The notes beneath the pieces are model-generated. The model made no database searches, was not told the DNA's origin, and was given only the letters and a program-made list of their open reading frames with translations. DNA of 64,000 nucleotides from Leucoraja ocellata (taxonomy: Eukaryota): assembly GCA_036785375.1 (NCBI GenBank), contig JAWMAR010000140.1:2232001-2296000 (forward strand). The letters run 5' to 3'. Below are positions 1-64,000 of this stretch, in pieces. Made by a program: the position numbers and the translations under genes. Each line of letters begins with the position of its first letter. Position 1 is the first letter of the stretch.

Positions 1-44
1 CAAAATACAATACAGTAGCTTTTTGAACAGGACTATTCCACCAG

Positions 45-266
45 GTTTAGTTTAGTTTAGAGATACAACGTAGAAACAGGTCCTTCGGCCCACCGAGTTC
101 GCACCGACCAGAGATCCCCATACATTAACGCTATCCTACACAAACAATTTACACTTATACCAAGCCAATTAACGTACAAACCTGTACGTCTTTGGAGTGT
201 GGGAGGGAACCGAAGATTTTTGAGAAAACTCTACAGCAACTCTACCTCTGCGCCATCGTGCCGCCC
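45..266 (-). mobile_element. tRNA-derived V-SINE (HE1-like), internally deleted
   Basis: (TTTAG)n tail and body are the reverse complement of the copies at 17812 and 18899. Confidence 0.85.
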
Positions 267-1770
267 AGTTAGATCATGGCAGATCCATAACACAACAACA
301 TGTACTTACCTCAGTTCCATTACTCTCATTAACTTTACCCAGCGCCAAAACAAAATCAATCTCAAACTTAAGCTTTCAATTGTTCAATCTTTAAAAGATT
401 GATGAGAGATTTCAAGATGTAGACTTTACCTAGCTCCTCGAAGCCAAAATTCGTTACCCACCACTCACACCCCTCTTCACCACCCACCCAACACCACCTT
501 GATGTTCTCGGATGACAGGTCAAGTTATTTTTCCCAAATACCCGCTTTCCACTTATACCCCAACACCTCCAAATATCAAAGGTTGCTTTATAAACAAGAG
601 CTGGAGCAGCATTATCTGTCATTTATATTTCATCCAATTATCAACAGCCTTCTCCAACCTCATCTAAATCTGCAAAAGCTCCAAATATAAGTCTGAAACA
701 ATATGAAATGAACAGTTCAACCCAGCTTTGGACTCGCTTTGATCCCCAAAACCAGTCTGAAGTGGATTACATTGATATGATTAACATAATCAGCTCAGTT
801 AATCTTCCTAGGATTGGATGTCGGTGTGCAGTTTAATGTATTTCTATACTTTATCTGATATTTACTTCAGAATGGGTCTCAAGAAGGGAAAGAAATGAAA
901 ATTAATGAAAAGAAAACTGAGGTGGAATAAAAAAGCAGAATTTTCATTAGATGTTATTGTGCATCTAGTACATTCCATTCACAAGCCACTGTTTTTCCAA
1001 TGGAAAGTGACAAGCAATTAGTTTTAATGCGAGAGGTGTGGAAGACAGTAGCTCGAATTAAATATTCCCATTCGTCACATACAGAACAGGTCAGCAGTTC
1101 CACCAGCAACTCGAGGCGGCAGCCACAGCACAGGATTTGTTTGGACTTGCAGGTACTTTTGAGACAGCCTAAAAAACAGCTGTCTGACCCAGAATCATTC
1201 AGCAGCTATGGCAACTGGGTGGGCCAAGTTCAGACTGGACAAACTTTAATCAACGCTGCGCTCCTTGTCCTCCTGATATTTGCAGCCTCCACCTTTTTAT
1301 TTTCAATCAGGTACTTATTATTCAGCACTGCAGTGATGGGTGTTGGTCACACAACCACACAGATGGCGGAGGGTGTGGATGGACTTGACACAGCCATGGG
1401 GCCACATGCACACATCCCTTAGCTTTAATCCCCACAACATGACAGAATTCATTCCAAGGATGTATTGTGTTTATTTATAATCTCTACATATTGCCTCAAT
1501 TTGTCTCCTTTAAGTAGAACTTCCATTACAAAATTAGAAACTGCATTCATAGCAAACTTTAATTGAAGCCACACAGGAGCCAGTAAATGCTGAAATGCAG
1601 GTTAATTTTATTCAGGAAGCAGTTTGAGATCTAAATATAGACTTGTTCAGGTCCTATGCTTGAAACACTCAGAAATCATTATCAATATACTTCTCTGGGC
1701 CTTTAATAAACACACAGGGCAAATATTAACATGTAAAATGCTTAGCATATTCAGACAAATCTCAACTCTT

Positions 1771-1837
1771 GTGTAGGAAGGAACTACCGAAGATAGACAC
1801 AAAATGCTGCAGGAACTCAGCATCTCTGGAGGGAAGG
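1771..1837. mobile_element. Short Penelope-terminal-repeat-derived insertion with 13-bp TSD
   Basis: GTGTAGGAAGGAACT..AAGATAGACACAAAATGCTG flanked by AATCTCAACTCTT at 1758-1770 and 1838-1850. Confidence 0.8.
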
Positions 1838-2684
1838 AATCTCAACTCTTATATAACTTGAAGCCTAACTTTAAAAAAAAACTAAAGTGAATAAAAAAGA
1901 ATTTTGGATACAGCAGCGTGTAGTTCAAGACCATTAATCTTATGCTCCTTAATCAAACAAAGGGTGACGTTGGATACTGTATTATGTGGCTTTGTAAGCT
2001 AGGCTCTGTTCTAGAAATCCAAAGGAACACGGTAATGACATGACCTAGAACAATCCTAACATAAAACTTACACACATTATTTGGTTAAAAGTTGAAACAA
2101 TTTACAAAGAGCCAGAGAGAGGTAAATATCTCCATTAGCTGTTCTTCCAATGAAAATATTAGAATGATCCTAACCTCTATTTATTGAATTTTCCTCAAAA
2201 AAAATTTCAAATCATATATTTGTGTTTGGAAGTATTACCCTGCGAGGGAATACAGCAAAGATGGGTGACAGATCAAGATGCAGAGAGAAACCACTGGCAC
2301 CACTAGAGAAAGGTGGATGATAATCCATCCATAGAAGAATGTGAAGCATGGACTAAAAGGGGAGATTGGCAGCTGAATGCAAGCCTTTACTGGGTGAAAA
2401 TTAGTTACAAGTTGGGTCAAAGCATGCAAAAGTTGAAAATTGAGAATTGAGCAATCCATGTAGAGTCCGAGGCTGTGGAGAGACCACATGGAAATGTCAA
2501 AGACCCAGACGTGTGCTGGTAATGTGGACTCGCAATCTCAATATAGTATCCTTTTTGACATAACAAGAATATTAAGAGTATTTTTCAAAACCCTTGCATT
2601 GCTGACCATTCAAGTGTTGCCAGATAGGACTGAAGACATATATTTGCTGTAGGACAGCAAGTTTTACAAATATTCTATGATAGA

Positions 2685-2790
2685 TACATAGAAAATAGGT
2701 GCAGGAGTAGACCATTCGGCCCTTTGAGCCAGCACCACCATTCAGTACCCAGTTCCTGCTTTTTCTGTTAGCCCTAAAAGCTAAATCTTG
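2685..2790 (-). mobile_element. CR1/HER1 LINE 3' end fragment
   Basis: ATAGGTGCAGGAGTAGACCATTCGGCCC is the reverse complement of the CR1 3' terminus seen at ~7915-7940. Confidence 0.8.
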
Positions 2791-4029
2791 CTGATATGGC
2801 AGCACAATATAAAGGCAGGCTTCTACATTACTGAAGAGGCTTACAGCTCATTGCAAAGTTGCAAAGTAAGCCTGTGACGCAGGCTAACATCTTTTTATAA
2901 TTGGTATTACACCAGGGTAAAACTTCCCAGAGTGGAGGACAATCCTTTGGGAGAAGCCAACACCACAATATCATTTGAGTGAGGATTGTGCAGTTTTGGA
3001 GCAATGGGAATATTCTCCACCCTCAACAGAAAGTATCTCAGAACGAATATCCACAACTTACTTTGTCAATAACTGTGAACTGGTTCACAGGAGTTTCAAG
3101 ATGAGGGGCTGTGCCATTGAAAGGAGTTAATAATGCACCATGAGGTGGAAGGAAAAAGGTTCAGCTTGAGTTACTGAGATTAGATCATTTTAACGTGTCT
3201 GGCGTAGATGATATTGCTGCAAAAGATGAGACCATTTAATTGTTTATGGAATCACTGAACATCCTGAATGAGCCAAATTAAGTTGGATACATTAAGAGAG
3301 GAATTTGTTGCAATGTGGATGCAGTTCAATAGTTCAGAAGATGCTATGTGAGTGATCAAAAGGCTTACTGATATCAATCCAATACAAGGCTGAAAATAGC
3401 TATAACCAAATTGTAAGCAAAGGAACTAATCCAGGACAGAAAAGTAAGAAGGGATGAGTTTGTGACTTCAACAGTGTCTGTATAAAGAAAAAACAGCTGG
3501 CATTTAAAGGCTCTCAATGTCGGTCAGGAATGAGAGGCAAAGTGCAAATAGTGCACAAACATGGATATGTTTAAAAAATAAATACATAATTGGATCATGG
3601 CATATAATAATATACCAAATACAAATGTACAATACATTACTCGTGTTAACAGTTGACGTTCAAAATATAGGCATAATACGATGTACTTATAGTTTGCATT
3701 GTTGCGGAAACAATTATGTTCAAGGAACAACTGTGGTATGAAATTTCATTTGATTAAAAAAATTCCAGATTGGGAACCCTTCCTTAAATTTAAGAAAGGT
3801 TGTTCAACTCATGAGTGATTTCATGAGTAAAGTGTTTGTAATTGGGATGACAAAATATATTTTGTGAGAAATATCACTATATAATATGTATGTGCGTGTG
3901 CGTGTGCGGGTGCGTGTGTGTGTGAATAATCAGTGAACAAACACGTTATAAACATAGAGAGAAAGCAGGGTATAATAGGGTAGAGACTGATTGAAATTAA
4001 ATGGCGTTGGTGCTGGCTGAGGGAAGGCA

Positions 4030-4295
4030 GTGAAATCATAAGTGATAGGAGCAGAATTAGGCCATTTGGCCCAACAAGTCTACTCCACCATTCAATCATG
4101 GCTGATCTATCTCTCCCTCCTAACCCCATTCTCCTGCCTTCACCCCATAACCTCTGACAGCTGTACTAATCAATAATCTATCTATCTCTGCCTTAAAAAT
4201 ATCCACTGACTTGGCCTCCACAGCCTTCTGTGGCAAACAATTCCACAGATTCACCACCCTCTGACTAAAGAGATTTCTCCTCATCTCCTTCCCAA
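4030..4295 (-). mobile_element. CR1/HER1 LINE 3' fragment
   Basis: Translation FSQRVVNLWNCLPQKAVEAKSVDIFKAEIDR is the typical CR1 ORF2 C-terminus. Confidence 0.88.
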
Positions 4296-5167
4296 ACGAA
4301 CGTCCTGCGAACTGTAGCTTGTCTATCCTGAGGAGTTTCAAATAAAGGGAGATGAATGAGAATTGAGGAGAGAAAAATCACTGCTGGATGTGAGAAATAT
4401 AAACTGCTGCCATTCCTGAAAACATAAAGTAAGAAATACTGTTGGAAATTAATACCAAGCAGTCCATGCAGCATCTGTGGAGAAAGGGAAACTGAGTTAA
4501 TGTTATACATGTATTTCACAGGGTGAATACACCTTGTGTGGCAGCACTGTTGATGTATCAACAAGATACCTGTTTATACTAGCCACTGGTAACTGGGGAA
4601 GCTGGGCGTCAACTGCCTGAGTAAACGGCAGTATCAAAGAGTTGCCTGCTATTACTCGGATGGTGGTGGGAGTGGGAGTGGGAAGAACAGAGGGAATAGG
4701 AGTGAAATGACATGGCAGGCCATTGAACCAGAAAGCCACACCTTCCACATAGTAAGAGAGAGCAAAGAAAACATTGCACCACTCAAGGTCACGTTACCAA
4801 TAAGGAATGAGAAAGTGACCTTGGGTAAACATACTATCAGTGTTGCAGCCTTATTATCAGAGGTCAACAGGGCATTGATCACAGCCCATTCGATATGGTT
4901 CTGGCCATGTTTGGAGAGTTATTCTCACCAGTTCTGAGTGCTCTGGATACCTTTGAAGTTGGAATTTTTCACAGAAATGAATAGTTGAGACGGTGAACGC
5001 AAGTACGACCTACTTTTTCTGCTGGCACATGGGATATCACAAGCCATTACTTCACACTTTTCCCCAGAACATCTTGACTGCACAATGTTATGGAGCTGCA
5101 GAATAATCTTTTACATAGATGTTCCCTTGTCTTCAATAATTAGATCAAAGCACTAACCCTAATGTAC

Positions 5168-5520
5168 AGAGAGGGGGCCAGGAAAGAGGGGGTGGGGGGG
5201 GGGGGGCAGGGGCTAGAGGACAGGAGAGAAGGGAAATAGAGAGGTGGGAATGAAGGGGAGATGGAAATGGAAATGGAAAGGGGGAATGGAGATGGGGAAA
5301 TTGAAGTGGGGGAATGGAACAGGGAATGAAGGGGATGACTGGAGGGGTAAATGGAGGCGGTGAATGAAAGGGGGAATTGAAAGGGCAAATGGAAAGGGGG
5401 AATGAAGAGGTTGAATGAAAAATCCAGGGAGGCTTGAGAGAAGAGCAGGGGGGGATAAGAGCCAGGTGGGAGAGTGAGGAAGGGAGGGAGGGGCCAGAGG
5501 AAGAGAGACGGGGGACAAAA
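5168..5520. repeat. G/A-rich low-complexity tract
   Basis: Degenerate GGAAAT/GGGGAAT units; source of the spurious P/S/F-rich minus-strand ORFs. Confidence 0.8.
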
Positions 5521-5654
5521 TCTGACGGAAATGGCCGATTTGCCCCACTGAGCATTGTTCCGCTTCACGGCTTCTGCATTAACTGCCAAATAAAGTGGTT
5601 CTGCTTCCACATGTCAAGCACCTGCTTAAACCCCAATAGACCAGCCTCTACAGG

Positions 5655-6185
5655 TGCACAGTAGAGAGCATGCTGACCGGTTGCATCGTGGCTTGGTTCG
5701 GCAACCTGAGCGCCCTGGAGAGGAAAAGACTACAAAAAGTAGTAAACACTGCCCAGTCCATCATCGGCTCTGACCTTCCTTCCATCGAGGGGATTTATCG
5801 CAGTCGCTGCCTCAAAAAGGCTGGCAGTATCATCAAAGACCCACACCATCCCGGCCACACACTCATCTCCCTGCTACCTTCAGGTAGAAGGTACAGGAAC
5901 CTGAAGACTGCAACAACCAGGTTCAGGAATAGCTACTTCCCCACAGCCATCAGGCTATTAAACCTGGCTCGGACAAAACTCTGATTATTAATAACCCATT
6001 ATCTGTTATTTGAACTTTATCAGTTTATTTATTCATGTGTGTATATATTTATATTATGGTATATGGACACACTGATCTGTTTTGTAGTAAATGCCTACTA
6101 TGTTCTATGTGCTGAAGCAAAGCAAGAATTTCATTGTCCTCTCAGGGACACATGACAATAAACTCACTTGAACTTGAACTTGAAG
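5655..6185 (+). mobile_element. Rex1/Babar-type LINE, 5'-truncated, with open C-terminal frame
   Basis: ORF 5670-5984 (CIVAWFGN..RLQKVVNTAQSIIG..DPHHPGHTLISLLPSGRRYR..RFRNSYFPTAIRLLN) is the typical Rex1 C-terminus; AATAAA followed by an (ACTTGA)n tail at 6166-6183. Confidence 0.88.
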
Positions 6186-7219
6186 ATGAGTTCAAGATGA
6201 AGACAGAATGAAATCACGGGCAGGTATTTTAAAACTATCCACAACCTGCGGAACTAATACTTTGGTACTATCACTATTTGCATATACAGTTTATAAATAA
6301 CTTGCCTGCATTTCAACAACTCCATCTTCGCCACGACTAGCTCACTCCTCCCAGGGAACTATGTTGCGACCCAGAATAGGTTTAAAGAACCCACCCGCCC
6401 TCCCCCTCTTTGCGCAAGGGGGGAGGCAATCAGAATTTTAACTATTGGTCGGGAACCTAATTTTAATATTGTGCTTGTTCTCAAGGGACGTTTCATGGAA
6501 GGAAGGAAACTTCTAAGATCATGCTGTCTTACTTCACTCTAGGAAGTGGAACTAAACAGGTCTCAGCATGTTGGCGGGTTGATGACGTCATCAACACATC
6601 TAAATCACGACATGGGAGGGAGGGAGGGTGGTGGCAGAGAGGTTAGTGGCAGAGTCCGCCTCCAGTAATCGAGACAACTTTTACTAGCTAATCCTAACAC
6701 CAACGGGTCCGTTCTATTTTAAACAGCAAATTAACTTAAAAAGGCAGAGGGGTGGAAGGGGGAACAGAGTGGGGGTGAAAGGGAAATCATTTGTACTCAC
6801 TTTTCCAGCTTGTGAACAGGCTTTCTAAAGTAGTGTCCTGTCACATTCTAAGTGTAGCAAGAAACAGCAACATAAGAAACATCAAAAATCTGTCAAAAAC
6901 AAAAAGCACTGTTGTAATAGAAAACTAAATGGGAAGAAAAACTCTGCCACATATTAATATACACTGTGAAGGTTAATGTCTCATCTTGACAATCTCAACC
7001 AATTTAAAACCACCAAATTACTGAGAATAAACATGTTTTGACCTGTTTTCCTACACTGATGCCTCATGACACATTTCACTTAAAGAGAAAAAGATTTTCA
7101 CAGTGGCTACTTTGGGATTCTCACAGAAATGCTGCATCCTATGAGAACTGGGCCCAAACTCTCAAATTTAGAAAAGTGTGCAATGATCGCTATGAAACAT
7201 TTCTTACAGAGTTTATCAG

Positions 7220-8070
7220 GTTATTTGCCGGGTTGAAGTTTCCCTTGGCTGATGAGTATAGAACTAGGGGTCACAATGAGTAAATAAGAGGTCAGCTATT
7301 AAGGACTGAGATGAGACGATAACTTCACCTAGAGGGTAGTGAATCTCTAATTCACCTAGAGGGTAGTGAATTACGCTATGGAGACTCGGACATTGAATAT
7401 ATTCAAGACAGATCGATGGGCTTTTAAATGTTAAAGGAATCAAGAGATTATTATTGCCATAGAGGGAGTGCAGAGACGGTTCACCAGACTGATTCCTGGG
7501 ATGTCAGGACTGTCTTATGAAGAAAGACTGGATAAACTTGGTTTATACTCTCTAGAATTTAGGAGATTGAGAGGGGATCTTATAGAAACTTACAAAATTC
7601 TTAACGGGTTGGACAGGCTAGATGCAGGAAGATTGTTCCCGATGTTAGGGAAGTCCAGGACAAGGGGTCACAGCTTAAGGATAAGGGGGAAATCCTTTAA
7701 AACTGAGATGAGAAGAACTTTTTTCACAGTGGTGAATCTCTGGAACTCTCTGCCACAGAGGGTAGTTGAGGCCAGTTCATTGGCTATATTTAAGAGGGAG
7801 TTAGATGTGGCCCTTGTGGCTAAGGGGATCAGGGGTATGGAGAGAAGGCAGGTACGGGATACTGAGTTGGATGATCAGCCATGATCATATTGAATGGCGG
7901 TGCAGGCTCGAAGGGCCGAATGGCCTACTCCTGCACCTAATTTCTATGTTTCTATGTTTCAATTAGTGCAGGAAAATAGCACTGAGGTAAAATATCTGCC
8001 ATGATCCTATTGAAAGGCGGAGTAGGAACAATGGGCCGAATAGCCTAATCCTGCTTATATTTCTTATGCA
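7220..8070 (+). mobile_element. Old CR1 3' fragment with a young CR1 copy (7447-7960) nested inside
   Basis: The young part encodes QRRFTRLIPGMSGLSYEERLDKLGLYSLEFRRLRGDLIETYKI and ends in (TTTCTATG)n; a degraded CR1 3' end continues on both sides. Confidence 0.9.
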
Positions 8071-8799
8071 CTGAAATCGTTTAGTCACTCCTATTTAACA
8101 AATGGTATCCTCAAAAGTTCTATCAATACTGGAACTGGAATTATTCATATCAGTCTGCTTGAATGAGAAAGATTGGCAGTCAACGAGAACAAAACGAGGA
8201 CACTAATTTGTCATCATTCTAATGATGGTACCATTCTCCATTCTTCACATTCACAAACTGCTCTTTGCTCTATTGCAAGCATTGTTTCGGTGGTGACCCA
8301 CACAGCCACACACCCATGGAAGTTAGGACAAGTCACCTGGGGTATCACCACAATATTCAAAGTCGGTGGAATTTTATCAGAAGCGAAATTGGACCCCCAA
8401 AGTAACATCAATTAACAGAAACAGAAAAATCTTAGTTAACGTTGAATTAAAAACATTTGGCCGAAAGAGGAATGGATCTTTTAACAGCAACTAACACAAA
8501 CAAATCCATCAATTGCATCCGCATTAGTGCAAATGAGATATATTAATTGTGATGCATTGGTCTACACACTTTTCTTTCAGATTTCTTGGGATGGCAAGCA
8601 TTTGCTTTTTCAACTTCTACTTTTCAAAACTGAAAATGCAATTCAACCTCTAGGTAAAAGGCTAAATTTTGGACTCCAACTACTGAAATCCAGACTTCAT
8701 CCTCCCTCTTTACTCAAAAGTCTAACATTGTCCTTTCAGCTTCAGGTTAAAATTCAACAGGTTCCAAGACAGACATGCAATCTTCCTTAGCAGATGTTC

Positions 8800-11290
8800 A
8801 ATGGCAGGACATTCCCTAACTGAGAACAAAGAATATGGAATCTGCCTCAATGTTCTTATTGAGTAGAACTCTGAACTAGAGAATGTCACAGCTGCAATCA
8901 AAGAGGACATATGGAGGGTTCCAACATTCAGGCAATACAGACTGAGCTCAAAAATAAGATAAGTGCAATCACTGATGAGATTATACTACAGGCTTCACAA
9001 CAACCTGCGGGTGATAGAGGAGCAGATATGTTGACAGGTTAAGGAAAGATGTAAAAGCAAGAGGGTTGTCATAGTGAATGATTTTAACTTCCCCACTATT
9101 GACTGGACTTCCTCAGCGAAGAGGCTTGGATAGGGTAAGATTTGTTAGATGCCTCTAAGGCGGCCTCTTGAAACAGTATGAGGATGGTCCAAGTATACGA
9201 GTGGCCATACTGGACCTTGTATTGGGAAACAAGCTTGGTCAGGTAACTGTGTAGGTAGGAACTGTAGATGCCGGTTTAAAACGAAGATAGGCACAAAATG
9301 CTGGAGTGGGACAGGTGGGGTGGGGAGAAGGAATGGGTGATGTTTCGGGTCGGGACCCTTCTTCAGACATGAGGTAACTGTCTTTTCAGTGGGAGAACAT
9401 TTTAGGAACAGTGATCACGACTGCTTAGAGACTTTCAGATGGTTGTGAATAAGAAGCAAATTATAAAAAGAAAACACATGAAAGTTGAAACCAGTCAGGT
9501 CCTTTAAGGAATATAACAAAAGCAGGAAAGAATTCAAGCAGGAAATTAGGAGGGCCAATATGGGCCATGAAATATCTTCAGCAAGAGAATCCCAAAACAT
9601 TTAATACAGACATTAAAAAGGTAACGAGGGAAAGGGTAGGACAATCAGGATAAAGGAGGGAAATTAGACTTGGGAGTCAGGGGATGTACGCAAATTACTA
9701 AACAAGTACTTTGCATCAGTATTCACCACAGAGAAGGACATGGGGGATAGTGACATCTGCGTGGGTTATAGTTATGTCAGGATATTTTGAGATCAAGAAG
9801 GAGGTGGCACTGAGCTCTAGCAGTAAGAGCAATAAGGTGGATAATTCCCCAAGGCTTGAGTTATCCATCCCAAGTTAATGAACTGAGATTGCTGAAGTCT
9901 TGACACAGATCATTGTATCCTCCCTTGCCATAGGCAAAGTCCTAGATGACTGGAGAGTAGCCAATGTTGTTCCTTTGTTTAAGGAGAGAAATAGGGATGA
10001 TACAGGAAATTAAGGTTTTATGAGCCTCACATCATTGTTTTGGACGCTACTGGAGAGGATGATTAGCGATTGGATTCACGTTTGGAAGAGAATGGGCTAA
10101 TTAGGGGCATTCAGCATGCTTTGTGTGGGGCAAGTCATGTCTTACAAATTTGATTTTGAGTTTCTTGAGGAGGTGAAGAAGGCGACTGGTGGGGGAAGAG
10201 TAGTGGACGCTGTCTACATGGTCTATCGTAAAGCATCTATAGGTTGATCCAGAAGATTAAGATGCCAGGGATCCATGGTGACTTGTGATATGGATTCAGA
10301 ACTGGCTTACCCATGGAAGACTGAGGGTTGAAGAGGAAGGGCGTTCTTCTGGCTAGAGTTCTTGCCTGTGGTGTTTTACAGGGATCTGTGCTATGATAGA
10401 AAAATGACTTGGACAAAAATAGACGAGTTGGTTAGTAAGTTTGCAGACAACACTAAATTTGGTGGAGTTGTGGACAGTGAAGAAGGCTGTCAAAAGACAC
10501 ATGGGATATGGATCAGAGACGGTCGGAGAAATGGCAGATAAAGTTTAATGAAGACAAGTGTGAGGTGTTGCACTTTGGAAGGTCAACTGTAAGGGAAAAG
10601 TTTGTAGTTATTGGCAGGAGTCTTGACAGTATTGATGTACAGAGGAGGCTTATGGGGGGCTTATGTCCATGGCAACACAAGTTCAATGGTTTAATGGTTC
10701 AATCATGCTTTACATTGATGGAGTGGTGAGGGAAACCTTTAGTGAGCTTGCCTTCAGCGTTTGAGGCCTTGAGTACGAGATTCAGAAAGACACGTTGCAA
10801 CTTCATAACATTTTGCTGAGGCCACATTTGGAGTATCGTGTCCAGTTCTGGTCATCCTATTTTAAGAAGGATGTGGAGGCTTTGGAGAGGATGTACGTGA
10901 AGTTTACTAGGCCACTGGTATTAGCTATTAGGCCAGGATGGACAAACTTGGATTGTTATCTCTGGAGCATCAGAGGCTGAGGAGCGACCTGATAGAAGTC
11001 TATAAAACCTACGATAGGTAGACGGTCTGGATTTCTTCCCCGGGGTGAAAATTTCAGAGCCAGAAGGCATAGTTTTAAAGTCAGAGGGGTGAAGTTTAAA
11101 GGAAATGTGCTTGGCAAGATCTTTGTTTCCCAAAGAATATCGTGGGTACCTGGAATGCGCTTGCAGAGGCGGTGGTGGAAGCAGGCAGTTAGGATTATTT
11201 AAATTTGGCATATGTTCAGCATAGACATGGTGGGCCGAAACGCCCATTCCTACGGCGTCCTTTCCAATGCAACTCTGTTCTATGTTCTTC
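8800..11290 (+). mobile_element. Long decayed CR1 LINE ORF2 (endonuclease-RT pseudogene)
   Basis: Remnants of GDFNFP.IDW (9075-9105), DWRVANVVPLFK (9945-9985), KFADNTK (10437-10456), WQIKFNEDKCEVLHFG, RPHLEYRVQFWS; many stops and frameshifts. Confidence 0.88.
9251..9371. mobile_element. Short Penelope-derived insertion inside CR1, 10-bp TSD
   Basis: AGGTAACTGT at 9241-9250 and 9372-9381; contains a minus-strand hammerhead-like core. Confidence 0.8.
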
Positions 11291-11361
11291 CTGGTAATTC
11301 AGTAAATAAATACACAATCCCATAGGATACTATGCCATTCAACAAAGAACAGTTCTCAACA

Positions 11362-12740
11362 AATGTGCAGGAAGGAACTGCAGATGCTAGCAAGGGAAAG
11401 TACCTGGGGATGGGGTGGTTTGGGTGGGAAGGGACGAATTGACCAGGGAGTTACGGAGGGAACGGTCTCTGCGGAAAGCAGAAAGGGAAGGAGATGGGAA
11501 GATGTGGCCAGTGGTGTAATCCCGTTGGAGGTGGCAAAATGTTGTAGGATTATATGGGGGTATTCAAAAATGCTGGAGAAACTCAGCGGGTGAGGCAGCA
11601 TCTATGGACCAAAGGAAATGGGCAACGTTTCTGGTCGAGACCCTTCTTCAGACTTAGATAGGATTATATGCTGTATGCGGTGGCTGATGGGGTGGAAGAG
11701 GACAAGGGGGACTCTGACCTTGTTACGAGTGGGAGGATGGGGAATAAGACCGTTCCCTCTATTACTACCTCGTCAATTCGTCCCTTCCCACCCAAACCAC
11801 CCCCTCCCCAGGTACTTTCCCTTGCAACCGCAGGAAATGCTACACTTGTCGCTTTACCTCCCCCCTCGTGACCTAAGCAGTCATTCCAGGTGAGGCAGAG
11901 GTTCACCTGCACCTCCTCCAACCCCATCTACTGCATCCGCTGTTCAAGGTGTCAACTTCTCTACATCGGCAAGACCCGGTGATTGCAGGCTCGGCGATCA
12001 CTGCACCCAACGCCTCCGCTCAGTTAGTACTAACCAACCTGATCTCCCGGTTGCTCAGCACTTCAACTCTCCCTTCCATTCCGAATCTGACCTTTCTGTC
12101 CTGGGCCTCCTCCATGGCCAGAGTGAGGCCCAGCACAAATTGGAGGAACAGCACCTCATATTTCGCTAGGTAGTTTATACCCCTGCGGTATGAACATTGA
12201 CTTTTCTAATTTTACATAGCCCTTGCTTTCTCCCCCCTTCCCCTCCCCTTCCCCTCCCCCTCCCCTTTCCAGCTCTCCCACAAGCCTACTGTCTCCGCCT
12301 CTTCCTTTCTTTTTCCCGCCTCCCCCCCCCCACATCAGTCTGAAGAAGGGATTCGACCCGAAACGTCACCTATTCCTTCTCTCCATAGATGCTGTCTCAC
12401 CCGCTGAGTTTCTCCAGCATTATTTGTCTACCTTCGATTTTTCCAGCATCTGCAGTTCTTTCTTAAACAGGACACAACAGGATTACTTTGAAGGTGGTGC
12501 AACTTGGGTGGGGGAGGGATGGAGAGAGAGAGGATGCAAGAGTTACTTGAAGCTAGAGAAATCAATATTCAAATCACGGCTGTAAGCTGCCCAGGCAAAA
12601 TATGAGTTGCTGTTCCTCCAATTTGCAATTGGCCTCACTCTGACAATGGAGGAGGCCCAGGTCACAAAGGCCTGTGTGGGAATGGGAAGGGGAATTAAAT
12701 GGTTTGGTAATCGGGAGATCAGGTAGGTAGACCAGGCAAA
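11362..12740. mobile_element. Rearranged Penelope-like element cluster (GIY-YIG fragments in both orientations plus terminal repeats)
   Basis: 11750-12220 is similar to the GIY-YIG region at 34390-34830; 11391-11552, 11657-11745 and 12480-12740 are reverse-oriented pieces; terminal repeats at 11362-11388, 11565-11653 and 12336-12468. Confidence 0.85.
12337..12370 (+). ncRNA. Minimal type I hammerhead ribozyme motif (Penelope-associated)
   Basis: gt-CUGAAGA-a-GGG(auucga)CCC-GAAA-cg-UC-ac: all core nucleotides present; palindromic ACGU helix III. Confidence 0.65.
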
Positions 12741-13049
12741 CCCAACACATGTCAAAATAGTTCACAGTCATCACGGGGACAATATTATTCATTATAATGG
12801 ATCCAACACCCACGGACCAATAATGCAGCAGAATAATGCAAAGTTTCCACTCCTGCTGCTTTCTAACATTCTCATTTTATAATGACACAGGAGGCTATTC
12901 AGCCCACCAGGTGAGTAGCATCTCGCAAGGGAGCAGTCCCATTAGTCTCTCTCCCCCTCCTTATTTTCCCTGTACCAATGCAACTTATTCAATCTCATAC
13001 TGTATGTGGCCATCAGTTCCATTTTAACTTTTTGGCCACAAACCTACAT

Positions 13050-13240
13050 AAGCAGATAACTTAACAGTCGTCAATTAATTTACCAGTGGCTTTGTGAATG
13101 TGGAGGAAACCGGAGCACCCAGAGGAATCCATGTGGTCACAGAGAAAATCTGCAAACGTCCTGCAGACAACACCAAGATCAGGAAGAGACCCACATCCCT
13201 GAAACTGTGAGGAAGCAGAGCTAACTGTTTTGTCACCATA
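13050..13240 (-). mobile_element. Old V-SINE
   Basis: GTGGAGGAAACCGGAGCACCCAGAGGAATCCA is the reverse complement of the V-SINE central domain. Confidence 0.75.
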
Positions 13241-13254
13241 CAGCTCCTGCTCAA

Positions 13255-13517
13255 CAATGAACTCGTAATGGTCAACTACGAGTAAAAAGTAACCATTTTT
13301 TTCCATCAGAAGTATTTTTTTACTCGTGGACATTTTTTACAGGGGTGAAAAAACGTCACGAGTTTACCAGATTTCCTGAGTACCTACCGTTAGCATTACG
13401 AGCCGCTACGAGACATCCACGAACTCCTACGGACCCGCTACGGACATTCTCCGAGTTCGAATCAGGGGAAAACTCGGGAGAACTTGAGAATTACCTCGTA
13501 CAGTGGGACAGGGGGCT
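13255..13517. mobile_element. Partial PIF/Harbinger-like MITE (one end only)
   Basis: CpG-rich block ending AGTGGGACAGGGGGCT+TTA, like the terminus of the MITE at 29689; left TIR not found. Confidence 0.6.
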
Positions 13518-14000
13518 TTACCATTATCACGTTCCAGGCCGTCAATATCCTTAGGGATGTCATTGACTATAAACTCAACTGAATCAGCCACATAAATATA
13601 GCTACAAGAGCAGATCAGAGGCTGAGTAGTCTGCATCAAATAACTCACCTCCCCACATCTCAAAGATCTTCCACCATCTACAAGGCATAAATCAGAGTTG
13701 CCTGGATGACTGCAACTCCAAAAACACTCAAAAAGCTGAGCACCATCATGAACAAAGCACGATTGGCATCCCATTCAACACCATGGCCTTCATTCCCTCC
13801 AGCACCCACACGACAGCTCCATCTATAAAATCCACTGCTGTTGCTCACATAAACGATTCCACCAGCACCTCACAAGACCGTGACCCTGAACATAACACTG
13901 GGGCTGCAGACAATGTCACAACGTACAGATTCCTCTCCAAGGCAACACATGATCCTGCTTTGGAAATAAATTGTTATTGCTTCCTCAATGGACCTTGGGT
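13518..14000 (+). mobile_element. Old non-LTR LINE 3' fragment (CR1/L2 group)
   Basis: Remnant frame NILRDVID.KLN..SHIN..TRA.QRL..TIYKA..KKLSTI; a related reverse-oriented piece lies at ~15640-15860. Confidence 0.6.
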
Positions 14001-15894
14001 CAGTTGGGTTTATAGACAAGTCCTCATTCTACAGCATTTTGGAATATCTGAAGGACTGCAGGAAGTCAAGAAGGGGCCTTACTTCCAACTTCTCATGCAA
14101 AGTTAATTTAGAATTGTTAATCTTGCCAGGGTCATTCAGATACCAAAATATTATTGAACTGGGTTTCACTGTTATACCCCCACAAAGATCGCTCAGCCTT
14201 CCAATGCGCATCGTCTAGGGCTGTATATGAAGAAAGGCCAAGGGTGTGGAACACAAGAGTTTCAGCATGTGCCTGTCATCAGGGGAGACAACTGAGAAGA
14301 GAGAAAGTCTTTACAATCAAACTTAATTAACCACAAGTTCTCACCTTTCCCTTCAGAACAGCCTCATAGCATTTTTGCATTGAAAGAAAACTCACACAAA
14401 CTTAAAATAATGTTTAGATCTGAACTTAAGTGAAGCAGGTGCCTGTGGAAATATTGTTCCTGGTAACAGAGGCAAATGTTTCAGGAGGTTTGGATTAAAA
14501 CTCTCCCATGGTGCAGAGCACACTGGTGACATTGTAACTCTAGCCAGACAACAAGGTTTTCTGGTTAATCTGCTGCCAGAAAACATTTTACAGCAGCTCT
14601 TCAGTACAGCTGCCTGCTCTGCATCATGACATACAACAGAGCACACATCATTTATGGCTTCTTCACTAGAACAGAAGACAGATAAATACCCCTCACTGCA
14701 GTATGTTTTGGGTCGAATTCCCACTGTAGCCCTATATGGCCACTGGGCATCATGTGCACCGACTTCATATAAGGTGACACAGTAAGCAACACACAGGTCT
14801 GAATAGGAAGAGGCTATTCACTCCAATCAAATACCCACTGAGAATGTCACAGGTCATTCTCATCTATCCCAGGTTTGGCACTGCACCAGCACCACTTATG
14901 CCAGTTGAATTAGCAATTAGCGTTCAGTGTGCTGAGGCACACTTCATAAATCACCATGTATCAGATGCCCTCAACTTTTCAGCTTGGTTTAAATGATATA
15001 TTCCCTTCCTCCCCCTCACCCCACCATCTGATGAGAACTGGTCACCTTGCCAGAATCTAATGCCTTGGCCTTCACAAGGTCAAGGTCAAACAACCTCCTT
15101 GAACTGGTCCAGGCCCATTCTTAGTCACGCATGTGCCCAAAAATATGAAAAATGGTGGAATACATCTCTTTCAATTCTGAAAGCATCACAGGTATATTGT
15201 TTTGTGCTGTATATATGATTCATATCTTTTTTCGAAGTTTATCAAGTGAAATGTTTATGTTACGCAGACAATGTTTGTTTAGTATCGGAGGTCAAATATG
15301 ACTGGTCACGTGTGTGACCTCACACAAACGCGTTCTTTTCATAAAACTCAGTTTTGTCTGACAAAATCTATGAAGTTTAAAAAAGCTAGAATGTTCATAT
15401 CTTTAGCAGGCGTGCATTATAGTTCTGTAGGTAGGAAGATAGCAATGAACAAGATTAATCTCGTACAAGAATCTTTTAATGTATCACTCTATGCGATGCC
15501 GTCTGGTCACGTGTGTGACATGTTGGTTCACTTTCCAAAGAATGGCCCTCCAGCAAATGACTCCCATAGACAAGTAGTTCCAGGGTGGAACATTGAGGAA
15601 TGGTGATAGATTTCCAAAGAGTGTGTGCGCTGTCAGGTTTGGAGGAGAAATTCCAAATTTGACATTGTACAATCTTGGAAATATATCGCTGTTCCTGACA
15701 GCAGCGTAACAGCGTGCCTTTTGCCCTCATTTGTGTAAGTGCAGAGGTTGTAGGTTTGGGAAGAGAGTTGTAGAGAATTTAGTGAATTGAGATCACAGCC
15801 ATGGGTGAAGGGAATGTGGATGGGATGCCGATCGATTGTGCTATTTTATCCAGAGTCACTGGCAGAAAGCGTTCTGGACCACCGATTAAGTAAA

Positions 15895-16170
15895 AGGACT
15901 TCAAATCCCACTGCAAACGTGAACATTTAAATTCAAATAATTAAATAAATCTGGAAAGTAAAAATTGCTAGTCTTTTAGCAGTAACTCCGAAATTAGATT
16001 ATCATAAAAATCTACCTGTTTTATTAAAATTCTTCTGGGAAAAAAAAGTCTGCATCCTTATCCAGTCTGGTCAAATTATGAGTCCTGCCCTCCAATGTAA
16101 TTGACTGTTAATAAACTGCTAGGTTCAAGGCATTTACTGATGAACAATAAACGTTAATATCCCACAAATA
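15895..16170 (+). mobile_element. Old chondrichthyan SINE-like repeat
   Basis: TTCAAATCCCAC..ATTTAAATTCAA..AATAAATCTGGAA..CTGCATCCTTATCCAGTCTGG..GTTCAAGGGCA resembles a shark SINE I recall. Confidence 0.5.
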
Positions 16171-17106
16171 AATCACAGATGATCAAAAATTTGTTATAGG
16201 AACTCAGCAGGCCCGGCAGCATCTGTGAAGGAAAATAGGCAGATGATGTTTCACGTTGGGATATTTCTTCAAATATTTTCTTCTTGCTGGTAGACAACAA
16301 ATTGAGAGGAAAGCTTCATGCACTATCAGACTCTAAATAAGTAATAGTTTAAAGAAAAAAATATATAATCTCTTAACCCAAGCACAACATAACCAATAAT
16401 GTGCATCATTGGTAGCATCAAATAGTTTGATACAGATACCAACTAAATTCATGTTATTAACCAACAGACAGGTTCAGCTTCAACTGACTATTGCACTAAA
16501 AAGAAGCTGGGCACATCGGACTCAAAGGAACCAAATAAATCTGTCAATCATTGTGAAACATAAAATAACTAGATCCAGAATCATGAAAATGTTTTGTGTT
16601 CATCCAAAGGGCCACCAGTACTAGCCCTCCCCAGGTTCGAACCCCCGATTTACAGACACCCACATATACAAAAGAGCATTTGGGAGACGGAAGAGTTGGG
16701 TGGGATGCTGGCTGCTGCATCTTCTGCCAGGAGGAAACGGAGCACTTCCATCTATCTTCTCGCCCCATTCCCTAACCCCACTGCCGAGACATAGCAATGT
16801 GGGGCTAGATTGAGCTGAGCTCAGCTAGTAGAACTGAGCTGTCTCACTCATTTACTCACCGAGTCAGGCCAGCAGCCTCTCTCCATGCACCAACTTGCGC
16901 TCCCACACACTGTTCTTGTTCATTTCCATTTTACGCACAGTTCGAGTTACAAACAGTTCTCAGGAACAAAACCCTGTTGTAACCTGGGTACTTCCTCTGC
17001 CAGTATTTACCTCCCTAATAGATTTCACTGTCTCTGGAAATGGGGGTTGTTGCAGATTATAAAAAACTGATCTACTGTTATTCATCTACAATAAACAAAT
17101 CATAAT

Positions 17107-17236
17107 GTGTAGGAAGGAACTGCAGATGCTGGTTTATACGAAGGATAGACACAAAGTGCTGGTGTTACTCAGCGGGTCAGGCAGCATCTTTGGAGAAAAA
17201 GGATGGGTGACATTTCGGGTCGGAACCCTTCTTCAG
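17107..17236. mobile_element. Short Penelope-derived insertion, imperfect 13-bp TSD
   Basis: AACAAATCATAAT (17094-17106) and AACAAATGATTAT (17237-17249); minus-strand hammerhead-like core at 17205-17236. Confidence 0.8.
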
Positions 17237-17811
17237 AACAAATGATTATCATTGGATTATTCAACAAATTATTGAAATGATTCCTTCATGTCAATTTCAG
17301 AGTTTCATTCTATCCATATTACTATGCAATGCAAAGATGCATATATCTCTTTTTTATTCTGGACAGAATTATATCTAATCTTCATATTTTGATTCTTTTC
17401 CAGAGAAATTATTTCATTTAATATTACTATGATAAGGACGTTGTATTTCTTCCGCTTCTTGAAATACAACATTTTCTTTTCACTGTCGCCAGCCTAGTTT
17501 AAATAATGTGTTTCCCAAAAATATATCAGAACAAAACTATCCCTTGGTCTTCTTAAACGGGTTGATATAATGGGTGCACAGGCTACACATTTTCAATTTC
17601 TCCATATTTTCAGTCTGCTAAGGTTTGCACAAGTTTTCAAGCTCCACGACTCCTCCCACCTGTCAGCTAAATGTACATAAAAATGGACATAATGGCCATT
17701 TGATCATTCAAAAGTCAATACGTTATTCTGAAAATGACCAAATGAAAGATGCAGCGCTGCCTCAATGGATAAATGCACCACCAACCTAAGTTCTTGTACT
17801 TATGTATATAA

Positions 17812-18121
17812 GGGCAGCACGGTGGCGCAGCAGTAGTGTTGCTGCCTTACAGCGAATGTAGCGCCGGAGACCCGGGTTCGATCCTGACTACGGGTGCTGT
17901 CGGTACGGAGTTTGTACGTTCTCCCCGAGACCTGCGTGGGTTTTCTCCGAGATCTTCGGTTTCCTCCCACACTCCAAAGACGTACAGGTTTGTAGGTTAA
18001 TTGGCTTGGAAAATGTAAAAAATGTCCCTGGTGGGTATAGGATATTGTTAGTGTGCGGGGATCGCTGGTCGGTACGTACCGGTGGGCCGAAGGGCCTGTT
18101 TCCGCGCTGTATCTCTAAACT
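17812..18121 (+). mobile_element. Full-length tRNA-derived V-SINE (HE1-like)
   Basis: A box GGTGGCGCAGCAG, B box GGTTCGATCC, central GTGGGTTTTCTCC..CGGTTTCCTCCCACA, CR1-like 3' end GGGCCGAAGGGCCTGTTTCC. Confidence 0.92.
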
Positions 18122-18898
18122 ATATGACAATAAACCCAACTTAACTCTAAGCCATTAACATCACGAACCCTGGTAGCAATCAAGCCAACAGTGATGAAAT
18201 GGCATCAATGTTTCTGAGGTGCAGTTCTCCCTGTGGACTAATGGTCAACTGACACATGCTACCTCAAACCCTGCACTCACAGCAACGTTGGGTCAAAGGG
18301 CTACAGGACAGATAGCTCCTTTACCATAATCGGCAGCTTAAATGTGAAACACAATGGAGACAGTTATACACATCTTAACCAAGGCCTCGACACAATGAGA
18401 TGTGGAACTCGCCAAAGTCACACACTTCCAAACCCACAAACCCATGGTGTCATGAGCCAGAATTTCTATGTATTGAATCACAGCTGAAGAGTAAATGTAC
18501 ACCTCTTAATAACAATCATAGCTGATTTAGAATGGTCTGGATTTAAAACTAGATTCTAAATAAATTGGTTAAACAGTTTAATCAATTACAAATTAAATAA
18601 GGGATCTGTCATCGTGCCAGCATGTATTGGCACAGTACAAGGCTGTGCACACACTGGACCCAGTCATTCAGATCCTGTTCCAGAGGAAACAGCTGATGTA
18701 AAGCTAACAAAATAAATATTGAAGTGGATTTCAGCCCTTTAGCTGGTCAATTAACATACACTCTGGCCAAAAATTGCCATCATGTAACCAGGGATAGTTT
18801 AGATTCTGGGATTAATAAAGAGGAAGTCACTTTTTAAATAATGATTGAGATGCACAACAGGTTAAATTTTACTAATATAGGCTTCATCCTTGCAACGT

Positions 18899-19213
18899 GG
18901 GCGGCACGGTGGCGCAGCAGCAGAGTTGCTGCCGAACAGGGCCAGAGACCCGGGTTTGATCCCGACTACGGGTCCTGTCTATACGGAGTTTGTACGTTCT
19001 CTCCGTGACTGAGTGGGTTTTCTCCGAGATCTTCGGTTTCCCCCCACGCTCTAGAGATGTACAGGTTTGTAGGTTCATTGGCTTGGAATAAATGTAAATT
19101 ATCCCTAGTGTGTGTAGGATAGTGTTAGTGTGCGGGGGTCGCTGGTCGGTGCGGACTCGGTGGGCTGAAGGGCCAGTTTCCGTGCTGGATCTCTAAACTA
19201 AACTAAACTAAAA
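18899..19213 (+). mobile_element. Full-length V-SINE (HE1-like)
   Basis: Same structure as the 17812 copy, with a (CTAAA)n tail. Confidence 0.92.
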
Positions 19214-19561
19214 CATTCCATCACTAGAGTTGCAATTTCACGGAAACTCCACAGTCTACTATGTGTGTTCTAACTACTCTTTAAAAATATATCTTGATGG
19301 ACAATCGGTAGAGCATTAATCTCAGGAAAAAATGCTCTCTCTCTCTGCCAGCATTAATGTCAGTAATATCAGTAATAGCTCATGGTCTAATACTCAGAAA
19401 AACTTTGTTAAAGGTAAGGTTTCTAATTTTAACAGAGTTACAGAATTCTTGTAGACAGGATGAATCCTATAACCAGAAGATTTTGTTCCAAGGAACCACA
19501 TTTCTCCTTACTCCACCCGCCTGCCAACCACCACTGCCCCCCATCACGTGTATTTACCTGT

Positions 19562-19840
19562 CATAGACACAGAATGCTGGAGTAACTCAGCGGGACAGGC
19601 AGGATCTCTGGAGAGAAAGAATGGGTGACGTTTCGGTTCAAGACCCTTCTTCAGACTATCTTTTGCCAGGTTTTGTCCCAACACCACCTCTCTTTTTCAC
19701 CTTTCTCACCCATTAGTGGTCTGAAGAAGGCTCCCGACTCGAGATGTCATTTGTCCACTCCCTCTGCAGGCACTGCCTGACCAGCTGAGTTCCTCCAGCA
19801 CTTTTTATTCTGCTCATAGTTCCAGCAACTGCAGTTTCTC
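19562..19840. mobile_element. Fold-back Penelope-derived element (two inverted terminal repeats)
   Basis: 19562-19657 and 19718-19810 are degenerate reverse complements of each other. Confidence 0.8.
19623..19657 (-). ncRNA. Minimal hammerhead ribozyme motif, sense to BCL11A pre-mRNA
   Basis: Minus strand agu-CUGAAGA-a-GGgucuugaaCC-GAAA-cg-UC-accc; core intact, helix II has one mismatch. Confidence 0.55.
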
Positions 19841-19854
19841 TGGTTAATCAAGTT

Positions 19855-20100
19855 GTTGTAAAATATTCCATTGCACAATTTTTAAGAGTTGGGGAAATAT
19901 CCCCAGTGTCCTGGCCTGTATTTACCCCTCAGTCAGTATCGCTAAAAAGCAAATTATCTGGTAATTATCACGCTGCCGCTTGTGAAAATTTGATGTTTGC
20001 AAATTAGCAAACTATTTCCTAAGTTACAATAGCGACTACATTTCAAAATTGACTAAAATCTGCTTTGGGACACAGAAAGAGATGCACGTGGAACTCTTTC
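19855..20100 (+). mobile_element. Deu-domain SINE relic (SacSINE1/AmnSINE1-like)
   Basis: GTAAAATATTCCATTGCAC..CCCCAGTGTCCTGGCC.GTATTTACCCCTCA..ATTATCTGGTAATTATCAC..GCAAATTAGC..TTACAATAGCGACTACATTTCAAAA..GCTTTGGGACA follows the recalled SacSINE1 consensus. Confidence 0.7.
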
Positions 20101-20517
20101 TGTCATTACACTTCACCAGCACTCTTTCGGCCAAGACACTCCCAGGAAGCTACCTATTGGAGCTACCTTTTGTCCTAATATTCCCTTGAATAGCTTATTA
20201 ATGGTCCTTTAAAACACCTTGTAATGCTGCTACATCAATGCAAGATGGTGTTGTGGTTCACCCATCATTGCACAATTATTCATTCCAAGCCAGATAGATC
20301 ATATCAGATTCCCTCCCCAAATACAAATCCTTCCATGAGCCCAATTTAGGGTTTAGGTCAATTTAGCTTGGAGATGCAGCACGGAAACAGGCCCTTCAGC
20401 CATATTGGTCTCCATCTGTATGGCTCTAACCAAATAATTTCAAAGTGATGTTTGTTAATACCATTAAAAATTGTTTTAGCTACAAAGATCTGTGAAGAAA
20501 CTTTGATTATTTCTGTA

Positions 20518-20838
20518 AGTTTAGTTTAGAGATACAGCATGGAAACAGGCCCGTCAGCCCACTGAGTCTGCACCGACCAGCGATCCTCACACATTAACGC
20601 CATCCTACACACATTAGGATTTACACTTTATTGACAATTTACACTTATATCAAGCCAATTAACCTACAAACCTGTACATCTTTGGAATGTGGAAAGAAAA
20701 CTAAAATCTCGGAGGAAACCCGCGCGGTCGCAGGGAGAACGGACAAACTCCGTACAGACAGCACCCGTAGTCAGAATCGAACCCGGGTCTCCTGCCGCTG
20801 TAAGGCAGCAACTTTACCGCTGCGCCACCGTGCTGCCC
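20518..20838 (-). mobile_element. Full-length V-SINE (HE1-like)
   Basis: Reverse complement of the 17812/18899 copies; an extra tail fragment lies at 20345-20402. Confidence 0.92.
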
Positions 20839-22529
20839 TTCGAGGGTATCTGAGATCAACTCTTCCCACTTTGTGCATCACGTCCACTTTTCTTTCAATC
20901 ACCCGTCCCAATATAATTAATTCTTATCTGAAGGATTTCATTTCAAATCAGATGAAACATAAATTTGATAAACATATGAGTATTATAAACAGCCAATTAT
21001 ATTAACAACATATTAAATTGTAAATGCTTTGGGGAAATCCCTTTTTTCTCCTCTTTTGCACTTCGATATGTATCATGCATTCTTCACAGACAATTAGCTT
21101 CGGTAACTTGTCCTTTGGTTGTTTTCCCTCAGTCTCTAATGCATGATTATTTGATAAAAGAATGAAACAAAAACGCAAAACACAATAACTCATTACAACT
21201 TTCGGTCTATCTAGCAATTTAATCCAGGGGGAGTAGAGTAGGACTTCTGCTAGTTTTTTTTTTTTAAACCTTAATATTTCACAGAATAACCAAAAACAGA
21301 AAAGAGAAAACGACAGTGGCTATTGGCTGCAATGCCAACAATTTCCTATTGCTTTGAAAAATAAAATCTTTAATTATTAAATTCTTGAAAGAAGCCCAAA
21401 AACTCAAAACACATGTTAAAATTGCTTAATTCAATATTTTTAATTGAAAAATCCAATTGTTGAAACAGAACAGAAAGTTTTACAATTAGATTACACAAAA
21501 TGTTCCGCTATCTATCTTAATTTTCTGTTAGCCATGCATTGAGTTTTGTCCTCCAAATGGTGTTGCTCCTTACATTTTTATGCCAATTCACTTTCTTCTG
21601 ATGCTGCATAGACGCCAAGTGTCTCTGGATATTTTCTTGTCTCAAACCAATGTCATCACTCATGAGACTGTAACCCCTTTCCAAGTGAACTGCTTTCCAC
21701 AGGCACGCACACAGAGCCTCACAAACGATGGATGTTTATTCAATCACCGCAACAAAACTTCCTTGCAATGAGATTAGAATCTCTCACTGGTGTATGGTTA
21801 TCACCCAGCCACCCACATTTCTGCAACAGTGACTGGCCAGCACTGTAACAACAGGCAGATAAAAATTAAAATGTATTAACTTATTGAAGACCTAGCATTC
21901 ATTCTGAGGTCTGACTGAGACAGTTATAGCAGCTACTTTTGAGAAGCCAAGTGACAAGCCATTTTGTTCTTTTGTTGTGGAGAAGTGTGACATCACATAC
22001 CATTATACAAATAACAGAATTGGACCAGAAGCAACACTGTGTTCATCAATGAGGCCAAAATTAAAAGCTGCAAAGAAGCTTTTTTTTAATTTTTACTTGC
22101 CTTATTAAACAGTAACATGGAATCAGCACACACTACACATTCAGATATAGGCAAACCTATTGAGACACAAATCAACCAAGTTACAAATACCTGGCTAGTC
22201 GCTCCCTCCAACAAGTAATCGCCATTGTCAAATTCAGCAGAAAAAAGCAGCAATTGGATTTGGATTAAAAGGAAAGACAACAATTGGCCTACAAGATGAA
22301 GACAGGAGGGTATGGAACTGAGGGTGGTGTAACTGGGATGCCAGGTATCACTGTTGAGCCCTCTGGAGATGTTGTGGGCCTATCAATGAAACGTCAAAGA
22401 AGGAGGGTGCCCACCTGATGATCCCAATGACGTACCTACCCTACCTTCCACCACTCCAATCCCACTGCCAATATCAAGAGTGCCGATTTACTACAGGGAT
22501 TGAAACATCAAGTCCAATTTGCTCTACTT

Positions 22530-23775
22530 ATTGTTTGAGGATGTAACAAGTAGAATGGATAAGGGAGAGCCAGTGGATATGATATATCTGGACTTTCAAA
22601 AAGCCTTTGACAAGATCCCTCACAAGAGATTAGTGTGCAAAATTAGAGCACATAGTATTGGGAGTATAGTATTGACATGGATAGAGAACTGGTTGACAGA
22701 CAGGAACTAAAGAATTGGAATTAACTGGTCCTTTTCAGAAAGGCAGGCAGTGACTAGTGGGGTGCCGCAAGGCTCAGTGTTGGGACCCCAGTTGTTTGCA
22801 ATATATATTAACGATTGTGACGAGGGAATTAAATGTAACCTCTCTAAGTTTGCGGACGACACAAAGCTGGGTGGCCGTGTGAGCTGTGAGGGGGATGCTA
22901 TGAGGTTGCGGGGTGACTTGGATAAGTTGGGTGAGTGGGCAAAAGCATGGCAGATGCAGTATAATGTGGATAAATGTGAGGTTATCCACTTTGGTGGCAA
23001 CAACAGGAAGGCAGATTATTATCTGGTGTCAGATTAAGAGAAGGGGAGGTGTAACGAGACCTGGGTGTGCTTGTACGTCAGTCACTGAACGTAAGCATGC
23101 AGGTACAGCAGGCAGTGACGAAAGCCAATGGCATGTTGGCCTTCATTGCGAGAGGATTTGAGTTTAGGAGCAAGGAGTTCCTACTGCAGTTGTACAGGGC
23201 CCTGGTGAGACTGCACCTGGAATATTGTGTGCAATTTTGGTCTCCTAATTTGAGGAAGGACATTCGTGCTATTGAGGGAGTGCAGCGTAGGGTCATCAGG
23301 TTAATTCCCGGGATGACGGGACTGACGGATGATGAAAGAATGGGTCGACTGAGCTTGTATTCACTGGAATTTAGGATGAGAGGGTATCTTATAGAAAAAT
23401 ATAAACTTCTTAGAAGATTGTGGACAGGGTTGATGCTTGAAAAATGTTTCCGATGTTGGGGGAGTCCAGAACCGGGGGTCACAGTTTAAGAATAAGGGGT
23501 AGGCCATTTAGGACTGAGATGAGGACAAACCTTTTCACCCAGAGAATTGTGAATCTGTGGAATTCTCTGCCACAGAAGGCAGTGGAGGCCAATTCACTGG
23601 ATGTTTTCAAGAGAGAATTAGATTTAGCTCTTCGGGTTAACGGAATCGAGGGATATGGGAAGAAAGACGGAACGGGGTACTGATTTTGGATGATCAGCAA
23701 TTATCATATTGAATGGCGATGCAGGCTCGAAGGGCCGAATGGCCTACTCCTGCACCTATTTTCTGTTTCTATGTT
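22530..23775 (+). mobile_element. CR1/HER1 LINE, 5'-truncated RT region, pseudogenised
   Basis: YLDFQKAFDKIPH, TSGVPQGSVLGPQLF, KFADDTKLGG, HLEYCVQFWSP, intact 3' terminus; frameshifts between the segments. Confidence 0.95.
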
Positions 23776-24120
23776 TAATTACAAGTTGTTTGCTTCTCCC
23801 TCAAAACAATTAATTTTATCATCTGCAAATGCATGAGTTTTTCTTAGTGTTTAAAAGTTCACATAACATTTCCTACATTACTATTTTATAAATTCTCCCC
23901 TCTACTAGGCAGTCTCCCACCACTCCAATTTTGTGGGTTCTCAGGTGGCCAATGGTCTGATGTGGCCAATGTCTCCATTTTTAGTAGCAGCTGGGACATT
24001 CATTTGCAAGAGTGAAGGACTTTATAACTATGGTCTTTACTGTACAGTTTTCGTGGCAACTTTAAGAAGCCTCGAGGCATCCCTCTTCAACATAGGTTGT
24101 CACAACAGTGATCCTTGGTG

Positions 24121-24180
24121 GTTACACAAAAAAGCTGGAGAAACTCAGCGGGTGCAGCAGCATCTATGGAGCTTTGAAGA
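24121..24180. mobile_element. 60-bp Penelope-derived insertion with perfect 14-bp TSD
   Basis: AGTGATCCTTGGTG at 24107-24120 and 24181-24194. Confidence 0.8.
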
Positions 24181-24600
24181 AGTGATCCTTGGTGTTTGTG
24201 TGTTACGTAAAGCAGCAACGCACTATGGTAGCAATCAGGATTATGACCCCATTGACTGCATTTTCCCTCCTTTCTTTGGAGACTTATATGGACACAATGC
24301 ATTTTCAATCTCCAGACAAAACTGAAATTGCTACGGCCATGAATCAAGTGCTGGGATTAGTATAGGTGGGTGTTGAGAGTTATCCTAGACATGTTGGGCT
24401 GAACGGCCTGTTTCTGTGCAACATGACTATATGAAAACAAATGGAGTCACTGCTGTAGAGGAGGATATGGATCACACCAGCCACTCAAATCATACATGTA
24501 GGGCACTCTGCTAATAACTAGGTTCTTTCCCACAAGAGTGGTGCTGCCATAATCTCATCTTCTGATTCACCCTACCTAACACAGCTCTGCTTCCCCCAAC

Positions 24601-25166
24601 CACACCTGGAGTATTGCGTGCAGTTTCGGTCTCCAAATCTGAGGAAGGACATTATTGCCATAGAGGGAGTGCAGAGACGGTTCACCAGACTGATTCCTGG
24701 GATGTCAGGACTGTCTTATGAAGAAAGACTGGATAGACTTGGTTTATACTCTCTAGAATTTAGGAGATTGAGAGGGGATCTTATAGAAACTTACAAAATT
24801 CTTAAGGGGTTGGACAGGCTAGATGCAGGAAGATTGTTCCCGATGTTAGGGAAGTCCAGGACAAGGGGTCACAGCTTAAGGATAATGGGGAAATCCTTTA
24901 AAACCGAGATGAGGAGAACTTTTTTCACACAGAGAGTGGTGAATCTCTGGAACTCTCTGCCACAGAGGGTAGTTGAGGCCAGTTCATTGGCTATATTTAA
25001 GAGGGAGTTAGATGTGGCCCTTGTGGCCAAGGGAATCAGAGGGTATGGAGAGAAGGCAGGTACGGGATACTGAGTTGGATGATCAGCCATGATCATATTG
25101 AATGGCGGTGCAGGCTCGAAGGGCCGAATGGCCTACTCCTGCACCTAATTTCTATGTTTCTATGTT
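24601..25166 (+). mobile_element. Young CR1/HER1 3' fragment
   Basis: Open frame 24618-25073; nearly identical to the copies at 7447-7960 and 33332-33748; (TTTCTATG)n tail. Confidence 0.95.
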
Positions 25167-25224
25167 TACCTCTCCCTAACTCTCACAGCTCTGTATTGTT
25201 GGTACATGGCAGATAAAGAGGAGC

Positions 25225-25480
25225 AAGGCTGTCGGAAGAGAGAGTGGACGTGGCGCGCTTTAGCTGCCGCTGCTCTCTCTCTTCACATTGTGTTTTTTTT
25301 GATTTTTTGATTTTGTGTCTTTGGAGCGATTTCTATCTTTAATTGGTGTATTGATGATGTCCTTATTATTCATTTTTCTCCGACGATATGTTTTTTTTTC
25401 TCTTCTGTTTAATCCTTGTAAGGTGACCTTGAGATTTGAAAGGCGCCCGAAAATAAAATGTATTATTATTTATTATTATT
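25225..25480 (+). mobile_element. LINE 3' UTR fragment (L2-like tail)
   Basis: TGTAAGGTGACCTTGAG..TGAAAGGCGCCC..AAATAAAATG(TAT)n. Confidence 0.65.
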
Positions 25481-25652
25481 AAAGTCATGGAGGCCTACAG
25501 CACATAAATGGCCCCTTCGATCCACTGTTTTGCCCATCTATATGAATATCATTTGCCTGCATAGTTTGTCTTCTCTGATGATTATTCCCACAGAGATGTG
25601 ACATTGAAGAGGAGCAAGGATCGGATCGATCAGTTGGACCAATGCCAAAGAA

Positions 25653-25886
25653 CCATAGGAAGGAACTACAGATGCTGGTTTAAATCGAAGATAGACACAA
25701 AATACTGGAGTAACTCAGCAGGACAGGCAGCATCTCTGGAGAGAAAGAAAGGGTGACATTTCGGGTCTAGACCCTTCTTCGGACTTCTTCTGAAGAAAGG
25801 TCTCAACCCAAAACGTCACGCATTCCTTCTGCCCAGAGATGCTGCCTGTCCAGCTGAGCTGCCCCAGCATTTTGTGTCTATCATAA
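25653..25886. mobile_element. Fold-back Penelope-derived element with 12-bp TSD
   Basis: Inverted arms 25690-25785 and 25788-25882; AATGCCAAAGAA at 25641-25652 and 25887-25898. Confidence 0.85.
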
Positions 25887-25956
25887 AATGCCAAAGAATA
25901 TGGCCTTGCTTTTGCTGCAATTAGGTTTGGTCTGAAGGCGAGTCTGAAATGGCATC

Positions 25957-26222
25957 AGATTGTATTGTATTGTATTCAAATGTATTGTCATTGTCTCAAT
26001 TAGAGACAACAAAATGAATTTCCCTTTACAGTCAGTATCATAAAAATAAATAAATAATAAATATTAAAACATATTTAAAAAATAAAATAGAAAATTTTAA
26101 AAAAGCACAAACACAGAAAGTCCACGACACAACACAACACAGTGACACCAAGGTGAGGAAGGCACCATTGTCCAGCCAGCCTCCCCTCCGATCTTCCCAG
26201 ATGTTCATCCGTGGTCAGGGCC
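25957..26222 (-). mobile_element. LINE 3' UTR fragment (Rex-like) with (CAATA)n tail
   Basis: (ATTGT)n at 25959-25975 followed by TATTGTCATTGTC, structurally similar to the reversed Rex tail at 6130-6185. Confidence 0.55.
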
Positions 26223-26239
26223 TATCCTGCTGCCTATCC

Positions 26240-26381
26240 TGCTGCCTGTCCTACTGAGTTACTCCAGCATTTTGTGTCTATCTTCGATTTAAACCAGCAT
26301 CTGTAGTTCCTTCCTATGCTTCTTTGGCATTGGTACAACTGATCGATCCTTGCTCCTCTTCAATATCACATCTCTGTGGGA
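26240..26381. repeat. Inverted duplicate of 25586-25732
   Basis: Reverse complement matches across ~142 bp with about 5 substitutions and one 5-bp indel, including ~65 bp outside the Penelope element. Confidence 0.9.
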
Positions 26382-26382
26382 T

Positions 26383-26700
26383 GGGGTGGCAGAGTAGAAC
26401 AGTGGTAGAGTTGCTGTCTTACAGTGCCAGAGAACCCGGGTTCAATACTGACTACTGGTGCTGTCAGCACGGAGTTTGTACGTTCTCCCCGTGACCTGCG
26501 TGGGTCTTCTCCGGGATCTCTCTGGTTTCCTCCGACATTCCAAAGACATACTGGTTTATAAGTTAAATGGCTTGGTAAAGTTGTAAATTGTCCCTGGGGT
26601 GTATAGGATAGCGTAAGTGTGCGGAAATCACTGGTCGGCATTTACTCAGTGTGCCGGAGGGCCTGTTTCTGTGCTGTGTCTCTAAACTAAACTAAAACTA
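26383..26700 (+). mobile_element. Full-length V-SINE (HE1-like)
   Basis: Same structure as the 17812 copy; (CTAAA)n tail. Confidence 0.9.
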
Positions 26701-27059
26701 AGATGCCAAATCTAGGGACTGACTGGTCATTCATATACAGTATATAGAGCTTTGAGTGCCTCTGCTCCCTGAAATAGGCACTGCTTAGCAGAATGAGGAA
26801 TAACCAACTCATCACCATGACTGGGCTGTAGTTTCAAACTGACCAGCCATGTTCCCTGTCATGATCCATGCGGTGAGATAAAGCATCCAGAAAAAAAGCT
26901 CAAGAGAAAAGTAATCCATCTATAATGAAAGCGACAATAATAACATTAGCCAGAACCTTTCTGATCCTGATTTTATCGAACAATATTCACCACGGCCTTT
27001 AATGGTGAGATATTTATTCCATTCCTGGCATTGCAGGTCTGTAACCAAGTGCCTGGGTT

Positions 27060-27192
27060 ATGTTTAATGTTTTATGCGTCATTCCTTTACTGTCACTGTA
27101 TGTCATGTTGTCACTTGCGGGCGGAGCACCAAGGCAAATTCCTTGTATGTGAATACTTGGCCAATAAACATATTAATTCATTCGTTCATTCA
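27060..27192 (+). mobile_element. LINE 3' tail with (ATTC)n
   Basis: CAAATTCCTTGTATGTGAATACTTGGCCAATAAA followed by ATTC repeats. Confidence 0.6.
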
Positions 27193-28784
27193 GCCCATCT
27201 AGTTCATCCCTATCACAGCATGCAGAATAGGACCCTCACAGTGAAAGGTAAGTTTGAGAGGGAAACATATGCAAGTGGGTCCAGCTGAGGGGCATCTTGA
27301 TCAACATGAAGAAGTTGGGCAGAACAGCCTGTTTCTGTGGTGTATGATCTATAACAAGCTTGAGGGGATAAATGACATAAACATATACTGTAAACACAGA
27401 ACATGGAATTGCTAAATGTGCCAACTAATTAAATTCTATATTAGACACAAGGTTTAAACTTTATGAATCTGGAAAATGAATTTGCAAGGAAATTACAAAA
27501 GTATAGCGTTATCAATTATTTCAAAGAAGCAGCTGAAAGGTGTGCATCTCTACGGCCCCAGCTGGCTGCAATTCAACATCTTGCCCACATTTCCATGTTT
27601 AAAATAGGTCCTGTGGAGCAGCCCTGCGGCCCTGCAGCATGCAACAGTTGTAGCTGCACAGGCCCACTGTGCAGCCAACGATTACCACTGACTGTCCTTT
27701 CACTAGCTTTCAAAAAAAAAACTTTCATCTTTTTTTTATATTGAAAAAAAAAGTCCATTGCCAGCCAACTCCTGAAGCAAAATTGCAACAAATCTGAAGG
27801 GTCTGGCAGCTAGGAAGCAAATACTCTCTTAACAAGAGGCTCAGATTTGGGACACCTGAAGAACGTTATAAAGAAAGGCAAGTTGCACGTTAAAAACTTT
27901 TAATTACAATTTAAAAAATGTAAGTCAAGGCATATTTGCTTGTTGGTGCTGATTACACTTCCACGGTAGTTATTTCTTTTGTCCACTTTCACTGAAGCCA
28001 CGCCAGCCTGAAACCTCATTTATTCTGATGAAAACCAAGCAGCAGGCACTTAAGTGGCAGCTAAAAGTGCCACTCTCAGACAGCCGACTGCCTGCCTGCC
28101 TCATGCTTATAATAGTTAAACATGTCAAAGATTGGGAGCGGACATTTTGTGGAAATGATGAGAAACCGGACACCGAAGGTACAGTTTCAAAATAGTTTCT
28201 CAGAACCTGCAGAAATTCCAAAATCAGCCCTGAACAAAAATGCCAACAGTGACCTTTACAACTCCCTCGGCAGCGGCCATTGTGTGAGGTAGGGTTTAGA
28301 ATGTAGTCGCAATTACCTACCAGTCTCCAATCTAAATTATTGTTTCTATTGTTACAATAATAAAGCAAATTAAGTGGGATTGAATGGGCATTATCTTCCC
28401 TCAAAAGCACAGGGCATTTTGAAAATACAAGCTGCATTGATCCGGTATCATTTACTGCTCTGGGCTAATCAGAATTAACTTTTTTATGGCACACCAAATG
28501 AAAATCATTTAATAATGCAACGTGCACACTTTGGAAATTCCCTTTGTAAACCTCGTCGGCTTCTTTGAACATAAACCACGGAACAGAAACTGGCAAACTG
28601 TTTAGTGATAGTGAGAAAGGAAATAGCTGGTGTACAAACTACAAAGACAGAAGACCTTTCAGTCCATCGAGTCCACATGGCTTTTGGCATAGCAATCACA
28701 TCAGTCACATATTCTCCTGCAACCAACCACGCAACCTATTGTCTTTCACATGACCACCAATTGCTCATTTTTTTCTCTCGCCAT

Positions 28785-28893
28785 TTCAAGAGAGTTTATT
28801 GTCATGTGTCCCAGATAGGGCAATGAAATTCTTGCTTTGCTTCAGCACAACAGAATTTAGTAGGCATTAATAAATACAGAACAGATCAGTGTG
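28785..28893 (-). mobile_element. Rex1/Babar 3' tail
   Basis: Reverse complement of 6065-6170. Confidence 0.85.
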
Positions 28894-28894
28894 A

Positions 28895-29080
28895 TTTACC
28901 CATATTAAGGGCAATTCACGGTAAACTAAGTAGGCTAAGCATTTGGGATGTGGGAGTAACTTGGACAACCCGGAAGATACAGGGAGAATGTGCAAGTTCC
29001 GCACAGATGGTACCGAAGATATGGATCGAACCTGCTGCTTCCCTGGAACGGTGCGGAAGCAGTATTAACTGCAACTATGT
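28895..29080 (-). mobile_element. Old V-SINE
   Basis: TTTGGGATGTGGGAG..ACCCGGAAGATACAGGGAGAATGTGCAAGTTCCGCACAGA..GGATCGAACC. Confidence 0.7.
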
Positions 29081-29472
29081 GCTTCCATGTAAGAGACTGC
29101 TGTTGAAAGCAAAGCAGCAGCCTCATCAAGTGCGTCTGGACACATTTAAAGATGTTAATTCTAATATATTTGCCAAGCATCAAATCTTTCATAGAACTCT
29201 TTGTGATCTATGGGTTGTGCCCAGGGCACCTGGGCAAAATTAGACTGCCTTTGAAAGATTATCAACTCAATCAAAGCACGTTTTGGTCGGCCTAGAGTTT
29301 GCTGGGTGCCCACAGCAAGGAGCTGACCACAAGTGAATGTTGCATGCAGGCAAATTCCAAGGTGCTGAGGATTTCACTGAAGTTTGATGCCAACTCCACA
29401 ATATCTTCCTGATATTGCACAAAGAGGGACTGGAACCTCCGTAAAACCCTTCGAGCTTAATGCTAATAGTAA

Positions 29473-29689
29473 AATGCCTGTCCCACATGGCGATTTGTTT
29501 CGGCGACAGCCGGCGTCATATCAGGGTCGCCAAAACATTTCAATATCCAGCGGCGATAATAAAATGTTGCGACACTTGAAAAAACACCGCGCGTCATACG
29601 TCGTCACGCCGCAAATTTTTCGGTGACCGGGTACGTCAGTCAATGATGGCGGCAGTCGCCGAAAAAAATCACCAAGTGGGACAGGCCCT
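29473..29689. mobile_element. PIF/Harbinger-like MITE (217 bp), ~45-bp TIRs, TAA TSD
   Basis: Left GCCTGTCCCACATGGCGATTTGTTTCGGCGACAGCCG versus right CGGCAGTCGCCGAAAAAAATCACCAAGTGGGACAGGC; TAA at 29470-29472 and 29690-29692. Confidence 0.85.
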
Positions 29690-31424
29690 TAAGTGTGTAT
29701 GAGCAAAATTGGCCGATATTTCTGTTGAAATATAAACCTTGTCAGCAAAAGGTATACCATCTCTATTACTGTGAGTGACAACATATGAATATATTTGCAA
29801 ATGTTATACTTTGGAAAAAAAATTATGAACACTTTTCCTTACGAAAAAAGTTGACTGCCCATAATGATAAAGGTCAATCTGATGATGCTCATTTGTGACC
29901 CAGAAATCAAGTATCTACAGTGGCCTCACTTTGACCGACAGAATGAACAGCACTCTCAATCCCTCAGAAACTAAAGCTGCAAACAACTTATCGTTGATTT
30001 GACTAAAACGCACAGTGAAATGTTTGAGCTTGTAGGAAGCCAAAAAGAGAAGATTCTCACCAGTTCTATAACCATTCAAAAACCACTTTATTTCTATAAA
30101 AGTCACAATTACTGCCCAGCAAATTAGAAGAACTTGACATAAATCATAACAGCACATTCCCACGATTGTCCAAACAATTTATCAACCAATTATGATCTGT
30201 AGTTCCACAGGTTTCTTGATTACCTCCAAATCACGCAACTGAAGTTGAGGCTTTAGGTGCCCAAATCCCGAATTAACACCCTGGCCTTCTCTGCTCTCCA
30301 CCTCACTCTCTTCTGAGCTACCTTTTTGACTAATCTCACCTCCTTCCCTCATATCTCGTTATATACCTTGGCAACATTTTTTTTTGTTTGTTTCGCGTGT
30401 TCCTGCGGACTTTTGCTGCCTATTTTCCAAGTGCCGGTAGTAATAGCATTTCTTGCAGTAACGTGTTTGCCTGTGATAGACAATTTGCAATGATACAATG
30501 TCAACAATGAAATAAAACTTCCACATTCAGACCGAGTCACAAATGTTGTCCATAACACTAAAGGACTCCCAGCGGCTCTTCGAATAATGCTATGTTATCT
30601 TTTACAACCAGCTGAACACAATCTAGGCCTTGGCTCGGCACTCTGTTTAAAAGTCAACAACTCGGGCAACTCAGCCCTCCCTCATTTCTGCAGTCAATCG
30701 CCTTCTTCAATAATTTATTCAGGCTGAAACCACAACTTCTTACTCAGTTTGTGTGGTGCCACAGACCAAACCAGGCTGACACAGATTAAAAATGGAGGGA
30801 GCAGGAAAGAAAAAAAAATCCTGGTGTTACCTCCCACATAAAAAGAATGAATAACTGGAATTTTGTGTATATAAGAGTTAGCGTACAGACTCAACATCAT
30901 TCGCCATCTGTGCAGCAGATTGTACATTTTCTATAAGGATTGAAAGCAGATAGTGCACATAAGGTTTATAGGTTGTGACAAACTGGATTTCTGGCTGCTT
31001 TCCTGACAGGAACTAGTCCTATAAAAAATAGTGCTATCAAATCCCCATTCTCCAAGAGCAAATAGGTTCACCGTACATTGGTTGTGGTTGTGGTTGGGGG
31101 TTGGCAGGGAGTGTTAAATGTTGCTACTTTCATGATAGTTAGTGCACTAAGCACTCTGCATCAAGGGGACGTCACACTTTCCAAGCAGCAAACACTGAGG
31201 AAGTATTAACGGGTTTGATCAAGCCTTGACAAATAATGCAAAGTAGAATAGAGCCCTGTTCTGTGGAATAGGTCAAGACCAACCACAGGCTTGCACCTAA
31301 CCACTCAAGAGTTGTCAGGAATGGCACGTGACAACAATATGCTTCTCTCCCAATTACTTTGCACTGAGATGCATGATATCGCATCTCTGCAGTGAATGGC
31401 GTTCAAATAAGATTCTGGAGTTCC

Positions 31425-31695
31425 AGAACCAGCTGTTATCAGTCAACTGAATCATCCTACCACAACCAGAGAGCAGTGCTAAACTACTATCTACCTCTTT
31501 GGTGACCCTCGGACTATCCTCGATTGGACTTTGCTGGCTTTACCTTGCACTAAACGTTATTCCCTCATCATGTATCTATACACTGTAAATGGATGGATTG
31601 TAACCATGTATTGTCTTTCTGCTGACTGGCTAGCACGCAACAAAAGCTTTTCACTGTACCTCGCTACACGTGACAATACACTAAACTAAACTGAC
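31425..31695 (+). mobile_element. Rex-like LINE 3' end
   Basis: CCAGCTGTTATCAG (PAVI..LN end), 3'UTR ending TTTCACTGTACCTCG.TACACGTGACAATA + (CTAAA)n. Confidence 0.65.
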
Positions 31696-32189
31696 TGACC
31701 GAGTTTGGCTCTGAATCTGGACAGGCACTCACATCCTGCCAATCCTGTGCGGGATCAATGGAAAACTGATGAAACCAATCTCAATTGTATCTCTGGGAAG
31801 GGGAGAAAGGAGTCACTTTTTCTTTGCTCAAGACCACCTCCTGGTGGAGGATCCCAAGTGCAACATCGCTTAACTTCACAGATCGCACCACATGTGAAAA
31901 CACCATCTCAAGCAAGATACGTTTGTGGAAGGTGCAATGCGAGAGTAATCAAAGCACAAACATTTGATTCACTTAAATTTTAAAATGTAAAGTACTATCA
32001 TCTGTTACTCTCCCCTTCATTTCAGTTGCATTTCAGGCTCCATTTCACTATAAACATGGAAATAACATTATACTTTTTTATAATTATTGGTCCGGTGGAA
32101 GAATCTTAAAAACAATAATTCTTGTCCTAAAATCAAACAGCGATGCATTTTCAGAGGACTAATAAAGCTAGGATATACACATCAAATGG

Positions 32190-33065
32190 TGGGCCCAGGA
32201 AGTATTGAGGAACAAAGGGACCTGGTGTATATATATATGTTCAAGGGTCCCACAAGGCAACAGCACAGCTAGATAAGATGGTTAAGAAGGCAAACCGGTT
32301 ACATTAGCTGAGGCATAGAATATAAGAAGAGCACAAAGGTTCTGGTACAGCCATATAAAACAATACTACAGCTGGAGCACTGAGTGTAGTCTGGCCACCA
32401 TACTATACAAAGAATGTGTAAAAAGGAACTGCAGATGCTGGTTTAAACCGAAGATAAGACACAAAAAGCTGGAGTAACTCAGCGGGAGAGGCAGCTTCCC
32501 TGGAGAGAAGGAATGGGAGACGTTTCAGGGCAAGCATCTTCTTCAGACTGAAGGAGGGTCTCGACCCCAACCCTCACCCATTCCTTCTGGTCTCGCCCCG
32601 AAACGTCACCCATTCCTTCTCTCCAGAGATGCTGCCTGTCCCGCTGAGTTACTCCAGCCTTTTATGTCTATTATAGAAAGAATATATCGCACTGGAAGAG
32701 CTTCAGTAAAGATTCACAGGGGAAGTGGGCTGCAGTGGAGAATTTCAGTTACCTCGACCAGTGTGAGGTCAAAAGGTTTGAGGTAAAAGGCATAGATTTG
32801 AGGTAAGGGGTAGAAGATTCAGAGGGCATTTGTAGGTGGACATTTCCACGCTGAGCGTGGATGAAATTTGGGGCAGACTCTAAGGGGGTGATGGGGACCA
32901 GTACTCTGGTACATTTGACAAGTACTTAGACAAGCACTGGAAATGCCATGCCATAGGAAACTGTGGATCCAGCGCTTGTAAATGGGAAATTAGTACAGAC
33001 GGAGACCTGAAAACTGGCACAGACATGATGGGTCAAAGGATCTGTTTGCATACTGTATAACTATA
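32190..33065 (+). mobile_element. Old CR1 3' part interrupted by a fold-back Penelope-derived element (32415-32670)
   Basis: Decayed EEQRDL..QLEH..VW motifs; the insert has inverted arms and imperfect direct flanks ATACAAAGAATGT / ATAGAAAGAATAT. Confidence 0.75.
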
Positions 33066-33139
33066 ACTAATATCCTCAAAGAAAACATGACTTACTAGTC
33101 TTTATCCTTCCACCCCCTGCAGGTTCATGGGCCTGTCAA

Positions 33140-34000
33140 AAAAATGTCACTGTCATATCTACTTCCACCACTTTCCCTGGCAGAGCGATCCAGACACCTA
33201 CCACTCACTCACTGTGTGAAAAAACTTGCCTTGCAACTCCTGCTTTAAACCTTCCCCTTCTCGCCTTTTCTTTGCTCCCACCTCTGGTATTTGGCATTTC
33301 CTCCCTGAGCGAAAGACTCACTGCCTGCGTTATAGAAACATAGAAACATAGAAATTAGGTGCAGGAGTAGGCCATTCGGCCCTTCGAGCCTGCACCGCCA
33401 TTTAATATGATCATGGCTGATCATCCAACTCAGTATCCCGTACCTGCCTTCTCTCCATACCCTCTGATCCCCTTGGCCACAAGGGCCACATCTAACTCCC
33501 TCTTAAATACAGCCAATGAACCGGCCTCAACTACCCTCTGTGGCAGAGAGTTCCAGAGATTCACCACTCTCTGTGTGAAAAAAGTTCTCCTCATCTCGGT
33601 TTTAAAGGATTTCCCCCTTATCCTTAAGCTGTGACCCCTTGTCCTGGACTTCCCCAACATCGGGAACAATCTTCCTGCATCTAGCCTGTCCAACCCCTTA
33701 AGAATTTTGTAAGTTTCTATAAGATCCCCTCTCAATCTCCTAAATTCTTTTCTGTGCCTCTCATAATTTTATAAACTTCTCGATGGTCGCCCTCCAGAAA
33801 AAAACACCCAGGGTTGTCCGTCCTCTCCTCCAAGCTAATCGTCTCCAATCCAAGCCACGTCCTGGTGATCCTCTTATTGCATCTTCTCCAATGCTTCCAA
33901 ATCCTTCCTTGATTGTGTGTGGCGAGACAAGAACTGCGCTCAACCATAAAGGCATGCCAAGGTTTGGACCAAAATCTTAACATGGATCGCAATGCAACCT
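33140..34000 (-). mobile_element. Old CR1 with a young CR1 copy (33332-33748) nested inside
   Basis: Young part RGDLIETYKILKGLDRLDAGRLFPMLGKSRTRGHSLRIRG... with (CATAGAAA)n on the plus strand; decayed CR1 on both sides. Confidence 0.9.
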
Positions 34001-34044
34001 TTATCCAACACAACAGAAAGAAGCACACATATTTAAGTGAGGCT

Positions 34045-35140
34045 AGACACAAAAAACTGGAGTAACTCAGCGGGACAGGCAGCATCTCTGGAGAGAAGGA
34101 ATGGGTCGAGACCCTTCTTCAGACTGGTTAGGGATAAGGGAAACGAGAGATATAGATGGTGATGTGGAGAGATAAAGAACAATGAATGAAAGATATACAA
34201 AAAAGTAACACGGAAAATCTCCTTGCTCCCCCTCCCCCTAGTCGCAACAGAGACAGAGTCCCCCTAGTCCTTACCTTCCACCCCATCAGCCGTCGCATAC
34301 AACACATAATCCTCCGAAACTTCCGCCACCTCCAACGGGATCTCACCACTAGCCACATTTTCCCATCTCCACCCCTTTCCGCCTTCCGCAGAGACTATTC
34401 CCTCCACAACTCCCTGGTTAACTCATCCCTTCCCACCCAAACCATCCCCTTCCCAGACACCTTCCCCTGCAACACCTGTTCCTATACCTCCTCCCTCGAC
34501 TCTGTCCTGGGACCCCGACAACCCTTTCAGGTTAGGCAGAGGTTCACTTGCACCTCCTCCAACCTCATCTACTGTATCGGTTGTTCAAGATGTGGACTCC
34601 TATACATTGCCGAGGCCAATCGCAGACTGGGCGATCGTTTCACGGAACACCGTCGCTCAGCCAGCGTGAACCAACCTGATCTCCCGGTTGCTGGACACTT
34701 TAATTCTCCTTCCCATTCCTACACAGACCTTTCTGCCCTGGGCCTCCTCCATTGTCAGAGGAACAGCATCTCATATTTCGCTTGGGCAGCTTACAGTCCA
34801 GTGTTAAGAATATTGATTTATCTCGCTTCAGGTAGCCCCGGCATTCCCTCTCTCCCTATCCCTCCCCTACCCAAGTCACACTAGCTTCCCATTTTCACCC
34901 TACAACCAGCCTGTTTCCTTTATCATCGTTACGTTTTTGCATATCTTTCATTCATTGTTCTTTATTTCTCCACATCACCGTCTATATCTCTCGTTTCCCT
35001 TATCCCTAACCAGTCTGAAGAAGGGTCTCGACCCGAAACATCACCCATTCTTTCTCTCCAGAGATGCTGCCTGTCCCACTGAGTTGCTCCAGCTTTTTTT
35101 GTCTATGTTCGGTTTAAACCAGCATCTGCAGTTTCTTCTT
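34045..35140 (+). mobile_element. 5'-truncated Penelope-like element: GIY-YIG endonuclease fragment between inverted pseudo-LTRs, 18-bp TSD
   Basis: ORF 34186-34884 RVPLVLTFHP..FTCTSSNLIYCIGCSRCGLLYIAEANRRLGDRFTEH..VAGHFNS; ~165-bp inverted repeats 34045-34210 and 34928-35105; ACATATTTAAGTGA(G/A)GCT at 34027-34044 and 35141-35158. Confidence 0.92.
35012..35046 (+). ncRNA. Hammerhead ribozyme motif in Penelope 3' terminal repeat
   Basis: agu-CUGAAGA-a-GGGU(cucg)ACCC-GAAA-ca-UC-accc; perfect helix II, helix III palindrome broken by a CpG-type change. Confidence 0.55.
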
Positions 35141-37654
35141 ACATATTTAAGTGAAGCTGCTTATATCAATTTTATGGCAACCCACTGAGGCTGATTTGAA
35201 ATCGGTATTTGGAGGGCAGATTGTGAATCCCATTACCACTCAGCAACAGGGAGACAATGCTGCTCACTCGCGTGTCTTCTTCAGTCCTTTTCCAAGGGCA
35301 CTAAGTCACGTTCAGTGAAGCGGAGATCTCGCTGGACGTTGTGTGAATGCTCATGATCCCAAAAGCAAATGATGAGAAGCAAATGAAGGGAATGGATGCC
35401 CCCACACAAATCCCCTGCATCCTTACAGCGTGAACATCAGGCAACAGGCTGCATGCAACAGCAAGACTAAACAAAAAACTGAACGAGGGAAAATATATAA
35501 TTTCATCAAAATGTTGCCTGGGCCCCCACGATGAAGTCACAGTGAGCAAGATGATGTGCTATTACGAGGACAAGAGCATTGTTTGAAAAGCCTAGTGATT
35601 CCCTAGAAATTAAAAACTGCATGACAACGGAGCTAAATTCTTCAACAGCCACACCGACAAAATCCCATGCCAATTTGATCCACCTTATTTTACGTCAAAA
35701 CACCAACATGTGCCAACTTCTTCAATCGATCGCTAGTTACATCCAACAAAACTTTGAGTATTAATCTAGCTCTCCACCTTGAAAAGAGCAGAGAACAGAG
35801 ACATTTTCTTGAATTTGCACCAAATTATGAAATGGCATGGTAATGCCCACAGTTTTGATGTGGACAGCAAAGAACAGGGTTTTACCTCAATTGCAAAAAC
35901 CTAAAGTTGTTATACCTAATGTTTTAGAATGACTTGCTTTTTGTGAATTAGTTTTAATTTCTCCTTAGGAAAGCATGCACTGTACTTTGATATTTTTTTC
36001 TATGGTGTCAAGGGCTTTCAGGATTATAAACATGCATGTTTATAGTGCATAAATAATAGTGTAATATCTTTGAAATGTTTTTTTTTGTAGTATGAATGAT
36101 CAATGTGAACTTGAAAGGAAGGAATGTATGTTTCATTCTTCAAATCCCACCTGATTTCTGTTTACACTACTGCATTTTTATGTTTTACCAGAACTCAAAA
36201 AGATTCCCAGGAAATTTCCACCATTAAATCATCATGAAATCTAATGCAAATATAAGCATAAATTAGATTGAGGAAATTCTAGCACATTATACTATTTTGC
36301 AATTTAGGGGAAATTCTGTTCGTTTCAGCCCACAAAGTCTAAATGGATAATGAAAGGCGATCACAATTCAATTGTCGTTTGCTGAGAAAACTCTCATCTA
36401 GAAATTGGCTGTGAGTAGGCTTGGGAGTAAAACAGCCTTTGATCATCTATGCACAATTGAATGTTCCTCAACAAAATTTCTTCCAAGATGTATTTAAAAA
36501 AAGCCAAAGACCAATAATCAAAAATGGAAATGCAGCACCAAAGGAGAAGGTAATCAGATGCATTATTATATAGTAATCGGGCATTTCACCTCATGGAAGC
36601 TGCGATATCCACAGTGAGCAGCAATTAAAAAGCTACGGCATAAACTAAACAAAATGGATTGTACAGTAAATACATATTTCAATCATACCAAAATAGACCA
36701 TGTGGTCACACAGTAGTGCTCGCACCATAAACAGCTTTGCAAAAGGCTAAAAAGGATTCCAGGATAATAGTTTGTATAGGCATGCAGCCACAAACGTCAG
36801 GTTTCAGATTCAGCCACAAAATAAAGATCTGTAAACAAAATTGTTTAAGGCATTCAAAGATCAAGAGCGCAATTATAAAGGATACATTTTATCATGTGTT
36901 TGTGAATTATGTATTTTTAAAAATTAAATTGCCAGTGAACAACCTGCTTTCAATAATATAGATGTCAATTACTGAGAAAAATAAAAATTGCATCCACAAT
37001 GGATTTTGAGTAAGTTGGTTGATTCCTTCCAATCCTAGGTAAAATTGGCTGACTACTCCATCCCAAATTGTTATCAGTCAGTATTTAGCATCTTTACTTG
37101 TAGATACTTGCCACTTCACTTCTAGCTTATTGCTCATTAATAAATACACAATACAAGAAGTAAACAGAACAACAACATTTATCTGTATAATGTCCATAAT
37201 TATGCAGAAGGGTACATCTGAAGTGTTATGGACTAAATAATGCCAGATTTATATTTTAATATTAAAAATCACAGTCTGTACAAACGGAAGTGAGAGTAAA
37301 TAAATATCAAAGAGACAGCATTGCTTCAACCACTAAAGTGGTTATTAGAAGAAAAATATCAGTCGGGAACAATTCCCCTTTAGGCCCACTGAATGCCCAC
37401 GTTAATAAAATATTTTTAGCATTTATACACATGTATGACTGCAACTACAAATTTCAAAGCCAGCTCCTGTTTTTGTTTTACTGTCCTATACAATGCTTTG
37501 TATATCTGTGAGAAGACAATTTCTAATTATTTTACAAATATAAAAACCAAGCTGACCAAGATCTGGAAATATTAATATGAAGACAACTCCAGACATTGCA
37601 TTTAAAACGAAATTAACCAATTGCTTTCAAATCAAATGAATTCTCCTTACTTGT

Positions 37655-37780
37655 GCTCAGAATTGATCGTACTACATTACAACAGTGACACTGCTTCAAA
37701 GAAACATCAATGGTTGTAAGGAATGTCGGTACATACTAAGGTTGTGAAACGTGTGCTACAAATCCAAGTCTCTTTCTTGT
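37655..37780 (+). mobile_element. Deu-SINE (SacSINE1-like) 3' tail
   Basis: CTACATTACAACAGTGAC..CTTCAAAG..ATGGTTGTAAG..GGTTGTGAAA..AAATCCAAGTCTCTTTC. Confidence 0.6.
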
Positions 37781-40700
37781 TCCACAATGTATGGTTAATT
37801 CTTCATATACAGATCATAGTCTGGCCAAGTTCAATATTAAAGTGAGACGATAATACTAATGCTTACACGGTGTTTTTAACAATGAAATGTTTCACAGCTT
37901 ATCAAGCAATGAATTACCTTTTAGACTGCAGTTCCCATTGAGAAAACAAAGACATAATACGCATGGTACAGGGAGAAGGAGGAAAACAGAAGGAATTAAC
38001 AGATCAGTAACTCCACTCGTGCACATTCCCACTGAGTAGTTCTGAAAGCAAAGGTGCATCGGCCTTGAGATAAAGTTACTCATCCTTGGTTGCCTTTTTA
38101 TTATCGGAATAGAACTGTAGTGGATCTGAACCTGACAGACTCAGGCGAGTAGGGGATAATACACAGGAGGCATTTCAAATTAAACAAGAACAAATTGAAG
38201 AGCATTGCAAATGGTAAAATAAAATGTTGTTTTTCTTAACACGAGTAGGGTTGGAACTAATCAATCTCAGGCCACGGAGCTAAGGATAGCAACAGTTTGA
38301 TAAAAGCCTATGGTTAAAGTTTTATTTATCCTCTTTATGTTAGTATCCGATGGTATTGGGGTTAAAAGAGAAGCTCATTTTCACCATTTTCCCAGAATTA
38401 GGCAACATTTATCCCCACGCTCCCGTTCCATTCTCGGTCAGCTGCACTCATTAACTTAGGGTCTGGACACTCAAAAGGGCAAACTTAAAACTTGTTTTGT
38501 TGTGCAAACTGTAACATTCTCCCCCTTCCCAGAGCTTACCCCAACATCTTGAGAAGCAGAGAGTGAACTGTGCATCATCAGCGCAGTTCACGCTGTGACA
38601 GTAATTTCAATGATAGTGGGCACTGTCAGTGGGGTGGAAAGAGCAATTTAAATTTCTCCTTTCACTTTTGTGAGCTCCTTGCATATGTGAACCCTGACCC
38701 ATCACGGTGGAACTCCACTCAAAGAGACCAGACAGACAGAATGGCTCGGAGAATGAGCACAAGCAGCACATTGATTCACATATTAACACGGGAGAAAATA
38801 CAGTCAGTCAAAGGCAAACACTTCTATTTAAAAGAACAAGTACCTAGACAGCATTGGGCAAGACAATGGTTAGAATTTTAGAAACTTGGAAGCCATTCTT
38901 TGGAAATAAAGGCTCATTTTTTTCTTTTGAAAGGAATTTTATTAATAGAATGCTATAACTGTTATACAACTTTGACAATACCAGGGCTTTTTAATCCACT
39001 CCCTTGGTTAAATCAATAACGATTACTTATGACTTATGACTCAAAATACTTATGACTTGGGTTTTCCCAAATCAACTAAAAGCATTGCAGGTTCTACAGA
39101 TTTTTGTTCCACAGCAAATTTCACTGAAGTTCCCAAATGTAATTTTGAAGACAGCACAAAAACCTGTGGGGCCAAGGATATGTGGTAACCTTCATTCTGC
39201 CTCGCAGCAAGGTAGAAGACAAGCAACTCTGAGCCAAGCGCATAGATTTAAACATTGTACTTGGGTTATTATAGGTTTTGCCGGTTTACAGATTGGCAAC
39301 AGAGAGAACTGTATGAAACAGGAGGTCAAGTTCATTTTGCATCCCCACCAAATGGCATGGCCCAACTTCCAATGAAACATGCCACGGTAAACAAAATCCA
39401 TGCGGCACTTTTTGAAACTGACTGCCCCACCGGAGACCCAAGGCAGGCAGGCAGAGCAAGAGCATCCTACCGTAGCGAATGTTTTGGCAATTTATTTGAA
39501 GCACGTTTTTGGCAAACAGAGAATGCCGAGCTTTCGGTGATTTCATTCAGAACCCTGAAGAGCCGAAAGGTGTGTTGTCTTCTTTTAAAAGTGCTTAGGA
39601 CAGCCGCAGAGCAGGAGTACACCAGTTTACCAGGAACCATAAGCCTGACACCAGGACGGCAATGAGAGCACATGATGACTGTCCAGGTGTTTCACCTCTC
39701 AAACCTCCCCCTTCCTCCACCACAACCTCACTCTTTTTCAGTGGTTGGGAACCTTTTTAATTCCAATTTTAGGACAGTCATTGAGATTGAGAAACTAAGC
39801 ACTTCACATTGAATTCAGGTAAAATAATTAGTCAGAGCATTCAAGTATGGGAAAGAACCGGCTTTTTCTGAGGAGGTGTGAAAGCAGACAAGTTTAGAGC
39901 AAACTGTTCAGAGCTCAAAAGAACTCTGAACCTCGGCAGGACATATAAATATGTAACCGCTTGTATGTATATACATTAGCTACACTAGAGCAACATCTAT
40001 GCTTGGCTCTGAGGAAGTAACTTGATGGTTAAAACAACAAGCTATTGGTTGTAATAATTTTAATCCTGATACTTCCCAATTTGCAGGAGTAGCAAGCTTC
40101 CTGATCGCACATGTACTCCATATGAAACTATTCATAAATGGGGTTTGAGGAAAGTTCGTGGTGTGTGGATATATTACAAACTTTAAATGCTGATAATCAA
40201 AACATCATATAATCACTATCCTGCTTTAGTTACAATTCTGGGTTATGAAAAAAACAAGGTGAATGAGGATTCGGTCCTCTCCTGAATCAAGAAAATGTTA
40301 GCTCCACATTCCTGGCTGTGGGATAAGGTCTGGGGTATTTTACTTGTAATCAATCTTCAGTCCCAAGAGGCCACTTATGAACCTGCAAAATCCCAGTCAC
40401 ATTTGTGTAGATTTACCCTTAAAAGGGGGGAAAAAATAATAGTTCTTAATGTTACTCCACTTCTGCCAAGAGCAGGCACATCCTCAATTGGACTCTGGTC
40501 CTTGCTTTACAAACTGTGGGCCATTAACATGATCTAGAATGGATGTATTGATAATACCCAATTGAAGATTAAAAAGATAACCAATTCCTATCCTCTAAAA
40601 ATTGAAAACAAAATGACAACTAGTAACTCAGAAGCCCTTTAAGTAGCACCCAGATAGTTGCCGTTAAGTTTGTGATGTCCAATCAGATTTATTTATGGAG

Positions 40701-41224
40701 AAAAAACTCTAAGATTTTCAGATGTAAAACACATTATTAAAGTTTTTTTTAAATAATTGAAAAATCAATTGTCAGCTTCCTCATAAATTATATTTCTTTT
40801 TTGTAATGTTTCATTGAACATTATCCCCAAAATCCCTCTTCTCTGAAAGCCCCCAGGGTCCGATGCGATCAGATGCACAAGGTTCAGTATTGAAATGTTA
40901 CATGTGGCCAATTCAGAAAGTACAAGTCTGATCTTTGCTGTTTTTCCTACTTCTCAGCTTTATGGAATCACTCAACGTAGCAATTCCTATGTCAGTGCAA
41001 TTGCCTAAATTAATAGAAATACCAGCGGCAGCAAATAAAAGATATTATCTCAAATCTTCCTGCTCTCCAATTGGCAGTCACAGTGAGCACTGGCAAGGCC
41101 AGGTGCCACTTTTTAAAATCGGTCGTCTAAATATGGACCTGTGATGAGATGCATGAACTCAAGAATGCCTCATTTAGCTGCAATCTGCCCCAAAGTTAAG
41201 ATTTGTTAAAATTTAGATTCCAGA

Positions 41225-41494
41225 CTTCAGTGATACAGCGCAGAAACCGAGTCAGCGCCGACCAGCGACCCCCCCCCCGTACACTAGCGCCTTCTTACAG
41301 GGACAATTTTACCGAAACCAATTAATCTACAAACCTGCATGTCCCTGGCATGTGGGAGGAAACCGGAGATACCAGGAGAAAAACCCATGAGGTCACAGGT
41401 AGAACGTACAAACTCCACACCAACAGCACCTGCAGTCAACTGGGTCCCAGGCACTGCAAGACTGCAACTCCACCACTGAGCCAGTGTGACGCCC
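41225..41494 (-). mobile_element. V-SINE (HE1-like)
   Basis: CCAATTAATCTACAAACCTG..TGTGGGAGGAAACCGGAG..AGAACGTACAAACTCC. Confidence 0.85.
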
Positions 41495-42384
41495 AAATTT
41501 CTCCGATGTCACAACGATAAGATTTGTTTCACTGCTGAAGATACTTGTCAACGGACACTAAAATGCAGGAACGTATCTTGGACAAAGACACGAAGTGCCA
41601 AACTAACTAGCCTTTTTTTCTTTTGCCCCATTCTGCACAATTCCCAATGTACACATCACTAATTCCATCTTTTCTCAAGGCAGACATTGTCTATAACGAT
41701 GCAATGAGCCATGTATTTTTCATGTTCATGCGTTTTTTTAAAATAATGAATTCAATTTCAAAACTTTCTTTTGAGCATGGATAGCTATCGCCTCCATCTG
41801 TGTTTGTGTGTGACACAGCCTGTTAACACTGATCGCATGCCACGACCTGCCAAGAAAACAGCATCCAAGGCCAAGTGGACACGGGCAACAAAATTCTTGC
41901 CACGACCCACTTTGAAAATACCAACCTCCCTCAGTGGTACTTTCGGCATTTAACCTTACAAGTCAAAAGAATTGCATTTCACAATTTGTGTATAATTTCA
42001 GCAACATCCAACCACAAACCCTAACAATTACTTCCAGTATAGTCTTCATATCAATGTCAGTAAATGAAAGTGCAGGAACTGCATGCTTATTTTAGAAAAA
42101 GCATCTAAGTGAACTAGTTTAGCAAATAACCAACCCTTCTGGCTGTTGCACGGTATCAGTAGTTTTACAGAGGACTCTGCCGTAAGTGAAATCAATCTGT
42201 CAAACTATTTCAGGCTGGATTTTGCCAATTTCTATATTCGGTTGATCTCGGAAACATTTTGCTCTTGATTCTGTCCTAATCACCTTTGGGAAATAGTTAA
42301 AGATGTTCATAAGAATGACACAGTGGTTTTCAGTTAGTGCTGCTGTTAAGGGCAGCAGAGTGGCACAGCAGTTAATGTTGCTAT

Positions 42385-42715
42385 GAGGATGTGGTATGGT
42401 GGCACAGTGGTTAGTGCAGAACCATCTGCTCCAGCCATCTGGGTTTGACCCTGAACTCCGGTACTCTCTGTGTGGTGTTTGCATGTTCTTCTTGTAACAT
42501 TGTGGGTTTCCCTCAGGTGCCCTGCTTCCCTCCCACATTCTGAAGGCCTTCTGGTTGCTAGATAATTGGCGATTGTGAATTACCCCTGGTGTGGGTGAGC
42601 AGCAGGTTAATAGGCACGCAAGAGAGAACGGATTACAGGGAGATAAATGGGGGAACAAGATGAATGGGATGGCTCAAAGAGCTGACTAGGCTTGATGGGT
42701 TTAATGGCCTCCTAA
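42385..42715 (+). mobile_element. Old V-SINE
   Basis: GGTGGCACAGTGGTTAG A box, GGTTTGACC B box, TGTGGGTTTCCCTCAGGTGC..TTCCCTCCCACA central domain. Confidence 0.78.
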
Positions 42716-43839
42716 ATCCTAAGAAAATCTAAATAAGGACCGGAAGTGTTTTTTGAGAATAAACTAAACATGCGCACGCTCAACATTATTCAGCTCGCTG
42801 GTGTCCCGCAAAAAAAAAACAAAGATAGGCTCCCAAAATAGCTGGTGCAAAAGTCTGATGTGATATTTTCCATAAAACGGAGCAAAAATGACACCAAATA
42901 AATTCACGACTGCAAATCATACACATCCTACAGGCCGTGATGCAACAATGATGATATCTATCCGAATGAATACTGAAACATGGCTTTTGGGGTAAATGCA
43001 AAAAGCGGCTTTCTCAAGAAGTCTTTAGTATAAATATTTTAGAGCCAAAGCTTCAGAAGAACTGTCAGTTCCGTGCTGGAGTATTGATTAGGTTTTCAGT
43101 TGTGAACCAGAGGCATTTCCTTCCATTCGTAGCAGCCCATTAAGCTGATCAGAGAACAACCCCCCCCCCCCCCCCCCCCCCCCACCCCCACCCCCCCCTC
43201 CCCATCTAAAAAAAAGCCTTTTGCGCAAAATAACAATTGATATTATTGCCGTGTGCTCACACCTACACACCAAAAGTAAACTGCAATGAAAATCTTCAAT
43301 GTGTGAAGGCACTCATAAATTATGCAAGAACAGCATTAAGATATTCTGAGGAAACAATTTTTTTTTAAAGGAAAAGGAATGACCTACAACAGACATGATG
43401 CATTGTGACAGAAATAAAATGCTGGAGAACTGCTCTTTGTACTGGGAGCTCATCATCGAGTACCAGAATAGTTAGCACTCAGAGTACTGTAAATTATCAC
43501 TAGTCAAGGCCATTGATTTTCTGTGTATTATTTCTTTGGGATCAGAGGAACAATACAGCCCTGCTAACCCCTTCCCCAGCAGCTACGCCATTCACAAGAC
43601 TGGGGTCTGATTTGCCAGCACGGGCTCCTTCACATTTTTTTCACCCACTTTTTCCCTCAGTCTTGTGTCCATCATGTACAATACATCCTTTTGTCCTGAT
43701 ATTCCCCCCTCCTTTTGCTGTCACATCACGTTTCTAGACACCACGTGTGGATTAGTTTGCAGATGATTTCTATAGGGCAAGTTCAACCTCTCCCATTTAT
43801 GAAAGACTCTCAATTTAATTTGCTTGCACAAACAGCAAA

Positions 43840-43945
43840 CCTCTCTCTCCCTCCCTCTCTCTCTCTCTCTATTTCACTCTCTCTCTCTCTCTCGCTCTCT
43901 CCCCCTCCCTCCACCACCCCTCTCCAAAACCACCCCACCCCCCCC
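43840..43945. repeat. (CT)n microsatellite and C-rich tract
   Basis: Directly visible. Confidence 0.9.
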
Positions 43946-45722
43946 TGTCCAAAGCCCTCGGGTTACAGGCATTATCACAAGTCTTTACAAGGCAAGCCAG
44001 GAAAGACGATAAGAGCTGGCCGGCCTGCCCGCAAGGCCAGGCAGACCAGTCTCAACTGGTTCTCAAGATAAAAACTGAGCGGTGTCGGCTTTTTACCCCC
44101 CACAGCCAAAAGACCCAGGAGCATTAATACTGTCAGCAGGTAAAGAAAAAAACTGCTGGATGACTGTGACACTTTCATCAAAAGTCTGGAGCCAAGCCAA
44201 GTTCATATATGTTAATGGCCAGCCATCATCAGGGCCTCCAATCCCCTCCCCTCCCCCACCAAGCCCTCCTCCACCCCTGCCAGTCTACTCTTCTACCCCT
44301 CAGCTCCTAAAAGCTAGACATAGATTATGTCTGCCTTTCCTTTTCTATTCGGGATAAACAAAGTGCTTCAAGTTCAGGGCACACCCTGGGACCTATGACA
44401 AAGCAATCTATCATTCTGTCTGCTAAACCAGTCTGGTTGCACCAAGGCGAAAGAGACTAATGGTTCAAATGTACAATTTCCCTTTGTGCTGCTGCCCCGG
44501 TGTTGCTAACCCCTTTCTTTACCGTCTTCAGACGAGCAGATGTGCTTGACCGCTCTGTGTAAGCCCCTCCCAGCCAAGTTAGCTTTAATAAAAAAGCTGA
44601 AGAGGAGGAGAAGCACAAAGCTATATTAAATGAAAAGAAAGTGACTGTTCCTTTTTCTCTGCTTGAAAAGTTTAAAAAAGAAATTCATGCGTCTTGATGA
44701 AAGTAGTTTCTAAATAACAGGATTTTAAAAGCTGCTACTGGTGATCCTGAAAAGAACGGGGTCAAGGAAACGGCAAATAAATTATTACAGGATGCCCTTG
44801 CTACTTCAAATGTTTCACTTGTGGCAAATAGGTTTGGAAAACATTTCTGTTAGAACTTTCCATGTTTAAGAAGCTTTCAAGCTGCTTTTCAGTCAGGGCT
44901 CTTTACAGATAGTCGCTCGCTAACATCACGCATTCCTAATTCTGTTTGTCTCTGTGTACATTAGACATTTTAAAGTACTTCATTTTGCTCTTGATCACTT
45001 GTATCTGTGCACATTTAAGGCAGCATCAGGTTTAGCTTGATCTTTAATAAATCTACTCTGGGGGTGGTTTATTTTAGATAAACCATTTTCTGTGCTGGTG
45101 TGCACAGATTGGTTCATTAACAGCTCATGCAGTGAGCTGAATCCATTCACGTCTGCACAGGGAAACCAATTCAGATTGATCTGAAATAGGGAAATTACCA
45201 TAGGGAGCAGATAGCCAAACAGGTCGGACTCAAGCTGTCAATAAGCTGATTTATTAAAGACCGATTCAAACCGATGTCGCTATTCACGCAGCCATTGAGC
45301 AGCGACACCCACCGACTCTCCCGTCCTCACACTTCTGCACTGCCACGATTTGATCTGAACACATCAAAAGCAAAACGAACCAGGTTCCAATTCAAAACTT
45401 TTGAAGGATTTACGATAAAGCCCCCCCCCCCCCCCCCTCCCCATTATGCTGTCCACCATTGTACATTTTAATGTGTGCTCGGTTTTGTTCAGTTTGCATT
45501 TCTCGAGAGGAAAGTCGGAACACATTGGAGGAAAGCACAACTCTCGAATACTTTACTTGGATCAAGCTGGTTTCACTTCCCTGTGTACAAATTATAAACC
45601 CGATCACCTCTGATTGAAGCAAAGAACATAGGTTAATATCAGTCCAAACGTTCAACAAAGGCAGCCAACCATTCCTCAGAAAGAATAGCATTCCCAAATT
45701 AATGTGATATACTGTATGGTAA

Positions 45723-45757
<35 letters not shown>

Positions 45758-45773
45758 GGTGGGGGGGGGGGGG
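45723..45773. repeat. (GCT)11 followed by poly-G
   Basis: Directly visible. Confidence 0.95.
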
Positions 45774-47125
45774 AGAAGATGAGGAATTATATTCACTGTT
45801 TGCATCTTCCATCCAAATAAAAGGACAGATCCTCATTCATCCTCCATATTAATTTGTATAGAATCTCCACTGTTTATTATCAAGGCTCCTTACATTTGAA
45901 TTCCTTGGTACAGATCAGCTTTGTAATCAGCCTTAATTCTAGTTTCTTTGATGCAAGAATCAGCGATAAAAAGTAGCAGTTGCAAACTGCTCATCTTTTC
46001 ATCATTCTGCAGTAACAGCGATCTCAAAGGATATTTAAAAAAAAAACACTTCTCGTGAAAGTGTTCAGGTTTTAGGAGACAGATTCTCTCCAACAAGCTC
46101 AGGCAATGGGTACGTTTAATTTTCCTTCCGTTTGTGTGGTGGCCATGTTCAGTGCAATTAAGCAAAAAATTCCTCAATGCATCAAAGTGGTGTAATATCG
46201 CGACCGAGTCGAGATGGGACATTAATTTTTTTTCTTGCAAAAATTGAAAAAGCAACATTTTTTACCATACCGTAAAATGAGAGATTTAATTCAGCAGTAT
46301 TTAACTATTCTGTTGGGAAGAGGGCATGATGCCAAAGTCAAGTCATTCTAACTGTTTTGCAGACACACGACAGCGGAACAAACAACATGGCATGGAGCAC
46401 CTTGCTTATACTGTATCACTAGACACATTCTTTCACCTATTCCACCCCTTCCTTCCCGCTGGTCTTCAGTTCTCTACGTACAAAAAAAGTGGGGGGGGGG
46501 GGGGAACGTAAATTATCCATTAGATTTCGTCGTATCTTGCTAATGCAATTACATCAAGAAAATTATAGCGCGTGTGGAATCAATTATGCATGCACTTGGA
46601 CCAGGACCAAAGGCTACAAAGTCAGATAGGACTGCGCACACGGAAAAAAAAAACTAGAACTCACAGATGGACCCCATCAGTTCATCTTACTGTCTAAAAA
46701 GTTCATGCACTTAATAATTTATTTGTGTTCTGGATACTGTTTCACCGATGAATATTAACAACTCTGAAGCATGCTTTCAGCATCGCAGAGCGGGCGGGAG
46801 GAAGCGGGCAGCTAGCAGCTTTTGACTACAGCATCTTTGGGAAAAGAGCCACAGTGGCAGCTTCTGTGCTAATGCCGAGAACATGATCAGAAGTGATTAA
46901 CAACAGCTTCATATGCAAATTACATTAATAAAGGAGTGCAAAGTCATCATGTAAATTAAACATGTCAAATCTCTTGGTGAACTTTCAATCTTGGGGAAAG
47001 GGGGGAGAAACTGGCACTGCTTTAATTTACAACATCAATTTTCCAAGCTCTGAAACACTCAAGTCTTTGGCGATACAAACAATTTTCACCTTTTTTTCTG
47101 CAGCATTCTGACAGGCCAGCCTGAT

Positions 47126-47321
47126 NNNNNNNNNNNNNNNNNNNNNNNNNNNNNNNNNNNNNNNNNNNNNNNNNNNNNNNNNNNNNNNNNNNNNNNNNNN
47201 NNNNNNNNNNNNNNNNNNNNNNNNNNNNNNNNNNNNNNNNNNNNNNNNNNNNNNNNNNNNNNNNNNNNNNNNNNNNNNNNNNNNNNNNNNNNNNNNNNNN
47301 NNNNNNNNNNNNNNNNNNNNN
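47126..47321. other. Assembly gap (196 N)
   Basis: Run of N. Confidence 1.
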
Positions 47322-50300
47322 CAGCAAGATTCATCCAGAAAGTGCAGGTTGTTCTGAGCTATTTTTTAAAGTTTTTTTTTCATGCAAAAATATTATATCC
47401 GTTAATCTAAGTTTGCCGCAAATAAAAATCCTCAAGACAGGTCTCAGGAACAATAACAACGCCAGGATAATAACACATATTGGCATCCGTGGATCTAAAT
47501 TATCATTCGGAAACGTACCAATAGATGTCTAACAATGAGCAACACACACACACTCACAATCTGCATACATTGATTAAAAACACACACACATGACAATTAG
47601 CTAGCTGTGAGTGCTGTGAGACTATATTGCATACGGCGCAACATTTATAATATTCAACTGTGGGGTATCGGACAATGGCTAACTCCACAATATGGGCTAG
47701 GAGCAAATACATTATTTAAAAATTTGGGGGGTTTTCATCAAATGAGCAAATACAAGATGGATGGCCACAACATACCTCATTGTACCTAATGCTCTTCAGC
47801 ATGTTTTCAGAATCATTCAGTAAAAATAAATCAGTTTCATGCAGGAAAGGGGTAATAAGGAGAACAAATACCAGGATTTAGTGGGAAAATAGCTCTCAGA
47901 ATGATCAAGGTTTGTTTGATATTTAATTTGTGATTGCATGAATATTAGCGCTGTTGAGCCCATTGCCCACTGGTCTCTCTTTCACATCAGAGTCCATCAA
48001 GGAACTCTGCGATCACCAAACCCGTGAACAGGGCTGTGGAAATGAAGAGGAAATGACAAGCAGCTGCTCTATCAAATAGCCACAGTCATTTGAGCATTTC
48101 AAAAGAAAACCCAGGAGTAACAAGAGCAAAACACTTGTGGCCACACGTTCTTCTGAAACGATTGCTGCTCGTGTATGTTAACAACATTCCAAGAATCAGG
48201 CAGCTCCCGAACTGCAGCTCACCGTGGAGGAACAGTCACTGTCTGAATATCATGAGATGGGTGAGCTCTTCGTCCTATCACTGCTAATCCCGACCAACCC
48301 ATTTCCCACACTAAACAATAACGTTGTATCGCAGTGTGATCAAATATATGCAAAGCAGAGTTATTAAAAATTAGATGGCTAATTCAAAAACAAACTATTT
48401 CTTTATAATTGGTGGAAATTCTTCCTCTCCTGTTTCCAGAAATTCTCCCTCCCCCGGGCCCAGCCATGTACGTATTAAAGCTAAAATGGATGTATATTCG
48501 ATTGCCCAAATATTGTTCTCCCTTCATTAATGAAACAACTAATGAATTCATTTGAATACTATGTTAAAGAATCATAGGAATGGCCCAACTTGCCACTTCA
48601 GTATGCACTCAGAACCGAATATACTGTGTGAACATCATTCGTTATTAGCCCCAGCTAACTGGTATCATATTTAGCCAAAACACATGATAATTCCTTAAGG
48701 CAAAATATTTATAATAATGATCAGATTTCGTGTTTTTTAATGTGATTAAACGGGCATCTTGCTCAGATATACAGTAGGTGCCAATATAACAAACGTAACT
48801 GATAACTTCCACTTTAGTGGAAAACAATTGGCAAGGTCTGGCTTATTGTAAAATTAATTTATCATTAGATAATGTTCATCATGTAATGGTGAAATTCTTT
48901 ACAAGAATTTTCATTTGTTTAAAAAGGTCCGTGCCCATTTCCCAAATGGTGCCATGCCCAGAGCTGCCATCTCTATCCTAGCACAATATTACAGTGCACT
49001 CATGAATAACATTAATATTACAGCATGGCATCTCACAGGACATTTACATGATCCCATCTGAGCTTACACCTGAGGGCCACACTCAGACTTGGTAATTGAG
49101 CTCTGATTGTAAAGGCAAATGAAGAACACTAAAAACCTGCTGGGATCTGCGTTGACCTCTTTCCTCCCTGCACCTTGCTCTTTCCAGTGCCAACGTGTTT
49201 CTCAGACGCTGAATAGGAACACTGGTTCCAAATCAATATTGGGAGGGAGGGAGAGTGGGGTGGGGGCAGAGGGGAGTCAATGCAGAAATAGGCACAAAGA
49301 GGGAAGAGAATATTGTAAAATGAGAGGAACCCAGCGGGCCTGGTATGCACTGCTGCACCAGCATTCAATATTACACTAGTACAGAGCACAAAGCTGAATA
49401 CTTAAGATACCCAGTGCTTTGAGCTTTTGGGAAAGGGGTGGCATGATGCCAGGAAATGGCCGACTAGGCACTAAATGCTTTTATTCCACAAAGCCTTGGC
49501 AATATGAATGTAAAAATTTAGACAATGAATTATTCTCCACCAAATAAACCTGTTTTTTTTTTTCATTATTATTCCTTACAACTGAAAATATATTCCAAAA
49601 ATATATAATTTTATCAAAGCTATCACAAAAGGAACAGAGTGCTGGTGCCCTGGCTAGTTTGGTGTCAGCAGTCAGCCACCGATTACCAAGGTTAACAAAA
49701 CATCCACTATATTAGGATACTGGTCTCACTTCTAGTATTTTACAAAACTGGACTTAGACACAGCATTCTCCTAAACACAATCTAATTAAAGGAATCCACA
49801 AACCATTTTCAAATAAATGAAAGTAACAAAACAAAAATGCTTATTCCCTCTGCCTTGCAGTGCACACTTAAAACCTCAGCACCATCAAAATAGACAATAA
49901 ATAAAACTTTTCATGATCAGTCTGTTTAATGTAATGAGAAGCTCATGGCTGCACTGCAATTTTTACCCCCTTTACAATATTTCATAGCGGTTATTTCATA
50001 ACAACCTGGACGGGAATTTTACCAATTATAATCTATTTTTTAATAGATACTTTGTAAATGTGAGCTGTGAAATTACAAAAAATTTGTCAGGAAAATAGTT
50101 CAAACTTTTTTCACCACGGCAAATAAGGAACAGCAGGGAGGGCTCGGAAGTGTATATGCAATCATATAGCTTAGTTTGTAAAATGCAGTGTAATAAAGTA
50201 CACATTTGTAATGCTTGTTGTTAAAAGTTTACGACTGATTATTTAATTATTCATAATATGGAAAACGTGTGACAGAATATTTATTATTTTATTCTGAAAC

Positions 50301-51589
50301 TGCTCTTCATGGGACAAAATTGCTCTTTTTTCTAATGTCCATGCAGATAGAGCGGCTCATGCATTGCATTTAGGAGTCTAAATGCCTGCTGTACAGGCGC
50401 GGGTTTGTGTGCTTGGTCTCCAATGCATGCAATAAGCTACTGTGCAGTTCGCTGGTTGTTTGATACAGTCTGGATCAGATTTGTTTGACGGTAGCTGTGT
50501 GGCATCTCCTTTGAGTTGCTTTCCTCAATATGTAAATAGCAGGTTGCATCACTCTAGCGATAGCCCATATTTGGCGATTTAGCGTGGCTTTTACAGTCTC
50601 TAAAGGCTAGGAGCCCCTTCCGCCAAGCTCCAGGTTCATTAATCATGCCCTGTATTTGTGTTCATTTCCCTTTGCATCTGAGACTGTGCATGTAAATGGT
50701 CACGACATTATTTGTCCCCTCAAAGAATCTCCAACCCACTTTCTCAAAGGTAAATACCAGATCCACTTTTATAGGAATAATAACGCAACCCTCCAACCTT
50801 CTCCCAAAAAGGCAAAACCATAATATATCAAAATTGTAAAATAAAGCAGCCAGTCGTGGGGACATTTTCTTTCTAAATAAAAGCAATTTCTCTGGAATGT
50901 GCTGGGTATCTTCCTGCATAATTGGTTGCCATTAAGTAAACATAATCTGCAATGCACCTTTTATCTTGTTTTTTTTCTGGGATGTATTAACATCTTTGAT
51001 TGAAGTAGCTATGTGAGCAAAACAAGGCCACATTCAACTTTGAAAATTAGCACATGAACGTGCACACTGTCTTGAGAATCTGCTTAAATTGAGAAATGCG
51101 TTCTTGAACCAGGACCAGTTATTCAACAGGAAATAAACCACACAATTAAAATTAACTAGCAAACTGTCTCAAATAACAACATCTTCATTAAAAATATCCT
51201 AATATCACAACTCTGACATAAAAACATGAAGGTGACCTAAAAAAATAACTAACGGAACTATTATTTTCTATCAGCACAAATTGCTTGCAAAGAGGATTTC
51301 TAAGGATTTGCTTACTTCAAATCAGAGATATGAAAGAGCATTAGAACAGAATATAGTCATAATTTTATCACAAGTTTAAAGCCTTTACATTTTCCTCAGT
51401 GTTTTCACTCTCAATGTTTTAAACAAGCCACGAAACAAAGATAATTAAAGAAACACAAAATAATATTCAGAGACGAAAATGGCTATCAAACTCCTGTATT
51501 AACTTGAAGAAAATACATGAATCAATTTGACCTTATTTTTCAGGAGATGATGAAAAAAAACTGTGAGGTTGTGCCAGGGACTGGGGACG

Positions 51590-52530
51590 GCAAACACAAG
51601 AGAGAAAAGGAGAGGTGAAGTGTGCACAAGTACACAGAGGCAGAGTACTCACAGAGTGAGGGAGAAGGCAAGACGGGGATGGACGTGGTGGGGTTGGGGG
51701 TAGCGAGAGATAGACAGGCGGAACATCAATCAGAGAAAGGGAATCCCCAGGAACAAGGGGTGCAGGCAAGAGGTTGTGAGGGGGTGCACGAGCACATGGG
51801 AAACCGCAGCACAAGGAGAGAAACTGGTGCTTGAGGAAGAGATAAAGAGCAAGAAAGGATATACATGCAAGAGCGGCTGCATGTGTGCAAGCATGCACCA
51901 TGCACGTGAGAGAGAGGGTGAGGAAGGGTGTGCGTGTGCTGGGGAGACAGGACAGGAGAAAGCACAAGAGCAGGGATACACATGCAAGAACGGGCAAGCC
52001 AGTGAGGGAATAAGTGGACAAGAGAGAGCAAGAGAGAGGGGGTGAGAGAGAGGGCTGAGAGAGAGAGAGGGTCAGAGAGAGGGGGAGAGCAAGAGGGGGA
52101 GAGCAAGAGGGGGAGAGCAAGAGGGGGAGAGCAAGAGGGGGCAGACAACGAGTGAGAGAGCAAAGAGGCAGGAGAGCGAGTGATAGAGGCAAGCGCGAGA
52201 GACGGAGAGACAGCGAAGCACAATAGGAGGACCCGTGTCAGAGAGGGAGACAGCGAGAGAGGGATGGTGTGAGACGGAGAGAGCTGAGAAAGAGAGAGCA
52301 TGAGAGAGGTAGCGTGAGACAGAGAGGGAGAGGGAGAGGCAGAGGCAGAGCAGAGAGGCAGAGTGCGAGGCGGAGAGCGCAAGGCGGAGAGAGAGGACGC
52401 AAAGTGCAGAGGGAGAGCGTGAGCCAGGGAGAGCAAGACAGATGGAGGGATCGAAACAGAAACAGAGACAGAGAAGGAGTGAGACAGGGAAGGAGAGCGT
52501 GAGACAGAGACAGAGAGCGCGAGAAAAAGT
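51590..52530. repeat. GA-rich low-complexity region with a 14-bp tandem repeat (GGGGAGAGCAAGAG x4-5, ~52080-52140)
   Basis: Directly visible; explains the L/S/P-rich minus-strand ORFs. Confidence 0.9.
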
Positions 52531-52994
52531 CGAAGAGATTGAAATATTGCAGAGGAAACAAAAATGGAATGATCAAGATACATCTGTCAGAACCACATCA
52601 GGAAGAGAGAGAGTATGGGGGCCATTTATCATTCCACTGAGAAGTTATGGTGCATCGAGTGGCCTTTCCTGTCAAACCAACCTTTGAAATTTCCAACATG
52701 CCCTTAAACTTTTGAATAAGCATGTCTATGCGCTTCAGTAACTATCTGCCCTCTTAACTGTGGCCTGGCTGGTATAAATGGCATCTTAAAGTCAAGGTCA
52801 CCCATGTCACTTTGCCATGGGGCTTTGTTTAATTACAGTGCAAATGCTGACAGCTGATATAGACTGGGAGCTAGCAGCAGCAGCAGTTTGATTAAAGCTA
52901 GAAAAATAAATAAAAGGTAAACAGCGAGGCATGTGTTTTTCTTTGCTTCTTCCTGTTTGTGTAAGGTGGAGTGTTTTGTTTGCTTTTTTTTTAC

Positions 52995-53327
52995 CTGTTG
53001 CTGTGCTTTCCTGTTTGGGGCAAACTCCCTTGGATGATGTAGATAGACAATCGTCATCGTCTGGAGTGACCTGGATGCCAACCTCAACAGGTGTGGATGC
53101 CTTTTTGAGTTCACTGTGTGTCGGCGACGGTGGCTTATCTCCAGCTTTGTCCAGACAGAGGCTGCCATTGCATTGCTTCCTTTTGTGCTCAATAAAGATT
53201 AGAATGTCCCCCAGTGGGAAATTCATCTGACACTGGCCACAGGTAAGGAGGTCGTGGTCACCCTCAGGAGCTGCCAAGGTGCCATGTGCCTCTTCTTCAT
53301 CTGTGAGAATGGCTTCGAGGGAATCAG
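52995..53327 (-). CDS. BCL11A: BCL11A coding exon 2 (333 nt) with CCHC zinc finger ZnF0
   Basis: Acceptor ...tttgctctctttatgttcctccactgtag|CT GAT TCC, donor CAG|gtaaaa. Translation [68 protein letters not shown]...[27 protein letters not shown] matches recalled BCL11A better than BCL11B. T47/C48/H66 numbering is the same as human. Confidence 0.97.
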
Positions 53328-56300
53328 CTACAGTGGAGGAACATAAAGAGAGCAAAAAAAAATAATGAAAATCTGTGATTCTTCTCAGCAAATTGAATCA
53401 ACTTCAACTCCCCCACCCCTCTACTTTCCCTGCAGTAACAGACTCGGTTGACATGAATAGCGTTCAGAGCAAGAGGGTCGCTGTCCTTTTTAACTGCATG
53501 CTCTTCACAGAAATTTATCACGGCACGGCAACAGACAAAGACGGCCAAGTTTACAAAAACTGTTTAATTAGATTTCAAAGAAATTGGTTTCTTCCACAAA
53601 AACAAAAGCGCACTAGAAAACCAAGAGTAAATTTCACCAGAATTCCCCATAGATGAAACTGACTGCTTTAGGAAGTGCTGGTAATTTAAATTACAATGGT
53701 AGTGGAGCAAGAGTCAGTGCAGGTCTTTATACTTCATTTAAATAAATTTTGGTCATTTAAAGGAAAAAAAAGTCAGGGAAATAATGTGGCTTATTTGGCA
53801 CTAGGAAATTGGCTTGCTTATGTCAGCTCTGGTAGCCACATGAAACAGCTGGCTACTTACTCTAAGCTGCACGGCTCCAAATACTCATACTTAGAACGCC
53901 CTTTGTAATGGAAGCTCGTTCCTCCCTTGCTGCTTTTGTTAAATGCTCTCTATCAGAATCCAAATAACCATTTTTCCTGCACTTAGCACAAGCGTTATTA
54001 TTTTACCATAAACGTTAATAACATTGAAAGGGCTGCAACATATCGTAACCCCTTTTCACAGAATGCCAACAAATTGGTTTTAATTACAGAAAACCGCAAA
54101 GAACCGCATATCCATTTTAGACCTGCATCGCAGAGTTCTAAAGTTTATGTCTATAAGATTCCGATCACTGGAAGCTAAGTTTGCTTTCTGGTAGTGAAGG
54201 AAACAATCCATTGACAGCATACATTTCATGGCAACTTATTAAATTAAATGTGAATGCACCTCACCTACACCCTGGCAACCAACACTGACATTAAAGCATC
54301 TAGTATTTAGAAAATTATGAATAAATCGAACTGACTCGGTTTGCGTTGCAGTATTGTTACATGCATCATTAAGATAAAACATTTGCATTAAAAAGTGTCA
54401 GTCTATGTTCACCGATAATTTGATTTAATTTAAAAGAATCACGGCAATTGAATAGAATTTCCTTCAGCACTCAAGGGGAAAAATACTGCATAAGTACGAA
54501 AGTATTCTGCAAACTTGATTTTTAAAGCTTTTGATACCTAAAAAAACTGTTGAGGAAGAGAAAGATGATTTCAGTTAGCCTCTAGATTTTTTCGCAATTC
54601 ATTACTGATTAATTTTGAATGGGAAATTATCTTTCCATTGTATTTTATTTTGAACCTATGGTAAGGATATGCCCTCAGAAAAATAAACATAATTTACATA
54701 TACATGATTTTTTTAAATTAATTATTGAATAAGTCGTGCTCTGTAATCCAGACAAATAGCCCTATGATTTTTTTTCCACTGGACTTGAAACACCAGTACA
54801 TTTTCATTATTAAGAAATAGGATGTGAGTTTATATTTATAGGCTGTTGCTGTTTCATTCACGAGCTTTCCTTTCATTAAATTAATAGCGTTATTGCTGCA
54901 AAATATTATAATTCCACACTTCGACACCTATGAGTCAGTCCTGCTTTATGCATTTGAAGATGTCATACATTTGCTACCTAGGAATATGATAGTCAGTACT
55001 AGGAGGTTGATCTTGGTCTTTGAGAGAGTTTTCCACGAGGAATGGTATACCGTTCTTGGTAATATACAAATAGAAATTGTGCCGTTTCAAATCTCGAGAC
55101 CAAATCTTTTATTTCTATGTAAGAAACGGGTTGAAATTTGCGTTGGGTTATTTGTGATCATTATACCGATGGTAATGGGGGCACACACAGTATAATTCGC
55201 TCACATACATTGGAGACACCTTTACACTCAGCTTCCAAGAAAGCTACAAGGTTCTTTTGAAAACATATTTACATTTTATTGTCTCGCCAAAGCTATATCG
55301 AGTTTCAGCTGTCAGAATCTATTCAAACAATACCACGGTGTCTTTTCTTTCTGAGTAAAAGCTTCCGCGCCACCTCTGCGCGAATCTGCTACAATGTTGT
55401 GGGAAGCATCAGATGATTTTTTATACAAATATGATTTCACGAAACTATTGGGGAGTGTCGGCTTGCGAATGCCAATAAAAAGTTATGAACGACACACATA
55501 TAAGTGTGTGAGATCTGGGGGAGAGAAAGCGAGAGAGACGGAGCGAGGGAGTCGGTCTCTCGGTGACAAACTAACACTTGACCGCCGAAGCTCCAGTCAC
55601 TCTCGTTGTTTCGGGCTTGTGTTCTCTTTCAAAGCCTTTCCCGTGATAATAAAACCATCAGCGAACACCAAACTCCGCATCAAACACGTGCATCAAAGGA
55701 AAAGATTCGGCCAACAAGCTGAACTGTTTTTATATTAACAACTGCATTTAAGAAAACATCTGATTTGCAGTTGATCCAGATTTCTAACAGTACGAATCGG
55801 GGCACTGCAATATTCAGATTTGTTAAGAAATAACTTTTTTTTTAAATTCAGCCATCGATTTTAACAGATGGTGAAGTTGGGACCAGTGCGCCGAGCTTCT
55901 CGAGATTCCTTTACCTGAAATACCATCACATAGAAACAACCACAGAAGCCGGCAGGGTTGTGGTGTGGGGGTGGGGAAGGGGGACAAAGAGTTTCAATCT
56001 CTCTTTTTTTTTTTTGGATGGGGTGAACGTGGAGAGAGAACGAACCTGAGCAGTTGTTAAGGAATGGTGTTGAAGTTTGTGCAGGTTGCAGTCTTGCGCT
56101 TGGACTTGTTCTTTATGTTACTCTGCCTCCTAGCGACACGAACCGACTGTATCGACCCCCCTCCCTGCTCCGTCTCACCAACTTGACACATCTCTCTCCC
56201 TCTCCTTGCAACCACCGTGCCAATACTCTGCACTGAACACAATCCAACGCTGGCTTGACATAGACATACACAGCAGCCCGAAAGCCCGGCGTTTGTCGCT

Positions 56301-57603
56301 ATCACCGGTAGCTTCCATCTCCTTGCTTATTGCAAACACATGCACCTTTTCTGCAACTATTGCCCCGTTTAAAAAAGGATCGTTCAAACGCAAAGGAGAC
56401 TCGTCCTCTCGAATGGGTTGCATTACATTCGCCGTGTTGTTGGCGTCCAGCGCGCAAAAAACCGACCGGTCTCCCTGCAGGCAGCTTGGGGGGAGCAGGA
56501 AGCAAAGATCATAGTATCTTTGTCTAGAAGCCCCTGCCAGCGGAGGGAGGGAGATCCGCGGCCGCAGCAAGACTTGGGTTCCTGGCGAGAAACGAACGAC
56601 CCCCCTCCCCCCTTCCTCCCTCCCTCCCTCCCCTTTCCTCCCCTCCAAAGAAAAACATTACAAGTGTCAGATGCACAGAAAAGAATACATTAAAAAGTGT
56701 CAGAGACTCAGAGAAGATAAACGTTAAAATAAAAGTGTCAGATGCACACAGACAGGGGCGCGAAAGAGAAATACCCCCCCCCCAGTCTTGCAGCCAAACT
56801 GCTGAGCGGTTTGCAGGGAGAGAGACGGCGGGGAGCGGGACTCGGGAGCCCGGAGCCGGGAGCTGGGACAGCGGCAAGGAGCCGAGCAGCCCAGCCCGCC
56901 CGCCCGCCCGCTAACACGTGTGCCCGGGCTCCCCTTGCAACCTCCCTCCGCACTTGCAATTGCATTTGCATTTGCATTTGCACCAACAGGGGTTAAACCA
57001 TTTTAATGTGCAATTATTATTAATAATCGGGCGGGGAGGATTGCATTGGTGTGAAGCGAGGAAGCGGCGGCAACAAGGCGCGAGTGCCGGGTCGTGCAGG
57101 AGGTGCCGCGCACGCGGAGCCGCAAGCTCCTTGTAAACACACAACACGAGATTTCTTTCCCAATCACAAGCAAGTCCCGGCGAATTTTTTTTTTTTTTTG
57201 CTTTTGCATTTTGAAAATCTTCCAAAAACACAAACCTTCCCCCCCCCCCTCTCCACTCCACTCCACCCCCCAAACTCAGTGGAAGGGATGGAAAGTTGAG
57301 CGGCAACTTAAAGTTCTCGGGGGTAGAGATGTGTGTACACAGTACAGGGTGAAGTGCGTGCTCTCAGCCGGCGCAGGGGGAGTGAGAGTGAAGGCTCAGG
57401 CAAAGCAGGGGAGAGAGGGAGAGGGTGTGAGAGAGAAAGAGAGGGGGGCAAGGAGGAGAATGAAAGGCAAAGGTCCGACAGCGTGCGCTCTATGGGGCTG
57501 CAGGATCACCGCTGCAAACTCACTCAGATGCGAGAGTTAACAGGATGATGATCGCGAACTCTTTGGGAGCTGCACTTGTGGAGAAGGGCAAGTGTAGCCG
57601 GCG

Positions 57604-57639
<36 letters not shown>

Positions 57640-57926
57640 CCCGGGTCAGCGCCAGACTTGCCCCGCTTGTCCCCCTCTCCTCTCCCTCCACTCTCTCCCC
57701 TCCACTCTCTCCCCTCCACTCTGCCCGCTGCTGCTGCTGCTGCTGCTGTTGCTGCTGCTGCCAGCCCAGCGCTCCAGCGCTCCCCGCACTGCTCCAACCA
57801 TCAATTCTTTCCCCCCTCACTCTTTACTTTCACACGGGCTTTTCTCTCCCACCCCCCCCCCCCAAATTAAATTTAAAAAATAAGGAAAAAAGTGCAGCAA
57901 GAGCAACAGAATCAAAGGATACTTAC
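53328..57926 (-). other. BCL11A: BCL11A intron 1 (4.6 kb, GT-AG), CpG-rich in its proximal part
   Basis: Bounded by the GTAAGT donor (57926) and the TAG acceptor (53328). Confidence 0.93.
57602..57761. repeat. (GCCT)n and (CTG)n microsatellites in proximal intron 1
   Basis: (GCCT)~9 at 57603-57640 and interrupted (CTG)~11 at 57728-57760. Confidence 0.92.
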
Positions 57927-57981
57927 GTGAAAATTCCCGTTTGCTCAAGTGCTGAGGGTTGCCCTGCTTGCGGCGAGACAT
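57927..57981 (-). CDS. BCL11A: BCL11A coding exon 1 (55 nt; MSRRKQGNPQHLSKREFS + 1 nt), NuRD/RBBP4-binding N-terminal motif
   Basis: Reverse complement reads ATG TCT CGC CGC AAG CAG GGC AAC CCT CAG CAC TTG AGC AAA CGG GAA TTT TCA C|gtaagt. Consensus donor, phase 1, joins exon 2 in frame (C+CT=Pro). Absent from the ORF track because it is short. Confidence 0.96.
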
Positions 57982-58190
57982 GCTCGGTCACATCGGGAGC
58001 GGGAAGAAGGAGACTCCAGAGAAAATATCTTCATCAATGGCTTGACATAAAATAAATTAGAAATAATACAAAGATGGCGCATGGAGATGGATTGTGGGAT
58101 AGCCGTCATGGCTTTAAAACCACCAAGTTCAAGTGCGTACGTGACGTGCCCGCGAACTTGAACGTCAGGAGGTGGCTGGGCAGGGCGAGA
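57982..58190 (-). promoter_or_regulatory. BCL11A: BCL11A 5'UTR (non-coding part of exon 1), approximate TSS near 58190
   Basis: Minus strand CTCCTGACGTTCAAGTTCGC..ACGTCACGT.CGCACTTGAACTTG and GCCATGACGGCT.TCCCACAAT..GCGCCATCTTTGTATTATTTCTAATTTATTTT..GATGAAGATATTTTCTCTGGAGTCTCCTTCTT closely follows the human BCL11A leader as I recall it. YY1-like AAGATGGCG at 58071-58079 (+). The TSS is inferred. Confidence 0.75.
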
Positions 58191-58400
58191 GGAGAGAGCA
58201 AGCCAATGATACATACCCTGGGACACGGGGCTGGACAAACCCCTGTGCTCAGAGAGAGAGGGAGAGGGAGGGAGACACACACACACACACTCTCTCTCAC
58301 ACACACATCCAATAGGCGCAGCTTCAAGCTGCTTCCAGTCAATCCATCAAAGCCTCCCTCTCTCAAAGCCACTCCACCCTCCGCCCCTTCCATCTTCCCT
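58191..58400 (-). promoter_or_regulatory. BCL11A: BCL11A proximal promoter
   Basis: Two CCAAT boxes (AGCCAATGA 58201; CCAAT 58309), GA/CA tracts, GC-box-like CTCCGCCCC at ~58379; no clear TATA box. Confidence 0.6.
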
Positions 58401-61400
58401 GTGCCAGCTCTGGGCTGTTCGCAACTCCATGGGCACAGAGTCACTGGCCAAATTCATGCAGCCAAGCACGCAGGTTTACACATCTTCAGCACTAGTGCAA
58501 GGAACCAGACATTAAAACGCGCACACGCAAATGTGTGTGTGTGTGCATATACATGTAAATGTGTGTGTGTGTGAATGCGAAAGTTCCTCTTGTCACCTAC
58601 AGCAAAGGGCCGGCTTTATTCACAAAACTAATCACTCGGGAAATAAACGAGATTTGCAAAGTATTCTACCGAATAAATAACAAAACGAGGATTAGCTTTA
58701 TAATATTCGATGGCGTACACGCGAGCCCAGATGGTGCAGATGGAGAATAAAACATACCTACATTTGAATATAATTCTACATTAAAATCAGAAATCTAGTC
58801 CATGAATTTCTCACACTATCGGGCAAAAACAACAGTTCGTGGGGATTGCTGAGACTTTCTGTGCGTACGTAGTTTTTTTTTAAATATACGTTTATTTTGT
58901 AAATATAAGTGTCCTCGGCTATCTGTTTTGTGGGACATTACCTGTTAACCACAGATGTGTTGTCTTCGGTTACTTATCAGTGAATATTTCACAAGATTTA
59001 CAATGCATCAAGCGAATCTATAATGCAAAGTGAAAATACTAATCCTATTATTTTTCTACCCTTTGTGCCGCTCTTCTATGCAGTGTACTAATTCGAGAGC
59101 GGATTAATAATTGAGCTTCATGCTTTCTCGTTTTTCAATGGGTTTCCAGGTATTTTAGTAGCAGGTATTTGAGTTGAATGAAAATCGTAGTTAAAAATTG
59201 TAATGCAGTTTCTCATTTCGAAGCAGATATGCATTCTGAGATGAGAGTTTTCAAGTGACCTTTGTAAGATTTTGCACCTGTATCGATCGCTTTATTTTTT
59301 TTAAGTAATAAGGTTTCAAAGCACATTATGTATTAAAGGAAAAATGATTGTATGTTAATTATGTTGCCCATGGTAATACTTGAATGATTTCATTAAAGGT
59401 GATAGCTGGAACTCTGATAAATCAATAACAAAATAAAACATTTTTTTTGCTAAACCTCCCCATCGATGTCGATTTAAAACAAAAATCTGCACAACAAACA
59501 AAAAAAAGTGTACTTTGCAATTAGAAAGTCATAAATAAGGAGAGATTTATCGCTAATACATGGCATTGGAATTCGGAGAAATATCGATCAGGGCAGATGG
59601 CTAAGACCATCTTGTGTTGTACTATGCATTGATGTAACGGGAAGCATAAACTGTACAAGATTTGAGGGTCGCCTTTGATTCATTGTTTCCGTGAAGTCTG
59701 AGAACTGTACATCACCACCACCACCATCTTCCACACCAACCCCCGCCCCCAGCCCCAAAATGTAACGTGGTGTATGTGGTGGTGTTTTTTTTAATTGAGT
59801 ATAGACGTTTTTAGCTGGAGGCTGTGGACGCGAATATGGCCAACACAACAGTTCAGACAGCAGAAGTGAAATTGAACTCATTTGTGATCAATGGTGGGAT
59901 GTGTTAACAGAGACTTCGCCATTTTTTTGTTTTCACTAGATGTGACAAGTGGTTGAAGGGGTTATCTATTTTTACTCTGACGCTCAACGATCAGATACGA
60001 CCTGCGGTTGCAGCTGCACTGTCCCTCTTTCAGGAGGAAGTTAGGTTACTTTAAGTCATGCCTTTTAAACTATATGGTTTAGTGACTCCTAACCCGGAGT
60101 AGATGGCACTTCTATTAAAACAATAAAAGTACATTTCACATCTGCAAGGATTCCAAATTACTGTAGGTTATGTTGTTTTGAACGTGCGGTTTTCTGCAGG
60201 AAAGGGTTCTGTAAATTTATGGGGAAAGAGTGCAAAGAGTCGCAGAACTGCATGGGAGCCAAGTTCCTTCCAACGGACCTCCCCCACTTCTAATGCAAAA
60301 TGATTTCTGATCTAATCTGCATCTGGGAGCTGGCTGCTAACCTGGTCAGCTTGTATCTGCCATTTTACCCAGTAGTCACTGAACTGAGCTGGCTGATCCA
60401 TTTATTGGCGAGACCCAGCCAAACTAAAACGTAGTCCTGGGTTCTTCACTCGTTCGTGATTAAAAACTATTGGCGCGGCCAAATAAAAGTTACTTTAAGT
60501 GTCTGCAACGTTCGCCCACTTAAACTCCGACCCAGCAGCACAATGGTCCCCATAAAAACGATCGAATGACTGGAGAAGGGAAGGGGCGGTTGCACGCATT
60601 CAGCTGCGAATTGTGGACAAGTCGGTAACGAAAGAGTTAATTCTATCTTTTGATTAGCTCACTAACAATAACTTTATGCCATGCATCCAATGACTGGCGC
60701 TGTGTATTCAAAGTCGGCTGATTTGTTTAATAAATGTGCCGAGCGTGTATCTGCGTGTGTCTTTTTTTTTCCAAAGAAGTGTTTGGCTACTCGTATTTTT
60801 TAATGCATCTAATAATTATTTTAGCATTCAGAGCAGCGTCGAACCGTTTCACTTGTGACTCCTTTTATTCGCAGAAACCCCTATGGGTGCCTCCGAGCAA
60901 AGCAAGTCAACGATCTATCACGCAGCCGATTCAATAGCAGGCTGAGCTAACCTTGACCTCTACCTAGACCTCGCTCCATCTGGTGCCAGGGTGTTTTTTC
61001 ATAATGTTGATGCCTCGCAGTCAAAATTGATCAACGCGGAATCGACCGCCTGACCTCCTCAAGGAGCGTTGCGAGGTAACCTGACTGCTTGAAAACCGAG
61101 AGAGCCATGTGCAAAACATGGGCAGGAAAATTGAGTGTCCGCTTGGTCGCATTTCAATATGTAAATGATCAGGCATTAGCAGTCGCGACCCATCCGCCAA
61201 ATAAATCAAACCACTCCGCCGTTCTGTCATTATTTTTTTTTCTACATCATTTAGTAAATTGACTTTTTTTTTAAAGCCCCGCTTTTAGACCGTGTGTAGT
61301 AGAATTGGTCCCCCACCCTTGCTCGGCGGCTAGGGCCCTGTTGTTAGCGACTGTGATCAAATGTTTGCATAATCTACATAGCTACACTGGACAGTGAACA

Positions 61401-64000
61401 GCGGTTCGAATACGAAAGTTTAATTCCATTGTAAGGCAAATAAAGGCTGGGGTTTAGTAACGTGACAATCGATGAACGAATAACTAATCGATAAGTCTTC
61501 GATACTTAGCTTCTGGAAACATATTATTTTGTTACGAAGGAGGACATTAAATGCATTGTTTTTAAAAAAAAATCTTGTATTGGGAAAGTGGACGGTTGTA
61601 GCATGCGACTCTATCTGGTTCCATTGCATTAAAGTGAATGCGTTATTTGATGTCTATCCTATCCGTTGACAAGACGGAACTAATAGCAGTAATGCAACAC
61701 TTTCCCCTTTTTCTCTCATTACCAGATACGATACGCTTTATTGAAAAGGTCCGTTGCTGTACCCATTGAAAATAAAGGCGAACTTGGCAGTGTTTTTGTA
61801 TTGTCTGCAATGTCTTGAAGACGTGCCAGTGCTTGCCAGTAAAAATGAGTGTCAATTACAAGCTTCCATATTCCATCCCACATATTAGGAGGTACTTGAG
61901 CAGAAAGCGTTCAGATGACGTTTGCACTATATTCAGAAGTGCAAATCGTGTAGGCTTTGTACCAAAACTAATCGCGAACAAAAGATGTGTGTCTCGGCAT
62001 ACAAAATTGAGTGAGAAAGTGTAACGTTTGAAATGCCCCCGCTGTACAATGCAAACGTAATTGGTGGCATGCATGCTGTGTGCTATGTTATACATATGGA
62101 TCTGGTGCTATAATATTCATTGCCTTTGTTCAAGATGAGACAGGCAACCGAGAGGTAGTAGTACAACAAAGATTGTTTTGTCTGTGGCTGAATCTGTGTC
62201 GTCGTCTCCCCCCCCCCCCCCCCCCCCCCCCTCCAGCGCCCCATCCAGGTGTGAGAAAAGGGAAACTCGTAAAACTGAAACAAGTACCTTTCATTGGGGG
62301 GTACAAAGTGCTTTCCTGAGAAAAACATAGGGGTGATCAACTGGAAAGTCGAGCTACCTTAAGAAATTGTAACATTGGTTAAGCCATGCTGACTTCCCCC
62401 GCTTACTTTATTTTAGTTTATACAACGTTCTATACCCAAATGATAACGTCTGTACAACGTTTGACAACTCCTAGCGGCAACATTTCTGCGAGATTGTATA
62501 TCTGGATATCCTCTTTCTACTGCTCATCAATTCGCTTTATCAACATTATCTTTACAGAATCCGGGTGCGTTTGCATGTTCTCGGATTTCTTTTACATTTT
62601 GTGCATAGAAATTTGCATCAGGAATCAATTATATATATTTTTCTCAAATTAAAGTTTTGTAACTATATTCCTTTTGGAAAATAAGTCAAACTAAACGACA
62701 ATCTTTTTAAACTATTCCATTTGGTGAAAAAAAATGGAAACTATATTTGGCTTCCTAAGTAAAAGTCTCTATTCATTTTATGTTTCTTTACGTGAATGCA
62801 TTTTGCAGGTGTTGAGCGAGCCTAAGATGTTATCTGGGTATCTGTTATACTGATTTCTTCATCTAATGAAACAATTTAACTATTTGCTTTTTATGTGCAG
62901 AATTCCCCATACATCAAAAGGGGCATCGTTTTGACATCATTTTGAGTTTCGTTTTATGGAACGGTCACTGCTTAGGTTATAAACTTGAACATTTAGTTAG
63001 TTAGTCCAGTTACAGGCCATTTTCACCTTTTGAGACCAGACATAAGCACACAAGGACCTATTGAGTCTGTCTGGACTCAAGTGCAGACAGATGGACGGCG
63101 CACAGAGCCAAGAGGTTACGTTTGCCAAGCCCCGCATCGACCCTTTCAGGGGACTTCACTCAGCTAGTCTGTTGTTAAAGCTGAATTATAGCCCTGCGCA
63201 GACACACAAAACCTTCTCAATAACACTATTGCACATTATTAACCGACTAGCGACTACTTTACATAGGTTCGCTTCGACGTGTGTTACTTTACATTGACAA
63301 AACATACTGCAACTAGTCGGAATGTTCAGCCAAAACATGCGTCAGAATTTCTAGACTTCGTCTTTTATTTAAGCAATATATAAACAGGAAAGGAAACTGC
63401 CCCTGCAATGCATACATGGGATTTTAATATGGTATTTCTATGAGCTGTTTTATATTGTTATATCATGTTCTAATTGGCGCTCCATAGAAGGAGTCATGGC
63501 CATGGATTCATTTACACGTAACATGGTGATCGGAATCTATATTGATTATATATCATCCACCAACTGCTACAAGATTCGGACATACTTTCAAATAGCCCAA
63601 ACACTAAACCATGTTCCAAACCCACCAGTATCCTACGGTAATATGCAATATACAACCCACTTATGGACTTATAATTCATATGTTTTTATAAAAATGCATA
63701 ATACACTGAACCACCGTTCAGTAGTTCATATACATATATATGTCTATGTTAGCGTTTACATCAGCAGAGTATAGGTGATGCCCATGTGAAAATGGAATGA
63801 TAAAACAATTGGATAAAATAGGTATTGTCTGAGTTATTTAACATGTAAGATGTCAAATGGTTTTTAAATAACGAATTAAGAGTTAGGTTAATATCTCATC
63901 TACTGTTGTTGAAAAGGCAATCATCAGCTTTAGCAGTTCAGTCATCAGAACAGGTTTAAATCTGCAGCTGACTATGAATATTAACGTGAAGATGTCTTTC

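Follow-up and report, generated by a model that had tools for sequence, protein, structure and literature searches.

The hammerhead-bearing repeats scattered through the BCL11A intron are 3'-end pieces, namely the terminal repeat (pLTR) and in some cases a tail, of a Penelope-like retrotransposon (PLE) that is autonomous and present in very high copy number, and their motif is the already published minimal type I hammerhead of PLEs. We regard this account as a whole, in which the copies are likely inert in the intron, as very probable. The repeats lie in a 64,000-nt stretch of DNA (the window, within which all coordinates are given), where an earlier note, made from the sequence alone, had taken them for a non-autonomous, retrozyme-like family capable of nicking the nascent BCL11A transcript. 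The genomic setting proposed there was right: the host is a BCL11-family gene whose best matches are BCL11A. The gene occupies the minus strand, so that minus-strand copies are pre-mRNA sense; exon 1 is at 57981, the ZnF0 exon (about 52986-53330, approximate ends, minus strand) lies upstream of the repeat-bearing intron, and the large zinc-finger exon is 73.6 kb left of the window. Taken between the ZnF0 and zinc-finger exons, the intron spans 126 kb.

The suspected Penelope origin was borne out by a frame of 1138 codons in locus L031, which encodes reverse transcriptase (RT) and GIY-YIG domains and is followed by this repeat. The domains were recognized as RVT_1 (E 3.6e-6) and GIY-YIG (E 0.0084), with scores below the curated Pfam cut-offs (27.3 versus 29.6 and 16.8 versus 22.6 bits, respectively), and the protein had 1030 homologues, the listed ones of which carry PF00078 and often PF01541. 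The closest named protein, 70% identical, is from a bamboo shark, in agreement with the cartilaginous fish proposed in the earlier note. Full-length elements, built as pLTR, RT/GIY-YIG frame and pLTR, have the same end as the repeats of the window. In L032 the frame is flanked by 503-bp direct repeats that are 99.4% alike, and likewise in L033, as expected of direct pLTRs from a partial tandem. The cysteine linker of the L031 protein, CNRKRCNTC followed by CSRC and two His, agrees with the CX2-5CxxC linker before the endonuclease and the CCHH inside it that characterize Neptune/Nematis elements; by this linker motif, the element appears to be of the Neptune/Nematis type. As in the EN+ elements of that type (PMC8557442), it has a single frame with RT before GIY-YIG, a DKG motif, a CX4CX2C linker, partial tandem pLTRs, an inverted truncated copy and a 30-40 nt tail, which here is optional and splits the copies into two 3' end classes. 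Unlike in those elements, the N-terminal part is long and rich in Pro and includes a 36-bp repeat, and ribozyme-complete copies comprise about four short units for every ORF-bearing copy.

All 12 copies that had been listed for the window were present on the strands assigned to them, with C3 of the plus-strand copies at 12340, 19721, 25790, 32548 and 35015, and that of the minus-strand copies at 9366, 11651, 17236, 19654, 25782, 32546 and 34122; the cleavage coordinates 12367 (plus) and 19627 (minus) were correct as well. The hammerhead sequence that about a dozen copies were said to carry is the family consensus, which none of the 13 aligned window copies matched exactly and from which all eight gene-sense copies of the window depart. 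Even the copies that the note had not marked as degenerate (9366, 11651, 12340, 17236, 19654 and 35015) are damaged, as detailed below. Overlooked were a copy at 16271 (minus), fragments at 24173 (minus), 26240 (plus) and 32589 (plus), and the endonuclease remnants upstream of the 12340 and 35015 copies. These two copies belong to 5'-truncated PLEs on the plus strand. The one at 11746-12469 consists of the Cys linker, a broken GIY-YIG remnant, a C-rich 3' UTR, TCAGT, the hammerhead (C3 12340, core intact, helix II of 3 bp) and the tail, and the one at 34226-35147 of the end of the RT thumb, a GIY-YIG remnant, the 3' UTR, CCAGT, the hammerhead (C3 35015) and the tail. Each has an inverted, 5'-truncated copy beside it: 11361-11743 (minus) is the inverted, rearranged 5' part of the truncated insertion, with a tail piece, ORF pieces and a pLTR at 11560-11654 (C3 11651) that has lost C11.1 and has a GUU triplet, and 34032-34209 (minus) is an inverted pLTR and UTR piece in which a 12-nt deletion takes out GAAACGUC. 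A separate PLE fragment at 12490-12728 (minus) retains the end of the endonuclease frame and the UTR, its hammerhead being gone. The endonuclease remnant of the window, searched alone, had no Pfam match.

The remaining copies are shorter. Solo pLTR units with a tail are found on the minus strand at 9244-9368 (C3 9366) and 17104-17239 (C3 17236, core intact, UG for CG, helix I of 1 bp); in the former, as in the 35015 copy, CA replaces CG and the palindrome is lost. The minus-strand unit at 19553-19657 (C3 19654) retains the core and ACGU and has a G-A mismatch in helix II; its inverted partner, an old, degenerate pLTR unit at 19719-19839 (plus), lies 62 nt off. The additional copy at 16174-16271 (minus) is likewise old and degenerate, and the fragment at 24121-24173 (minus), which is young and has no hammerhead, is identical over its 53 nt to the full-length element in L032. 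A head-to-head pair at 25656-25887 combines a minus-strand pLTR (25656-25785, U4 changed) with a plus-strand one (25789-25887, G12 changed), and the 3' half of a pLTR with tail at 26240-26316 (plus) lies within a 110-nt inverted repeat with 25623-25732. In the head-to-head group at 32413-32682, the minus-strand pLTR (32413-32550) has a broken helix II, and the plus-strand pieces 32545-32588 and 32589-32682 form a partial duplication with the whole core in neither. Rfam hits to MIR1858 and MIR2118 at 32455-32672 reflect the head-to-head hairpin and not microRNAs; no hammerhead family was reported by the same kind of search (E<=10). All 11 insertions checked were common to a mirror copy of the locus.

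The motif had been described accurately, as a minimal type I hammerhead in which A9 is followed by an additional A, with a palindromic ACGU and a helix I of 2 bp, and the doubt about its activity as a monomer was justified. At the family level, the core (C3 U4 G5 A6 G8 A9, G12 A13 A14 A15.1 and U16.1 H17) is present, being intact in seven of eight cluster consensuses, the eighth of which deletes the 3' half; most window copies taken singly lack some part of it. The extra base after A9 is A in 173/184 copies, G10.1 is kept in 164/184 and C11.1 in 119/184, where the loss of C represents CpG decay, and the palindromic positions 15.2-16.2 are CG in the majority. Conservation was 0.95 in the core versus 0.85 in the flank, so the active element probably has a use for the ribozyme at one stage or another. 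The comparison of core and flanking positions on which the earlier note had staked its reading leans its way, the 11 core positions being unchanged in the seven motif-keeping consensuses. Helix changes between clusters were one-sided U-A to U-G changes only (10.4-11.4 and 2.1-1.1), with no double change. Folding, predicted with tertiary contacts, proteins and co-transcriptional kinetics left out, yielded a competing hairpin in the naked RNA. By inspection, we rejected a longer helix I formed with upstream sequence, as upstream and downstream are both C-rich, and one formed by splicing from the stop-codon region, for which the candidate donor is not conserved from one subfamily to another.

The family is huge. 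There were 324 matches in 599,600 sampled bases, which extrapolates to about 1.9 million fragments, so that the 16 matches in the interval 9251-35140 (about 14 expected) represent the ordinary density; the endonuclease piece alone gave 127,567 first-look candidates. The motif descriptor had 50 hits in 600 kb of sampled genome, far more than expected by chance, since none of 10 approximate dinucleotide shuffles gave more than the 0-4 hits seen across them. Inverted partners are common, 52 of 153 sampled copies being head-to-head.

The ends of the copies are sharp. Among the 153 sampled copies that reach the 5' edge of the ribozyme, 123 stop there, at an initiator-like TCAGT, and 30 run on into the UTR or endonuclease; the start of about 80% of them is at, or 1-3 nt inside, the TCA(+1)GT just before CUGA, and the background stop rate elsewhere is 0.6-1.5% per nt. 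At the cleavage site, 5' ends were not in excess (5/246). For the analysis of ends, 15 hits were dropped (324 to 309), namely a 5'-end peak at model position 24 that came from a single 66-bp tandem array in L110. The 3' ends fell at two sites about 30 nt apart (122/309 at model positions 88-108 and 129/309 at positions of at least 123). All five letters of TCAGT were present in 17/23 attached copies, and 34/42 young unattached copies matched at most three of them. No cap-derived G was enriched at -4 (0.16). Starts or ends did not pile up in the reads of three RNA runs, which may come from other species and whose poly-A and single-cell libraries are unfit to show a pile-up and uninformative for 5'-OH ends.

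These ends suggest a mechanism of internal promoter and internal priming, with its start site read from copy ends, to which we give about as much credence as doubt. Transcription from the internal promoter would begin at the A of TCA(+1)GT, and the RNA would then open with the ribozyme as its first 31 nt. The protein of the element would nick DNA and prime reverse transcription from within the RNA, at the tail sites; PAc, the Poseidon element of the anole, has been found to do so in vitro (PMC11167929). Priming at the 3' tail would give ordinary truncated copies such as those at 12340 and 35015, and priming at the tail near the RNA 5' end would run off after 100-135 nt, leaving short units; a second, inverted copy would create head-to-head pairs, and inserted copies would then decay neutrally, CpG first. 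The ribozyme is complete in the short units, so they were likely copied from uncleaved templates, and the sharp 5' edge without an excess at the cleavage site likely records such uncleaved RNA. We tentatively propose that the more than one million short copies arose as run-off cDNAs covering the initial 100-135 nt of the RNA, and that they map, to single-base precision, the start and both priming sites of a template uncut by its own hammerhead. If the inserted RNA is uncut, the conserved ribozyme would have its role at a different step, or would serve as a fold switched by protein. The ingredients, i.e., the motif, internal priming, tail, inverted copies, internal promoter and solo pLTRs, are described in passages of PMC4209133, PMC11167929, PMC8557442, PMC2377424 and PMC3846280.

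The 5' edge could instead be a 3' splice site (CAG|U), a stop of reverse transcription at the C-rich UTR, or the product of self-priming on antisense RNA, which we consider rather unlikely. Attached copies do carry a pyrimidine tract and CAG ahead of UCUGA, the edge does come after a C-rich tract, and an intron of Drosophila virilis Penelope ends at the 5' end of helix I, according to a passage of PMC4209133; self-priming has also been proposed for head-to-head junctions in the part of the literature consulted. Positions -4 to -2 of solo copies (C 0.38, A 0.61, G 0.65) are compatible with exon ends, but no single exon recurs in the sequences upstream of these copies. In head-to-head pairs, which have the inverted element upstream instead of an exon, A and G persist (0.69 and 0.76), and no forward splice into this site was found among the best 15 of 110 RNA-read joints.

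The short units might also constitute a self-propagating, SINE-like class with its own internal promoter and priming sites, transcribed independently and copied in trans by the protein of the full element. They account for about 80% of ribozyme-complete copies, and in a rotifer pLTR sequences alone can drive integration in trans, as stated in a passage of PMC3846280, beyond which no account of solo pLTRs as SINE-like units was found in the literature consulted. Moreover, neither of the two oldest clusters (26 and 40 copies) includes a copy attached to endonuclease sequence, so that short units may have spread independently there. Against such spread, every younger large cluster mixes attached and short copies, and 79% of 109 short copies were, to within 0.02, as near to an attached copy as to their closest short neighbour, with median distances of 0.133 and 0.136, respectively. 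In addition, 94% of matching poly-A-run reads extended into unlike sequence, and the reads lay on both strands, like passengers of host RNA. We consider a SINE-like class unlikely. The retrozyme-like, non-autonomous family of the earlier note is not supported either: the same distances speak against it, and the end is shared by autonomous elements. Among the 43 intron hits there was no head-to-tail array with a whole hammerhead in two or more units, and the sole partial duplication (32545-32682) lacks a whole core. The family is not a retrozyme and, its oldest clusters aside, does not form a separate non-coding family. Non-LTR retrozymes (bioRxiv 10.64898/2026.07.22.740005) are alike in their type I hammerhead, pLTR-related sequence and dispersed monomers; they differ in being non-coding, head-to-tail arrays with a ribozyme in each unit, whereas the copies described here stand alone or head-to-head, a few of them with endonuclease sequence attached.

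Nicking of the nascent BCL11A RNA by two gene-sense copies pairing through ACGU proved highly improbable. Passages of PMC4209133 and of a review state that dimers of this motif class cleave, at a low rate, and a related anole ribozyme turns active with the protein of its element. Within the window, the 19654 copy retains the core and ACGU, and the 17236 copy, 2.4 kb off, retains the core. Dimer cleavage was also reportedly described by Lunse et al. in 2017. However, an undamaged sense pair is lacking: in the 126-kb intron, just two sense copies with the pairing palindrome pass the descriptor (versus three antisense copies, too few in one intron to judge depletion), namely 17236 and a copy 35 kb away inside a head-to-head hairpin. 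The 19654 copy, with its mismatched helix II, is predicted to pair with 19719-19839, leaving its core unpaired with a probability of 0.10, and its active dimer is predicted at +7.3 kcal/mol versus -15.7 for the best co-fold; four sense copies are predicted to be fully paired to an upstream inverted partner. Eight of nine Xenopus dimers did not cleave in vitro, and the 43 intron hits had no strand bias (22 sense, 21 antisense, p=1.0), which also speaks against nicking. The copies are likely inert passengers of a transcript that stays uncut. With one copy about every 2 kb of genome, each long intron holds dozens, and as a BCL11A finding the repeats are of no importance.

The closest motif class is that of the PLE minimal hammerheads described in passages of PMC4209133 (Cervera and De la Pena, 2014), especially the D. 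virilis-type variant. Shared with them are the location within the pLTR, the extra base between 9 and 10.1, G10.1-C11.1, the 2-nt palindromic insert in helix III, the 2-bp helix I, the prevalence of dispersed single motifs from truncated elements, and opposite-strand pairs 100-700 bp apart. In contrast to the cases in these passages, helix II has 4 bp and a tetraloop instead of 6-8 bp, N7 is A, and the youngest lineage has a GUU triplet. The main-text passages of that paper name no cartilaginous fish, and we found no published account of this family in that group, although the supplements of PMC4209133 and of bioRxiv 10.64898/2026.07.22.740005 may list such motifs. PAc of Anolis carolinensis (PMC11167929) similarly has two 3' end classes split by the tail, a ribozyme close upstream and no sign of cleaved RNA as template; unlike the present element, it belongs to the Poseidon type and has the start codon within helix II, and its mechanism was demonstrated in vitro. 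The role of the PLE hammerhead has been called unclear (PMC8557442), and the hammerhead is dispensable for insertion in vitro (PMC11167929). That 5' ends are not enriched at the cleavage site is relevant to this unsettled role, and if the templates were indeed uncleaved run-offs, hammerhead function in PLEs would be testable from one genome. The sharp ends of so many copies, which would record the RNA start and the start of reverse transcription, have modest value as a resource, and the genome holds about 125,000 intact motifs by extrapolation, compared with the 4,000-9,000 given for coelacanth and Xenopus in the passages of PMC4209133.

The repeat is the pLTR (terminal repeat) end of an autonomous Penelope-like element (PLE) in a cartilaginous fish, as shown by the frames, protein motifs and homologues found with it. 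Remnants of a GIY-YIG frame lie upstream of the plus-strand copies at 12340 and 35015, and a genome search with that endonuclease piece gave 127,567 first-look candidates together with many long open frames; twenty loci (L031–L050) were retrieved. In L031, a 1138-codon frame matched RVT_1 (E 3.6e-6) and GIY-YIG (E 0.0084), both slightly below the Pfam cut-offs, and the repeat begins 110 nt after the end of the frame; in L032 and L033, copies of the repeat flank a frame on either side, forming direct repeats of 503 bp that are 99.4% alike. The element protein has a DKG motif and a CX4CX2C linker, described as traits of Neptune and Nematis in passages of PMC8557442, and the closest named of its 1030 homologues is from Chiloscyllium punctatum (70% identical). 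The Penelope origin suggested in the earlier note is borne out by these frames, in which RVT_1 and GIY-YIG are joined to the repeat. Literature searches covering articles without their supplements found no description of this PLE family in cartilaginous fish. The youngest lineage (L031–L050; cluster 6 of 14) lies 0.8% from its own consensus, has many intact frames and is likely still active. In its hammerhead the triplet is GUU and the loop UUCG; the GUUUCGG of this loop can pair with CCGAAAC, burying the core. A 36-bp tandem repeat in the Pro-rich N-terminal frame (L032:3302–4005) differs in copy number among elements.

All the copies previously listed in 9251–35140 were found again on the strands assigned to them, and the cleavage positions 12367 (plus) and 19627 (minus) were right; a profile built from natural copies gave 16 matches in this interval, including four that had been missed, versus about 14 expected from the sampled density. 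The hammerhead motif quoted for them is the family consensus, and none of 13 aligned window copies matches it exactly. The density comes from sixty 10-kb stretches (599,600 bases) at round positions of large contigs, not strictly random, in which the pLTR family has 324 matches, 15 of them from one tandem array, or 540 per Mb and about 1.9 million fragments by extrapolation. The whole BCL11A intron holds 43 matches, 22 sense and 21 antisense. The window copies are real but ordinary at this locus, and their sharp ends are one testable by-product. The array itself (L110:771–1877) repeats a 66-bp pLTR piece, from the 3' half of the hammerhead onward, with no whole ribozyme per unit, and is a minisatellite born from the element.

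The hammerhead motif occurs above chance: its descriptor has 50 matches in 600 kb of sampled genome, 48 from the pLTR family, and 23 (22 from the family) when a pairing palindrome and a helix I of at least 2 bp are included, while ten approximate shuffles gave 0–4 and 0 matches each, respectively. Contrary to what the earlier note would have counted against a ribozyme, the core does not mutate as often as its flank: across 184 aligned copies, 10 non-CpG core positions keep the majority base at 0.95, vs 0.85 (median 0.91) for 48 positions of the flank (p 3e-4), a comparison to be read with caution as the alignment was anchored on the core. All 11 core bases are unchanged in seven of eight cluster consensuses, the eighth deleting the 3' half, and between-cluster changes sit in loop II, at 11.4 and 1.1 (U-A to U-G), and at position 17, where C has become U; PMC3138052 includes GUU among the active cleavage triplets. 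No compensatory double change in the helices was seen across the cluster consensuses of the 184 copies, and several blocks downstream of the hammerhead are as invariant as the core. Core conservation is compatible with selection acting on the active lineage; these points call for caution, as does the chance that promoter elements overlap the core, which passages of PMC2377424 suggest. PMC4209133 describes this motif class: one variant has a palindromic insert of 2 nt and a 2-bp helix I, single motifs are dispersed, pairs on opposite strands occur, and dimers show low activity. Loss of 12 nt between two ACCC words recurs in the family (window 34102–34126 and 9/269 aligned copies); it takes out GAAACGUC and abolishes the ribozyme.

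Among 153 sampled copies reaching the ribozyme 5' edge, 71 are solo, 52 adjoin an inverted partner head-to-head, and 16 and 14 continue into the UTR and the endonuclease (attached copies); 123 stop within about 9 nt of the edge, the background being 1.5% per nt at positions 6–30 and 0.6% at 34–60. A stricter check reclassed 3 of 64 solo copies as attached. No excess of 5' ends was found at the cleavage site (positions 31–33), where 5/246 stop (0.7% per nt). Copy 3' ends fall into two classes separated by about 30 nt (122/309 and 129/309). Attached copies have TCAGT, which we take to be initiator-like, before CUGA, and 34 of 42 young unattached copies keep at most three of its letters; an Inr-like TCACT is reported for a rotifer pLTR in part of PMC3846280. 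Element RNA would begin at the A of TCAGT, and reverse transcription would start internally at tail sites, as in passages of PMC11167929; priming at a tail near the RNA 5' end, followed by run-off, would then leave a short unit with an uncut ribozyme. Alternatively, the sharp edge may reflect a splice site, arrest of the polymerase or antisense self-priming. The short units had been proposed as a separate non-autonomous family. The nearest attached copy is as close as the nearest other short copy in 79% of 109 short copies, which argues against this, although no copy in the two oldest clusters is attached to the endonuclease.

The host gene lies on the minus strand, as had been stated, so that minus-strand copies are sense. 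The proposed nicking of BCL11A pre-mRNA is unsupported because of damaged sense copies, predicted folds and the mostly non-cleaving Xenopus dimers (8/9 uncleaved in a section of the 2026 preprint, bioRxiv 10.64898/2026.07.22.740005). All eight sense copies in 9251–35140 deviate from the motif; in the whole intron four satisfy the descriptor, two of them with the pairing palindrome, 35 kb apart and one within a hairpin. In folds predicted in pre-mRNA context, which leave aside tertiary contacts and protein, copies 11651, 19654, 25782 and 32546 pair with an inverted partner transcribed just earlier, and helix II probability is 0.00–0.01 in five of six sense copies and 0.17 for 9366. In predictions of the same kind for the unit alone, five of seven units favour a hairpin in which GAAGAAGGG pairs with pyrimidines further downstream; for the three motifs tried, the active dimer lies 12–23 kcal/mol above the best co-fold. 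The anole ribozyme requires the element's protein, according to passages of PMC11167929. Head-to-head pairs (e.g., 25656–25887 and 32413–32682) are very frequent and, whatever the transcript, fold into 100-bp hairpins; like inverted Alu pairs, they may be targeted by RNA editing or small-RNA pathways.

In three raw-read RNA runs, whose source organisms may differ from this species, mean depth on the 135-nt unit reached 2,400–7,400 per direction, that on the element body was under about 80 and mostly under 20, and 75–94% of reads continued into unlike sequence. This pattern fits passenger transcription; no site of many read starts or ends was listed, and these runs are uninformative on cleavage.

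On the minus strand, BCL11A exon 1 starts at 57981. The exon spanning about 52986–53330 encodes ZnF0 (Pfam PF25491) and is identical to BCL11A chains 9bv0 and 9b4p; 73.6 kb to the left of the window is the large zinc-finger exon. By best matches rather than a tree, the paralogue appears to be BCL11A: chains of this protein match the large exon best, but on ZnF2-3 the scores of BCL11A and BCL11B chains are nearly equal (118.8 and 117 bits). The whole locus, including all three exons checked, is present again as an inverted copy, 97–99% identical, at about 2,317,800–2,476,000 of the contig (from 85,843 to 244,000 or beyond in window coordinates), corresponding to window coordinates 70,442 down to −90,890. 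It is most likely a second haplotype joined into the scaffold, but may be a true recent inverted duplication; its start adjoins a 200-letter N run, and some insertions are on one side only. From peptide motifs, we take 7402–8079, 9385–11270, 23055–23781, 24603–25168 and 33332–33748 to be CR1/L2-like LINE fragments. The LINE-like stretches 7450–7959, 24651–25167 and 33336–33748 are mutually 96–99% alike, the last being missing from the inverted copy. A second dispersed, SINE-like repeat of about 300 bp, 75–85% alike, occurs at 43–229, 17810–18122, 18899–19211, 20518–20840, 26384–26701 and 41246–41495.
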